Shown: piece by piece, positions 1 to 64,000 of the stretch
Numbering within the stretch: the first letter of the stretch is position 1
Layout: every line of letters starts with the position of its first letter
From: an uncultured Rivularia sp.
GTDB lineage: Bacteria > Cyanobacteriota > Cyanobacteriia > Cyanobacteriales > Nostocaceae
NCBI GenBank assembly: GCA_963665115.1
Contig: OY762007.1
Coordinates: forward strand, 2,624,001-2,688,000
DNA: 64,000 bases
Direction of reading: 5' to 3'
Notes under the pieces: model-generated
What the model was told of the DNA's origin: nothing
Seen by the model: only the letters and a program-made list of their open reading frames with translations
The model's database searches: none
Made by a program: the position numbers and the translations under genes

Positions 1-203
1 TATTTGCGGTTTAATTGTCAATCTGTCAATTGGAATATAACTCTTATTCTGTATACTTCTGAAAATTGAGATAAATAAATATAGCCTTAAGTTTGTTATT
101 ACAAAATTTTCATTATATATCTAATTTTTTCAACTTCCAAAAAAAAGTCATATAGAATTATTTTTTAGGAAAATATTTTTTAAAATCGATTAATTAATAT
201 AAG

Positions 204-233
204 CTTTATCGTCTGTTAACACAATATTAAACT
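204..233 (+). promoter_or_regulatory. Putative Pho box (SphR/PhoB site)
   Basis: Three 8-mers at 11-bp period (CTTTATCG, GTTAACAC, ATTAAACT) resemble the cyanobacterial CTTAACCT-N3 repeat. The core TTAACACAATnTTAAACTT is shared with the promoter at 7507. Confidence 0.6.
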
Positions 234-416
234 TTAATTTCTAATCTAAGATTGGTAGCAAAAAAATACCTTAACAGTCACGCAATATCTAGCTATTCTC
301 AAAAGCACCATTAAAATACATATCTTTGGAGTCTCTTTTTGTAGAAGTTAGAGAGACAGAGTGGTTATTTGCGGCTATTAAATCGGTAGAAAATCATCAA
401 AAGGAAATATACTTCA

Positions 417-3269
417 ATGGCTGACGTTAAGTTAACAGGATTCGCATCGTTACCAGCCGATACTTTTGCGGAGGGTTCCCCAGCAGGTGCTGATATTTCT
501 GCAAATGGACGCACGGGGGGACCGTTTCCAGGACAGCCAGTTCAAGGTTTTAGTGGAGTACAGTTTGCACCGAATAATGACGGTTCTTACTGGTTTTTGT
601 CGGATAACGGTTTTGGCAATAAAAACAATAGTGCTGATTATCTATTGCGGATTTATCAGGTAAATCCCGATTTTCAGCAAGAAAACGCAGGGGATGGAAC
701 TGTTGAAGTTGAAGAGTTTATCCAACTTTCCGACCCCGATAATTTGATTCCTTTCGATATTGTTAACGAAGATTCTGGACAGCGTTTGTTAACTGGTGCT
801 GATTTCGATATCGAATCTTTTGTAATTGCCGATGATGGTTCGATTTGGGTAGGAGATGAATTCGGGCCGTTTTTACTTCACTTTGACTCCACGGGGAAGT
901 TGATTGAAGCACCGATTCCTACTCCGAATTTGGCAAGTGGGGAGGAACCATTAGTGCGATCGCCCCAAAATCCCGATGTACTTTTCAACACTCTAGATGG
1001 GAAACCACCGCTGGTTATAGCCCACCGTGGTGCTAGTGGAGAATTACCCGAACATACTTTAGCAGCTTACCGTCGTGCGATTACTCAAGGTGCTGATTTT
1101 ATCGAACCAGATTTAGTAATTACTAAAGATGGAGTGTTGATTGCGCGTCACGAACCAATTTTGGATGACACCACTAATATTGCTGAGGTGTTTGGCGAGG
1201 AGCGTAAATCTACAAAAAACCTTGATGGAGAAGAAGTTACAGCTTATTTTGCTGAAGATTTTACTTTAGAAGAAATCAAGCAGTTAAAAGCAGTTCAACC
1301 TCGGGATTTCCGCGATCAATCTTTTAACGGTGAATTTGAGATTCCTACTTTCCAAGAAGTTATCGAACTTGTACAAGAAGTAGAAGCGGAAACCGGGGAA
1401 AAAGTTGGGATTTATCCAGAGACGAAACATCCGACTTTCTTTGACGAACAAGGTTTGTCTTTGGAAGAACCTTTAATTACAACTTTGCAATCAACTGGTT
1501 TTACCGATCCAAGTAGAATCTTTATTCAGTCTTTTGAAGTTGCCAATCTGCTCGATTTACAAAATAATCTGCTTCCTGATGCTGGTTTGGATTTACCTTT
1601 AGTGCAGCTTTTCGGTGATGTCGAAGATGATTTTATCAACGAAAAAGGTGGTGGTTTCTCGGTACCTTACGATATTGTCGCTAATTTCAGCAACCCCGAT
1701 TTTGATGCAGCTGATGCAAAAGCTATTTACGGTGACTTTGTTAGTGTAGTTCCTGATTTTGGTAAAGATATTACGGGTGATGGTATTCCCGATACGACTT
1801 ATCAAGATTTAGCCACCAAGGAAATCTTTGATTACATCGGTGAAACTTACGCTGAAGGTGTGGGACCTTGGAAAAACAGTTTTGTGTTAAGAGAATCTAT
1901 AGATACTCCCGTCGATGCAGATGGTGATGGTAATGCAGAAATAACTACTCAATTAACCGGAGAAGTTCGCCCTTATGTAGAATGGGCGCATGATGCGGGA
2001 ATGCAGATTCATCCTTACACTTTACGAAATGAAGAACGTTATTTAACTTTAAACCCCGACGGTACGGTGCAAACTGCTGAAGGTGAATTTGAGCAGTTTA
2101 TTGAATTGGGTGTGGATGGTTTCTTTACTGATTTCCCCGAAAGCGGAAGAATTGCGGTTAATCAAGAAATAGTCCCTTCTAATCTTGCTTCATCTCGCGG
2201 TTTTGAAGGAATGGCTTTTAGTCCAGACCGCAAAACCTTATATCCTTTATTAGAAGGTGCGGTAGAAGGAGATCCAGATGATGCTTTGCGAATTTACAAA
2301 TTTGATGCGACATCCAGCAAGTATACTGACTTAGTTGGTTTCTATCAAACCTCAGTTCCCGGTCATGCAATTGGTGACTTTACCCCAATTAACGATTCGG
2401 AATTTTTGGTTATTGAAAGAGATGGTAAGCAAGGGGATGAAGCCGAGTTCAAGAAGATTTTCAAAGTTGATATTTCTAAAGTAGACGGAAACGGCTATGT
2501 AGAGAAATCAGAAGTCGCCGATTTGTTAAATATTCAAGACCCCAACGACCTCAACAACGACGGTGAAACAACTTTTACATTCCCCTTCGTCACCATCGAG
2601 GATGTTTTAGTTATCGACGAAAACACGATTTTGGTTGCTAACGATAATAATTATCCTTTCTCTACCGGACGCGATGAGGGTATCGATAACAATGAAGTCA
2701 TCCTCCTAGAGTTAGAGAAATCCTTAAATTTAGACCCTCTTTTGGGTAGAAGCGCGGTAGAGAGCGAAGAATCTAAACTTGTTGCGGGTACCGATGGTGA
2801 AGATTTATTCATCGCTGGAATCAACTTCGAGGGTGATAATAACAGCCTATTTGCTGGTGCTGGTAACGATGAGATTGATTTAGCTTTCGGTGGAAGCAAT
2901 AACCGAGTTGATGCTGGTAGCGGCGATGATATAGTTTACCTTGGCAATCAAAACCGCGTTCTTGGTGGTGAAGGAGACGATAAATTCTTTGCCTCCGGTG
3001 GTGATAATATCCTTTCTGGTGGTGACGGTTCAGACCAATTCTGGATTGTTAGCGGAGAGATTGTTGAAGCTGCAAATACCATTGTTGATTTTGAAATTGG
3101 TACGGATGTAATTGGTATTTTGGGTAGTGCTGGTTTGGGTATTGACTCAAGTTCTTTAAATCTGAATGAAATGGATGGTAATACTGAAATTAATTTCAAC
3201 GGTCAAACTTTGGCAATGCTTAATGGTGTGACTGGTTTGGATGTTGATAGCAGTATAGTATTTGCTTGA
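417..3269 (+). CDS. Phytase-like esterase with inserted glycerophosphodiester phosphodiesterase (GDPD) domain and RTX-type C-terminal tail
   Basis: Phytase-like motifs QGFSG, LSDNGFG, FDIES, GDEFGP, SRGFEG, NDNNYPFS flank a GDPD domain (IAHRGASG, PEHT, IEPD, GIYPETK, GFFTDFP). The C-terminus has GGxGxD repeats and ends in VFA. Confidence 0.85.
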   Translation: MADVKLTGFASLPADTFAEGSPAGADISANGRTGGPFPGQPVQGFSGVQFAPNNDGSYWFLSDNGFGNKNNSADYLLRIYQVNPDFQQENAGDGTVEVEEFIQLSDPDNLIPFDIVNEDSGQRLLTGADFDIESFVIADDGSIWVGDEFGPFLLHFDSTGKLIEAPIPTPNLASGEEPLVRSPQNPDVLFNTLDGKPPLVIAHRGASGELPEHTLAAYRRAITQGADFIEPDLVITKDGVLIARHEPILDDTTNIAEVFGEERKSTKNLDGEEVTAYFAEDFTLEEIKQLKAVQPRDFRDQSFNGEFEIPTFQEVIELVQEVEAETGEKVGIYPETKHPTFFDEQGLSLEEPLITTLQSTGFTDPSRIFIQSFEVANLLDLQNNLLPDAGLDLPLVQLFGDVEDDFINEKGGGFSVPYDIVANFSNPDFDAADAKAIYGDFVSVVPDFGKDITGDGIPDTTYQDLATKEIFDYIGETYAEGVGPWKNSFVLRESIDTPVDADGDGNAEITTQLTGEVRPYVEWAHDAGMQIHPYTLRNEERYLTLNPDGTVQTAEGEFEQFIELGVDGFFTDFPESGRIAVNQEIVPSNLASSRGFEGMAFSPDRKTLYPLLEGAVEGDPDDALRIYKFDATSSKYTDLVGFYQTSVPGHAIGDFTPINDSEFLVIERDGKQGDEAEFKKIFKVDISKVDGNGYVEKSEVADLLNIQDPNDLNNDGETTFTFPFVTIEDVLVIDENTILVANDNNYPFSTGRDEGIDNNEVILLELEKSLNLDPLLGRSAVESEESKLVAGTDGEDLFIAGINFEGDNNSLFAGAGNDEIDLAFGGSNNRVDAGSGDDIVYLGNQNRVLGGEGDDKFFASGGDNILSGGDGSDQFWIVSGEIVEAANTIVDFEIGTDVIGILGSAGLGIDSSSLNLNEMDGNTEINFNGQTLAMLNGVTGLDVDSSIVFA

Positions 3270-3304
3270 TTTTTGATAGATAGTTGTGTTGTCCGCGCAA
3301 TTAT

Positions 3305-3332
3305 GGAGACGTAGCACTGCTACGTCTCTACA
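3305..3332. repeat. REP-like palindrome GGAGACGTAGCACTGCTACGTCTCTACA (other copies 7159-7186, 10086-10113, 12862-12889, 45713-45740)
   Basis: Five near-identical hairpins, each just downstream of a stop codon, with a GTAG tetranucleotide at the stem foot on the minus strand. Confidence 0.85.
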
Positions 3333-3692
3333 CTGTGTACCTTCTATAAATAAACCAAAAACTAAAAGTAATATTTGATTGTTTTTTTCATATATATATA
3401 ATAGCTATATATATTTCATAATCACAAATTATAATTTATACGGCTATTTGATAAATGTTTCAATTATATAATAGTTAATTAAATTATAATGGCTCTTGTT
3501 TTTTTAATTAATTTTAAATCTAGCTCACATTCAACTGCTAAATAATCTTCAATCAACTACGCTTAACCGACTTTAAGTGCAATTGCACTATTTTTTATTG
3601 TTTTATTTATAAGATAATTTATTGCAATACTTTTAAAAATATTCCGAAAGTAAGAATAAATAAAAGCTATTTTCTAATATACAAAAACTATT

Positions 3693-3722
3693 TTTTACCA
3701 AAGCTTAACTAATATTTAACTC
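3693..3722 (+). promoter_or_regulatory. Putative Pho box
   Basis: TTTTACCA-aag-CTTAACTA-ata-TTTAACTC at 11-bp period, upstream of an alkaline phosphatase gene. Confidence 0.75.
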
Positions 3723-3845
3723 AATTATAAGTATTTAAAAACAATTTGTATATATCTTGGTAGTTGTAATCTAAACTGCATAAAGTTAGATTTTTTTTGC
3801 TTGACTAAATAAATAAAAAGCAACAGACATTTAATTATCAAAAAT

Positions 3846-6800
3846 ATGGCTAACAATAATCACGTTATTTTCGTTCATCCAGATGGAACCAGTCCATCTC
3901 ATTACGCTTTAGCACGGTTTGTTCAAGAAGGTCCCGACGGTAGATTGAATTGGGACAAATTGGAAAATGCTGGTGTTTACTTAGGTCACATGGAAGATCA
4001 GCTTGGTGCTACTTCCAATGGTGGTGCAGTTACCCACGCTACTGGGGCTAAAGTCTATGCAGAGTCTTTTGGTTTAGAAGAAGATGGTTCTGAAATTAAC
4101 CCGCTATCTGGTAATGTCGGTAAAACCATCGTTCAGGAAGCGGTAGATGCTGGTAAAGTCACAGCTTTGGTACAGTCTGGAGCAATTTACGAACCTGGTA
4201 CCGCTGCATTTGTGGCTCAGGTTGGTGAGACTATTGATGAAGATGGCGATCGCACTCCTCCCCGTGGAAGAACTGCTGATATTACTAAACAGGTAATCGA
4301 ATCTGGGGTTGATTTTATTCTCGGTGGTGGTGAAGTTACTCTTTTACCTGAAGGTACCGAGGGTTTTCACGGTAGTGCCGAAGAACTAGACGAACTTGGT
4401 TCCCGCTTGCAGCGTCCTGATGAGAACTTAATCGAATTAGCCAAGAACAATGGTTATACGGTAGTTTATACCGAGCAAGAACTCAACGATTTACTCGACT
4501 CTACTAAATACCCCGAAGCACCAACTAAAGTTCTGGGTGTATTTGCTCCCATCCATACCTTTAACGACCGTCCCGAAGAGGTTTTAGAGGAAAGGGGACT
4601 ACCTTTGTATCTCGAAACCGCTCCTACTATTGCTGAGATGCTCGATGTTACTCAGCAGTTAATGGAAAAGCATCCTAATTTTGATAATGGTTCCATCGCG
4701 ATTGTAGAGGAAGAAGGAACCGATAATTTTGGTAATAATAACAATGCTTCAGGAACTCTCGAAGCAATGATTCGGGGTGATGCAGCTATTGGAGAAGCTC
4801 TCGAATTTGTTGATAAATATTCCAATACCTTAGTAATAACTGCTGCTGATAGCGATGCGGGTGGCTTGGAAGTACGCGACCCCCGCGACCCCCGAAGAAC
4901 CTGTAGGAACCATCAACCAAAATCCGACCACCGAACCGCGTCGGGTTCCCCTCGACGGTGTAGATGGTGCCAATACTTTACCATTTACTGCCGCACCAGA
5001 TACGAATGGTGATGTATTTAACTTCGGTGTCGCTTGGGCTGGTACGCCAGATTTTCCCGGTTCGATTGTTGCCAAAGCATCAGGACTGAATGCAGATAAA
5101 CTCCCTTCCACGGCAGATAATACCGTGATTTATGAGTTGATGTATGAAACCTTATTCGACACCGAACTTGAATCCCGCATCCCCGCACCCACACTAGCTC
5201 CGGAAGCCACAAAAGATACTGGTAACGTCATCTTTATTCATCCCGACGGAACGAGTCCTTCCCATTACATGGCTTTGCGAAACATTGATGAAGGTCCAGA
5301 CGGACGAATTAACTGGGATAAAATGTCCAATTCTGGGGTGTACCTCGGACATATGGAAGACCAGTTAACGGGTACTTCTAATGGGGGTGCGGTGACTCAT
5401 GCTAACGGAGTTAAGGTATTTAACGAATCCTTTGGTTTAGATGAAAACAACAATCAGATAACTCCGGCTTCTGGTAAAACAGGTTTTACTATATTGGAAG
5501 AAGCGATTGCAGCCGGAAAATCCACAGCGTTGATTCAATCTGGAGACTTGGGAGAACCGGGAACCGCTGCTTTTGCTGCTGCAACTACTAACCGCGACGG
5601 TGACGATATCCGCGCTCGTGATAAAGCTGCTGAAATCATCGAGCAAGTAATCCGTTCGGGAACCGATGTGATTATGGGTGGTGGGGAGTTGTATATGCTA
5701 CCCATCGGTACCACAGGCTTCCACGTTACCGCAGAATTAGACGCTTCGGAAACTCGTCCCGAGCGTCGTCCCAGCACTAACTTGATTGAACTAGCTGAGT
5801 CTTTGGGTTACACGGTGGTGTATACCGAAGACCAAATGAATCAAGCAGTTAATAGCGATACTCCCCCCGAAAAGCTGCTTGGTGTCTTCGCTGCTGACGA
5901 TACTTTTAACGACCAAACGGAAGAAGAACTTGGTCTGAATACCGATACTCCTTTACCGCTTTACGTTGAAACAGCCCCCACCGTAGCCGAGATGCTCGAT
6001 GCATCTTTAACAATAATCGATAAAGACCCCGACGGTTTCTTTGCGGTAGTCGAGGAAGAAGGTACAGATAACTTCGGTAATAACAACAATGCCGTCGGTA
6101 CAATTGAAGCCATGCGTCGCGGAGATGCAGCGATTGGGGAAGCCATAGACTACATTGATAATCAAGACCCCAACACGCTTTTAGTTACCGCAGCAGACAG
6201 CGATGGTGGTGGGTTAGAGGTGTTTCAATACAAACCTTACGACCGTCCAGAAGGTAACTTCGATGATGAAAATCCGGAATTATCATCTCAGCCAGAAGTT
6301 CCGTTTATCAACGTTAATCCCACTACCGAAAGAGACACCGATAATTTCCTTGATGGTGTTGATGGAAGTACAGCAAGTGAAGATAATCCTTGGGTACCAT
6401 TTTCAGCAAAAGATAGTATCGATGGAGAAATGGGTGACTTTGGTGTCGCTTGGGCTGGAAACTCCCGACTTCCCCGGTAGCATTGTCGCTAAAACCTACG
6501 GAATGAATGCCGATAAATTATCCAGCACCGTAGATAATACCGGAATTTACGATATTATGTACGAAACTTTGTTCGGTGTTACACCCGAAGAAGCAGCATC
6601 ACAAGAAAAAGAAACAGAAACAAATCTAGTTTCTGGAACTCCAGATGGAGATATTCTAATTTCCGGTATCGATGGATTTGCTGGAAATGGAAGTACTGTT
6701 TTCGCTGGTGCTGGTAACGATGAAATTGATTTAGTATTCGGTGGTGGAACCAAAAACCGCGTTGATGCTGGAAGCGGTGATGATATAGTTTATCTAAGCA

Positions 6801-7123
6801 ATCAAAACCGAGTTCTTGGTGGTGCAGGTGATGATAAATTCTTTGCAACTGGTGGTGAAAATATCATCTCTGGTGGTACAGGTGCAGACCAATTCTGGAT
6901 TGTCAGCGGAGAAATTCCCGAAGCTGCAAATACCATTGTTGATTTTGAAATTGGTTCCGATGTAATTGGTATTTTGGGTAGTGCTGGTTTGGGAATTGAT
7001 GCGAGTACTTTGGAATTAACCGAAATGGATGGTAATACTAAAGTTGCTTTTGGGGAAAATACTTTAGCAATGATTAACGGTGTTACTGGTTTAGATATTG
7101 ATAGTAGCGTTGTATTTGCTTGA
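3846..7123 (+). CDS. Tandem two-domain atypical alkaline phosphatase with RTX tail (~1090 aa after correcting two +1 frameshifts near 4890 and 6460)
   Basis: ORFs 3846-5012, 4855-6480 and 6263-7123 join into two homologous PhoA-fold domains (HPDG, TSNGG, EEEGTDNFGN, AADSD, WAGTPDFPGS) plus an RTX tail. There is an extra C in a C5 run and an extra A in ggaaactccc. Confidence 0.8.
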
Positions 7124-7483
7124 TATTTGATAGATAGTTGCGTTGTCAGCGCAACTATGGAGACGTAGCACTGCTACGTCTCTACATCATTAATCATTTA
7201 ACGGGAAAAAAAGCAAATATCTATTACACAATTTATTACTAACATTGATTTGAAGCAAAATTATTGACTTTAATTATCAAATTAAAATCATCTATATCGA
7301 TATAATTTTTAAATTTCAACCTTTATTCATATCAAAAAATGTATGTAAATGTCAATATAACTATGGTTTTAAAAGCTTGCTCCACCTACATCTCAAACAT
7401 ATAGTGATTGAATTCATAACACAAAACGGCTCTTTTATTTAAAAATCATAAAAAAAAGTCAAATTCACCTTTTAATTTCATTA

Positions 7484-7524
7484 TTTAATCGAATATTTAT
7501 AATTAATTAACACAATCTTAAACT
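7484..7524 (+). promoter_or_regulatory. Putative Pho box
   Basis: TTTAATCG, ATTTATAA, ATTAACAC, CTTAAACT at 11-bp period. Confidence 0.6.
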
Positions 7525-7611
7525 TAAATTCATACCCTTAGATAGGTAATACTAATTAACTGTATTCCCACCTAATAATCTAGAAAAAATATACATAGGA
7601 ATTTACCTTAA

Positions 7612-10050
7612 ATGGCTAAGAACGTCATTATAATGATTGGCGACGGTATGGGCTGGGATATAGCTCGTGCAGCAGCAATTCAAAAACAAATTACTCAAGG
7701 TAAAACTGGTGCTACTCTCACCGATTTTTATACTGAAGGTAAGGGTAGTGGGTTAAGCTTCCAGGAATTAGATAATTACGCGATCGCAACAACCAGTGGA
7801 ACTTATATCGATGGTGATAAAAGTAATTCGGCATTAAAAGGTGATACTTTAGAGCGGGAAACTGGTGTTGCAGTTGTTCGTGAAGGATTTGAATCAGACA
7901 ATCTACCTGGTGAGGATGCGAATGGAGAATTTGATCCAGCCCAAGTAATCGGTTTTTTCCCCGAACTGCGTGAAGGTAGTATTGCGCCAATTTTGGGCGA
8001 ATTCGACCCCGGTTTTGATGAAAGACCTCTTTTTGCAAAAAACGAAGCAGGGGAATTAGTACAAGTTGGTGGATTTCTCAACGCTTACGATACTAGCAAA
8101 GGTCGGGATCTACCTTGGTTGAAAGATGAAGATCCTGACTATCCTAAAAACCTTTTCCCTGACTCTGCAAATACAGCAACTACTTTATATTCTGGAGTCA
8201 AAAGCTACTCCGGTGCGATTGGTGTTGATATTTATGAGGAAGATATTCAAACCATTGGTGAAAAAGCCAGAGAACAAGGTAAATCTTTTGGTGTTGTCAG
8301 TTCCGTTCCTTTCAACCACGCTACTCCTGCTTCTGCAATCGGGCACGTTAGTCAGCGCAACAAGCTAACCGAAACTTCCAGAGTAGAAAACTTTGAAGTT
8401 GTTCTGGATGAAAACGGTGTACCTCTCCACGAAGAACACGGTGACGGTAGTCATGAAGGTGAACCTGTATTTGAACTGGATGCAGATGGTAATCCCATTC
8501 CCGTTGAAGACGACAACATTCTTTACCAAATCCTCAACGAAACTCAACCTGAATTAGTTCTGGCTGGCGGACACCCCGACGGTCGTGGTGACGAACGCTA
8601 CATGGATTTGGAAACTCTAGAGCAACTCCGTAATGGTGAAACTGTTTACACTTTTACCGAGCGTGGTGAAAATGCTGCGGAGACTTTAGCAGAAGTTGCT
8701 TCAGAAATTGATGTTGAAGCAGGAGACAAATTATTTGGTCTTTATGGTGCTAGAGGGCAAGGTGGAAACCTTCCTTGGAGTACAGCCGATGGTGACTATA
8801 GTAATGCTGGTTTAAGCAGTCGTCTTGATGCAGTACGTCCTTTAGAAGAGGGAGAAACCGCAGAACAATTTATTGCTTCCGAGCAAGATGCAAATCCGAC
8901 TTTAGCTCAATTGACTGGCGCTGCTTTAGATGTTCTCGGAGATGACGAAGATGGTTTCTGGGTTTCCATCGAAGGTGGTGATATTGACTGGGCTGCTCAC
9001 GACAACAACCTAGACAATATGATCGGTGCAACTTTGAATTTTGCCGATTCAGTAGAAGTTGTTCAAGACTGGATTGCCGAAAATGGCGGTTATGAAGAGA
9101 ATTTACTTATCGTCACAGCCGATCACGACCACTATTTCACCCTTAACGAAGACTTCCCCGAACTATTACGAAAATATGGTGCAGAAGCTCTTACCACCTC
9201 AGTTGACGAGAACGGTAACGTTTTAGCTACCGAAGTTGACCAAGCTGGTGTAGCTTTAGAAGAACCACGAAAAGTTGATAACCTCGATCCAGATGCATCC
9301 GGACATTATTGGGGTAGCAATCCCGATGTCAAAGTCGGTTGGTCGCATCATACAACAATTCCCGTTCCCGTTTATTATCAAGGTGCGGGTAGCGAATATT
9401 TAGATAACTCTGTTGGTGAAGGCTTTGAGCAGTATGGCTTTGAAGTACCAGGAGTTGAAGGTTTAATCGACCAGGTTCATATCGCAGAAGCTCAATTCGC
9501 TGCTTTTGAAAATAGCACCACACCAACCCCAGATTCTGGTGGTAATAGCCCAAGCTTAGCTTCCGGAACCGCAGAAGCTGACATATTAATTGCAGGTATC
9601 GACTTCAAAGGAAATGGTGATACCGTTTTTGCTGGTGCTGGAGACGATGAAATTGATTTAGCCTTCGGTGGTGGAAGCAAAAACCGCGTTGATGCTGGAA
9701 GCGGTAATGATGTAATTTATTTGAGCAACCAAAACCGCGTAATTGGTGGTGAAGGTGACGATAAATTCTTTGCAACAGGTGGTGGTAATACTATTTCTGG
9801 TGGTGCAGGTGCAGACCAATTCTGGATTGTTAGCGGAGAAATTGTTGAATCTGCCAATACCATCGTTGATTTTGAAGCGGGTTCCGATGTAATTGGTATT
9901 TTGGGTAGTGCTGGTTTGGGAATTGATGCGAGTACTTTGGAATTAACCGAAATGGATGGTAGTACTAAAGTAGCATTTGGGGAAAATACTTTAGCAATGA
10001 TTAACGGTGTTACTGGTTTAGATATTGATAGTAGCGTTGTATTTGCTTGA
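7612..10050 (+). CDS. phoA: Alkaline phosphatase (PhoA family) with RTX tail
   Basis: Canonical motifs IGDGMG, PDSA, HATPA, EGGDIDWAAH, TADHDH and HTTIPVP, followed by a GGxGxD repeat tail. Confidence 0.85.
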   Translation: MAKNVIIMIGDGMGWDIARAAAIQKQITQGKTGATLTDFYTEGKGSGLSFQELDNYAIATTSGTYIDGDKSNSALKGDTLERETGVAVVREGFESDNLPGEDANGEFDPAQVIGFFPELREGSIAPILGEFDPGFDERPLFAKNEAGELVQVGGFLNAYDTSKGRDLPWLKDEDPDYPKNLFPDSANTATTLYSGVKSYSGAIGVDIYEEDIQTIGEKAREQGKSFGVVSSVPFNHATPASAIGHVSQRNKLTETSRVENFEVVLDENGVPLHEEHGDGSHEGEPVFELDADGNPIPVEDDNILYQILNETQPELVLAGGHPDGRGDERYMDLETLEQLRNGETVYTFTERGENAAETLAEVASEIDVEAGDKLFGLYGARGQGGNLPWSTADGDYSNAGLSSRLDAVRPLEEGETAEQFIASEQDANPTLAQLTGAALDVLGDDEDGFWVSIEGGDIDWAAHDNNLDNMIGATLNFADSVEVVQDWIAENGGYEENLLIVTADHDHYFTLNEDFPELLRKYGAEALTTSVDENGNVLATEVDQAGVALEEPRKVDNLDPDASGHYWGSNPDVKVGWSHHTTIPVPVYYQGAGSEYLDNSVGEGFEQYGFEVPGVEGLIDQVHIAEAQFAAFENSTTPTPDSGGNSPSLASGTAEADILIAGIDFKGNGDTVFAGAGDDEIDLAFGGGSKNRVDAGSGNDVIYLSNQNRVIGGEGDDKFFATGGGNTISGGAGADQFWIVSGEIVESANTIVDFEAGSDVIGILGSAGLGIDASTLELTEMDGSTKVAFGENTLAMINGVTGLDIDSSVVFA

Positions 10051-10120
10051 TATTTGATAGATAGTTGCGTTGTCAGCGCAACTATGGAGACGTAGCACTG
10101 CTACGTCTCTACATTATTTG

Positions 10121-10263
10121 GGTGTTGCTGAATTGAGATATGAATTTATTATTACTGTCTAATAGCAGCCCTCTAAATACCCCAATTTTGGTTCTATTTA
10201 AAATATATTTCTCCCCCAGAATTGGGGGTTGGGGGGCTGTTCATACTTTTAATCAGCAACGCC
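10121..10263. mobile_element. 143-bp MITE with 8-bp target-site duplication
   Basis: Imperfect 24-bp TIRs (GGTGTTGCTGAATTGAGATATGAA / TTCATACTTTTAATCAGCAACGCC) are flanked by ATTATTTG at 10113-10120 and 10264-10271. Confidence 0.8.
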
Positions 10264-10301
10264 ATTATTTGTAATAGAATTTGAAGAATAAATCTAAAAT
10301 A

Positions 10302-10434
10302 GTAGGTTGGGTAGAACGAAGGGAAACCCAACATCAGAATTGCGAGCAACAAGCAGAAATTTAATGTTGGGTTACGACGCATTTCTACACTTTCTTGAAG
10401 TATAAAAATTGTTTGTGCGTCTAACCCAACCTAC
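10302..10434. repeat. REP-like composite repeat GTAGGTTGGGT...ACCCAACCTAC (related partial copies ~12782-12860, 22353-22432, 23950-24028)
   Basis: Terminal inverted GTAGGTTGGGT/ACCCAACCTAC with internal AACCCAACA/TGTTGGGTT. Confidence 0.75.
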
Positions 10435-10465
10435 AAACTAATAATAGACTTTTAATTTTTTAATT

Positions 10466-11266
10466 TCACAAATCTTCTGGATTAACTCCCAACTCTCGCA
10501 GCTTTGCGGCTAAACGTTCGGCTTTCTCAAGAGGTGTTGGTACCCAATTTTGTTGAGCATCATACCAGCGCAGCCACAAACCTTGCGTATCTTGATAAGA
10601 ACCTTGCCAAACTCCCAAACCTAGTTGAATTTCATCCAACCACACCTTTTGATCGGATAAAGTCATTTCTTGGAAACGAGTACCAACTAACTGAAAAACT
10701 CGCAGTTTATTAGTATATCTATCAAACACTACATAATAAGGAATTCTGAGAATTTGTTCGTAAACTTCCCATTTGGTTGGTGGTTTATTGACATCTCGCA
10801 GAGTTTGACCTAAATCTTCTTGTTCCGTACCGGGGGAAAGCAATTCAACTATCATAAAAGGAGCAACTCCTTCTTGCCAAATTACGTAGCTCAAACGTAA
10901 ATCTTGCTGTTGGTTGCTATTAGCTACACCCAGAACAGTAAACCAATCGGGACGCTTGTACCATAGCTGATGATGAACATCATAATAAATATTTAAATCG
11001 GTAGCAACAAAAACCTCTTCTTTTGGATAATTTGCTGGTTGAAAGGTTTCTCGCAGCAGTTGCGGTTGAAAAATATGAAATTCGTCAGGCAAACCAGATT
11101 CTCCCACATACTCGCTAGGTAAATCGTACATCGTGGGGAGGGTTTCTTTAGCAGGAAGAGGAGCATTGGGGTCAAGCTCACCGAACTCATCCGGATGTTC
11201 GCCGCTGTTATCGTACATTGTCGGAAGAGATTCTTTGGGAGAAGGAGGAGGATTTTTTTCGTACAT
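10466..11266 (-). CDS. Uma2 family (DUF820) PD-(D/E)xK-like endonuclease
   Basis: LPTMYDLPSE, GLPDEFH, RPDWF, VELLSPGT, KWEVYEQILRIPYYVVFD and C-terminal KAERLAAKLRELGVNP. Confidence 0.85.
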   Translation of the reverse strand: MYEKNPPPSPKESLPTMYDNSGEHPDEFGELDPNAPLPAKETLPTMYDLPSEYVGESGLPDEFHIFQPQLLRETFQPANYPKEEVFVATDLNIYYDVHHQLWYKRPDWFTVLGVANSNQQQDLRLSYVIWQEGVAPFMIVELLSPGTEQEDLGQTLRDVNKPPTKWEVYEQILRIPYYVVFDRYTNKLRVFQLVGTRFQEMTLSDQKVWLDEIQLGLGVWQGSYQDTQGLWLRWYDAQQNWVPTPLEKAERLAAKLRELGVNPEDL

Positions 11267-11331
11267 GGCTGCATTCCGTAACCTACTAACTATAGATTAA
11301 CGGATGCAAAGATAAATGGTAATCTTCAAAA

Positions 11332-12642
11332 TTATTTTTGTGCCAACCAATTTTTTATTTCTTCTACTAACCAAATACTCTCGGCTTTGCTAAATTCTTT
11401 ACCGAATAAATATTCCTGTTCTTTTGTTTTTATTGAAATAACCCATTTGTCTGTTACGTCATTTATATTATATAGATTTATATCTTCGATATCTTTAACA
11501 ATACCTCTATCGATTAAGTTTGTGTTTTTATGAAGTTCAAAAGTATTTTCGTAAAAAACAAGACTTTTTCTACCCTGGGGAATTATAAAGATTACGACAG
11601 TAAAACTTACAATTAATAGAAAAAATGCAGAAAAAGTTCCCCAAATTATAGCTGTAATAAATACACCCAGCACTAAAACTGTTGTTGTAATTGTCGTGAT
11701 ATCATTAGTAGCAAGACATGGATAATTAATTATCAACTTATCTAAAGTTTTTTCTAATTTAATCTCAGTTTGTAATGGTACTAAATTTTTTGAATAATAT
11801 ACTTGTTGTCTAAGCCTAACAGGGCTATCATCATCATTAACTATCTCCGATTGTAGTTTTTTCAAAGCTGTTTTAGCAGTATCAAACCGTTTCTTTAAAT
11901 CGGGTTCAATAGCTTTTCCCAACCATCTAATCAAATTGGAACTTAAATTTACTCTATCGGCAAATTGAATTTTAAAATCTTCTTGTGGTAAATCCGCTGG
12001 GGGTATTCCTGTCAGTAAATGAATTAAAGTAGTTCCCAAAGCGAAAATATCTGAAGCAGCAACTGCTCTACCACCAAATTGTTCTATAGGTGTATAACCA
12101 TAAGTTCCAACAACAGTAAAAGTATTTCCTTCAACTGCTGCTCTATACTGTACCGCTCCAAAATCAATTAAATATATATGTCCATCTTTACCCCAAATTA
12201 AATTACTTGGCTTAATATCGCGATGTAAAACTGGTGGATTCAATTCATGTAAATAAATTAGAATATCTAAAATATTTTTGGCAATTTCTTTAATTTGAGA
12301 TTCAGTAAATCGCTTTTCTTGTAAAATTAAATCCTTGAAAGAGTTTCCTCTAATATATTCTTGAACTAATACAAAACCTTGGATTGATTCATTTAGTGGG
12401 AAGTAATCGAGATATCTGGGAATATGAGGATGGTTGAGTTGTTTTAATATCTTGGCTTCTCTTTCAAATAATTTAAACTCCTCCCATTGAGTAGCTCCTC
12501 GTGTTGAGAACACTTTTACAACAACCGATTCGGTAGGCTTAATTTTTATATCCCTTGCCAACCAAACTTCATGAGCAATATTGTTTCCGAGTTTTTCTGC
12601 AATTTGATAGCGCTGTTGTAGAATTTGTCCAGTTTTCAGCAT
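11332..12642 (-). CDS. Hanks-type Ser/Thr kinase with two TM helices and C-terminal domain (copy A)
   Basis: VVVK, HRDIKPSN, DFG and GTYGYTPIEQ motifs; hydrophobic stretch after the kinase domain. Confidence 0.9.
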   Translation of the reverse strand: MLKTGQILQQRYQIAEKLGNNIAHEVWLARDIKIKPTESVVVKVFSTRGATQWEEFKLFEREAKILKQLNHPHIPRYLDYFPLNESIQGFVLVQEYIRGNSFKDLILQEKRFTESQIKEIAKNILDILIYLHELNPPVLHRDIKPSNLIWGKDGHIYLIDFGAVQYRAAVEGNTFTVVGTYGYTPIEQFGGRAVAASDIFALGTTLIHLLTGIPPADLPQEDFKIQFADRVNLSSNLIRWLGKAIEPDLKKRFDTAKTALKKLQSEIVNDDDSPVRLRQQVYYSKNLVPLQTEIKLEKTLDKLIINYPCLATNDITTITTTVLVLGVFITAIIWGTFSAFFLLIVSFTVVIFIIPQGRKSLVFYENTFELHKNTNLIDRGIVKDIEDINLYNINDVTDKWVISIKTKEQEYLFGKEFSKAESIWLVEEIKNWLAQK

Positions 12643-12942
12643 TATTTTAGCCTGCTTGAACTTTGTTTCTACTTATATATTTCCCAATTGAGGGAGTTAA
12701 ATAACAGATTGAGCAGTTATTTTGATAAAATAGCAAAATTACAGCCTACAAAAAACCTAGTAGAAATTAACGCTCAAATTGAATGTTGAGTTAGAGCACA
12801 ATTTTACACTTTTACTAAACATAAACATTCCTCCTGTGCCGTGAAGTTAACCTACAAACTAGGAGACGTAGTAGTGCTACGTCTCTACATTAATTATCTG
12901 TTAAACAAAAAGCTCCCCTTTTTTAATAGGGTTGGGGTGATT

Positions 12943-14277
12943 TTAAAATTTATTTGCTTCCAACCAATTCTTGATTTCTTGTACTAACCAAATACACTCA
13001 GCTTTAGTTAACCCTTCACCAAATACGTATTTTCGTTCTTTAGTTTTGATTAAGATATACCAATCTTCCCACATATGAAGTTTACTATATTTATTTACAT
13101 AATTAATATCTTTGATTCTACCTCTATCTATTATTTTTTTGTTTTTATAAATTTCAAAAACACTGCTATGAAAATGAAGAATAGAACGAGGTTTTGGAAT
13201 TGAAAGAATTATTACATATACACTTACTAACAATAGGGACAGCAGAACAATACTATCTATTCCTGAAGACGTACTAAATACAAGTACCAGATAAAACGTT
13301 ACAAACATTGCTAAAATTACAAAGAAAAGAAGGTCATCACGATAATCAAGACATAGATATGTAATTGTCAATTTATCTAATGATTTCTCTAAGTCAACAT
13401 TAGTTACCTTCGGTACTAAATCTTTTGAATAATATACTTTTTGACTCAGCTTAACAGAACTATCATCATAATTAACTATCTCCGATTGTAGTTTTTTCAA
13501 AGCTGTTTTAGCAGTATCAAACCGTTTCTTTAAATCGGGTTCAATAGCTTTTCCCAACCATCTAATCAAATTGGAACTTAAATTTACTCTATCGGCAAAT
13601 TGAATTTTAAAATCTTCTTGTGGTAAATCCGCTGGGGGTATTCCTGTCAGTAAATGAATTAAAGTAGTTCCCAAAGCGAAAATATCTGAAGCAGCAACTG
13701 CTCTACCACCAAATTGTTCTATAGGTGTATAACCGTAAGTTCCGACAACAGTAAAGGTACTTCCTTCAACTGCTGCTCTATACTGTACCGCTCCAAAATC
13801 AATTAAATATATATGTCCATCTTTACCCCAAATCAAATTACTTGGTTTAATATCACGATGTAAAACTGGTGGATTCAATTCATGTAAATAAATTAGAATA
13901 TCTAAAATATTTTTAGCAATTTCTTTAATTTGAGATTCAGTAAATCGCTTTTCTTGTAAAATTAAATCCTTGAAAGAGTTTCCTCTAATATATTCTTGAA
14001 CTAATACAAAACCTTGGATTGATTCATTTAGTTGGAAGTAATCGAGATATCTGGGAATGTAAGGATGGTTGAGTTGTTTTAATATCTTGGCTTCTCTTTC
14101 AAATAATTTAAACTCCTCCCATTGAGTAGCTCCTCGTGTTGACAACACTTTTACAACAACCGATTCGGTAGGCTTAATTTTTATATCCCTTGCCAACCAA
14201 ACTTCATGAGCAATATTGTTTCCGAGTTTTTCTGCAATTTGATAGCGCTGTTGTAGAATTTGTCCCGTCTTCAGCAT
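12943..14277 (-). CDS. Hanks-type Ser/Thr kinase with two TM helices (copy B, tandem paralog)
   Basis: Kinase domain is almost identical to 11332-12642; the C-terminus is divergent. Confidence 0.9.
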   Translation of the reverse strand: MLKTGQILQQRYQIAEKLGNNIAHEVWLARDIKIKPTESVVVKVLSTRGATQWEEFKLFEREAKILKQLNHPYIPRYLDYFQLNESIQGFVLVQEYIRGNSFKDLILQEKRFTESQIKEIAKNILDILIYLHELNPPVLHRDIKPSNLIWGKDGHIYLIDFGAVQYRAAVEGSTFTVVGTYGYTPIEQFGGRAVAASDIFALGTTLIHLLTGIPPADLPQEDFKIQFADRVNLSSNLIRWLGKAIEPDLKKRFDTAKTALKKLQSEIVNYDDSSVKLSQKVYYSKDLVPKVTNVDLEKSLDKLTITYLCLDYRDDLLFFVILAMFVTFYLVLVFSTSSGIDSIVLLSLLLVSVYVIILSIPKPRSILHFHSSVFEIYKNKKIIDRGRIKDINYVNKYSKLHMWEDWYILIKTKERKYVFGEGLTKAECIWLVQEIKNWLEANKF

Positions 14278-14360
14278 TATTTTAGCCTGCTTGAACTTTG
14301 TTTCTACTTATATATTTCCCAATTGAGGGAGTTAAATAACAATCTAACCTAAACTACAAA

Positions 14361-15590
14361 CTATTTGGAGACGGAGCTTCCCTTCATAGGTTGCCCAGCC
14401 GAAAATATAACTTTCTCCTCTTGCTTGCGACTCTGCTCTTGGAATCTAATCGATTTCAAATACCAGAAAACCACCACTAATGGCAAAACATATCTATCCC
14501 AAGGATATGCTTTTATCATGATTAAGCTATTAAATAAAACAATCAAAGATATTAAATTAAGCTGAGAGAAGCGGATGCAGGCTAATAGAGATAAACCGTA
14601 ATATAAGGCAATTGTTAGGATATTGTAAGGGAGTAAATTTGCAAGTTTGATAATATTACCACTACCAAATAGCAACGGCGGAAATACCAAACAATATAAC
14701 AACAAACCTGCTGCAATGAGAATTATTTTACGTCGCTGCTGATTGAAGACTTGAAATCTCAAACTAGTTCTAAATAAGATAGACTCTGGAATCACGATAT
14801 AGAAACCAACAAAACTCAAGAAATTTATTGCACCACCGGGTGTTAAAGCCCAGGTACTTTTTTGCACTTCTGGAGCAGCGCGAACTTCTAAGGCTGCTTC
14901 TGGTACTAATCCTTGAAATAAATAAATCCATGCAAAAATAGATAATGCTGCTATCAAAGGAGCTAACCATCGCCATTTTACTAAAGAGGAAATCCTACGA
15001 AAACCTTGAAGATTATTAATCGTGACAATAAATTCATAAGTTGCGATCGCGAGTGGGAAAGCTAACATATATTGCCGCGATGCGATTGCTAAAATGAAGG
15101 CAAAACCGCCGATAAGATGGCGCTTACGAACATAACTGACAAAACCTAGAATCACCCAAAAGCAGGCAATCATTTCGGTGTATAAACGCCCGCTTAACCA
15201 AAGAAAATAGGGACACAACAATAAACCAATCAAGCACAAAATAGCTCTTGTACGCTTACCATGACTGGGATAGCCGATGATAAAGACAATACTCAAAGAC
15301 AAAATTAGGTTTAGCAGTCTTCCTGTAAATATTCCTTGATGAAAGAGATATTCCAACGCGCCAAAAATAATGAATGGTAGAGGCGTATTTAATTCATTAT
15401 AATCTGTTAAATCCTCAATCGAAGGAAGTAGGCGATCGCTAAAAGTTAAGCTGGTTTGCCAGAAGGTTTTTTCATCATGCCAGTAAGGTCCTTGTAGGAA
15501 ATCAAGCCAGACCACTAATATAATGTATATTGCTGTAATGCTCAGTAGAAACAGAAATTTTTGCTTAGAATGGTCGAGTTGGATGTTCAT
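14361..15590 (-). CDS. Polytopic membrane protein, probable GT-C fold glycosyltransferase
   Basis: WHDE acidic motif after the first TM, then TPLPF, GRLLN, RQY and WDRY motifs, with many TM helices. Confidence 0.55.
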   Translation of the reverse strand: MNIQLDHSKQKFLFLLSITAIYIILVVWLDFLQGPYWHDEKTFWQTSLTFSDRLLPSIEDLTDYNELNTPLPFIIFGALEYLFHQGIFTGRLLNLILSLSIVFIIGYPSHGKRTRAILCLIGLLLCPYFLWLSGRLYTEMIACFWVILGFVSYVRKRHLIGGFAFILAIASRQYMLAFPLAIATYEFIVTINNLQGFRRISSLVKWRWLAPLIAALSIFAWIYLFQGLVPEAALEVRAAPEVQKSTWALTPGGAINFLSFVGFYIVIPESILFRTSLRFQVFNQQRRKIILIAAGLLLYCLVFPPLLFGSGNIIKLANLLPYNILTIALYYGLSLLACIRFSQLNLISLIVLFNSLIMIKAYPWDRYVLPLVVVFWYLKSIRFQEQSRKQEEKVIFSAGQPMKGSSVSK

Positions 15591-15807
15591 AGATAATTAA
15601 CGGTAATGTCATTGACTGTTCTCCATGAGCCATCAGTGGATAATACTTGTTACGTATATTATTTACTACAGATAAAATATAGCTCTCAGAATTTTAACCT
15701 ATTGCCATTGATATTACATAGAAAATATGTCGTTTAAAATACAAAAACTATAAATAAGAGCAGAGTGCTTTAAGCTTACATATTTCAGGTAATTGCCAAT
15801 AAATCAG

Positions 15808-15836
15808 AAACCCGGTTTTTCCAAAAAACCGGGTTT
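15808..15836. terminator. AAACCCGGTTTT palindrome family, likely terminator (relatives ~22192, 31579, 49710)
   Basis: Perfect 13-bp inverted repeat just downstream of the 15883 stop codon. Confidence 0.6.
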
Positions 15837-15882
15837 ATAAACGTTACAAATTATTTAGAAATACAATTGTAGAAAATAATTA

Positions 15883-18800
15883 TTAAACAATCGCAAAGTT
15901 ATCAACACTTAAACTACTAGCATTAATCCCTTGCAAAATCCCTAAATTAACTCCACCAACAGCAATTAAAGTATTATCTTCTTGTTGAGTAATATTAACA
16001 TCTGCAAAACTAATTCCCAAACCAGCAATTCCAATTACATCTTCACCAATCGTAAAATCAGTAATAGTATTGGCAGCGTCGGGAGTTTCAGCAACAGCAA
16101 TCCAAAATTGGTCTGCACCTTCACCACCAGTGATAACATTACCACCACCAGATGCAGCAAAGAAACGGTCGTTTCCTGCTTCACCAAAGAGACGAGATTC
16201 TGTTCCTAATACCAAAATATCATCTCCTTCACCAGCGTAAATGCGATTATCACCTTTATTACTAGTTGAAGCATCAATTAAATCATCTCCTTTACCAGCA
16301 AAAATGATTTTTTTATTACCTTCTACTTCGATCGCATCATTACCAACAGTTCCAAATACAGGTTCCGGAGTTGTGGGAATACCTGCTTCATTAAATTCAA
16401 ATGTGACTTCTGAATAGGGAGATGTCTCAGCTTCAAGTAAAGGACTATCCTCATTCTTGAGATATTTATCGAAGAAAGCAACTGTATAATCATTAATAAT
16501 TGTAGTTGCTCGCTCCGGTTGAATAGGAGCAATCAAATTATCTAACTCACCTAAATTAATTCCAGCATCTTTTAATTCTGTTAAAACAAGAGGTAAATCT
16601 ATAAAACTTTGATGATTTGTCTCCTTAATTTTTAGCTGATAGCCATCATTTTGTAAATTATCAAAAAATGATTGCTGTAATTCTGATATTTCCCCCACAA
16701 AATTTTCATTATTCATAAACATAAATGGTTGACTGAGACTTTCGTTAACTCCATTAAGAAAAAGTCCACCATCTAAATTAATTCCAGCTTTGAAACGTTC
16801 ATCTTGTAACAATGTTTCAGCAGCAGTAGCACCACCTAATGAATATCCTAGAAAACCAACATTATCTAAATCTAATTTTCCGTTCAAAAGTCCTAATGGG
16901 TCGTCACCAGCATTAATTTCCTCTAATTCATCTAATACAAATTGTGCATCTTCTGCTCGAATTCCCACACTTTGTTTAGCAAGTTCTATAAATTTCGCTT
17001 CATCTTGTGTATTAAATATGGGGGATTGACCTACAGTTCGTCCGTCCGGGAAAACAGTTAGAAGAGAGTCATAAGTATGGTTCATGCTGACTACAACATA
17101 ACCTTGAGAAGCTAATTCTTCTGCATTGATTGTATTGAATTCAGATGGACTTCCGAAACCGTGAGAAAAGAATAATACGGGATAATCGGATTCAGTTTCA
17201 GCAACCGCAGCATTGATAATACCATTGGTTGTTACTCCCTGAATTTGTTCTATTAATTCTTTCTCAGACAAACCAAAGTTGGATGCTAGCTCTCGACTTA
17301 ATTCTCGACTTAATTCTTCACTCAAATAAGCAGCGGTTTTTCCTTCAGAAATTTCGGTGGGATACCAAACCTTAACAGTTAACTCTCGATTATCGTCGGG
17401 GGTCTTCAGTATATATTTCTTCTCTTTCCAAATCTTTGAAATAATAATTAGCTGTTCCTACAGAATATTCACCAGTCGGTTCGGGGAAGGATAATCCAGA
17501 AGAATCATCGCTGACAAAATTATCTTCACTCAAACTTTCAGCATTCACATTTTGCAAAATTGCAATATCTGCACCATCTAGAGAAATTACAGCATTTTTA
17601 CCTTGTTGGGCAATATCAATATTTTCTAAATCAACACCCAAATCAGTAATATCAATCAAATCGTCATCAACTTTGAAATCAAAGATTTGATCGGTACCTT
17701 CATTTTGTTTCAGGACAAATACATCATTACCAGTACCACCATTGAGACTATCATTTCCCAAACCACCGGAAATCGTATCATCACCAGCATCACCCCAAAG
17801 TCGGTCATTACCAGCTTCACCGAATATCAAATCATTTCCAGCTTTACCACCGATACGGTCATTCCCCATTCCACCGTAAATAGTGTCATCACCACCAACA
17901 CTTCCACCACCGGAACGATTATTTAAATCTCCTCGTAAAACATCATCACCACCTTGACCAAAAATCAAATCATTACCCAATCCCCCAGCGATAGTATCGT
18001 TACGTTCTTCACCAGCAAGGGTATTATCAGCTTCGTCACCAACTATGACATCGCTTTCTTCCGAAACAATTCCACCAAACTTCAGAAATTTTTGTAATTT
18101 TTTTGAATCATCTGCATATTCGACATTGCTAATAAGTTGAAAAAACTTTTCTTCATCTACAGCATCATTATCAAGTTCCGCAAGTTTACTTTCATCATCA
18201 ATTAAAGCAATTAAATCAGCTTTATTGTTAATTCCATCAACTACATCAATTAAACCATTCACAAAATTACTGTCAAAAGAATCGAGCCATTCTTCAGTAG
18301 TAATATTATTATTAGGTTCGCCGAACAAAGTATTATTAACAGCAGAAAATATAGAATCCGTAGCTAACGTTAAAGATTGAAGGTCTATTTGGTTAACAAA
18401 AACGACAACAGTAGTATCGGTTTCAGGAAAATATTGCATTTTACTGATATAGCCAAAAGTTCCACCATCATGTCCCCAAATTTCTCCCCAAGGGGTTTGT
18501 TCTTCGTATACACCCAACCCATAGTCATCTCCTACTTGTACTTCCCTTTCATCAATATTTGACCAAGAAAGCATTTTATTTAAACTTTCAGGTGTTAGTA
18601 ACTCTCCACCAAATAACGCATCGCTAAAACGGGCTACGTCTTTAGTATTAGAAATAATTCCACCATCGGCTAAAGTAGAAGCAAGAGATGAAAATAATTC
18701 TGTAGTATCTTCAAAAATACCATCTGCACCCAATTCCCCATCTTCTGAAATTAAATCTCCATAACCCCGAACTAATCTTCCCTCTGGAATTTCATCACCC

Positions 18801-19429
18801 ACAAAATATGTATTACTTAATTCTAAAGGTGACAAAATTAAGCGATTAACCTCACTTTGATAAGAATTACCAGTAGCAGCTTCAATTAGCATTCCTAGCA
18901 AAAGATAATTAGTATTGGAGTAAAAGAATGATTCACCCGGAGCAAAATAAGCATCTTCTCCAGCAACATAATTTTTCAGAATTGCTTCCCTACTTCTATC
19001 AATATCAGCACCCTCAAGTTCTATAGCAAATTCATCTAAGCCAAATTGGGGGTTATTTGTATAGCTAAAAATTCCGCTAGTATGATTTAATAACTGCTCG
19101 ATGCTAATATCCTTAGCATTGGGAATATTATTAATAATAGAATCGGGTAGCCATTTATCTAAAGTATCTTCTAAACTGAGTTTTTCCTCTTCCAGCAACT
19201 TGAGAATAGTTGCTGATGTAAACGTTTTACTGATACTACCAATTTTAAATAAATCATCTTGATTTACTGGATTTTTAGTTTCCAAATTAGCAACCCCACT
19301 ACCACCATACCAAGTACCATCAGAAGTGATAACAGCCACTGTAGCACCGGGAATTTGTGTACTTTCCACAGCAGAATCGAGACTTGCTTGTAACTGTTGA
19401 GCTAGTTCGGGGGAAATATTTTGATTCAT
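15883..19429 (-). CDS. Fusion protein: beta-lactamase-like serine hydrolase + RTX repeats + PAF-acetylhydrolase-like alpha/beta hydrolase + RTX tail (~1180 aa; +1 frameshift at 17398-17402)
   Basis: SISK, YSN and HDG motifs in the first domain. FPEPTGEYSVGT...EDPDDNRELTVKVWYP reads through after removing one base. The second domain has FSHGFG, GYSLGG, NLDG and HQSFID. Confidence 0.8.
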
Positions 19430-19490
19430 TTTTTCCTTTTACCTAAAATACTTTCTGTAGTAAGTTAACTTTAAATATTCATGTTTCAAT

Positions 19491-19528
19491 ATTGTCTATG
19501 GTCATGTATTTTTATGACTAAAGTCATA
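19491..19528. promoter_or_regulatory. Palindromic operator pair
   Basis: TATGAC-TAAA-GTCATA (19513-19528) plus the imperfect ATTGTC-TATG-GTCATG 22 bp away, upstream of the hydrolase fusion gene. Confidence 0.45.
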
Positions 19529-19790
19529 TTGGTAACTAAGTAACAAATTGCTGGTATATAGATCAATTTTCGTCATATTTATAATTTACTCAAAGTACGA
19601 TTAAAAATTACGTTACTCCAAATTTCACATGGTTAAGTTTAAGAAATAAAACCTAAGCAGCCCTTTGAGTAAAAGAACAATTAAATATTTAATATCGTAA
19701 TTAGATTTAGATGAAAGTGTATTCAGACAGGATAATTTTTAGATACCAAGTTTCTAAATCTTGCCAAATTCCTAATAAACTACTTTAGTT

Positions 19791-19820
19791 TTTAATTTAT
19801 ATTTAATATTCCCTTAACAA
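19791..19820 (+). promoter_or_regulatory. Putative Pho box
   Basis: TTTAATTT-ata-TTTAATAT-tcc-CTTAACAA at 11-bp period. Confidence 0.55.
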
Positions 19821-19945
19821 ATAAATGGAACAATATTTTTCATGTTCCTCAGTATTTTTTCGGATAAAAATTTTCTGAAGACCTCAAGTTCGCTTTTATT
19901 CTGTTTAATTCACGTACAAATACTTAAAAAAGGGAACTATCATCA

Positions 19946-22144
19946 ATGGCTAAGAACGTTATTATCATGGTCGGCGACGGTATGGGCTGGGAAATGGCTC
20001 GTGCTGCTGCTATTCAAAAGCAAATTAACGACGGTGCGACTGGTAACACTCTTTCAGATTTCTATACAGAAGGTACTGGTACTGGCTTAAGCTTTCAAGA
20101 ATTAGATGGTTATGCAATTTCGACTACTAGCAATACTTTTATCGATGGTAGTAAAGGAAATTCCGCTCTTCAAGGTACACCTTTCAATCACAATACTGGA
20201 GAATCCGAACCACGTGAAGGTTTTGAATTTGACCCCAGCGCTGCCATTGTAGAAGGCTTCGTTCCCGATGCAGATGGTAACACTAGCTATAATGAAGCTC
20301 CCATTCTTGATGCTGCTGGTAATGCTCTAGGTGGTAACGTACCTATTTGGGACGCAGAATTAGGTGGTGAATTACCTTGGGAAAATGGTACCGATCCTGA
20401 ATATATTAAGAATTTGTACCCTGACTCAGCAGGTACAGCAACTGCTCTCTACACCGGAACTAAAACCTATGTGGGTGCAATTGGTGTTGATATTCACGAA
20501 CACGAACTATCAACGATGGCTGAAAAAGCTATGGCTGATGGAAAATCTGCTGGTGTTGTTAGTTCAGTACCTTTCAACCATGCAACTCCTGCGGCTGCTA
20601 TTGCTCACGTTAATAACCGTAATAAGACTCACGACGAAAGCTTTGAGCAGCGTAGAGGCGATGACGAGGCATTCCGCGATGCAGATGGTAATCTCGTAGA
20701 TGAATTTGGTCATGCAATTGAAGACTACGACAACATCTTGACTCAGATTGTTGAAGAAGTTAAACCTACTTTGGTTTTAGGAGCAGGTCACGCGGATACT
20801 CGTAATGGTGATGAGCGCTACGTTACATACGACCAGCTAGAAGAATTACGTAACAGCCAAGACTACACTTTCTTAGAGCGCGGTGAAAATGCTGCTCAAG
20901 TCTTAGCTGACACTGCTGCTAGCTTAAAGGTAGAAGAAGGCGATCGCCTTTTTGGTATTTACGGTGCGAAAGGTCAAGGTGGTAACTTACCTTGGAGAAC
21001 TGCTGATGGAGACTACAGCAATGCTGGTTTGGGTGGTCGTAATTCTACAGAACGTCCTTTAGAAGAAGGTCAAACTGATACAGATTTCATCGCTCAAGAA
21101 GTTAATTACAACCCAAACCTAAATGACATGACATCCGCAGCATTGGATGTCTTAGGAGATGATGAAGAGGGTTTCTGGTTGATGATTGAAGGTGGCGATA
21201 TTGACTGGGCTGCTCACGACAACAGCCTTGACAATATGATTGGAGCCACAATGGACTTCCAGGACTCCGTACAGACTGTAATGGACTGGATTGCAGAAAA
21301 TGGTGGTTGGCAAGAAAACCAACTGATCGTAACTGCGGATCACGACCACTACTTTACCCTCAACGATAACTTCCCCGAATTGTTACGTGCTGAAGGTGCT
21401 GAAGCTTTGACTACTGCTGAAAGCACTGCTGATGCAGGTCACTACTGGGGTTCGGATGAAGAAGTTAAATACGGTTGGGGAACTCACACCACCCGTCCCG
21501 TTCCCGTTTACTACCAAGGTGCTGGTACCGAAGCATTTGAAGCATTAGCTGGTGAAGGCTACCAGGCTTATGGTAAGGAAGTAGAAGGTGTTGACGGTTT
21601 TGTAGACCAAGTTCACATCGCTCAGGTACAGGATGCTGCATTTGCATTCGATATGCCAGTAAAAGAAGACGCAAGCGGTGCGAATTATCTTGACTTTAGT
21701 GGTTTCCAAGGTGATGTAGAAGTAGACTACACCATCAGTAGAGAAGCTGCATTCGATAACCAAGTTTATTTCTACACCGTTGACGAAAAAGATGGTGATA
21801 TTGATGGTTTTGCACCCAGCGCTAGCGAATATATGCAAGCTGCGTTGAACAACATCATCAGCCCTGAATTTTCTACCACAGACGGTAACGAACAAACCGG
21901 AAGCTTCACAATGGAAGCTGGTTCCGTTGTTGGTACAATGATTATCGCTGACGGTACCTTAAGCGATGCACTCAACGGCAACGCAACCGTTTACTTCTCA
22001 TTCCCTGGTGCTACAGGTAACGATGGTTTCGACCACATTCGCATGAACGGAAACAACATATTCGAGTTTGAAGATCAAGCTGGTGGTGGTGACATGGACT
22101 TCAACGACGTTGTCATAGAGTTGAATGATTTTGCAATTATGTAA
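19946..22144 (+). CDS. phoA: Alkaline phosphatase (PhoA family) with DUF4114-type C-terminal domain
   Basis: VGDGMG, PDSA, HATPA, EGGDIDWAAH, TADHDH and HTTRPVP; tail REAAFDNQVYFY...DHIR...FEDQAGGGDMDFND. Confidence 0.85.
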   Translation: MAKNVIIMVGDGMGWEMARAAAIQKQINDGATGNTLSDFYTEGTGTGLSFQELDGYAISTTSNTFIDGSKGNSALQGTPFNHNTGESEPREGFEFDPSAAIVEGFVPDADGNTSYNEAPILDAAGNALGGNVPIWDAELGGELPWENGTDPEYIKNLYPDSAGTATALYTGTKTYVGAIGVDIHEHELSTMAEKAMADGKSAGVVSSVPFNHATPAAAIAHVNNRNKTHDESFEQRRGDDEAFRDADGNLVDEFGHAIEDYDNILTQIVEEVKPTLVLGAGHADTRNGDERYVTYDQLEELRNSQDYTFLERGENAAQVLADTAASLKVEEGDRLFGIYGAKGQGGNLPWRTADGDYSNAGLGGRNSTERPLEEGQTDTDFIAQEVNYNPNLNDMTSAALDVLGDDEEGFWLMIEGGDIDWAAHDNSLDNMIGATMDFQDSVQTVMDWIAENGGWQENQLIVTADHDHYFTLNDNFPELLRAEGAEALTTAESTADAGHYWGSDEEVKYGWGTHTTRPVPVYYQGAGTEAFEALAGEGYQAYGKEVEGVDGFVDQVHIAQVQDAAFAFDMPVKEDASGANYLDFSGFQGDVEVDYTISREAAFDNQVYFYTVDEKDGDIDGFAPSASEYMQAALNNIISPEFSTTDGNEQTGSFTMEAGSVVGTMIIADGTLSDALNGNATVYFSFPGATGNDGFDHIRMNGNNIFEFEDQAGGGDMDFNDVVIELNDFAIM

Positions 22145-22303
22145 TTGAATTTTAGAGTATTAGTCAATTGAATTAAGTTAGATTCTCATCCACCCGGTTT
22201 CTTTTAGAAGCCGGTTTTTTGATTTTATAGAATGCGAAATAAAATATTATTGCAGGGTGTGTTACGGCAGCTTAGAGCAACCTAGTAAACAGATATGTTA
22301 AAT

Positions 22304-22432
22304 AAGCCGTAACGCACTATTCTTAATTAAGCTGTATAAAACCTCGAACGTAAATGTTGGGAAGGAGACGCATTTCGACATTTTTAATAACCATCAATAT
22401 TATTGCAAGCGTCTAACCCAACCTACAAACTA
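22304..22432 (+). repeat. ~125-bp direct repeat left of the GDSL gene (partner 23909-24028)
   Basis: Shared AAGCCGT.ACGCAC.AT...ATAAAACCT...AAATGTTGGG...AATAACCATCAATATTATTGCAAGCGT.TAACCCAACCTACAAACTA. Confidence 0.8.
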
Positions 22433-22592
22433 TTGTATCGTTTTAGAATGTTAAAAAATATCTTCAAAAAATATTGATACGTATTCTTAATTACTGATTT
22501 ATAGCTTTGATTGAGTTTAATTAAAGACTTTACTCCTACTATTTCCGATCGTTGCTTCTTTAAGTAGAAATACACAAACATCCATCGTTAAT

Positions 22593-23762
22593 ATGATTAA
22601 TCAAAATTATCAGAGCATCACAAACAGTTCTCTTCTCAAAGAAATCACACCTCAAACTGCTTCCAAAAGCTCATTCAGTAGCTTTATAACATTCGGTGAT
22701 AGTCTTGCAGATGTCGGCAACATATATATTACCACCCGCTCAATTAATCCACCATCTCCACCCTACGCGGATGGACGCTTTTCCAACGGTGAATTAGTAC
22801 CAGAAATTATTGCCAAAGAATTAGGTTTATCAGCTTCTACCCCTTCGTTAGCTGGCGGAGATAACTATGCATTCGGAACAGCAGAAACTGGCTCTGGTTT
22901 TTCCGATGAAGGTTTACCCAATGTTGGCGAACAAATTAAAGCATACTTAAGTATAGATACACCTGCCGAAGGTGATATTTTCTTTATCACTGCTGGTTCA
23001 AATAATTTCTTCCCCGATATAGATGAAGAAATAACGCCGGATAATGTAGGTATTCCCACAAGCGTGTTAGAAGGATTAACAGAAAACATTACCACCTTAG
23101 CGGATGCTGGTGCAGAAAACTTTATTATTCCTAATATTGCCCTGTTGGGTTCGGTTCCATATGCAAGAAATGAGGGAATTAGCGATGCTTTAAATAGTGC
23201 ATCAACAGAATTTAATCGCTTACTAGATAGTAAATTAGATAGTCTCGAAAATGAACTGGGAATAAATATTTTTGAATTAGATGTTGCTACTGAAATTGCT
23301 CAGATTCAAGCAAATCCAGAGGCTTTCGGATTAACCAACGTTGAAGAGCCTGCTTTAAATGAAAATAATGAGATTGTCGTACCCAACCCCAATGAATATT
23401 TTTGGTGGGATGATTTTCATGCGACAACTGCTGTTTCAAATTTAGTTGCTCAAGCTGTAATTGACGAGATTCCTAAAAATACAGTTCGTACAAATACTAA
23501 TGCTTTTTCTTTAATTTCATATCAAGAAAATAGTAGCGAATCAGTGTTTAGCTACAGTATTGCAAACGAATCTTTAAACACTATCGACATAGATTCAGTA
23601 AATAAAGCCAACGCCAATTTGGAAAGAGAATTTTCTCAGGCTTTGTTAGCAACCAAATTTGATCGCCTAGAAGAGGTTTATTTATCTTACATTATTGCTC
23701 CCACAGCCAAAAATGACTTCTATCAAATAGAATTCGGGGATAGTATATTCAAAGATGGATAG
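22593..23762 (+). CDS. SGNH/GDSL family lipase/esterase
   Basis: FGDSLADVGN, GRFSNG, NYAFG, AGSNN and FWWDDFH blocks. Confidence 0.9.
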   Translation: MINQNYQSITNSSLLKEITPQTASKSSFSSFITFGDSLADVGNIYITTRSINPPSPPYADGRFSNGELVPEIIAKELGLSASTPSLAGGDNYAFGTAETGSGFSDEGLPNVGEQIKAYLSIDTPAEGDIFFITAGSNNFFPDIDEEITPDNVGIPTSVLEGLTENITTLADAGAENFIIPNIALLGSVPYARNEGISDALNSASTEFNRLLDSKLDSLENELGINIFELDVATEIAQIQANPEAFGLTNVEEPALNENNEIVVPNPNEYFWWDDFHATTAVSNLVAQAVIDEIPKNTVRTNTNAFSLISYQENSSESVFSYSIANESLNTIDIDSVNKANANLEREFSQALLATKFDRLEEVYLSYIIAPTAKNDFYQIEFGDSIFKDG

Positions 23763-23908
23763 CAAGTTGTAACGCACTATCTTTTCAATAAAACCTTCAT
23801 TGAAAATGTTAGGTTACTAGCTGCGGACACCCCTCTCCTTAGTAATAAGAGGGGAAGGGGGTGAGGTTTATCTGTATTCCTCAAACGTGAAAACCGCTAT
23901 ATTAAATA

Positions 23909-24028
23909 AAGCCGTGACGCACCATCTTTTTAATAAAACCTACATCGCAAATGTTGGGTTACGACACATTTTTAAATTTTCAATAACCATCAATATTATT
24001 GCAAGCGTTTAACCCAACCTACAAACTA
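23909..24028 (+). repeat. Direct repeat right of the GDSL gene
   Basis: Matches 22304-22432. A further partial copy lies at ~23769-23817. Confidence 0.8.
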
Positions 24029-24083
24029 CATTAATAATTCATATAACAAAAATTATTATTAAATCCAGTTTTATCAGTATTTA

Positions 24084-24113
24084 TTTAACCTAAATATACC
24101 CTTTCCTTAACCT
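24084..24113 (+). promoter_or_regulatory. Pho box
   Basis: TTTAACCT-aaa-TATACCCT-ttc-CTTAACCT; the last unit equals the consensus. Confidence 0.85.
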
Positions 24114-24203
24114 CTGAATGAAACATTTAAAGTGAATGTTTTTACCGTTTTTGTAAAAATATTCATCCAATTACTTATTTTATTTCAAGGATAAATACTT
24201 CCA

Positions 24204-27200
24204 ATGGCAAATAGTCAAAATAAACAGGATATCCGTTTCGCGACTTTCAATGCTGCGTTAAATCGCAACAGTGCGGGGGAATTAATAATCGATTTATCTA
24301 CTCCCGATAACGAACAAGCTCAATCTGTAGCTGAAATCATTCAGCGGACAAATCCCGATGTTTTGTTACTCAATGAGTTTGATTACGACGAAAATGGGAT
24401 TGCAATTTCTAATTTTAAACAAAACTATTTAGAAGTTAGTCAAAATGGTGTTGATACGGTAGATTATCCATATGTCTACTTGGCACCTTCTAACACCGGG
24501 ATTGCTTCGGGGTTCGATCTAAATAATGATGGTACTGTTGGTACCGAGCAAGGAACTTTCGATTTAGCTAATGATGCTTTTGGTTTTGGCACGTTTCCCG
24601 GACAGTATGGCATGGTACTGTTATCAAAGTATCCCATCGTAGAAGATGAAGTTCGGACTTTCCAGAATTTTCTATGGAAAGATATGCCGAATGGGTTTTT
24701 GAGTAATGATTCTAGTAACGAAAAACTTGAGGATTTTTACTCTTCAGAAGAAATCGATATTTTACGTCTTTCTTCTAAAAGTCATTGGGATGTTCCTGTT
24801 AATGTGAATGGCGAGATAATTCACGTTTTAGCTTCTCATCCCACACCACCAGTTTTTGACGGTGAAGAAGATAGAAACGGTAAGCGCAATCATGATGAAA
24901 TCCGCTTCTGGGCTGACTATGTAACTCCTGGAGAAGGCGATTATATTTACGATGATAATAATAGTAAAGGTGGATTAAATAGTAACGCAAAATTCGTGAT
25001 TATGGGCGATCAAAATGCCGATCCAAATGATGGCGACAGTAAAGATAATGCAATTTTGCAACTATTAGATAATCCCCAAATTAATACTTCTGTAACTCCG
25101 TCGAGTGAAGGTGGAGTAGACGCAACAGATCGTCAAGGTGGAGTTAATGAAAGTCATACTGGAAACCCGGCTTTTGATACTGCTGATTTTAACGATGAGA
25201 CTTCCGGTAATTTGCGGGTAGATTATGTGTTACCTTCTCGGAATTTAAATATAGAGGATGCAGGTGTATTTTGGACTACCAAAGAAGACCCTTTATTTAA
25301 CTTAATTGGAGATTTCCCCTTCCCTAATTCCGACCATCGTTTAGTATATACAGATATAAATATATCACCTGTAAATATGACTAATCAAAATCGCAAAGCT
25401 ATTACAAGTATCTCTTTCTTAGGAGAAACAAGTTTTCAAACAGGTTTAGATTTCAACGGTACGGAAGTTGGTGGACTTTCGGGGATTGCTTATGATGCTA
25501 GCAAAGGGATTTATTATTCGCTTTCCGACGATCGCAGCAACAAAAATCCCGCTCGGTTTTATACTCTTAATATAGATTTAAGCGACGGTAAGTTGAATAA
25601 TGGTGATATCACTTTTAACGGTGTCACGACTTTACAAAATGCAGATGGAAAACCTTTTGCTGAGGGTAGTTTAGATCCTGAAGGAATTGCGTTAACTCAA
25701 GAAGGTAATTTATATATTTCTTCTGAAGGGGATGCGAATAATTTAATTAATCCTTTCGTTAATAAGTTTTCTTTGCAAGGTAAACAGCTTAGCGAATTAC
25801 CAATACCGGAAAAATTTCAACCTACCGAAGATAAAACCAGCGGAATTCGCAATAATGCGGCTTTTGAAAGTTTAACAATTACTCCCAACCAGCGTTATTT
25901 ATATACTGCGACTGAAAATGCTTTGTTTCAAGATGGTGCGGCAGCAGATGTCGAACAAGAAAGTTTATCGCGAATTATAAAATATGACTTGACAACCGGA
26001 CAACCTGTAGGGGAGTTTGTTTACGAAGTTGGTGAAGTGGCTCAAGCTCCGGATTCTGAAACCGATTTTCGCACTAACGGTTTAGTTGAATTATTAGCGA
26101 CTGATAATAACGGCACATTGTTAGCTTTGGAGCGTTCATTTACTGCTGGCAAGGGTAATACAGTTAAGCTTTACGAAGTCCAAACTCAAGGTGCGTTGGA
26201 TGTTAGCAGTCAAAATAATTTAATTAATGAACTTAATGAATCAGAAAACGTACCTTTTGAAATCGATCCAGCGGTAGAAAAGCGGTTATTAATAGACTTT
26301 GCAGATTTGGGAATTACTCCCGATAATTTGGAAGGTTTGGCAAAGGGGGCCACAGTTAGAAGATGGGAATCAAAGTCTGATTGTTGTTAGCGATAATAAT
26401 TTCAGCGATACTCAAACAACTCAATTTCTTGCTCTGGGTTTAGATTTCAAAACGACTCCGGCAGTACTGCCAAAGTTGGAAACTCCTGATGTGGTTAATG
26501 TTAAAGATGCCCAAAATGCAATTCCTGGGGATGCTGACGATCCAGCGATTTGGGTAAATCCCAAAAATCCCGGTGAAAGTATCGTTATCGGAACTTTGAA
26601 AGATGGTGGTTTAGCAACTTTTAATTTGCAAGGGGAAACTCAGCAGATAATTGCACCAGCAGAATTTGGGCAACAGCGTTACAACAACGTCGATATTATC
26701 TACAATTTCCCGATCACATCAATGGTGGTTGATGCGGAATCGAAAGTTGATTTAGCAGTTGTTTCCGATAGAGCCAACGATAGTTTAGCTATTTTTACTA
26801 TTTCAGAAAACGGTGAACTTGAGAAGTTATCTACACCACAATTAGACAATCCAGATTTTTCAATTTTTGGTGAAGACGAGGGTGAAGCAACTGCTTACGG
26901 TTTAGCAACTTATACCAGTCCCGATGATGGTAAAACTTACGTTTTTGTTACCCAAGCAGACGGTAATAAAGTTGCTCAATTAGAATTAACTTCAAGATTA
27001 GGCCCCGCTGACGAACAGTTGATAGAAGCTGAAGTTGTCCGCACTATAGAATTACCAATACCGGAAGATGCAGAAGCAGAAGACGGACAAGCAGAAGGTT
27101 TAGTTGTAGATCAAGAATTGGGTTTTCTTTATGTAGCAATGGAAGACGGTGCGGGTATATTAAAATTCTCCGCAGCACCCGAAGCTGGTAGTGATTTCAC

Positions 27201-29036
27201 GGTAGTCCAAACTTCTCAAGAACCAGCCAATTTACAAAAAACTCCCTTTGCAGACTTTATTACATTCGGCGATAGCCTTGCAGATGTTGGTAACTTATTC
27301 CTTACTACTCAAGCAAATCCATTAACTGATGCATTTCCACCATCTCCACCATACGACGACGGACGCTTTTCCAACGGTGAATTAGTACCCGAAATAATTG
27401 CCAAACAATTGGGTTTCTCTGCTTCTACTCCTTCCCTTCAAGGTGGAGATAACTATGCATTCGGAAGTGCTGAAACTGGTTCTGGGCTTTCCGACGAAGG
27501 TGTACCAAATGTCGGCGAACAAATTAAATTATACCTCGCGACAGATGCGCCAACTGCAACTGATGTTTTCTTCATTACTGCGGGTTCAAATAATTTCTTC
27601 CCCGATATCAACAAAGAAAACACAGCGGAAAATATAGACACACCGCAAAGCGCTTTAGATGGATTAACAGAAAATATTACCACTTTAGCGGAGGCTGGTG
27701 CAGAAAACTTTATCATTCCTAACGCTGCACCTTTAGGTACGCTTCCCTTTGCCAATGCTGCTGGAATTAACGATGCTTTAAATACCGCATCAACTCAATT
27801 TAACACTTTACTCGATACCAAATTAGACGAACTTAAAGATGAACTAGGAATAAATATTATTGAATTAGATGTTGCAGGGGAATTTACGAGAATTCTAGCA
27901 AATCCCAGCGCTTTCGGGTTAACTAACGTTGATGCTCCAGCTTTAAATACAACCACCGGGGCTATTGTACCCAATCCCGACGAATACTTCTGGTGGGGGA
28001 CGAATTCCATCCGACTGCCGCCGCTTACAGTTTAATTGCTCAAGGTTTAGCTGACAAAATACCCGAAATTCAATTTGCAGCTACCAACGTTTCTCCTTTA
28101 GTTCCAGATATTGAAGGTTTATCAATATATTATGGTGCTGAGGGAACTGGTTATTTAATCGCGAATAGTCAAGGTGATTCTTCCTATGCTGTTTTCAGTC
28201 GTGAAGGTACAAACGAATATTTGGGTAGCTTCGTTGTCGGCGATAATAACGGAATCGATCAAGTAAACGAAAGTGATGGTTTAGATATTATTAACGTTGG
28301 TTTAGGAAGCGAATTTCCCAACGGTTTATTAGTAGTACAAGACGGTGCAAATGACCCGCAATTCGTGGTAGAAGATGAAGAAGAATTAGAAAATGCTAGC
28401 ACCAATTTTAAATTTGTTGATTGGGAGCAAGTAGCATCTTCATTTGAAAATCCCCTGCAAATTAATACTACCAGCTATAATCCCCGCGAAACTCCAGAAA
28501 TAACTTCGCAAACCACCAACTTCATCAACACCACCAACAAAGATGCAGATGGAAATGAAATCGAATTAATCGATCTTACAGCATTCGCAAATCAAACCGT
28601 AACAGCCAGCTTTGAAATTAACCGGAAAGCAGATTACAACAGCAACGTTTACTTCTACAAAGTTGATAACACTAACGGTGAAATTGGTAGTTTAGCACCC
28701 AATGCCAGCGGTTATCTGCAAGCAGCATTAAACAACATTGTTAACCCAAGCCAAGCATTAACAACCGCCGACGAGCAAACCACAACAGGAATGCTTGAAA
28801 TTGCAGGTGGGGATATTTTAGGTATTGCAATTGTCGCAGACGGAACTTTAGCACAAGCTCAAAACAATCTTGATAGCGTAGAAGGCGTGTACTTTTCCTA
28901 TATTGGCGCTAACACCGACAGCGGAAATTTTGACCATATCATATTTGAGGACAATATTTTCAAATTTGAAGACTTAGCCAACGGTGGAGATAAAGACTTC
29001 AACGATATGGAAATCAAAATGGAATTTAACAGTTGA
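24204..29036 (+). CDS. Multidomain phosphoesterase: EEP (endonuclease/exonuclease/phosphatase) + phytase-like esterase + beta-propeller phytase interrupted by a GDSL domain + DUF4114-type tail (~1610 aa; frameshifts at G5 runs 26345-26349 and 27995-27999)
   Basis: EEP: ATFNAAL, LLNEFD, MGDQNAD, RVDYV, SDH. Phytase-like: GGLSG, LSDDRS, DPEG, FESL, NLEGL, VSDNNF. Phytase: DADDPAIW, YNNVD, AEGLVVD, DIEGL, ESDG, QDG, NFKFVDW. GDSL: FGDSL...FWWDEFH. Confidence 0.85.
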
Positions 29037-29045
29037 GATTAAAGG

Positions 29046-29100
29046 TTCGTAGTAGCGCTGTCTTCGCATCCGATAAGAGGCTCTGAAACGCTACTACGAA
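29046..29100. repeat. GTAG-type REP-like hairpin / possible terminator
   Basis: 12-bp inverted repeat TTCGTAGTAGCG...CGCTACTACGAA immediately after the stop codon. Confidence 0.6.
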
Positions 29101-29317
29101 AAACATTTCATTAATTAAAATCCGTCTTTAAATTATTATTTATTTATCTAATTAGCCAAAAGTAACAACACCAGCTAGATTATCATCAAACAAAAAACTA
29201 TGATATTTAAAAACTAATAAATACAAATAAAGAAAAAATCTAAAATCAAGTTTATTTACCTAAGTAATTGTAAGACGGGTAAAACCCATCCTACAAATAA
29301 AAAGCCCTCAGAAAAAT

Positions 29318-29424
29318 TACAGCCCTTTGCAGCTAAATGAGGTACAAAGCTATATTCCGAAAGTTTTGTGGGATGGGCATCCCTGCCCGTCAGAATGTAC
29401 TTCACCAAAACTAAATATGCTGTA
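29318..29424. mobile_element. Degenerate MITE with TA ends
   Basis: Imperfect 29-bp TIRs TACAGC-N14-TGAGGTACA / TGTACTTCA-N14-GCTGTA and an internal hairpin GATGGGCATCCCTGCCCGTC. Confidence 0.45.
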
Positions 29425-29665
29425 CCATTATCTATAAGAAAGAAATCCCTTACAGCCTGCAATTAATCTATCCGGATTTTAGCTGAAGAAATCAAATAAG
29501 TATGTTTACCAAAAAACAAAATAATAATTAATCCGTAACTTGTTGTTAATAATTAGTAGTTAATTCTCCTTTTTTAATTATATGAAAACGGAATAATATT
29601 TCTCCGGGTGCCAAAATCTGCTGATGTCTGTTTTGTAAAAATGTGTTCCTTTATAAGCAGTAATA

Positions 29666-31540
29666 ATGGCTAATCCAAGTGCAAAAGAGCAGTATATGCT
29701 CGAATTGATCAACCGGATGCGTACTTCACCGGATGCTGAATATAATTTCTTAGTTAATTCTCCTAACGAAGATATTCAAAGCGCTCTCTCGTATTTCAAA
29801 GTTGATTTAAAAGAGTTGCGATCGCAGTGGGATAAGCTTCAACCCGCACAGCCGGTAGCTTGGTCTAATCAATTACATAACTCGGCTATTGCTCACACTC
29901 AATTAATGATTGATAATGACGAGCAATCGCACAATTTTCCTAACGAATTAAGTTTAGGCGATCGCATTCGCAATACTGGTTATCAATTTACGACGATAGC
30001 GGAAAATATCTATGCTTACGGAAGTTCGGTTTTTGAAAGTCATGCGGCTTTTGCTATCGATTGGGGAGATGATGCGAATGGAATCCAAAATCCCCCTGGA
30101 CACCGTAACGCTATCATGTCTGACAAATATCGGGAAGTTGGAATAGGCATTTTACCGGAAAATAATCTTGGTACTCAAGTCGGTTCGTTACTCACTACAC
30201 AACATTTTGCCAGCAGCCAGGAATTAGCAACAACCGATACATCCTGGTTGCTGGGTACAGTGTTTCGCGATGTTGATAACGATGACTTCTACAGCATCGG
30301 TGAAGGCTTAAGTGATATTACTGTTAAAATTAGCAGTATTGGCGACCCTAATTTCAGTACCTCAATTCAAACTCAAAATGCTGGTGGATACCAAACTTTA
30401 TTATCTCCCGGAGAATATCAAGTAGAGTTCATCCGAGCAAATAACACCGTTAAAACCGAGCAAGTCACTATTGATGACGAAAACTTCAAGCTCGACTTGA
30501 TGATAGATGGCGAAACCTATCAACTAGATAACGGAAGAGACGGACATTATAACTCCGGTAGCGGCGATGCAATAGTGTTTAATGCTTACACCGTTGATTC
30601 ACAATTAAAAACTATCGATTTTATATCTGTCGGTTTATCTAACTTAGGTAATCCATCAGCCGTTTTCCTCTATCAAGATAAAGATAACGACAAACAACCA
30701 GACAGTAACGAAAAAATATTAGAGGTTAAGACTAAACTTATAGAGAAACAGGGTTTTGCCAATATCCCTATTACACCAACAACTGTAGAAAATACCTTTT
30801 TTGTCGGTGCTTTATACGAAAATCAAGACAATAAGCCAACATGGATTCCTGTAGATAACGATTCTTCATCCAACCAATCTTGGATAGCTGCGACTGAGAC
30901 TGGTAATTTAGATCTAAATAGTTTCTCTACTTCCTTATTACAAGATAAAAATTGGCTCTTACGTGCTAGCTCATCAGACAGCGCAACATCGAAAGAAGTT
31001 ATTACACCAGACATCTCTACAAACAGCGATCGATCGAAACCTATCGGCACAAATTTACAAAAAAGCAACAGTATCGAGCTAATTGATTTAACTAACCAAA
31101 CAGGTACGGTAAATGCATCCGTCGAAGTAACACGCGATGCAGACTACGATAACCTTATCGGTTTTTATGCAGTTAATGATGCTAACGGTGGGATTAAAGT
31201 TAACGACGAAATAATCAACCCCAGTGATTCCAGATACAAACAAGCAGCTTTAGAAAACCGCATAACTAGTCTTGATTTGCTGCAAACCGATAACCGAGCA
31301 GAATTCAACGGAACATTTGAAGGCGGTAGTATATTTGCTCCCTTCATCATTGCCGATGGTAGCTTCAATGACGCTCTCAACAGCAAAGCAGAAGTATATT
31401 TTGCATACCAAGGAGCAAACACTGATAACTTCGATCATATTCGCTTAATTGGTGACAACGCTTTTGGTTTTGAAGACTTAGCCAACGGTGGCGACAAAGA
31501 CTATAACGATTTGATTATCAAAATGGATTTTACAATCTAA
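29666..31540 (+). CDS. CAP/SCP-domain secreted protein with Ig-like (SdrD-B-like) segment and DUF4114-type tail
   Basis: EQYMLELINRMR, AENI, PGHRNAIM, EVGIG and TQHFA; GTVFRDVDNDDFYSIGEGL; FGFEDLANGGDKDYND. Confidence 0.8.
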   Translation: MANPSAKEQYMLELINRMRTSPDAEYNFLVNSPNEDIQSALSYFKVDLKELRSQWDKLQPAQPVAWSNQLHNSAIAHTQLMIDNDEQSHNFPNELSLGDRIRNTGYQFTTIAENIYAYGSSVFESHAAFAIDWGDDANGIQNPPGHRNAIMSDKYREVGIGILPENNLGTQVGSLLTTQHFASSQELATTDTSWLLGTVFRDVDNDDFYSIGEGLSDITVKISSIGDPNFSTSIQTQNAGGYQTLLSPGEYQVEFIRANNTVKTEQVTIDDENFKLDLMIDGETYQLDNGRDGHYNSGSGDAIVFNAYTVDSQLKTIDFISVGLSNLGNPSAVFLYQDKDNDKQPDSNEKILEVKTKLIEKQGFANIPITPTTVENTFFVGALYENQDNKPTWIPVDNDSSSNQSWIAATETGNLDLNSFSTSLLQDKNWLLRASSSDSATSKEVITPDISTNSDRSKPIGTNLQKSNSIELIDLTNQTGTVNASVEVTRDADYDNLIGFYAVNDANGGIKVNDEIINPSDSRYKQAALENRITSLDLLQTDNRAEFNGTFEGGSIFAPFIIADGSFNDALNSKAEVYFAYQGANTDNFDHIRLIGDNAFGFEDLANGGDKDYNDLIIKMDFTI

Positions 31541-31578
31541 AAAATCCTAAATCATTCGTACAAATTTTAATTATTAAG

Positions 31579-31608
31579 AAACCCGATTTTTTCGTAAAAT
31601 CGGGTTTT
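31579..31608 (+). terminator. Intrinsic terminator-like hairpin
   Basis: AAACCCGATTTT-ttcgt-AAAATCGGGTTT followed by T/A-rich sequence. Confidence 0.6.
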
Positions 31609-31944
31609 AATTTATATTGTGATAACTTGACATAGATAAATGAAGTCGTTCAACCTGGATGGGAGCCAACTTTTCCCTCACAGCTACAGGGAAAAGAACT
31701 TATGTACTATTTTTAGAAACATTAATTTTGCGGGGTATTCGGGAGTGTGTTAACGCAGTGTGTCCGTCAGGACATGCATCTTGCGTAGCGAATTACGACT
31801 AGGGAGCGAGACGCTGCCACTACAAATGTGTTACCCAACAAAATAAATGTGGCGGAGCATTGGTAATTCTAAAGAATCGCAAATTACCCAAAAATTATTT
31901 TCACTAAATTCTAATACCAACTCGCTTCATAACCTCACTATTAC

Positions 31945-32153
31945 TTGCTCTATATTGGAGCAAACACTGATGGCTCTAGTTACCGTAAAGCTACTTGCAG
32001 AGAATACAAGAAGATGGCAGTAGATCTTCCTCGTAGTCGTACATATCACTACAGTAACCATCATGTCAAGGATAATTTTACGGTTTATATAATTGCGATT
32101 AATTGTTTAATCGTTGATATGAGTGGATTATTAAAGCCGCTCTTATTTGTGTC
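31945..32153 (+). ncRNA. Candidate structured RNA / leader upstream of the T1SS operon
   Basis: Several nested helices are visible by eye (see findings); no known family recognised. Confidence 0.35.
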
Positions 32154-32435
32154 CTACGAAAAACCCCATGTCCATTTTTAACAACGGTTAAACTATTAAA
32201 TAGATTGTCCCAAATCAAAAAACGGTAAAAAAACTTACGTGTGTATTTACTCTACCCTTGGCAAATGTTAGGTTTTTTCACTACTATGTTTTTCAGTAAT
32301 TACCCGAATAGCATATGTTCCTATAACTAGGTATTAATAACATTCAGCAGTTACTACTAAAATTAACCTTTAGGTTGTCTTTTATTCTTTATTAACACAC
32401 TTACAACCCGTTAATAACTTTATAGATATACTTTG

Positions 32436-33239
32436 ATGGAAACAATTTATGACAGCGGCAACCCGAATGATACTGATATTATGACCGCACTTTTACAAAT
32501 TGGCGATCGCACTATAAATGTTGATGAAATTCTTCCGTTGCTCAAGCAGTACGGAATGCTGCCTCAGTTGCTTAGAGAAATAGTCATTGATGATGCAACT
32601 GCTTCTATAGCGCTTTCCGAAGAAGAAGTTCAGGAAGCGTATAAACAATTTTATCAACAGCAGCAGCTAGGAGATGAGGAGCAATTACAAGCTTGGCTAA
32701 AATCCCGTGGTTTGGAGCGCGAACAGCTTGATTATTTGGTTACTCGCACCCTTCGCGTAGAAAAATTTAAGCAAGATACCTGGGGAACAAAGGTAGAGTC
32801 ATATTTTCTTCAACGTAAGGAAAAGTTAGATAAAGTAATTTATTCGCTGATTCGGGTTAATGATATTGCCGTTGCCCAAGAATTGTATTTTCGGGTACAA
32901 GAAGATGAGCAGCCTTTTGCAGAACTTGCTCGCGAGTATTCTAAAGGGCCAGAAGCGCAGACGGGTGGTTTAATTGGCCCGGTTGAATTGGGGGTTCCCC
33001 ATCCGGTTTTAGCGAAAATGTTACTTAAGTCTCAACCAGGACAAGCTTTACCCCCAACTCGCTTGGGAGATTGGATTTTAATCGTCCGTTTGGAACAATT
33101 TCTGCCAGCGCAGCTAGATTCAGCCACCCACAAGCGACTATTAAACGAGCAATTTGAAACTTGGCTCTCTGGAGAAATATCTTCTGCTATCAAGAATAGT
33201 CAGTTATCGGCGGATAAAAGTGGCTCTACTGAGGATTAA
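32436..33239 (+). CDS. Parvulin-like peptidyl-prolyl isomerase associated with cyanobacterial T1SS
   Basis: YFLQRK..LDKVIYSLIR, AQELYFR, FAELAREYS.GPEAQTGGLIGP. The true start may be the ATG at 32481. Confidence 0.85.
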   Translation: METIYDSGNPNDTDIMTALLQIGDRTINVDEILPLLKQYGMLPQLLREIVIDDATASIALSEEEVQEAYKQFYQQQQLGDEEQLQAWLKSRGLEREQLDYLVTRTLRVEKFKQDTWGTKVESYFLQRKEKLDKVIYSLIRVNDIAVAQELYFRVQEDEQPFAELAREYSKGPEAQTGGLIGPVELGVPHPVLAKMLLKSQPGQALPPTRLGDWILIVRLEQFLPAQLDSATHKRLLNEQFETWLSGEISSAIKNSQLSADKSGSTED

Positions 33240-33243
33240 TTCT

Positions 33244-33478
33244 ATTTTAGATTTTAGATTTTGGATTTTGGATTGAAATTTAAACAGTTGCCGTAGGACT
33301 AAAAATAAAAAGTATCTTATTCTTTATCAGTTGCATTATTACCTAAGCTAGCAAATACGCTTGCGCGTTTTCAAATAATCCAAAATCCAAAATTCTTAAG
33401 TTTTCAGGTGTATTTATAGGATTAATCCAAAATCCGTTAGCGTAGCGTGTCCGAAGGACATAATCCAAAATCCAAAAT
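33244..33478. repeat. Heptamer tandem repeats (ATTTTGG/CCAAAAT) with an inserted 26-nt element at 33435-33460
   Basis: (ATTTTRG)x4, then inverted AATCCAA arrays. CGTTAGCGTAGCGTGTCCGAAGGACA lies between two TAATCCAAAATC. Confidence 0.8.
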
Positions 33479-33482
33479 TCCC

Positions 33483-36400
33483 ATGACTTATACAACAACT
33501 AACATCCAAGAATTTTTAGCGGAGATTGCTCCTTTTAACCAGCTGCAACCTCCGGTAATGGCGAAGCTTCTAGAAAAAGCACAGCTGTTCCGCTACCGCA
33601 TGGGACAGGTGATTTTGGCTCGGGAAAAAATGCCCGCTCAAATATCCGTCCTTTTTTCCGGACAAGTGCGTTTATTGGGTTACGAACCTCAAACCCAAAT
33701 ACCCGTAACTTTGGCAAGACTGCAACCCGGAGAAATTATGGGTTGGCTGGAAACAGTGCGGGGAGTACCTGGCTCTACTGCTATAGCTTCGACGGAAGTT
33801 ATTTGTATTAACTTTAGTGCTGCGGATTTTCTAGCTTTATTAGGACAAGAAGAAAGCTTTGGCACATATTTTTACAATCGTGTGGGAATAGTTGAAGTAT
33901 TTGAATTGCTGTCGAAGCAACTAGGTACTCATGCAAATAATCAGTTAATTTTACAAGCATCTGACTGCGCTAATTGCAAGGAATTAACGTTAAAGATTTT
34001 TGATCAAACACAAATTGCTAATTTAACAAATCGTGATGCTGCCAACCAGTTAAACCCCGATTATGTGTGGTTGGTGAGTGGAGGAACGGTTTCTCCTGAA
34101 TTAATCGGCAATCGTTTTGATGAAGATGAGTCTTTACCAAGAGGAAGTCGGGTTCGTTTGTTGGGAGTAAACGAAAATGTCTTTTCACCATTAGAAGACA
34201 CATTGCAAGATACTACCGAAGAAGCGCAACAAGTACATATCGCTGAAGTAATACCTGCTGGAGAATCTTCGACAGGATTCGACGATATTCCCTACGCACC
34301 CAACGAACCACCAGAAGCGGAAGGTAGTTTTAACAAACAAAATGCTGCTGCTGCGATTAAATATCCCCACGTGCGCGGTAGCGGCGAAGTAAATGCAATT
34401 TTGGCTTGTTTCCAGATGTTGAGCAAGCATTTAAATATGCCCTTCCGCAAGGAAGTTATTCGTAAAGTTTTAATAAATCAAAAAAAGCGCACGGGTTCGC
34501 TGTCGTTGCAGCAGTGCGGTGCTGTAGCTCAATTAGTAGGTTTAAGACCCCAACTTGTGGGCGTTCCCTCCGGTGCGTTAGGAAGAATTGAACCTCCTGC
34601 AATAGTGCAATGGCAAGATAGTTATGCCGTACTTTACGAAATTACCAACAAAACCATAGTACTCGGCGTACCGGAATCGGGAATCCTGCGTCAAAATACC
34701 TCAGATGTAGCCCAAGTGCTGCTTCAGTCGCAACCTCAAACCGAAGAGCAACCACAAGATGCTATTCCCATATTGCTGCTGCAAGCCACCTCAGAAACCC
34801 CGCAGCAAAAATTCGGGTTAAGTTGGTTTTTACCATCTTTGAATAAGTATAAAGGCGTACTTGTAGAAGTTTTTATTGCTTCTTTCTTCTTCCAGTTGTT
34901 TGGTTTGGCTAATCCCCTTGTTACCCAGGTAATTATTGATAAAGTTATTAACCAAAACAGTCCAGATACGCTGCAAGTTCTGGGTGTATTTCTACTAGTA
35001 ATTGCAGTATTTGAAGCAATTATTGGTACCATCCGGACTTATTTGTTTGTTGATACCACCAACCGCATTGATTTAGCTCTAGGTTCGGAAATTATCGACC
35101 ACTTACTGCGGCTACCATTACGTTACTTTGAAAAGCGACCCGTAGGTGAACTTTCTACCAGGGTGAACGAATTAGAAAAAATTCGTAGCTTTTTAACAGG
35201 AACCGCTTTAACAGTGGTGTTAGATGCGGTTTTCTCCGTGATCTACATAGTGGTAATGTTTATTTATAGCTGGCTACTGGCTCTCGTAGCCTTGGGGACA
35301 TTACCGCTATTCGCCATCCTTACCTTTGTGGTTTCTCCCATCGTGCGGCGACAGCTACGGTTTAAAGCAGAACGTAACGCCGAAGCACAATCCCACTTAG
35401 TAGAAATTTTATCGGGTATTCAGACAGTTAAAGCGCAAAATATTGAATTGCGATCGCGCTGGCAATGGCAAGAACGTTATGCTCGTTATGTCAGTGCTGG
35501 TTTCAAAAACGTACAGACTTCTACTGCGGCAGGTTCTACCAGTGGTTTTCTCAACAAGCTTTCCGGCTTACTCGTGCTGTGGGTAGGAGCTTATTTAGTA
35601 TTAGACAACAAACTAACTTTGGGACAGTTAATTGCCTTTCGTATTATTGCCGGTTATGTGACTTCTCCCTTGTTACGTCTTACCCAGCTATGGCAGAATT
35701 TCCAGGAAACCGCTTTATCCTTGGAACGCTTAAGCGATATTATCGACTCACCCCAAGAAGCCAGCGAAGAAGATAAAGGTAACATTCCCATGCCAATGAT
35801 TGAAGGGGCTGTTACATTTGATGACGTTTCCTTCCGCTTCAAACCCACCGGTCCGATGCAGTTAAATAACATTAGTTTAGAATTTCCGCCCGGTGTATTT
35901 GTTGGTGTCGTCGGACAAAGTGGTTCCGGCAAAAGTACGTTGATGAAGCTGGTACCGCGTCTTTATCCTTTAGAATCAGGGCGCATTCTCATTGACGGTT
36001 ACGATGTCAATAAAGTAGAACTTTACTCCCTCAGACAGCAAGTAGGAATTGTGCCGCAAGATACACTGCTTTTTGAAGGTTCGGTACAGGAAAATATTGC
36101 TTTAAACTTTCCTGATGCTACTCCAGAGGAGATTATCGAAGCTGCTAAAATTGCAGTAGCACATGAATTTATCATGGAACTGCCGAATGGTTACAATAGT
36201 AGAGTCGGCGAACGAGGTAGCGCTTTATCCGGCGGACAGCGACAAAGAGTCGCAATTGCGCGTACAATTTTGCAAAATCCACGCTTATTAATTCTTGATG
36301 AAGCTACCAGCGCCCTCGACTATGAGTCAGAACGTCAGGTATGCTTAAATTTAGCAGAAGCCTTCAAAGGGCGAACCGTTTTCTTTATTACACACCGCTT

Positions 36401-36536
36401 AAGTACAATCCGTAATGCCGATATTATCTTGATGTTAGATAAAGGTTGTGTGGTAGAACAAGGAACCCATCAAGAACTAATGTCACTAAAAGGGCGTTAC
36501 TACTGTCTCTATCAGCAACAAGAAGCACAAATTTAA
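33483..36536 (+). CDS. hlyB: Type I secretion ABC transporter (HlyB family) with N-terminal cNMP-binding and C39-like domains
   Basis: GQSGSGKST, LSGGQRQR and LILDEATSALD; ABC TM domain. The C39-like region lacks the QxxxxDCG motif. Start is set at MTYTT because the upstream GTG lies inside a repeat. Confidence 0.9.
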   Translation: MTYTTTNIQEFLAEIAPFNQLQPPVMAKLLEKAQLFRYRMGQVILAREKMPAQISVLFSGQVRLLGYEPQTQIPVTLARLQPGEIMGWLETVRGVPGSTAIASTEVICINFSAADFLALLGQEESFGTYFYNRVGIVEVFELLSKQLGTHANNQLILQASDCANCKELTLKIFDQTQIANLTNRDAANQLNPDYVWLVSGGTVSPELIGNRFDEDESLPRGSRVRLLGVNENVFSPLEDTLQDTTEEAQQVHIAEVIPAGESSTGFDDIPYAPNEPPEAEGSFNKQNAAAAIKYPHVRGSGEVNAILACFQMLSKHLNMPFRKEVIRKVLINQKKRTGSLSLQQCGAVAQLVGLRPQLVGVPSGALGRIEPPAIVQWQDSYAVLYEITNKTIVLGVPESGILRQNTSDVAQVLLQSQPQTEEQPQDAIPILLLQATSETPQQKFGLSWFLPSLNKYKGVLVEVFIASFFFQLFGLANPLVTQVIIDKVINQNSPDTLQVLGVFLLVIAVFEAIIGTIRTYLFVDTTNRIDLALGSEIIDHLLRLPLRYFEKRPVGELSTRVNELEKIRSFLTGTALTVVLDAVFSVIYIVVMFIYSWLLALVALGTLPLFAILTFVVSPIVRRQLRFKAERNAEAQSHLVEILSGIQTVKAQNIELRSRWQWQERYARYVSAGFKNVQTSTAAGSTSGFLNKLSGLLVLWVGAYLVLDNKLTLGQLIAFRIIAGYVTSPLLRLTQLWQNFQETALSLERLSDIIDSPQEASEEDKGNIPMPMIEGAVTFDDVSFRFKPTGPMQLNNISLEFPPGVFVGVVGQSGSGKSTLMKLVPRLYPLESGRILIDGYDVNKVELYSLRQQVGIVPQDTLLFEGSVQENIALNFPDATPEEIIEAAKIAVAHEFIMELPNGYNSRVGERGSALSGGQRQRVAIARTILQNPRLLILDEATSALDYESERQVCLNLAEAFKGRTVFFITHRLSTIRNADIILMLDKGCVVEQGTHQELMSLKGRYYCLYQQQEAQI

Positions 36537-36563
36537 TAAAAATGGGAATTGGGGATAGGGCAT

Positions 36564-36676
36564 AGGTCAAAGGTCAAAGGTCAAAGGTTAAAGGTTTCAT
36601 TTATAACTCACTACTCCTAACTCCCAACTCCCAACTCATTACTCCCAACTCCTAACTCCTAACTCCTAACTCTTAA
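36564..36676. repeat. STRR-type heptamer arrays (AGGTCAA)n and (ACTCCYA)n
   Basis: Tandem 7-mers read directly between hlyB and hlyD. Confidence 0.9.
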
Positions 36677-36682
36677 ATTCCC

Positions 36683-38234
36683 ATGACTCAACTTAACGGT
36701 AATCTCAACGGCAATGGCTCTCGGCAATCCGTACTCCCTAAATTCCAGAAAACTCCCCAGGACTCGATTCATCAAAAAAATGGTAAATCGCAGATTCCCG
36801 AGTTTGAGCAAGCTGTAATTTTACGGCGATCGCCAGTATTTTCGCGGGCGGCGTTGTGGAGCATTTTGGGCGTAACTGTGTTTACGATTAGTTGGGCGGC
36901 CCTTAGCAAAATTGACCAAGCTATCCCTGCTCAAGGAAAGCTAGAACCCCAAGGAGCGGTTAGGGAAGTGCAGGTTCCTGTTAATGGTTTAGTGGAAAAG
37001 GTTTTTGTGAAAGATGGGCAGCGAGTAAAAGCAGGGGATGTGCTGCTGCATCTGGATCATTCTGGTGCCGAAGCGGAACTGACTTCCGCAAATCAAGTTC
37101 GCAAAGCTTTGATGTTGGAAAATCAATTTTATCGCAGTTTATTTAGTAGGGGCCGCCTCTCCATCACAACCAGCTTCGATTCAAGTTCCTCCAGAAATGT
37201 CAAGGTTGGCTCAAAGCCGCAATGCGTTATTAAAAGAAAACCAGTTTTTTAGAGTGCTGCTGAGTGGAAAGAGCGATGGTGTAAATCTGACAGGGGAAGA
37301 GCAACTGCGTTTATTTTCCAGTCAACAAGAATTAAGAAGTCAAGCCGCTCAAATTAAATTAGAAAGAGATCAGCTAGAGCAACAATTAGCCCAAACTAAA
37401 GAACGACTTGATAACTCCCGAAACATTCTAGCTATCAACCAAAAAATCCTTAACAGTTTAGAAAGTTTGAATACAGAAGGTGCAATTCCTCGCTTGCAGT
37501 ACTTGCAGCAACAGCAAGAAGTTAACAACCGCAAGAGTGAAGTAGCTCAATTAGGTTCGGAAATACAGCGTTTAAGATTGGCTATGGTTCAAACAGGTCA
37601 GCAATTACAAAATGCTTTGTCAACTTCTGCAAAAGATACCTTGACTCGAATTGCAGACAATGAAAAGCGGATTGCTGAAATTGACAGTCAAATTAATAAA
37701 TCGATAGTCGAAAATGAAAAGCGGATTGTTGAATTAGACGGTCAAATCAAGCAAGCAAAATTAACTAGAAAGTATCAAGTTGTTAGAGCTCCAGTAGATG
37801 GAACAGTATTTGATTTAAAAGCCGGAAATCCTGGTTATGTGGCTAATACTACCGAACCCGTGCTGAAAGTGGTACCGGAACAATCTCTGATGGCTGAAGT
37901 ATTTATAACTAACAAAGATATCGGGTTTGTTAGAAAAAATATGCAGGTTGATGTCAGAATTGAAAGCTATAACTTCAGCGAGTTCGGTGATATCAAAGGT
38001 ACGCTTGTGTCCATTGGTGAAGATGCCTTACCACCGGATGAAATTTATCCCTACTACCGTTTCCCAGCTAAAGTGGAACTGAATCGACAAACTTTAAATG
38101 CAAATGGTGAAAAATTACCTCTACAATCTGGTATGTCCGTTACGGCAAACATCAAAACACGAGAACGAAGCATTTTAAGTATATTTACGGATAAGTTTAC
38201 CAAAACAGTAGAAAGCGTCGAGTTCGTTAGGTAA
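36683..38234 (+). CDS. hlyD: HlyD family secretion adaptor (+1 frameshift in the G run at 37149-37152)
   Basis: Single TM, AQGKLEPQG, VKDGQRVKAGDVL, long coiled coil, RAPVDGTVF, DIGFV and LQSGMSV. Confidence 0.9.
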
Positions 38235-38273
38235 ATCGCAAAAATTTAAGATTAATTTAACGTTTACATAAAG

Positions 38274-38308
38274 ATTTCATCCTGTGTATTGCCGCAGGAT
38301 GAAATTTT
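38274..38308 (+). terminator. Intrinsic terminator after hlyD
   Basis: ATTTCATCCTG...CAGGATGAAAT followed by TTT. Confidence 0.7.
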
Positions 38309-38421
38309 ATTATATATTGTGAGAAAATAATAAACTTTCTGTAAAGAAATAAAAAACCTATGTTAATTTATTTGCTTTGTATTTTTTTAGATTATCGTGT
38401 ATAAGTAAGTTTACGAAGTAT

Positions 38422-38909
38422 GTGTTCCCCTCTTGTGCTATTAACGGAAAGTTAGATTTACTTCTGACCAGAAGATAGATAGGCGTGATAGTAGAAAAAT
38501 TAAAATTTAATTATTTCTACGAAAAAAGCAAAAATTTCATGCTCTACTTCTAGTAAGCGCTGTTTGAAGAGCTTTTTCATCGGCGTTTATAGAACCTTTC
38601 CGGAAGACGTAGTAAATAAGCTGTATTGCTCTATTGCAGGATACAAAAACTTAGATGAATTAAAACTGCAATTAAAACCTTCTATTTCAGGCATATGTTC
38701 TGATGCAGAGTCGTAGGTTATTTTTGCATCACAATATTTATCAAAACAGCGGCTAGAAGTTTGCTTTTAATGGAAACCGAATACGGATTTCTTAATTTTT
38801 GCTACCCAAATAATATCAACTTAAAAATGAATTAGAAAAATAAATTCTCAAAACTATTGCTCTATAAGGCAACCAAAAATCCGGACATTTTTTTTCGAGC
38901 AGGGAACAT
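38422..38909 (+). ncRNA. Candidate ~490-nt highly structured RNA / 5' leader
   Basis: Nested long-range helices (see findings); no ORF of 60 aa or more in the region. Confidence 0.45.
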
Positions 38910-39083
38910 CTGCAACGCAATGTCTTCAAAAATTAAGAAGTATATATTTGTGGTCAAAAATTAAAATCCCAATTCAGCAGCTACAAGGTTTTTTCTAAAT
39001 GTAGGATAACACAGTCATGGTGAAATTGCGTACATCTATCTCAAGAAACATCTTTAAAACAAAACTAAAAAAGGGAAAATAAA

Positions 39084-40760
39084 ATGCTCGAATCTAAACA
39101 AGTTAACTCGGACGAAAATATCCAATACAACTTTGCTTACCTAATCGACACATCCGATAGTGTAGGAACAGATACGCTTCAGCAAGCTAAACAAGCTTAC
39201 ATCAATTTAACTAAATCCTTAGTCGATAGAGGAATTGCAGATGTCAGTAACTTCGGAATAATTCCTTTTGGTTCTAATGCATACCTTGAAACACCAGTAA
39301 ATGCCACCGAGGCAATCTCAACAATTCAAGGCTTGTCTGGCAATGGTTTTACCAATTTCAATGCAGCACTTAAAACAGCAAATCAATTTTTCTCTACCGC
39401 ACCCTCTGAAGCAAGAAATATAGCCTATTTTATCTCTGATGGATATTCAACCACAGGAGGAAGTTTTGAAGATTCTGCAAAAGCTCTTAAAGCAGTAGCT
39501 GACGTGCAAGCTTATGGTTTTGGGGCTGCGAATATTCAAGAATTGAGGATTATAGATTCAGATCAACCTCATATAGTCCCCGAAGTATCACAACTAGCTA
39601 CTACATTTGTTGCTAGTACAGATGGTTTGGTTGCAAACAAGCCTCAAGATTTTGATTCCAAAACGGACGGAGACAACGAGATTGAAATCGCATCTGCTCC
39701 TCCAGATGAAGCTGTCAAAGAAAACTCATCGGATACTACCAGTCAGCAAGTCTTAAAGAGAGACGAAGAAAAATTGGTTGATGATTCTGTTGTCGAGGTT
39801 CCACCTACATCTGAGAAAATAGAAATTGATAATATAGTCAACGTAGGTGCCAACATCGATCCATTGACTGGTGGAGAGCTTCCCGTTGTAAGTATTGAAG
39901 ATATTGAAATCGTTGAAGGTAATTTAGGAACCAGCATCGCTCAATTTACGGTTAATTTATCTTCACCTGCTACCGAGGAGATTGAATTTTTATACCAAAC
40001 TGTCGATGGAAGCGCGATTTCTGCTTCTGACTATAATCAAGCATCCGGACAGATTACCATTCCAATTGGTGAAACCAGCACCCAAATTGATGTTGAAGTA
40101 AATGGGGATAGCGAAGTTGAGCCTGCCGAAGAATTCACTCTGAATCTAAAAGGGTTATCTTCAGCAACTTTTGCAAACAACAAAGCAGAATATAGCAAAG
40201 TTGCCGTTATCAGAAACGATGATGTTGTACAAAATTCACCAATTGTTCCTCAAAACGAAGCGCCAAATATTCTTGATAAGAATCTACTTGATTTAGAATC
40301 CTTCGCTGGGGAGATAGCAATTAACTTCACTTTAGATAGAGAAGCATTGTATGACAATACCGTTGGTTTTTACAAAATTGAAAACGCAGAAGGAACTATT
40401 ACAGATCCAGTAACCGGAAATCAATTTAAACCAAGTGATGGGCAAGCTTATGCTGAACTAGCGATTGAGCTTCGCCAACCCGAATTGGAATTAAGCGTAG
40501 ATAGTCAGAGTTCTATAACTATTCAAGATACCCTCTCAGGAGGATATCTCTATGCTCCCTTCCTCATCGCTGATGGAGATATTGATAGTCTTGAGGGAGA
40601 TTTCAACCAAGTTTACTTCTCGTTTGCTCAAGCCAATTCCGATAAAACCGAGCATATTCGTTCGTTAGGAAACAACACCTTCGGTTTTGAAGATTTAGCG
40701 AATGGTGGTGATAATGACTTTGACGATATGGTTGTCGGCATTGAGATTGCACCTGTTTAG
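39084..40760 (+). CDS. VWA + Calx-beta + DUF4114-type domain protein
   Basis: LIDTSDS MIDAS, TNFNAAL and FISDG; VSIED..IVEGN..FTVNLS...DGSA...DY...NGDSEVE..EEF; FGFEDLANGGDNDFDD. Confidence 0.85.
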   Translation: MLESKQVNSDENIQYNFAYLIDTSDSVGTDTLQQAKQAYINLTKSLVDRGIADVSNFGIIPFGSNAYLETPVNATEAISTIQGLSGNGFTNFNAALKTANQFFSTAPSEARNIAYFISDGYSTTGGSFEDSAKALKAVADVQAYGFGAANIQELRIIDSDQPHIVPEVSQLATTFVASTDGLVANKPQDFDSKTDGDNEIEIASAPPDEAVKENSSDTTSQQVLKRDEEKLVDDSVVEVPPTSEKIEIDNIVNVGANIDPLTGGELPVVSIEDIEIVEGNLGTSIAQFTVNLSSPATEEIEFLYQTVDGSAISASDYNQASGQITIPIGETSTQIDVEVNGDSEVEPAEEFTLNLKGLSSATFANNKAEYSKVAVIRNDDVVQNSPIVPQNEAPNILDKNLLDLESFAGEIAINFTLDREALYDNTVGFYKIENAEGTITDPVTGNQFKPSDGQAYAELAIELRQPELELSVDSQSSITIQDTLSGGYLYAPFLIADGDIDSLEGDFNQVYFSFAQANSDKTEHIRSLGNNTFGFEDLANGGDNDFDDMVVGIEIAPV

Positions 40761-41183
40761 TTTGCGCCCGTTCTCGGTTTCATAGCTCCTTACTTATTCC
40801 TGATTTGGCTAGATTGCTAGAGTTTGAAATCCTCATTTAATAGGTTGTAAACTGTGTCGATTTTGATAATTGTAATTTTGACCGCATCCGTTAAAAAAAA
40901 GGAACCCAACTTGTACACTTTTTATGGTATATGAATTTGAAATAGAACTAAATTACCTGGCAAACCTACTGCTCTTATTACTTTTTCTTTGCATGTGCGA
41001 GGATAAATTATTTGTAGTGCGAGCCGAATTACAACCAGCGATCTAGAAGTATGTCCTACAGACACGCTCCGCTAACGATGAACGCGAATGCTAACGCACT
41101 ACTTCTAGCCCCTCAGAAGTTATGTGGTGGAGTATTAAACGAAACGCTTAATTAATTTTGCACAAGTACCTAAATAAGTATAG

Positions 41184-41302
41184 GAATGACTGCACTCAGA
41201 TATTTAAAATCACTGTAATTTCCTGTTGCCCGTTCCCTGTTCCTTATTCCTTATTCCCTATAGCCTAAAACCTTTATTTTTGGTTTCATCGGGTAAGTCC
41301 TA
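41184..41302. repeat. Left arm of ~110-bp inverted repeat flanking gene 41417-42160
   Basis: Reverse-complement match to 42172-42276: AGATATTTAAAATC.CTGTAATT and CCTATAGCCTAAAACCT..ATTTTTGGTTTCA....TAAGTCCTA. Confidence 0.8.
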
Positions 41303-41416
41303 AAATAGATCAATTTTGCTTTAAGTATTATTGCAAACACAATATTCTGATTTTTATATATAACATAAATCTGCCTGCATATAATTACTTGTATAGCAGT
41401 AGTAGATAGTATTGTC

Positions 41417-42160
41417 ATGTACGAAAAAATTATGAATAAAACCATACAAACTCAGGAATTGGCAATTGCTATTACAGTCAAAAACCTCAACCCTAACGTT
41501 CTTAACCTTGATTTTTTGAAGTATAGCAACATCATCTCATCAGAATGGGAGTTAGCGCGTCAGCCAGTTTATACACAAAAATTGACGCAGCTTGTCTTCC
41601 AAAATGGGATTGCAATTGTCGCACAACCAAACCGAATCGTTTTTGCAGAAACTATTGATGCTGCATATATTCAAGAACTACAGATATCTCAAATTGCTGC
41701 AAAATATATAGAAAAGCTACCTAATGTAGAGTATCAAGCTGTAGGAATTAATCCTAAAGGGTTTGTAACTTTTACAGAATCAAATGCTGCTACCAACTAT
41801 TTATTAAAGAATCTACTTGCTTCAGGAGAATGGCGAGAATTTGGTAGCACACCTCCAAAAGCTGCAATTCAATTAGCTTACACTTTAGAACGTTCTCAGT
41901 TCAATTTAACAATCAACGAAGGATTGCTAAAAGTTTCAGAAGCAAAATCCGTGCCAGCAGTATTATTCTCTGGCAACTTTGACTATAAGATTGCCGGTAC
42001 TGAACCAGAAGTCCGCTTAAAAGATTTGCATCAAATTCTCCAGAACTGGAAAATCAACTTAGAAACTTACAAAGAACTGATTAACGATAAGTTTTTGTCT
42101 AATAGAATTGATGATAAAAACTTAATTCCATTCGGTGTTCCTATTTCTCCATCGGTTTAA
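41417..42160 (+). CDS. Hypothetical protein
   Basis: 247-aa ORF with normal composition (NPNVLNLDFLK, VGINP). No function recognised. Confidence 0.75.
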   Translation: MYEKIMNKTIQTQELAIAITVKNLNPNVLNLDFLKYSNIISSEWELARQPVYTQKLTQLVFQNGIAIVAQPNRIVFAETIDAAYIQELQISQIAAKYIEKLPNVEYQAVGINPKGFVTFTESNAATNYLLKNLLASGEWREFGSTPPKAAIQLAYTLERSQFNLTINEGLLKVSEAKSVPAVLFSGNFDYKIAGTEPEVRLKDLHQILQNWKINLETYKELINDKFLSNRIDDKNLIPFGVPISPSV

Positions 42161-42171
42161 AGAATAGACCA

Positions 42172-42276
42172 TAGGACTTATGCAGTGAAACCAAAAATTC
42201 AGGTTTTAGGCTATAGGCAAAAGGGAATGGGGAACTCTTAATTACAGCGATTTTAAATATCTAAGTACGGCCATTC
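42172..42276. repeat. Right arm of inverted repeat
   Basis: Begins TAGGACTTA; reverse complement of 41184-41302. Confidence 0.8.
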
Positions 42277-42474
42277 TTAGACCAATAAAGGCAACAGGCA
42301 ACACGAATTGATCGTATTGCTCATTTAAGGAAATCGGTGCTTTTAAAGAATACCGAGTTCCTCAATTTTTATACGCAAGGAATTAGTAATTGACAATTAG
42401 GAACGCCCAGTATAAAAATGTACGCTGTTAATTATATTAAGCTGCTGGCAATGACATAATTATAAAGTTTCTCA

Positions 42475-42653
42475 GGGAGCATCCCAATTTTGAATAAATA
42501 CTTTATCCGATACCCGCTTATGGGTGCTGCTACAAAAGTAAAGCCCACCTACGTGGGCTTGGAAACTCTCTCCCGTAGCCCACGCAGGTGGGCTTTGTAG
42601 TATTAGCCCCAGGCTTATAGCCTGCGGGCTTTTTGCAAAATTGGGATGCTCCC
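42475..42653. mobile_element. 179-bp MITE with perfect 18-bp TIRs and 8-bp TSD
   Basis: TIRs GGGAGCATCCCAATTTTG / CAAAATTGGGATGCTCCC; GTTTCTCA at 42467-42474 and 42654-42661; internal AGCCCAC..GTGGGCT hairpins. Confidence 0.9.
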
Positions 42654-42796
42654 GTTTCTCATCCACTAACTATGTCCCTTAAGCAATTTTACGGTTCTCA
42701 GATAAAAACTTTCACAGATATAAAGGAATACATACCTTTTTACATTGGTATTAATTAGGATGCACTGTCTACCGTAATCTAAACGAGCAACGAGCT

Positions 42797-44353
42797 ATGA
42801 CCGTTACGCTGATTAAATACCCCTCATCATTGTTGAATAAGATTGGCTCCTATGTTTGCCAAGCAGTTATTTATATTCAGCAACAGCAGCCCGAATTACT
42901 GCTCGATAAGTACAGGGGTGTATCTTGGCGTGAAACTAGCAATCAATCGCGTTTGAAAACAAAGCTCATAGAAGTGATTTCTAATGCCAAAGATTGGGAA
43001 TCCTTAATAAATCAAGTAGAAGCATTTATCCAGACTTTACTGATTCCTAATTCTACTAATACACCAGTTTTAATAAAACTACTAGAAAAAATTCGCCACC
43101 TCAATCCGAATATTTCACAGCCAAAACCTTCTAGCGTTCGACAAGATATAAACTCTTCTCAAAAAGAATCGTTACCTAAAGCAACCGAACAAAAGATTGA
43201 CGGAAATCAAAAAGATATAAACTCAACCGAATCTATTCACAAAGAATCTACTCGCGAAAATAATCAAGATATAAACTCCATTGAGTCTATTCAGAAAGAA
43301 TCTTCACCTACAGCAACTGAGTCAGAAACTTCTGAAGAACAATCTGAAAAACAACAAGATATTAATTCCGTTGATAAAAACTCAAACGAACAACCCCACA
43401 AGGAGATCGCCGCCTTACTTTTAGATGCAGAAAATGTCCAAATTACACCTGAAACAGAACAATTCTTAACAGAAAACTGCTTTAATTCCATTCAAATAAA
43501 AATCGCTTTTGCAAATTGGCAGGGAATGGGTCAAAAAGATATAGAATTTCATAACCGTGGCTACGATTTAATTCATGTTCCTCGCGGTAAAGAAAATGCT
43601 GAAGGAAAAATGATCGCCTTCGGTTCGATAATTGATGAGTATTACCCCAAAGTTAAAGAAGTTTTGGTGTTTTCCTCGAATAACGTCATGGCTCACTTGT
43701 GCGATCGCCTTCAACAAAAAGGGTTAACCGTTTATCAAGTTAGTCAAGAGTCGAGCAATTTGACTATCTTGAATGGCAAAACGAATGAAACCCAAAATCA
43801 TACTATTCTACCTTCTATAGAAAAACTTTTATCTCAGATAAAAGAGATAATTAAAGAACAAGAAGTACAGACTTCAAATCAATGGATAAAGCTTTCAATA
43901 ATCTGTAAATTATTTAAAGAAAAGTATAACTTTGGTGTAAATAAAGTTGTATCTCATCACCTCCCTGGTAAAAATGTCAAAAATATTTTTGTCAACAAAT
44001 CTGAGTTTGTAATTCATCAAATACCCGAACATCCAGAAATTTACATAACTTTATTCAAGATGCCGACTCTGCAAGAAGTAGATAATAATATTAAGTTATT
44101 GACATTTGGCAACAAATCGGATTTAGAACAAGCACTAATTAAAATTATTACCAATTTAGTTGGTAAAACTCCAGATAACTACATTCCCATCTATACTATT
44201 GGCGAAAAATTTGATAAAAAATACGGCAAAGCAATTACCAAGATACTCAAAGAATTAAACATGAGCGGTAATTTCGTCAATTTTTTACAGTCTTGCAATT
44301 CTTTTAAGCTTAAGAAAACTGGTAATATATGGCAAGTAGCTGTGAGCAGTTAA
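42797..44353 (+). CDS. NYN-domain protein with C-terminal OST-HTH/LOTUS-like domains
   Basis: LLLDAENV, KIAFANW, HVPRGKENAEGKM and FSSNN; two wHTH-like repeats; low-complexity linker with four DINS repeats. Confidence 0.7.
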   Translation: MTVTLIKYPSSLLNKIGSYVCQAVIYIQQQQPELLLDKYRGVSWRETSNQSRLKTKLIEVISNAKDWESLINQVEAFIQTLLIPNSTNTPVLIKLLEKIRHLNPNISQPKPSSVRQDINSSQKESLPKATEQKIDGNQKDINSTESIHKESTRENNQDINSIESIQKESSPTATESETSEEQSEKQQDINSVDKNSNEQPHKEIAALLLDAENVQITPETEQFLTENCFNSIQIKIAFANWQGMGQKDIEFHNRGYDLIHVPRGKENAEGKMIAFGSIIDEYYPKVKEVLVFSSNNVMAHLCDRLQQKGLTVYQVSQESSNLTILNGKTNETQNHTILPSIEKLLSQIKEIIKEQEVQTSNQWIKLSIICKLFKEKYNFGVNKVVSHHLPGKNVKNIFVNKSEFVIHQIPEHPEIYITLFKMPTLQEVDNNIKLLTFGNKSDLEQALIKIITNLVGKTPDNYIPIYTIGEKFDKKYGKAITKILKELNMSGNFVNFLQSCNSFKLKKTGNIWQVAVSS

Positions 44354-44525
44354 GAGTTAGGAGTTATAAATAAAGTATCTACTCTTTCTACCCCCTTCTT
44401 TCATCTTCTAAAAGAAATTTTGCTAAAAAATAACGATTTCCTGCTTAGGAGTGACTTGAAATTCTGTCAAAAAAGGCAAAATTAACACACAGACAAGCTG
44501 AAGACTGCCTTTTTCTTCAATCAAA

Positions 44526-45606
44526 ATGAGAATTGCTTACGTTCACTTCTATGTTGAAGATGCTAAAACTTGGTGTGATTGGTTTGTACATCATCTTGAT
44601 TTTCAGAAATTAGATGATGATACTTTCACCTGTAGTTTTCCCGGAAGGGGAGATACAGCTTCTCATACCTCCACCGAAGTAGTCAAAAGCGGCTTGGTTT
44701 GCTTTGTGCTGTCTTCACCAATATCATCTATTAGCCCGGTGGCAAAATATCTATGTCAACATCCACCGGGAGTTGTAGATATCGCTTTTGAGGTAGAGAA
44801 TTTATCGGCGATAATTGCCCTAGCAGAGCAATTAGGAACAAAGGTTATACAGCCTACCGTAGAATCTCAAGAAGATCGAAACTATATTAAGCAGGCTAAG
44901 GTTATTGCCTGGGGAGGGACTTACACATACTTTATTAGAAAAACAGTTAACACGAAATCCTGTTGAAAATAATTCCTCGGCAAATTCCATCCAAGCAATA
45001 GATCATATCGTTTTGAATGTTCCGGTGGGAGATTTAAAAGCTGCCGTTGCTTGGTACCAAAATATTCTCGGTTTTCGCGGGCAGCAAAAATTTAATATTC
45101 AAACCGAATATTCTGCTTTGCACAGCCAAGTAATGGTTTCTCGCGACGGTAGCGTACAATTACCAATTAACGAACCTGCAACTCCTAATTCTCAAATTCA
45201 AGAATTTCTTAACGCTAACCGAGGAGCAGGTATTCAACATATCGCTTTACAAACCACCGATATTATTAGCAACATCGCTCTATTCCGCAGTCGTGGAGTT
45301 TCTTTTCTCCCCATCTCTCAAAGTTACTATTCCCGCTTGAAACAGCGAACAAATTTACCGCTTTTACCAAATGAACTAGATTATATTGTCGAACAAGAAA
45401 TTTTGGTAGATTGGAAGGAAGATTTTCCGAATGCTTTACTTTTACAAATTTTTACCCAGCCTATTTTTCCTCAACCCACTTTTTTCTTTGAGTTTATCGA
45501 GCGTCGGGAATGCGCTCAAGGTTTCGGAGAAGGCAACTTTCGCGCTTTATTTGAAGCAATGGAACTCGAACAAATGAAACGCGGAAGTTTACAACTTAAA
45601 GGTTAA
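44526..45606 (+). CDS. hppD: 4-hydroxyphenylpyruvate dioxygenase (+1 frameshift ~44911-44918)
   Basis: GVVDIAFEV, IDHIVLNV, LPINEP, SQIQEF, GIQHIAL, LLQIFT, FFEFIER and GFGEGNFRALFEA. Confidence 0.9.
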
Positions 45607-45860
45607 TAATTAACAGATAATCCGTTCGCTCTGCTGAATCTAGCCAAGACAACCATTATGTCTACTATTCCTTTTCATTTGCTATGAATGGTTGGTGTTT
45701 CGCAAAATTTTTGGAGACGTAGCAGTATTGCGTCTCTACAACCCGCTCTGTATTAACTAAATAATTCAGAATTCAAAATTAACTAACTTATTAAATATTC
45801 ACAACTAGAAGATAGCAATTCTTGCGATAATCTGTAAATAAACTTTACAATTAGGCAGCA

Positions 45861-46547
45861 ATGATAAGAATTATTACAGATTTTGATGGACCTATTAGCG
45901 ATGTTTCCGAACGTTATTATCAAGTGTACCTATTGTGCTTAGAAAAAAATAGGCATCAAAATCAACAAGTACAAATACTTTCTAAAGAAGATTTTTGGGA
46001 ATTAAAACGTTCGCGTATTCCAGAAAAACAAATAGGTATTATGTGCGGTTTAGAAGAAGCACAAGCAGAACGTTTTGCGGCACAACGAAAACAAACCGTA
46101 CATACACAACCTTATTTCGAGCATGATATCTTAGCAACTGGGGCTGTAGATGCTTTATTAAAAGCTAAACAAGCCGGAATTGATTTAGCGGTAATGACTA
46201 TGCGGCGAGTGCGAGAATTAGAATATGCTTTAAAAAAATTTGATTTATACCAGTTTTTGCCTGAAAATCGCCGTTATTGCCTTAGTAATGATTATGTAAA
46301 AACCCGCGATATAGACGATAAACCGTTACTTATGGAACGTGCATTAAAAGAACTACCTCCCTCAGAAGATACTTGGATGGTAGGGGATACTGAAGCGGAT
46401 ATAGCTGCTGCGAAAAAACATGGTGTGAAGTCAATTGCTGTAGAATGTGGCATTCGCGATCGCGTTCAACTTGAAGCCTACAGTCCAGATATTTTTGTCA
46501 AAAATTTAACTGAAGCGGTTGACTTAATACTTAACAGTTATGAGTAA
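45861..46547 (+). CDS. HAD family hydrolase
   Basis: DFDGP motif I and MVGDTEADI motif IV. Confidence 0.9.
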   Translation: MIRIITDFDGPISDVSERYYQVYLLCLEKNRHQNQQVQILSKEDFWELKRSRIPEKQIGIMCGLEEAQAERFAAQRKQTVHTQPYFEHDILATGAVDALLKAKQAGIDLAVMTMRRVRELEYALKKFDLYQFLPENRRYCLSNDYVKTRDIDDKPLLMERALKELPPSEDTWMVGDTEADIAAAKKHGVKSIAVECGIRDRVQLEAYSPDIFVKNLTEAVDLILNSYE

Positions 46548-46653
46548 TCAAAAAGTATTTAAAACTAAGAATTAAAAAATGGGTATAAGGGAATCGATTG
46601 TTACGTTGAAGTCATAATCACTTACTTAAACATTCCCTATTACCCAACTAAAC

Positions 46654-47280
46654 CTATTTAAGAAAACTGCAAACCAGCCATAGTAATACAAAAGTAATCA
46701 CAGTGGCAAACTGATTCGTTGTAAAACCGGCCGATTGTAATTGTTGTATAAGGGCACTAGCAATAAGTCCTCCAACAATTAAACCAACGATCAAACCTAT
46801 TAAAGTTAATAAAGCTGCTCTACCGAATCTACTTTCTTTGCGATTGAGGAAATAAATGCTTACTCCAACTCCAAGTACCAACATTAACTGTAAAACCTCG
46901 TCGCCATCAGTTCTGTAAAACAAACTGTTGGCACTTAAACCTAAATACCAAACTCCAGGTATAACTACGTCGAGGGTACTAGGTTTATCTATCATTCGTT
47001 GCAGCCATGCAGGTGACTGCTTTTGCGGAACGGGACTTACGTCGGGAGCTACCTGCTCTCTGCGTTCGGGAAAGCGAATGCGTTCGGGTACTTTGATTTT
47101 CCCTTCTTGACGCATCCGCAAGCGGTCCATCAATACAGCATCATAAGCCGCTTCAATCATTTCAAGACGCTGACTATCGCCACTATGTTGTTCTACTTGG
47201 CGATCGCGTGTATCTTGAATTTCTTCAAAGCTAGCGTCTTCTGATACCCCAAGTTTTTCGTAGGGATTTTGGTCGCTCAT
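46654..47280 (-). CDS. CPP1-like (J-like domain + TM helices) protein
   Basis: NPYEKLGVSEDASFEEIQ and IEAAYDAVLMDRLRMRQEGKIKV, then C-terminal TMs. Confidence 0.85.
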   Translation of the reverse strand: MSDQNPYEKLGVSEDASFEEIQDTRDRQVEQHSGDSQRLEMIEAAYDAVLMDRLRMRQEGKIKVPERIRFPERREQVAPDVSPVPQKQSPAWLQRMIDKPSTLDVVIPGVWYLGLSANSLFYRTDGDEVLQLMLVLGVGVSIYFLNRKESRFGRAALLTLIGLIVGLIVGGLIASALIQQLQSAGFTTNQFATVITFVLLWLVCSFLK

Positions 47281-48661
47281 GGGAGTTAATTACTGATAGC
47301 GAAGTCGGAGAAAGGCGTTCGTTAATAAAAACTATTTTATGATTTACTTTGGTAGAAACCAATATCGTTGTATCGAGCCACTCTCCAAATTTAATTCGAG
47401 AAATTTAGGCTAGAAGTTAGGTATAGCTTGCCTTCGGGTTTTATATGCATAAAACAGCTTTGTAGGCTAGATAATTCTTGCTTTTATGAGAACCGCGAGA
47501 ACCCACATGGTGATTCGGGAAATACATAAAGCACGCTACACGAACAGACGAGCTTACGGCTTTCATGGTGACTTTAATCAACATTTGTATGCCTCCAGCG
47601 GTCTGCGGCTTCGATCTTGGGACAAAACCCTACATAGAAACTTTCTGGCAGTCTTTGTCCAACTATTATATCCGGGTACTTTCAACCGTGGATTGCGGAC
47701 AAAATTCTGGCAAGTTAGCATATCTGGTTAACAAGCTTATCATATCATTTTACGACAATTAAAATTGCCCGTTTGTCGTCCTAACCTCCGATTAAAAAAA
47801 ATAGGCTTGCAGAAAAATGCAAACTTTTTGCGATCGTTCATTTAAAAAAAAGAGGTTACAGTTTCCACAAAAATAGCGGGCTGTTTTTTTTTGAAGATGA
47901 CCAATGCTACATAAATTAATGGGTTCATATTCGCGTTATCGGGTCGCGTGCAGTTAACCAAAACGGGTTGGCGCAGCTAATGTCTTGATATCGGGAATAG
48001 TCTACCCCCTTAAGAATACGGCTTCACAGTTCTTTTTAATTTTAATAGTATTACTAAGTAGAAGCATGAAACAGACTCAGACTGAGTGCCCAAGTAATTT
48101 TCACTAATCGTAACTTTAATATATCGCAATAACTCCGTGTATCCCCTCATGCCGTTGAGCAATTAGAGCTTTACTCTAGAATTTGAGTTAAAAGCACAAA
48201 AATTAGACATCTTTTATGAAAAAATTAAAATTTGTGTTTTATTTAAAGCAGCAATATTTCTCCGGAGGAAAATTTGTTAGTTAACTTATGAACTTCTTTT
48301 CGTGCCGTTTAACCGCATATAGATTTAAAATTGATAGCGTTTAAATTATTTATCACTTGAAGTAACTAATTTTCTAGTTTAATCTTCAAGTTATAGAGTT
48401 GGAAGTTGAAATATCTATAATTATTAGATATTCTCACAAGCAAAGAAGAGCATTGCTGCTTTATACTCAGGGTTGCATAAAAGATAAAAATTATGTTCTC
48501 CGCTTGCCGTGAGGCATCGGCATTACAAAACGTATGTCGAAGGTCAAAACGGATTACGAGAGCTTTAGCATTGTAGATTATTTTTGCCCGAACGCGGATA
48601 TCCGCGCTTAAAAACGCAATCCGCTTGTAAATCCTATGAATTTTTTTGCAAAGTGATGGTC

Positions 48662-49381
48662 ATGGCTCCCACCGCCAAGATTCTTGTAGTTGACGACGAT
48701 CCTGCCGTTAGGAATTTAATCCAACGCTTCTTGATGAAACAAAGCTATCAAGTGGAAGCTGCCGAAGATGGCAAAACCGCTTTAGCTCTATTCGAGCAAT
48801 TTAATCCAGATTTGGTAATTTTAGACGTTAATTTACCAGACGTAATTGGATTTAACCTTTGCCAAGAAATGCAGAGTCGCAACGGTGTTTTTGTTTTAAT
48901 GCTGACTAGTCGTGCGGACGAAGCCGATAAAATTCGCGGCTTTTCCAAAGGTGCTGACGACTACCTAACTAAACCCTTCGGTTTAGGAGAGTTAGAAGTC
49001 AGAGTCGCAGCCATTCTGCGCCGTCAGCGCGTTGTTACCACAGCGGAACAAAAACGTTTGGTTTTTGAAAAGTTGATGATAGATCCCGTCCGAAGAGAAG
49101 TTTCGCTTAATAACCTACCAGTACCTTTGACTGCTTTGGAATTTGATTTATTACATTTCTTAGCCAGTCATCCCGGTCGAGTTTGGCGACGTGCCGAACT
49201 TATCCAAGAGGTATGGGATTATGAGTATGTCGGCGACCAAAGGGTTGTAGACGTACATATAGGTCAAATTCGCAAAAAGATTGAAGCTGATGCTGCTCAG
49301 CCTGCTTTAATTCAGACAGTACGCGGCGTTGGCTATAAATTTGAATGTCCGGCTCCAGCCCCGCAACCTGAGAAAGTTTAG
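48662..49381 (+). CDS. OmpR-family response regulator
   Basis: ILVVDDD, LDVNLP, GADDYLTKPF, LTALEFDLL, VDVHIGQIRKK and TVRGVGY. Likely start is MAPTAK or the ATG at 48656. Confidence 0.9.
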   Translation: MAPTAKILVVDDDPAVRNLIQRFLMKQSYQVEAAEDGKTALALFEQFNPDLVILDVNLPDVIGFNLCQEMQSRNGVFVLMLTSRADEADKIRGFSKGADDYLTKPFGLGELEVRVAAILRRQRVVTTAEQKRLVFEKLMIDPVRREVSLNNLPVPLTALEFDLLHFLASHPGRVWRRAELIQEVWDYEYVGDQRVVDVHIGQIRKKIEADAAQPALIQTVRGVGYKFECPAPAPQPEKV

Positions 49382-49968
49382 TACAACGGGAGGTTAAACC
49401 TCCTTTTACCCATTCTCGGTTTATGAAGCACGTCTGCGGGCTTATTGAAACTTTATAACAGACAAAGTGGTAAATTCTTTTGTGAATGTCAATGCTTAAA
49501 ATTTTAATTTGTATGTCAGGCTATCTTGACATTATCTACGCAAATTAAATAACGGTGAGATATTTCTTTAAATATTAAAAATACTAAATTTTTGCTTCTA
49601 ATGGAGCTTAACATTTTTTTATTTGAAAATAGTATAAACCATGAGGTCTAATAACAAAAACCTCTCTAAGTTGGATATTTATTAGATTGAAAAATTATAT
49701 TTATCGATTAACCCGGTTTTTTGAGAAAACCGGGTTTTTTTATCGCTAATAACTAATAAACGTTAATTAGCGCCCTCATTTCACAAGAAAACGAGCAATA
49801 AGGAGCGACAATCGCTTCCTTATTGGTACTGGCTCACAATAAAGAACGTACATCTTTTCTAGCACTGCCGTGCATACTCTAACCAATTTTAGATATTGCT
49901 CCGCACTTCAACCGGGGCACTCGGCATCAACCGCTCATAGGGCTTGCACGATCGAGCGGCTTTCTATT

Positions 49969-50169
49969 TTAAGAATAATGATGAAACAACGTTTCTAAAT
50001 AAACTCTAGCTGCACGGCGATCGCTATCTCCATTTTGCAGCAAGAACAAGGACAGAGCAGCAGTAAGTACTCGGTCTTGATCCCAATCTGGATGGGTTTC
50101 TAAATAATTCTTCAAAGAGTCGTGAAGTGTTTCGGGGACTGCTGCTAAAAGGCTAACTGTGGCGTTCAT
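49969..50169 (-). CDS. DUF2811-like small protein
   Basis: PETLHDSLKNYLETHPDWDQDRVLTAALSLFLLQNG; AGGAG precedes the ATG at 50169. Confidence 0.8.
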   Translation of the reverse strand: MNATVSLLAAVPETLHDSLKNYLETHPDWDQDRVLTAALSLFLLQNGDSDRRAARVYLETLFHHYS

Positions 50170-50527
50170 AATTCTTCTCCTGAAAATCGGGCTATTAAAG
50201 GGGGAATACAGACCTACTATGACCTTGATGGCAAACAAAGACGAATCTGTGCTGCATAGAGGTATCGGCAAACTGCAATATTACATTGATTTTTGGGTGG
50301 ACTAAAAAAATCTTGTCGCATCATTCTGCGCTAAGAAGGGGTAGGTTTGTCAATGCTGCGAAATGTTAAAAAGCTAGGTATAAAATTCTGCACTCTACGG
50401 AGCAATAGGGCTTAGGCAGCTTTTATTGTTACAATACTTCATAATAACTCAGTCCTTATAAATCCTTATCTTGGCTTTTGGAAATCCCCAGCAATATCTG
50501 AAGAAGCCTATTTAAACGTAAATAGCC

Positions 50528-50580
50528 TGTGGAAAACTTATCTTATGCCTGTGGAAACTATGTGGAATCAGTGAGGAAAA
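50528..50580 (-). promoter_or_regulatory. Cluster of four DnaA-box-like 9-mers
   Basis: TGTGGAAAA (50528), TGTGGAAAC (50550), TGTGGAATC (50561), TGAGGAAAA (50572), spaced 22/11/11 bp. The reverse complement TTTTCCACA is the cyanobacterial DnaA box. Confidence 0.55.
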
Positions 50581-50635
50581 TTCCGGCTAATGATAAGAAT
50601 TACAAAAATATTATCTACTTGTTGCTTTATTGCCA

Positions 50636-51890
50636 ATGAAATCCTTTATACGTAACCACTTACCGGCTATTGATACTCAAATTTGGATTTTGGCGATCGG
50701 TCGATTGTTAAGCGAAGTGGGTACGGGTTTTACTTTGTTTTACGCTCCCATCTTCTTTGTGAATCAAATTGGTTTATCGGCAACTACTGTTGGTATAGCT
50801 TTAGGCAGTAATTCTATATCAGGGGTTGTCGGAAGGATTTTGGGAGGTTCTTTAGCTGATTCACCTTGGTGGGGGTCGTCGTCGTACTTTGTTGCTTAGT
50901 GCTGCTATTTCTGCTATTGGTTCTTTAGTTTTAGCCGCAACGAATGATTTTGTCACCCTTGTAATTGGTAATTTGATAAATGGGTTAGGTGTCGGTTTGT
51001 ATTGGCCAGCGACAGAGGCTGTTGTTGCCGATCTAACTAATAGTGAAAACAGCCGCGAAGCTTTTGCTATTACAAGATTTGCGGACAATATTGGTTTGGG
51101 CTTGGGAATAGTTTTAGCAGGAGCATTGGTAGCGAGTACTGCTAATTATCGCTTGCTATTCATCATTGATGGGGTCTCGTTTATTGTATTTTTCGCAGTT
51201 ATTTATGCATCAATAAAACCAACATCACATCATGGGGATGCAACATCGGATTCTACCGTGCAACAAGTGGATTCTTGGGTAACAGCATTGAGGGACAATC
51301 GTCTGCTGATATTTGTGGTAGTAAATATTATCTTTACTACTTATATTTCTCAGCTACACAGTACTTTACCTCTTTATTTCAAGAATTTTATTCAGGTTTC
51401 GGAAGTAGATAAAGGTATGGCAGAAACAACTATTAGCGCTCTTTTTACTTGGCACTTAATAGTCGCGATAATTGCACAATTACCTGTTGCTCGGTTGATG
51501 AAGCGTTTCTCCCACTTTGTAGCGCTTAGCATTTCAGCTTTGTTATGGGCAATTGGTTTTATTTGTATTTGGGTAACTGGTGTTTCATCTTCTTATTCAA
51601 TAGTATGGGCTGCTTTAGCATTATTCTTATTTGCTTTGGCTATCGTTTCCTATACTCCTTCGGCCGCAGCTTTTGTCAGCGATATAGCTCCGGTAGATAA
51701 ACGCGGTATATATTTTTCTATTAATTCCCTTTGCTGGGCTGCTGGTTATTTGATTGGTCCCCCTTTGGGTGGTTGGGCATTAGACCAATCCCGATCTGCG
51801 ATCAATATTTTTTGGTTGAGCTTAGCTGCAAGCATTATTTTGACAATTGCGATTTTACGCTATTTGCACCGTTTGATTTCAAGTTCATAG
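50636..51890 (+). CDS. MFS transporter (+1 frameshift in G5 at 50871-50875)
   Basis: Motif A GSLADSPWWGRRRTLL is restored by removing one G; about 12 TM helices. Confidence 0.85.
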
Positions 51891-52501
51891 CTTATTGATA
51901 ATGCAATAAACAGTTTTTATTTTCACTAATGCTATAACTTAATCTATTTTATAAATCAATTTATATTTTATTTTTAAGAAATAATTTTTAGCAAATTATA
52001 GAATAAGTGAGGCGGTTCGTGATATTGTCTCTTATATAATAGGAGTATATCTTAAAAAAATATTTGTGTTTATATTCCCATTATAATAATGATATTATCA
52101 TCAAAGCTGTCACCGAATCGCCCTTATTTAAAAAATTCTCTCAAGATCAAAAAATAAGTAAAATCAAGAAAAAATAATCAAATAAGATTAGAAAATAAGT
52201 AAATGGAAACGGAAGGAAGCTAATGTCAGATATAGCAGTCCAATCGTATGAACCGACCCACGCAAGTGGCTTGGCTACATATACAGAACCCCTCCGGGTT
52301 CACCACTCCCCTCAACGCGGGTTCCCCGAAGTACGAGGGGACTGCCGTTAGCGAAGCAAGGCGTTAGCCTTACCCGAAGGGACAATGAGCGGTGTAGTAG
52401 CGGTAAGAAAGCGCCGGATACTTTTAAAACATCCTCTTAAAAATAGTTTTGAATCATTAATAAATAACAATTCAAAACTAGCGAAAAGATGTTGATAAAG
52501 C

Positions 52502-53149
52502 TTATTTACTTCTTTCTTGCAACTTGCGATAGACAGATTTTAAATCGACATTGTGATGAGCTAAAGCGACCAAAGTATGATACAGCAAATCGGCAGCTTC
52601 ACCGGCGATCGCATCTGCATCATCATCTTTACAAGCCATAACCACCTCAGCGGATTCCTCACCAATCTTTTTTAAAATTTTGTTATCGCCACCTTGGAAT
52701 AACTTACAAGTGTATGAATCCTCAGTGGGATTATCGCGTCGGTTGCATATTACGTCAAATAATTGTGACAAAGTATCGGCAGGAGGTGGAATAATTTTGC
52801 TATCAACCTGGTGAAAACAACTTCTTTCTCCAGTATGACAAGCAATATCGCCTACTTGTTCGACACCAACTAAAAGAGCATCACTATCGCAGTCGTAGCG
52901 GAGACTATGCACCAGTTGAATATGTCCGCTCGTCGCACCCTTGTGCCATAATTCCTGACGGGAACGGCTCCAAAACCAAGTTTCATTAGTTTCCAAAGTT
53001 TTGGTTAAAGATTCTTGATTCATCCATGCCATCATCAAAACCGTGCCATCTAAATAATCTTGGACTATAGCTGGCACCAAACCTCGTTCATCGTAGCGAA
53101 TTTGATCGACGGGGACAGAGTTTTGCAAATCTGTTACAGAAAAAAACAT
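52502..53149 (-). CDS. hisIE: Bifunctional phosphoribosyl-AMP cyclohydrolase / phosphoribosyl-ATP pyrophosphatase
   Basis: [42 protein letters not shown] and ADLLYH. Confidence 0.95.
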
Positions 53150-53221
53150 ACCAGCTAGATACCGCCCTTTAGTAAGAATGATTCATAAATTCACGATATC
53201 ATTCTGTATGGTGTATCTTTA

Positions 53222-53384
53222 CGGGATGTTTTTCCTTTATGCTTACGGTTAGACTTCAAAGAATCGCGTTTCTTTGCTATGCAAAGTGCATTCTTGGCGG
53301 CACTTAAAGCGATAGGCAAGAGCTTGATAAAGCTTCACCGTACTAATGGATAGCTGAGTTGAAAGCCACCCGACAAACATCCCG
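53222..53384 (-). ncRNA. Candidate structured RNA in the hisIE-hemL divergent intergenic region
   Basis: 10-bp closing stem CGGGATGTTT/AAACATCCCG encloses TACGGT/ACCGTA and four hairpins. G-U pairs favour the minus strand. Confidence 0.5.
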
Positions 53385-53564
53385 AACAGCCTTACTAGTA
53401 ACGATTACGAATCTCAATACAGAAGATCCCGATCTGACTTACATAACAAATTGTTATTTTCCAGGAAACGCGCTAGTTCAGCTAATTTATTACGATATAA
53501 GTTTGAAGCAGTATTAGCCCCTATCCAAAGATAGACCATTATTATTACACTCTAGGAGACAGCC

Positions 53565-54864
53565 TTGGTAAATACAACGATTAAAACTACCAAATCACAA
53601 GAAATCTTTTCAGCCGCTCAAAGCTTGATGCCGGGAGGAGTGAATTCTCCCGTCCGCGCGTTCAAATCTGTAGGTGGTCAACCTATAGTTTTTGACAGCG
53701 TAAAAGGTGCTTACATTTGGGATGTAGATGGTAATCAGTACATAGATTATGTGGGTACATGGGGCCCCGGCAATTTGCGGTCATGCCAATCCAGAAGTTA
53801 TCGCCGCGCTGCATGAAGCTCTCGAAAAAGGTACCAGTTTTGGTGCCCCTTCAGTATTAGAAAATGTTTTGGCAGAAATGGTCATTGATGCCGTTCCCAG
53901 TATTGAAATGGTAAGATTTGTTAATTCTGGAACCGAAGCCTGTATGGCCGTCTTAAGGCTGATGAGAGCTTTTACCAAACGAGACAAAATTATCAAATTT
54001 GAAGGCTGTTACCACGGTCACGCGGATATGTTTTTGGTGAAAGCGGGTTCTGGGGTAGCTACCTTGGGTTTACCTGACTCTCCGGGGGTTCCCTTGGCAG
54101 TTACCAGCGACACCCTAACCGCACCTTTTAACGATCTAGAAGCCGTAAAATTACTATTTGAAGAAAACCGCGATCAAATTGCTGGGGTAATTTTAGAGCC
54201 AGTGGTAGGAAATGCTGGTTTTGTTCCTCCTGATGCTGGATTTTTGGAAGGATTGCGCGAAATAACTCAGGAACACGGCGCATTATTGGTATTCGATGAA
54301 GTGATGACAGGTTTCCGTATCTCCTACGGTGGCGCTCAAGAAAAGTTCGGCGTTACTCCCGATTTAACTACTTTAGGTAAAATTATCGGTGGTGGTTTAC
54401 CTGTAGGAGCTTACGGTGGTCGTCGAGATATCATGTCTATGGTTGCACCCGCAGGACCAATGTATCAAGCCGGAACCTTAAGCGGTAATCCTTTGGCAAT
54501 GACTGCGGGCATCAAAACATTAGAATTACTGCAAAAGCCGGGTACTTACGATTACTTGGAACGAGTCACCAAAAAATTAGCCGACGGTTTATTACAAGTT
54601 GCTCGCGAAACTGGTCATGCTGCTTGTGGCGGCAATATTAGCGGAATGTTTGGTATGTTCTTCACGAGCGGCCCCGTTCATAACTACGAAGAAGCTAAAG
54701 TTTCAGATACAGCGAAATTTGGGCGCTATCATCGCGGAATGCTAGAACACGGTATTTACTTAGCACCTTCTCAATTTGAAGCTGGTTTTACCTCCATAGC
54801 TCATACTGAAGAAGATATTGAGCGAACTTTGCAAGCTGCACGAGAGGTTATGTCTGAATTGTAG
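53565..54864 (+). CDS. hemL: Glutamate-1-semialdehyde 2,1-aminomutase (+1 frameshift at 53761-53770)
   Basis: [41 protein letters not shown] and GTLSGNP. Confidence 0.95.
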
Positions 54865-54899
54865 AAAGGAATTGCGACCCAATCCCGACTAACATATTC

Positions 54900-54933
54900 A
54901 TCTATCCCATCTTATTAATAAGACGGGATAGAT
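54900..54933 (+). terminator. Hairpin after hemL
   Basis: ATCTATCCCATCTTA-TTAA-TAAGACGGGATAGAT. Confidence 0.55.
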
Positions 54934-55549
54934 CGAAATGCATAAAAATTTAGCTTCAATCGCTACAGCCACAACCACTGTGTCCGCAACCTTTTACCGT
55001 AGAGTGTCCATCAGCACAAGCTTCAGAACAATAATATTGACCATCTTTATTAACTGCACTATCAACTTTTATGATACATAAGCATTTCTCACAGGCACAT
55101 TTCATTAAATCAACAGTAGCCGTCATTTTTCCTCAATCTCCAAAAAAATAGTTTTCAAAAACATTACAGAATACCTGAACAGATATTCATATATCAAATT
55201 CTAGCATATATTTTAGTTGTAAATCTCGAATCAGGAAATGATAAACCGAGTTGTTGGGTATTTACAATTCTCATAAGTTATTCGCATTGCGATTTAACTT
55301 CTACTTTTGAATTAAATTTTTAAATTAGATCAACTACATCGACAAAAAATAATCAAAATCAAAAATAGACAAAAATATTTATAAAATTCCGTATTTACAC
55401 TATAGGTTGTGCAAATATTACTTAAACTTTAGAAACTCTTCAAAACAAACCCAGCAATTTGCACCTGGCAGCAAGGAATTCATATCTTAATAATAGAAAT
55501 AGAGTAATTGCTCCCCGTTATTATTTTTTTTGTAGCGAGTTGACAGTGC

Positions 55550-57166
55550 ATGAGCTACTGCTTAAATCCCAACTGTCCCAACCCAGAAAACTTGCCTTTT
55601 ACCGAAAGATGCCAATCTTGTGGGGCGCGAATATTGTTGCGCGAGCGTTACCGAGTTACCAAATCATTAGGTCAAGGTGGCTTCGGAGCGACTTTTCTCG
55701 CACTAGACGAAGCTTTACCTGGAGAGCCCAGTTGCGTAATCAAGCAACTGCGTCCTTCTGGAACTTCACCCCATGTTTTACAAATGGCGCGGGAATTATT
55801 TGAGCGAGAAGCCGTAACCCTGGGTAGGATTGGGAATCACCCCCAAGTTCCACGTTTGCTAGACTATTTTGAAGACCGCGAACATTTCTATTTAATTCAG
55901 GAATACGTTCATGGTTCAACTATACAGCAGGAGGTAAAACATAGCGGAACATCAACCGAGGCAGGAGTAAAGCAGTTTTTGAGTGAAATTTTACCATTAC
56001 TGCAATATATACACTCCCAGAAAGTAATTCACCGCGATATCAAACCCGCAAACTTGATTCGTCGCGCTCAAGATGCCAGATTAGTTCTGATAGATTTTGG
56101 TGCCGTCAAAAATCAAGTTAATCAAACAGCCGCGATGCAATCAGGACAAACAGCATTAACTGCGTATGCTATTGGTACTCCTGGTTTTGCGCCTCCCGAA
56201 CAAATGGCAATGCGTCCGGTTTACGGTAGCGATATTTATGCTTTAGGGATTACCTGTATATACTTATTAACTGGTAAATCTCCCAAGGATTTAGAATACA
56301 ATCCGGCAACGGGTGAAGTGATGTGGCAACACCTCGTACACGCGAGCGATCACTTTGCACAAGTACTAGCAAAAATGATGGATGTGTCGGTTCATAACCG
56401 CTATCAGTCTGCGGATGAAGTACTTAGAGCGTTGGAGATGGAGCCTTATTTAGATAGCTTGGCTTCTGGTTTAGCTGCTCCATCAAATCCTGGTAGTAGC
56501 CCTAGAACTTCGACTGGCGTTGTAGATGCTACAAATACAACGAATAACTCCTCTACTAGTTTCTCTAGTGCTGGAGTAGCTCAAGTCGCAGCAGCTATTC
56601 GAGCTAGAAAAGCCAAGGCTGCTTCTGGCACTGCTGTACGAACTAGAAGAGGAAACAATCGCGTTTTAACATCTAACACAGCAGCCTCTGTATCCGATTC
56701 GGGTAAATCTTCCAATGGAAGATCGCAAGCGCAGCGTCGCTTAAATTCTGAAAGCTTACTTACAGCTTATTTGAAGGGAAGACGGGATTTTGCTTTACAT
56801 AATTTGAGCCTACTAAGTTTACAAGGCTCCGATTTATCAGAAACAAATTTTCATTCTTCTAAGTTTGAAAAAACTAACCTTCAAAGTGCAAATCTTTACA
56901 ATAGCGACTTTGGACGAGCTAACTTGAACAAAGCAAATCTTAGAGATGCGAACTTAAGTAAAGCTTATTTCAATCATGCCGATTTAGAATTAGCAGATCT
57001 TCGAGGTGCAGACCTCAGCTATGCTCATCTGAGTAATGCTAATCTCCGTGGAGCTAATTTGTGTGGCGCGAATCTGACAGGAGCTAAAGTAACTCCCGAA
57101 CAGTTAGCATTAGCTAAAACCAATTGGATGACTATACGTCCTAATGGAAGAAGAGGTTTATTATGA
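55550..57166 (+). CDS. Ser/Thr kinase with N-terminal 4-Cys motif and C-terminal pentapeptide repeats (SpkB-like)
   Basis: YCLNPNC...CQSCG, GQGGFG, HRDIKPAN and DFG, followed by A(N/D)Lxx repeats. Confidence 0.9.
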   Translation: MSYCLNPNCPNPENLPFTERCQSCGARILLRERYRVTKSLGQGGFGATFLALDEALPGEPSCVIKQLRPSGTSPHVLQMARELFEREAVTLGRIGNHPQVPRLLDYFEDREHFYLIQEYVHGSTIQQEVKHSGTSTEAGVKQFLSEILPLLQYIHSQKVIHRDIKPANLIRRAQDARLVLIDFGAVKNQVNQTAAMQSGQTALTAYAIGTPGFAPPEQMAMRPVYGSDIYALGITCIYLLTGKSPKDLEYNPATGEVMWQHLVHASDHFAQVLAKMMDVSVHNRYQSADEVLRALEMEPYLDSLASGLAAPSNPGSSPRTSTGVVDATNTTNNSSTSFSSAGVAQVAAAIRARKAKAASGTAVRTRRGNNRVLTSNTAASVSDSGKSSNGRSQAQRRLNSESLLTAYLKGRRDFALHNLSLLSLQGSDLSETNFHSSKFEKTNLQSANLYNSDFGRANLNKANLRDANLSKAYFNHADLELADLRGADLSYAHLSNANLRGANLCGANLTGAKVTPEQLALAKTNWMTIRPNGRRGLL

Positions 57167-57518
57167 TTTGACGTGCTGAAAATAAAACAGTAAATCGTTT
57201 TATTTAAATTTCAGTCATTATAAGCCTCTATATATTCGATGGAAAGAATCAGTTAAGCGAAAATTTGTGCTTTCGATAAGATACCAATCTTAAAAACGAC
57301 GAAAACAGCTTCGCCTGCAATAATGCCGGGATATAGTAAATAGAACTGGGTTGTTAAAAGTCATTAATCTCCATATTTATTATAGATAAATATATGCTGC
57401 TTTCGTAGCAAATTTACAATAAAAAAGATTTTGCGATTAAAATTGTATAGTTCAACTTCATCTTCCTCTATAATTCCTTTAACTTTAGGATTACTATAGA
57501 GGAGTCTTTGTTTTTAAT

Positions 57519-57642
57519 TAAGTAGGTTGGCGTTGAAAATCGTAATTAGGACAAGGGAGTAGGGAGTAGGAAGTATAGGTCAGATTTTGAGCTAATATAT
57601 CCGAATGTTACATAGCTAAGTTTATTTGTGCCGACTTAGTTA
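57519..57642. mobile_element. Degenerate MITE
   Basis: Imperfect TIRs TAAGTAGGTTGGCG / TGCCGACTTAGTTA with internal GGGAGTA heptamers. Confidence 0.5.
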
Positions 57643-58334
57643 GCATTGTTAACATAAATCAGTTCTGACCGATGCAAACGCCGGCGATCGCACAAAATTA
57701 GATTTATTTATGCTTTTATACTTACCAAAATAAATAATTGTTCTTAACAATATGCGCTGTATGTGGAAAATACTGATGAAAAACATTTTATAGGTCATCA
57801 GTTTTAATTATATACCTATTCCTCTATATAAAATTAATCTGTGAACATTCTAACTAATATTTCTACAAAATATCTATCTGAAGATATATATGTGTTTATC
57901 CTTTCTTGATAACCTCTACTCTAGGACTGATTACGTTAAAAAATCACTTAAGATACTTTGAATAAAGAATTCTCATACAAAGTATAAAATGATGTATAAT
58001 ATAGAACAGCACCGCAAAAGATTAAGCTTGTTAAATAAATGTTTCATTATGTTGCTCCATAATATCTGTATTAATAACTATAGATAAATTCTTATTCAAG
58101 GATTTATCATAATTGAGCGTACTTTTGATCGCCTTAATATAGCTAAAAGGTAATTCTGACCTTAACTTAATTTCAATAAGAATACGTCAGAACTTACGCG
58201 AAGCCTCCCCTATTGGCAAGGAGAATTGGAGAATTTTGACAGCCTGAATGCTTAACTCAACGTAATATTAAGGTATGTTCTATGTGTATAAAAAATACAA
58301 ATAATTAGTTCCGATTTTAGACACAGATCAAGTA

Positions 58335-59138
58335 GTGATGAGCAATATTAGCGAGTTAAATTTTTTATCAGTGAAAGGCTCACTTGTAACGCCCGAATCT
58401 ATTCCAGAGGAGCTACAACGGCGATTAAGTCTATATCAGCTTTTTGTCAAATTGTATGAGAATCATGGCAGTCTCTTAGAGCAGATTCTTCAATTAGAAA
58501 ACTTATCGGGATCTTCGTTGAATGTAGCACAGTCGCATTATATACAGGCTGTTATTGATAGAAGAACGATTCACTTAACTACGAACTTATGTGATGGTAA
58601 AAGTCAAAGTTTGCGGCAGTCTCAGAATACTTGGACTATCGGGCGCGATCGCAACAGTGGAATTCATCTTAATAGTAAGTATGTATCTCGTCGTCATGCT
58701 GCGATTCGATATATTGAGCAAGGCTTTTATTTAGTAGATTTTAACAGTACTAACGGTACTTATATTAACGGCGAACACATTTATCGCCCAACTAAGCTTA
58801 AAGAAGGAGATATTGTTCGGGTAGGAAATATCACTTTTTCTTTTTTCATCAATCAAAGTTGCTCTGTTTTACCTACAGTAGCAGTAGAGTTATTAATGCA
58901 GTTGATACCTAAAACAGGTAATGATAATGCCCTTCGCGATGAAATAACGAAATTAAATTCATATTATAAAAGCAAAACGAAAACTCGAAAGCTTGATGAT
59001 AGCGAGTATATTAAAGAAGACACTGAGTGCAATCAAATAGCGCTAATGCACACTTTTGAACAGCAGTTAAGTCAAGATTTGAAATCTGACATTTTAGACC
59101 GCTTTTATAGTAAGCAAGCACCTAAAGATTTAGTTTAA
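58335..59138 (+). CDS. FHA-domain protein
   Basis: WTIGR, VSRRHA, DFNSTNGTYING and LKEGDIVRVG. Confidence 0.9.
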   Translation: MMSNISELNFLSVKGSLVTPESIPEELQRRLSLYQLFVKLYENHGSLLEQILQLENLSGSSLNVAQSHYIQAVIDRRTIHLTTNLCDGKSQSLRQSQNTWTIGRDRNSGIHLNSKYVSRRHAAIRYIEQGFYLVDFNSTNGTYINGEHIYRPTKLKEGDIVRVGNITFSFFINQSCSVLPTVAVELLMQLIPKTGNDNALRDEITKLNSYYKSKTKTRKLDDSEYIKEDTECNQIALMHTFEQQLSQDLKSDILDRFYSKQAPKDLV

Positions 59139-59187
59139 TAAAAGTACTTTAACGGTAACAGGGAACGCGGAATGGGGGAAATAGTAA

Positions 59188-59340
59188 TAAGTTGTTACGC
59201 ATTTAGTTTGTATAAGACTAGCGAGCAAGATGCTTGTCCTGGCGGGACACGCTGCGTTAGCGGAGCGAGACGATAGTCTTAGGCAGCACTACAATATTTT
59301 CAGGTTTTAGCATTACGCAATTTAGCTGCATATCAGCTTA
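59188..59340. mobile_element. MITE with a nested small repeat
   Basis: Imperfect TIRs TAAGTTGTTACGCATTTAGTTTG / CAATTTAGCTGCATATCAGCTTA; contains a copy of the 26-nt element at 59235-59261. Confidence 0.55.
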
Positions 59341-59742
59341 TGTTTCTTAAAAAGATATATTATAGTTATTTCAAATAAAAAACAGATGGTTGGTAGTGGG
59401 AGCAAGATAGGCAAATGATAGCGAAGACAGCTATTCCGCCAAATGTAATAAAAAAGCTTTTTACAAACATGAGTAAAGACGGCTAAGAATTATTAGTCGT
59501 CCTGAATAAATAAAATTTTATTAAAAAGTATAAAGTCCAATTAATTGCTTATAATACAGCTAGCAATTTGGAAATGAATACATTTTCGGTCAGAACGATA
59601 TTTTAGCTTCAGAAATGAATGCCAGATATCGTGCGAAGGCAATTTGCGTTTAAATTTAAATTGCCCCGCACGAATTATCAACTATCTATTACTTAGCTCT
59701 ACAAATATAATAAGTCCTCATTCCGTCCGGCGATCGATAGTG

Positions 59743-60831
59743 TTATTCTTCCTCTAATTCTTCCTCGTCGTCATCCTCATCTTCATCGCTTGGTTGTCCC
59801 ACGGAGTTAGCAGAAACAACAGCGCCTAATTCTAACTTTTCCAGTACCTTTTGCCTAATTTCTTCGAGCATTTCCGGCTTTTCTTCAAGGTATTTAATAG
59901 CGTTATCCCTTCCTTGAGAAATATTATCACCATTGTAACTGTACCAAGCTCCCTTACGATTGATAACGCTAGTTTCTTCTGCTAAGTCAACAATACAACC
60001 CAGAGTAGAAATACCTTTACCAAAAATTACGTCAAACTCGGCAATTCTAAAAGGTGGTGCAACCTTATTTTTAGCAACCTTGACTTTTACGCGAATACCG
60101 AATTCTTCCGTACCTTTTTTCAAGGTTTGAATGCGTCGAATATCCAAACGCACCGAAGAATAATATTTTAAAGCGTTACCACCAGTAGTGGTTTCTGGAT
60201 TACCATAGCTAATACCAATTTTCATCCGCAACTGGTTGATAAACATGACCGTGCAGCCGGATTTACCAATATTACCAGTAATTTTACGCAAAGCCTGGCT
60301 CATCAATCGCGCTTGAAGACCGACGTGAGTGTCGCCCATATCGCCTTCAATTTCTGCACGGGGAACTAGTGCTGCTACTGAGTCAATCACCACAATGTCA
60401 ACCGCAGCAGAACGCACTAATTGGTCTACGATTTCTAAAGCAGATTCTCCAGTGTCTGGTTGGGAGATTAACAAGTTTTCAATATCAACACCCAAAGCCG
60501 CAGCATAGGTAGGATCGAGAGCGTGTTCTGCGTCTACATAAGCTGCGATTCCACCTTCTTTTTGTACTTCAGCAACCGCGTGCAGCGCTACGGTTGTTTT
60601 ACCAGAACTTTCTGGGCCATAAATTTCAACTACTCGTCCCTTTGGTAAACCACCACCTAATGCTAAATCTAAGGTAAGTGCGCCCGAAGAAATCGTCTCT
60701 ACACGCATCCGGGTTGCATCCCCAAGACGCATTATTGTACCTTTACCAAAAGTTTTCTCTATCTGGCTAAGCACCATGTTGAGCGCTTTTTGCTTGCCTG
60801 CATTCTCTTTGCTATCAGTGTTAACCGCCAT
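59743..60831 (-). CDS. recA: Recombinase RecA
   Basis: [26 protein letters not shown] and [17 protein letters not shown]. Confidence 0.99.
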
Positions 60832-60881
60832 TTGAGCCTCTAAATATATTGATTGTTCAGTTTTGACTTGATAATTTTAAT

Positions 60882-60895
60882 AGAACATATATACT
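60882..60895 (-). promoter_or_regulatory. LexA (SOS) box upstream of recA
   Basis: AGTATATATGTTCT on the minus strand, one mismatch to the cyanobacterial consensus RGTAC-N3-DGTWCB, ~50 bp upstream of the recA ATG. Confidence 0.75.
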
Positions 60896-61345
60896 ATCAC
60901 GCATCTTAGCACTGCCGAACGCTATATAGTTTAATTGGGTATTCAAAGAATTTTAAAAGTATTAAAATTGATGCCCAGACAAGGTTTCGGATAAATGTTT
61001 ATTAGTCTAAATTGGGTACAAGGTAATAGCGATCGTTGAATAAATTATTTTACATCTATTTACATAAATATTAATTTCTCTCGACTTGCGATCGCGGCTC
61101 AATTCAGGGAATGATTTGATGTAGCCCGAAGCGAACATTAACGCGATTTAAATGAATCAGTTGAACTTCTTCCGGTAAAGACTTGACCGATTTATTTCTT
61201 GCTTGCGTGTGTATTATAGTACTTGCCCGAAGGTTTTATTGTAATTGAAAAGGTTGAATTAAATCTTTAATTTAGATTGTATTCTGAATTATCCAACTAC
61301 GGAAAATATTAATTTATTATTCAGTATTATCCACCATCACAGAAA

Positions 61346-61912
61346 CTATATGGAAGCCTTGGCATTTGAAAGCAATGTAATGATATTCTCTCCTACAGCT
61401 TCTGGGGATTGACTGCCGTCGATAGTCAACAAACGATGACGACGGTCATAATATTCTAATATAGGAACCGTGCGGTCGTAGAAAAGTTCAACGCGACGCT
61501 GGACAATTTCTTGTTGATCGTCGGGTTGCGAACGTTCTAAAGAACGATTCACCATCACGGCTTCTGGAACTTGTAAATATATTGCCCAGTTTAACCTGTG
61601 TTTTAAGTCATCGAGTAAAAAATCCAATTCTTCGGCTTGAAAAGCGGTGCGGGGATAGCCTTCAAGAACCCAACCATTACTTAGCTCGGGCTGTCGTAAA
61701 TAATTGCGAATTAAATCAATCATCAACTCGTCAGAAACTAATTCACCCGTTGCGATGGCATACCGTGCATTTTCGCCTAATTCGTCTAACCTTGATGTCG
61801 CTTGCCTTAAAACTTCACCTGTGGAAATTATAGGTACATTAAAGTGTCTGCTGAGATTTTCTGCTTGAGTACTTTTACCGGAACCGGAACCGCCCAAAAA
61901 AACAAATCTCAT
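61346..61912 (-). CDS. Adenylate kinase family protein (short LID)
   Basis: LGGSGSGKSTQA, ISTGEVLR, GELVSD and LEGYPRT. Start is set at MRFVFL. Confidence 0.85.
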   Translation of the reverse strand: MRFVFLGGSGSGKSTQAENLSRHFNVPIISTGEVLRQATSRLDELGENARYAIATGELVSDELMIDLIRNYLRQPELSNGWVLEGYPRTAFQAEELDFLLDDLKHRLNWAIYLQVPEAVMVNRSLERSQPDDQQEIVQRRVELFYDRTVPILEYYDRRHRLLTIDGSQSPEAVGENIITLLSNAKASI

Positions 61913-62289
61913 TGTATAATCAACCTCTCTAACCATCATTAAATATATGTTTATTTGCAACATTTATCCGTTATCTTATAAGTGCGACAGAAGAATACCC
62001 CTCCTAAATAATTAAAATTTTCAACAGATCGCAGCTAATTTTTAAGCATTATTGATAAATTTAACTCTAGTATAAAGGACGTTTTTATTTTTACCGGCTC
62101 TTGCTTTTCTGGCAATATAAATATAAATTTTAATAGCTATTGACTTAAGCGCAAACGTAGTGATTGACTAAGAATGCAGCTAATCTATTATTGCTACATA
62201 GGTCTGTAGCTCAACTTTATTCACAAGTAATTTTGAAAGAAATTACCTCAGCGAAAATACTGATTTACCGTGTTTTTTCACATTAATTT

Positions 62290-62826
62290 ATGGTTGCTCA
62301 GCTAGAAACTTCAAGTGTAAATTCGACCGTTAGTTTATCACATACAGTGAAGGGATTAGTACAAGTTTTTACTAGTTCCTCTCGTAGCTTTTTTACTAGT
62401 GTAATGGCGCAAGCACTGAGAATTGCCGGTCAAGGTACCCCAGTTTTGATTGTGCAATTTCTCAAAGGTGGTATTCGTCAGGGACAAAATAACCCCGTCG
62501 TGCTAGGACAAAATTTGAATTGGATTCGTTGTGACTTACCGCGTTGCATCGACACACCACAATTAGACGATACTGAGACTGAAGCATTGCATTCATTGTG
62601 GCAGCATACACTGAATGTAGTGAACGAAGGTAAGTATTCTCTCGTTGTATTAGATGAATTAAGCCTCGCAATGAACTTCGGTTTGATTCCCGAAACAGAA
62701 GTTTTAGAATTTTTGACTAAGCGTCCCCAAAACGTTGACATTATTCTGACAGGAGCGGAAATGCCTAAATCTATTTTGGATTTTGCAGACGAAATTACAG
62801 AAATTCGTCGCCCGAATCGGCTGTAG
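62290..62826 (+). CDS. CobA/CobO/BtuR-like adenosyltransferase-fold protein with a degenerate P-loop
   Basis: GLVQVFT, ALRIAGQG, VQFLKGG, LVVLDEL and ILTG; lacks GxGKGKT. Confidence 0.75.
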   Translation: MVAQLETSSVNSTVSLSHTVKGLVQVFTSSSRSFFTSVMAQALRIAGQGTPVLIVQFLKGGIRQGQNNPVVLGQNLNWIRCDLPRCIDTPQLDDTETEALHSLWQHTLNVVNEGKYSLVVLDELSLAMNFGLIPETEVLEFLTKRPQNVDIILTGAEMPKSILDFADEITEIRRPNRL

Positions 62827-62877
62827 AAGAGGATGGGGAGATGCGAATAAAGTTAGGAGTTAAAAGTTATGAGATTT

Positions 62878-62913
62878 TTAACCTTTAACCTGCAACCTTT
62901 AACCTTTAACCTG
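62878..62913. repeat. STRR-type heptamer array (TTTAACC)n
   Basis: Five tandem 7-mers. Confidence 0.85.
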
Positions 62914-62923
62914 TATTAACTCT

Positions 62924-63523
62924 GTGATTAAAAACGATATTTGGATTTCTAAAATGGCTCAAAAGGGTATGATTGCTCCTTTTGAAGCTAGTTTGATTAG
63001 AGAAGTTAAATGTGACGAAGGCAGTTTAGCTCGTCGCGTAATTAGTTATGGGTTGTCTTCCTACGGTTACGATATACGTCTTTCTCCTACGGAGTTTCGT
63101 ATCTTCAAACATATTCCTGGAACTGTAGTAGATCCTAAAAATTTTAAGGAGCAAAATTTAGAATCAACAGCGTTACACACTTCGGTAGGGGGCGATTATT
63201 TTATCTTACCCGCTCATTCTTATGGTTTAGGTGTTGCTTTAGAAAGGCTGGAAGTTCCAGATAATATTTCGGTAATTTGTATCGGTAAATCTACATATGC
63301 TCGCTGTGGAATAATAGCTAATCTTACACCAGCAGAAGCGGCATGGCGGGGTCATTTAACTTTGGAATTTTCTAATTCTTCCAGTGCAGACTGTCGCATT
63401 TACGCTAATGAAGGTGTAGTGCAGTTATTATTCTTGGAAGGTGAGCCTTGCGCTATTAGTTACGAAGCTCGCCAAGGTAAATACCAAGATCAACCTGAGA
63501 AAGTTACAATAGCCAGAATTTAA
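62924..63523 (+). CDS. dcd: dCTP deaminase
   Basis: ISYGLSSYGYDIRL, GKSTYARCG, TLEFSN, YANEG and KYQDQ. Confidence 0.95.
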   Translation: MIKNDIWISKMAQKGMIAPFEASLIREVKCDEGSLARRVISYGLSSYGYDIRLSPTEFRIFKHIPGTVVDPKNFKEQNLESTALHTSVGGDYFILPAHSYGLGVALERLEVPDNISVICIGKSTYARCGIIANLTPAEAAWRGHLTLEFSNSSSADCRIYANEGVVQLLFLEGEPCAISYEARQGKYQDQPEKVTIARI

Positions 63524-63567
63524 ATCAATTGGTAATTGGTAATTGTTCACTGCTCATTGATAACTGA

Positions 63568-64000
63568 TTACGGCGCTAATCTTGCTTTGCCTAAACGATG
63601 AGATTTGTACCATTCTGCTATGTCTGGAACCCAGTTTTCAAAGTGAATTAACATTAGTTCGCATAGCTTTTGAATCTCTAGTTGAGCGTCTTTTTTGTTC
63701 CTCATATCTAAGAAATGCATTAAAGAGCGTAAGTTTAAGCTCACTATAAAATGCTGCCGATAGTCAAATGGCATTTTCCCTCTAATGTGTTCTTCGGAAA
63801 TGCCGTTGTCAAAATCGATTTTGTAATGTTTGACAGCTTCCATACACCACTTTAAATCGGCTTGCCTTTGTTCTGGTGAATAGTAATATTTTTTGCCTTG
63901 ACGATTAGTATAATAATCTACAGGACGTAGATAAAAAACATCTTCTATATCTTTTTCCCCTTCTGCTACTTTTAGAAATTGTTCTGAAGTGTATCTAAAG
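63568..64000 (-). CDS. thyX: Flavin-dependent thymidylate synthase, 3' part (runs off the window)
   Basis: Open frame to the window edge: FRYT...EEHIRG..P...NLRSLMHFLDMR..KDAQLEI...RLGKARLAP; adjacent to dcd. Confidence 0.85.
   Translation of the reverse strand, partial: FRYTSEQFLKVAEGEKDIEDVFYLRPVDYYTNRQGKKYYYSPEQRQADLKWCMEAVKHYKIDFDNGISEEHIRGKMPFDYRQHFIVSLNLRSLMHFLDMRNKKDAQLEIQKLCELMLIHFENWVPDIAEWYKSHRLGKARLAP

What the first reader, a model, noticed from the sequence alone, without database searches (positions are those of the whole stretch)
417..40760. A ~40-kb organophosphate-mining exoenzyme island with its own type I secretion system
Seen in sequence: eight large acidic proteins lack N-terminal signal peptides, end in RTX or DUF4114-type tails, and cluster with PPIase-hlyB-hlyD. 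Pho-type boxes precede the five phosphoesterase genes. Established: T1SS cargo uses C-terminal signals, and GDPD, PhoA, beta-propeller phytase and EEP domains release phosphate from diesters, monoesters, phytate and nucleic acids. Inference: the enzymes form a relay (GDSL and alpha/beta hydrolases deacylate phospholipid, GDPD gives glycerol-3-P, PhoA gives Pi, with phytate and DNA branches). The non-catalytic VWA/Calx-beta and CAP proteins may be Ca-dependent scaffolds holding it in the sheath, like a cellulosome for phosphorus.
Basis: partly seen in the sequence, partly recalled or inferred. Interest (0 to 1): 0.85.

Follow-up and report, generated by a model that had tools for sequence, protein, structure and literature searches.

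The report
Secreted phosphatase array beside type-I exporter
A Rivularia-like cyanobacterium keeps five phosphate-releasing enzyme genes, each behind a predicted phosphate-starvation switch, next to a common protein-export pump that likely secretes them, and some of the enzymes end in a predicted sugar-binding tail that would hold them on the cell's sheath.

Summary
The cluster is real. Eight large acidic proteins lack signal peptides and end in RTX-type (4) or DUF4114 (4) tails beside ppiC-hlyB-hlyD. SphR/Pho boxes precede the five phosphoesterase genes (4 of 5 beat shuffles; conserved in relatives) but not the exporter, GDSL, CAP, VWA or hydrolase genes. Six reading-frame breaks are most likely assembly errors. 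Phosphoesterases flank the exporter in 12 of 17 genus relatives, but in only 2 of 51 loci outside the genus, and one complete relative has them unlinked. So this is a common cyanobacterial RTX exporter (TolC elsewhere) with a genus-specific phosphorus cargo array, not a dedicated system. The cellulosome idea is unsupported. The DUF4114 tail is predicted to fold like the Ca-dependent lectin LecB (Z 10.1) and swaps with RTX tails on near-identical enzymes, so each enzyme likely carries its own export and anchor module. One 'phosphatase' is a tandem PhoA fold lacking all three zinc-binding histidines. T1SS export of a cyanobacterial phosphatase was already proposed (Sll0654). The scan earlier noted only the nested GDPD module on other DNA. 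Verdict: new variant of a known kind.

The parts
204..244 (+). Predicted SphR/Pho box (3-4 repeats, 11-bp period) upstream of GDPD
   Evidence: 16/24, shuffle p 0.012; 14-17/24 in six relatives
417..3269 (+). GDPD nested in a phytase-like (PF13449) propeller, RTX-type tail, 950 aa
   Evidence: HRG, ExD and RHE motifs
3682..3722 (+). Predicted Pho box upstream of the tandem PhoA-like gene
   Evidence: rank 4 of 6600; p 0.028; 16-18/24 in five relatives
3846..7123 (+). Two PhoA-fold domains lacking the three Zn-binding His, plus RTX-type tail; about 1090 aa; breaks near 4889 and 6459 are most likely assembly errors
   Evidence: intact 1088-1133 aa in G013, G017, G009
7495..7535 (+). Predicted Pho box (weakest of the five) upstream of PhoA1
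   Evidence: 15/24, p 0.127; same site at -117 in G005 and G017
7612..10050 (+). Classical PhoA with intact metal-ligand motifs, RTX-type tail, 812 aa
10466..15590 (-). Passenger block: Uma2, two near-identical Ser/Thr kinases, 409-aa membrane protein; not cargo
   Evidence: variably present in relatives
15883..19429 (-). Serine hydrolase (beta-lactamase family)-RTX-alpha/beta hydrolase (PAF-AH-like)-RTX fusion, about 1180 aa; break near 17398 is most likely an assembly error; no Pho box
   Evidence: intact 1182 aa in G141
19791..19820 (+). Predicted Pho box upstream of PhoA2
   Evidence: 16/24, p 0.021; -152 to -155 in four relatives
19946..22144 (+). Classical PhoA with DUF4114 tail, 732 aa
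22593..23762 (+). Standalone GDSL hydrolase, a copy of the phytase-inserted GDSL with at most a decayed DUF4114 remnant; no box, no signal peptide
   Evidence: 75% DNA identity to 27255-28109; tail HMM E 0.018
24084..24113 (+). Best Pho-box match of the genome, upstream of the EEP-phytase fusion
   Evidence: 20/24, rank 1 of 6600, p 0.001; 19-20/24 in five relatives
24204..29036 (+). EEP + phytase-like propeller + beta-propeller phytase with a GDSL domain inserted + DUF4114 tail, about 1600 aa; breaks near 26345 and 27995 are most likely assembly errors
   Evidence: halves match Bacillus phytase 23-221 and 227-342; intact 1599-1614 aa in four relatives
29666..31540 (+). CAP-SdrD_B-DUF4114 protein, 624 aa, no Pho box
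   Evidence: tail modelled
32433..33239 (+). PpiC-type PPIase-like gene of the conserved T1SS operon
33447..36536 (+). HlyB-type T1SS ABC transporter (cNMP-C39-like-ABC), 1029 aa
36683..38234 (+). HlyD membrane-fusion protein; break near 37149 is most likely an assembly error
   Evidence: intact 514-516 aa in 7 of 7 relatives
39084..40760 (+). VWA (MIDAS)-Calx-beta-DUF4114 protein, 558 aa, no Pho box

Best explanation
This is an array of phosphoesterase genes, likely switched on one by one by SphR under phosphate starvation, whose products are likely exported through the neighbouring general-purpose HlyB-HlyD pump by swappable C-terminal tails and then likely release phosphate outside the cell. 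Shown: domain content, no N-terminal signal, two tail types, Pho-box matches, synteny, tail swapping. Inferred steps: (1) SphR binds the five boxes, while the exporter is constitutive or otherwise controlled; (2) HlyB-HlyD with the single distant TolC export the unfolded acidic, Cys-poor proteins, which fold in extracellular Ca2+, with the PPIase possibly assisting; (3) PhoA cleaves monoesters, GDPD glycerophosphodiesters, the propeller phytase phytate, and the fused GDSL probably deacylates (lyso)phospholipids; (4) the DUF4114 tail, predicted to be a LecB-like Ca-dependent lectin, would tie each enzyme that carries it to sheath sugars, like a carbohydrate-binding module and without a scaffold; CAP and VWA proteins would be matrix or adhesion cargo of the same pump. 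My odds: P-regulated 0.9, T1SS-exported 0.8, through this pump 0.6, lectin anchoring 0.5, lipid relay 0.4.
For: Pho boxes only before the five phosphoesterase genes, conserved in position in relatives. The weighted scan also ranked sites beside an OprB porin and between a metallophosphoesterase and PhoX as 2 and 3. Enzymes start directly at the catalytic domain, while the genome's other PhoA-like paralog and PhoX carry lipoprotein/Tat signals. Phosphoesterases lie upstream of ppiC in 12 of 17 genus relatives and 6 of 7 near-complete ones. In another family (G021) a different set (PhoD-RTX, PhoX-RTX, choice-of-anchor-I/phytase-like/GDSL-DUF4114) sits at the same position; G030 has an LTD-EEP-RTX protein there. 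Tail swapping: G017 has two PhoA copies 86% identical over 632 aa, one with an RTX and one with a DUF4114 tail; the nuclease/5'-nucleotidase fusion ends in RTX in G008 and DUF4114 in G148. Tail model pLDDT 92; best match LecB/PA-IIL, Z 10.1, rmsd 2.5 over 100 residues; the top 9 Foldseek rows are LecB-family lectins, best E 0.004; ED-x3-GGD-x-D-x2-D is invariant or nearly so in 25 tails. DUF4114 binds mannose in Acanthamoeba (PMC11934332) and is tied to Ca/EPS binding in Myxococcus (PMC9109919). Synechocystis Sll0654 phosphatase and the DUF4114 protein Sll0723 are exoproteins listed as putative T1SS substrates (PMC11424642 supplement). GDPD-phytase and DUF4114 genes are P-induced in Nodularia (PMC9846622).
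Against: No expression, secretion or activity data exist for this organism. The genome has a second HlyB above the TIGR01846 cut-off and further HlyB-like ABCs, so another pump could carry the cargo. G142 keeps GDPD/PhoA and the EEP-phytase far from ppiC; G014 and G006 show no phosphoesterase within 20 kb. 0 of 40 sampled loci outside the genus had a phosphoesterase neighbour. The three pstS controls scored only 14, 14 and 11 of 24 and phoX 13, so the box scan misses some expected targets; the PhoA1 box is not significant alone (p 0.127). DUF4114-to-LecB similarity is remote (10% identity; HMM E 0.03; no Foldseek row at E<=0.001), and a shared fold does not prove sugar binding. A DUF4114 end has not been shown to act as a T1SS signal. 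The tandem PhoA-like protein lacks three canonical Zn ligands, so its activity is unproven.
Confidence: 0.65

Rival explanations
1. Cellulosome-like complex with a dedicated exporter: CAP and VWA/Calx-beta proteins are scaffolds that assemble the enzymes into a relay in the sheath.
For: CAP-DUF4114 and VWA-DUF4114 are the most constant neighbours of the exporter in the genus; VWA has a MIDAS motif. LecB-type lectins oligomerise through a C-terminal carboxylate (recalled), so terminal tails could pair.
Against: No cohesin/dockerin or repeated docking module among the Pfam hits. CAP and VWA lack Pho boxes and stay with the exporter when the phosphatases are absent or moved (G006, G142). The exporter is order-wide. 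The large multi-domain fusions already join activities without a scaffold.
Confidence: 0.1
2. Duplication nursery: the genes cluster because shared tails seed local duplication and recombination; they are P-regulated exoenzymes, but use any of the cell's T1SS pumps, and the neighbourhood has no functional meaning.
For: RTX tails of GDPD, tandem PhoA-like and PhoA1 are 82-89% identical in DNA; membership varies in every relative; G142 is split; two more DUF4114 phosphatases lie 60-100 kb away; several HlyB paralogs exist.
Against: Different phosphatase families occupy the same slot in G021 and G030; 16 of 40 outside loci also have RTX/DUF4114 neighbours, so the slot attracts this pump's likely cargo.
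Confidence: 0.2
3. DUF4114-tailed proteins are not T1SS cargo: they leave by vesicles, lysis or another route, and the tail is only a Ca-binding or folding module.
For: They have no RTX repeats; most Anabaena exoproteins lack canonical signals (bioRxiv 10.64898/2026.06.08.730779, passages); DUF4114 is N-terminal or internal in Myxococcus PilY1 and in a few G000 proteins.
Against: The tail swaps with an RTX tail on near-identical enzymes. DUF4114 proteins flank the exporter in G021, G024, G029 and in 3 of 40 further loci. Proteins are acidic and nearly Cys-free.
Confidence: 0.1
4. Decaying cluster: the six breaks, one in hlyD, are real and the system is inactive in this strain.
For: Contigs of run X1 agree with the window at 4889, 6459, 17398 and 37149.
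Against: Runs X2 and X3 lack the extra bases at all six places, with no other letter differing in the covering contigs; all lie in short homopolymer runs; relatives are intact and have breaks of their own elsewhere. X1 may be the assembly's own source, and it too lacks the bases at 27995.
Confidence: 0.04

Closest known systems
Synechocystis PCC 6803 SphR regulon phoA (sll0654)-nucH (sll0656) and its T1SS (Sll1181 HlyD; Sll1180 and Slr1270 recalled)
   Same: SphR-boxed, signal-peptide-less, very large acidic phosphatase and nuclease found outside the cell; Sll0654 is listed as a putative T1SS substrate (PMC1906773 passages; PMC11424642 supplement).
   Different: There it is one operon with an atypical (5'-nucleotidase-type) PhoA. 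Here five separately boxed genes of other families (classical PhoA, His-less PhoA, GDPD, EEP-phytase) sit beside the exporter. I did not test orthology to Sll1180 directly.
RTX exoenzymes exported by T1SS (review PMC3034196)
   Same: HlyB/HlyD pump, C-terminal RTX tails; the review already predicts RTX phytases, phosphatases, nucleases and beta-lactamases, and RTX abundance in cyanobacteria (passages).
   Different: Half the cargo ends in DUF4114 with no RTX repeats; RTX tails are short (one Pfam stretch near the cut-off); TolC is unlinked.
LecB/PA-IIL, BclA, CV-IIL, RS-IIL Ca-dependent lectins; DUF4114 of Acanthamoeba MBP and Myxococcus PilY1.1
   Same: Predicted beta-sandwich fold (Z 10.1) and the acidic E-D..D-x-D-x-N-D loop.
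   Different: About 150 aa with helical insertions, 10-15% identity, fused as a terminal tail of enzymes; sugar binding and oligomer state untested.
Classical PhoA (E. coli alkaline phosphatase)
   Same: PhoA1 and PhoA2 keep all metal-ligand motifs; the tandem protein keeps the fold (Foldseek E 3.5e-22, TM about 0.6), Ser, Arg and Asp/Glu ligands.
   Different: No signal peptide; C-terminal tail. The tandem protein has Asn, Ser and (by my alignment) Asp at the His331, His370 and His412 positions.
Cellulosome
   Same: Many secreted hydrolases for one nutrient class, gene clustering, calcium-binding modules.
   Different: No cohesin/dockerin or scaffoldin; it resembles the free-enzyme-plus-binding-module strategy instead.

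Membership tests
Type I secretion system (HlyB type) | ABC transporter of the HlyB subfamily | tested here: met
   TIGR01846 746.3 bits, cut-off 725.55
Type I secretion system (HlyB type) | Adjacent HlyD membrane-fusion protein | tested here: met
   Two halves hit TIGR01843, each below cut-off because of the break; intact in relatives and in runs X2, X3
Type I secretion system (HlyB type) | TolC-like outer-membrane channel | tested here: met
   One gene in the genome (PF02321, about 8.14 Mb), unlinked
Type I secretion system (HlyB type) | Cargo export depends on this pump | not testable with these tools
   needs mutants
Dedicated (phosphorus-specific) exporter | Exporter restricted to, and co-regulated with, the phosphatase genes | tested here: not met
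   ppiC orthologue in 109 of 121 genomes; 2 of 51 outside loci with a phosphoesterase; no Pho box on ppiC, hlyB, hlyD
T1SS substrates | No N-terminal signal peptide; acidic, Cys-poor | tested here: met
   Hydropathy and twin-Arg check against controls (SignalP not available); pI; Cys counts
T1SS substrates | RTX repeats near the C-terminus | tested here: inconclusive
   Present in 4 of 8 (PF00353 27-74 bits, cut-off 23); the other 4 end in DUF4114
SphR (Pho) regulon | Three 8-bp CTTAACCT-like repeats with 3-bp linkers upstream | tested here: met
   4 of 5 significant against shuffles, all 5 conserved in relatives; consensus from PMC1906773
SphR (Pho) regulon | Induction by P starvation and SphR binding | not testable with these tools
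   needs transcript data and a binding assay
LecB/PA-IIL lectin family (DUF4114 tail) | Beta-sandwich fold with acidic Ca-binding loop | tested here: met
LecB/PA-IIL lectin family (DUF4114 tail) | Ca-dependent monosaccharide binding, oligomer completing the site | not testable with these tools
   needs binding assays
Classical PhoA (7612, 19946) | D51, S102, H/D153-T155, E322, D327, H331, D369, H370 motifs (numbering recalled) | tested here: met
   His412 and Arg166 seen by eye in the sequences; NCBIfam PRK10518 below cut-off
Classical PhoA (tandem gene 3846-7123) | Zn ligands His331, His370, His412 | tested here: not met
   Asn, Ser and probably Asp instead; 119 of 120 listed homologs share EEEG[TS]DNxxN
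Beta-propeller phytase | Full-length similarity to Bacillus phytase | tested here: met
   Halves match 23-221 (E 2e-23) and 227-342 (E 9e-30), with GDSL inserted between; activity untested
NucH-type extracellular nuclease (island EEP) | NucH/ExeM-type EEP with LTD domain | tested here: inconclusive
   Island EEP has EEP motifs but no LTD, no blast hit to the NucH-like EEP at 1e-20 and no solved relative
Cellulosome-like complex | Scaffoldin with repeated cohesins and enzyme-borne dockerins | tested here: not met
   no such Pfam hit among 28 ORFs scanned
Horizontally acquired genomic island | Deviant composition, mobility genes, absence from relatives | tested here: not met
   GC 0.31-0.47 around a genome mean of 0.379; no integrase or transposase among 28 ORFs; syntenic in the genus; tRNA flank not tested

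The most novel reading that the evidence does not exclude
DUF4114 is a dual-purpose C-terminal module of cyanobacteria: an RTX-free type I export signal that folds in extracellular Ca2+ into a LecB-like lectin and glues phosphate-mining enzymes to the sheath. Rivularia uses it, with swappable RTX tails, to build a sheath-bound and a diffusible copy of the same enzymes, including a zinc-free (Ca/Mg) PhoA-fold phosphatase whose three His ligands are replaced by oxygen donors.
Probability: 0.3. Interest if true: 0.78.

Novelty: new variant of a known kind. Interest (0 to 1): 0.52.

Why it matters
How signal-peptide-less phosphatases leave cyanobacterial cells and stay near them is open; T1SS export is only putative even in Synechocystis. 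This locus gives natural test pairs: near-identical enzymes with either tail, boxed and unboxed neighbours, one pump. DUF4114 occurs in 92 of 121 genomes of the order, so a role as export and anchor tail would annotate hundreds of giant proteins. Rivularia dominates some P-limited calcifying mats, where phosphatase activity is proposed to drive phosphate deposits (bioRxiv 10.1101/818625, passages); sheath- and hair-bound phosphatase activity of Rivulariaceae is recalled from older work that my searches did not retrieve. A His-less PhoA, widespread in cyanobacteria (1220 hits), would be a new metal solution in a textbook enzyme fold if it is active.

Tried and rejected
Complex prediction of the CAP tail with the EEP-phytase tail plus four Ca: no verdict (score 0.00 in both runs), not used as evidence. 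Expression: no RNA holder listed. The first Pho-box matrix used weights from a recalled consensus, set after I had seen the sites, so I repeated the test with the unweighted published consensus and shuffles. PDB search with the island EEP found nothing at E<=1. One search was a mis-chosen stretch and uninformative. Pseudogene reading rejected. 'Toxin' reading rejected: hits to RTX haemolysin models are far below cut-off and cover only the repeats. 'Beta-lactamase' is a family label only; the best NCBIfam hits (AmpH, class C) are far below cut-off. Horizontal-island reading rejected. Not in print as far as searched: searches found no paper on this cluster, on DUF4114 as an export tail, or on the His-less PhoA; the library lacks most subscription journals, so this is weak. 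Scan look-ups returned nothing. Genus genomes G145, G010 and G011 were dropped from the linkage count (contig ends within 3 kb); the ppiC regions of G015, G144, G002, G146, G147 and G001 were not fetched. One supplement of PMC11424642 (a scanned PDF) and bioRxiv supplements could not be read and may bear on T1SS substrate lists.

Full report
Setting. The window is G000:C1:2624001-2688000 of an 8.69-Mb single-contig genome. The closest named loci for the VWA gene are Rivularia and Calothrix records at 65-87% identity, so this is a Rivularia-like cyanobacterium.

Observation. Between 417 and 40760 Pfam gives: GDPD inside a phytase-like propeller; three ORFs of a tandem alkaline-phosphatase-like gene; PhoA; on the minus strand Uma2, two kinases, a membrane protein and a serine-hydrolase/alpha-beta-hydrolase pair; a second PhoA; GDSL; three ORFs of an EEP/phytase-like/phytase/GDSL gene; CAP; PpiC; HlyB; two HlyD pieces; VWA-Calx-beta. 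That makes eight large cargo proteins, four with RTX-type and four with DUF4114 ends. They are acidic, almost Cys-free and have no hydrophobic or twin-Arg N-terminus, unlike four controls from the same genome. Eight of 45 RTX/DUF4114 loci lie in 41 kb; 0 of 20,000 random placements match this, though local duplication inflates it.

Frame breaks. Six breaks (4889, 6459, 17398, 26345, 27995, 37149) sit in short homopolymer runs. Contigs of runs X2 and X3 lack the extra bases at all six and show no substitutions there; X1 agrees with the window at four, is mixed at one and lacks the bases at the sixth. All these runs are from one study. Relatives have intact genes of about 1090, 1182, 1600 and 516 aa. 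The breaks are most likely assembly errors.

Pho boxes. Su et al. (PMC1906773, passages) give three CTTAACCT repeats with 3-bp linkers. Unweighted, the five phosphoesterase genes score 16, 16, 15, 16 and 20 of 24, against 11-14 for the seven other island genes; 75, 75, 317, 75 and 1 of 6600 upstream regions reach those scores. Dinucleotide shuffles give p 0.012, 0.028, 0.127, 0.021 and 0.001. The sites recur at the same distances in relatives. Against: three pstS genes score 14, 14 and 11, and phoX 13.

Is the exporter 'its own'? HlyB passes TIGR01846, but so does a second ABC, and more HlyB-like genes exist; the single TolC is far away. The ppiC orthologue is found in 109 of 121 genomes of the order. 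In 40 sampled loci outside the genus, 34 had the hlyB orthologue beside ppiC, 16 had RTX or DUF4114 neighbours, and none of the 22 candidate proteins was a phosphoesterase (about 14 kb upstream, six loci cut by contig ends, only RTX/DUF4114/acidic ORFs scanned). In an earlier set of 11, G021 has PhoD-RTX, PhoX-RTX and a choice-of-anchor-I/phytase-like/GDSL-DUF4114 giant upstream, and G030 an LTD-EEP-RTX protein: 2 of 51 in all. Within the genus, 12 of 17 relatives with at least 9 kb of upstream sequence have a recognised phosphoesterase there; G012 (LTD-DUF4114 giant, only its first 424 aa scanned) and G004 are unresolved; G142, G014 and G006 have none. G142 is near-complete and keeps GDPD/PhoA and the EEP-phytase at two distant loci, tails intact. 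So the pump is a general RTX exporter whose upstream slot became a phosphorus array in this genus and, with other enzymes, in at least one other family.

Modularity. Membership and order vary in every relative; PhoD, PhoX, NucH-like, 5'-nucleotidase and nucleoside-hydrolase domains join the array or the fusions elsewhere. Tails are exchanged: G017 carries two PhoA copies 86% identical over 632 aa, one RTX- and one DUF4114-tailed; a nuclease/5'-nucleotidase fusion ends in RTX in G008 and in DUF4114 in G148. This is my main ground for treating DUF4114 as functionally equivalent to an RTX export tail (inference).

The DUF4114 tail. An alignment of 25 tails has an invariant E-D-x3-G-G-D-x-D-x2-D core. 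Its profile hits only PA-IIL/LecB in the PDB, weakly (E 0.03-0.06). The AlphaFold model (pLDDT 92) matches LecB at Z 10.1, rmsd 2.5 over 100 residues, then thrombocorticin at 9.1, with unrelated folds at 6.5 or less. The top nine Foldseek rows are LecB-family lectins, none at E<=0.001. The link between DUF4114 and these lectins is already in print: the Acanthamoeba domain binds mannose (PMC11934332, passages), and the Myxococcus PilY1.1 domain needs its Ca site for EPS-dependent motility (PMC9109919, passages; PMC13190605, passages). What I add is its use as a swappable terminal tail on cyanobacterial phosphatases. It would give each enzyme its own sheath anchor, so no scaffold is needed. No cohesin or dockerin was found, and CAP and VWA stay with the pump when the enzymes are absent (G006, G142).

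Enzymes. PhoA1 and PhoA2 keep the classical motifs (E. coli numbering recalled). GDPD, GDSL (GDSL, GxN, DxxH), SxxK/YxN and GxSxG motifs are present. The phytase halves match Bacillus phytase 23-221 and 227-342 with the GDSL domain inserted between. This fusion under the strongest box, and GDSL fusions in G021, support a lipid-deacylation step; the best NCBIfam hit is a lysophospholipase, far below cut-off. The alpha/beta hydrolase has no box, and the EEP substrate is unknown; the NucH-like gene lies at 2.758 Mb, outside the island. The tandem gene at 3846-7123 has the PhoA fold (model pLDDT 77; Foldseek E 3.5e-22 to E. coli AP) and keeps Asp, Ser, Arg and Glu positions, but has Asn and Ser at His331 and His370 and, by my manual alignment, a conserved Asp at His412. 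119 of the 120 listed homologs share the altered motif, so it is a conserved subfamily, not decay. An all-oxygen site suggests Ca or Mg; activity is untested.

What is known. RTX phytases, phosphatases and nucleases were predicted in 2010 (PMC3034196, passages). Synechocystis Sll0654 and Sll0723 are putative T1SS substrates (PMC11424642, passages and supplement search; DUF4114 in Sll0723 from PMC12058595, passages). Anabaena All0275 and All2843 are exoproteins (PMC4390845, passages); GDPD-phytase, DUF4114, all2843, nucH and a Trichodesmium GDPD rise under P limitation (PMC9846622, PMC7564538, PMC6411698, passages). An earlier scan note (e1-3140688) called the nested GDPD a common module, which fits. 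Ten searches found no description of this array, of DUF4114 as export tail, or of the His-less PhoA; coverage is limited.

Verdict. Observation confirmed; interpretation partly supported. It works like a T1SS-fed, Pho-regulated exoenzyme set with per-enzyme binding tails. It is not a cellulosome, not a mobile island and not a dedicated exporter. New variant of a known kind; interest 0.52, rising to about 0.78 if the DUF4114 export-and-anchor role and a zinc-free PhoA are confirmed.

Noticed in passing
window 3846-7123; G000:C1:7447629-7448975 (L072): His-less PhoA-fold subfamily, widespread in cyanobacteria (1220 hits at E<=1e-30), with a signal-peptide-bearing single-domain paralog in the same genome; candidate zinc-free alkaline phosphatase.
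   Followed up: partly
window 41417-42160: 247-aa ORF with no Pfam or NCBIfam hit that travels with ppiC-hlyB-hlyD in other families too (G019, G024, L107, L108, L118; 35-45% identity); possible T1SS accessory.
   Followed up: no
L038:433-5920 (G021): PhoD and PhoX, normally Tat-exported (recalled), appear here as RTX-tailed proteins just upstream of the T1SS operon; possible re-routing of Tat enzymes.
   Followed up: partly
G000:C1:2723316-2726534 and 2758215-2765235: Two more DUF4114-tailed phosphoesterases (choice-of-anchor-I/phytase-like; NucH-like/choice-of-anchor-I/5'-nucleotidase, split into two ORFs) outside the island; their orthologs adjoin the array in G005, G148 and G008.
   Followed up: partly
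window 44526-45606: Glyoxalase-fold gene (4-hydroxyphenylpyruvate dioxygenase-like, my label) split in two ORFs, intact at 352-384 aa in most relatives; probably another assembly break, not checked against reads.
   Followed up: partly
window 11332-14277: Two tandem Ser/Thr kinases, 86% identical in DNA over 1.4 kb, with divergent membrane-spanning C-termini, inserted in the array.
   Followed up: no
window about 3290-3335, 7140-7190, 10085-10120, 29320-29420, 36570-36650: Short intergenic elements with very high contig depth and many joints, i.e. repeats dispersed through the genome; several follow cargo stop codons.
   Followed up: no
L008:3975-5567 (G005): Inosine-uridine nucleoside hydrolase with the same RTX-type tail inside the array.
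   Followed up: no
G000:C1:2315473-2316060 and 7653852-7654476: Strong Pho-box matches beside an OprB/SLH porin and between a metallophosphoesterase and phoX; likely further regulon members.
   Followed up: partly
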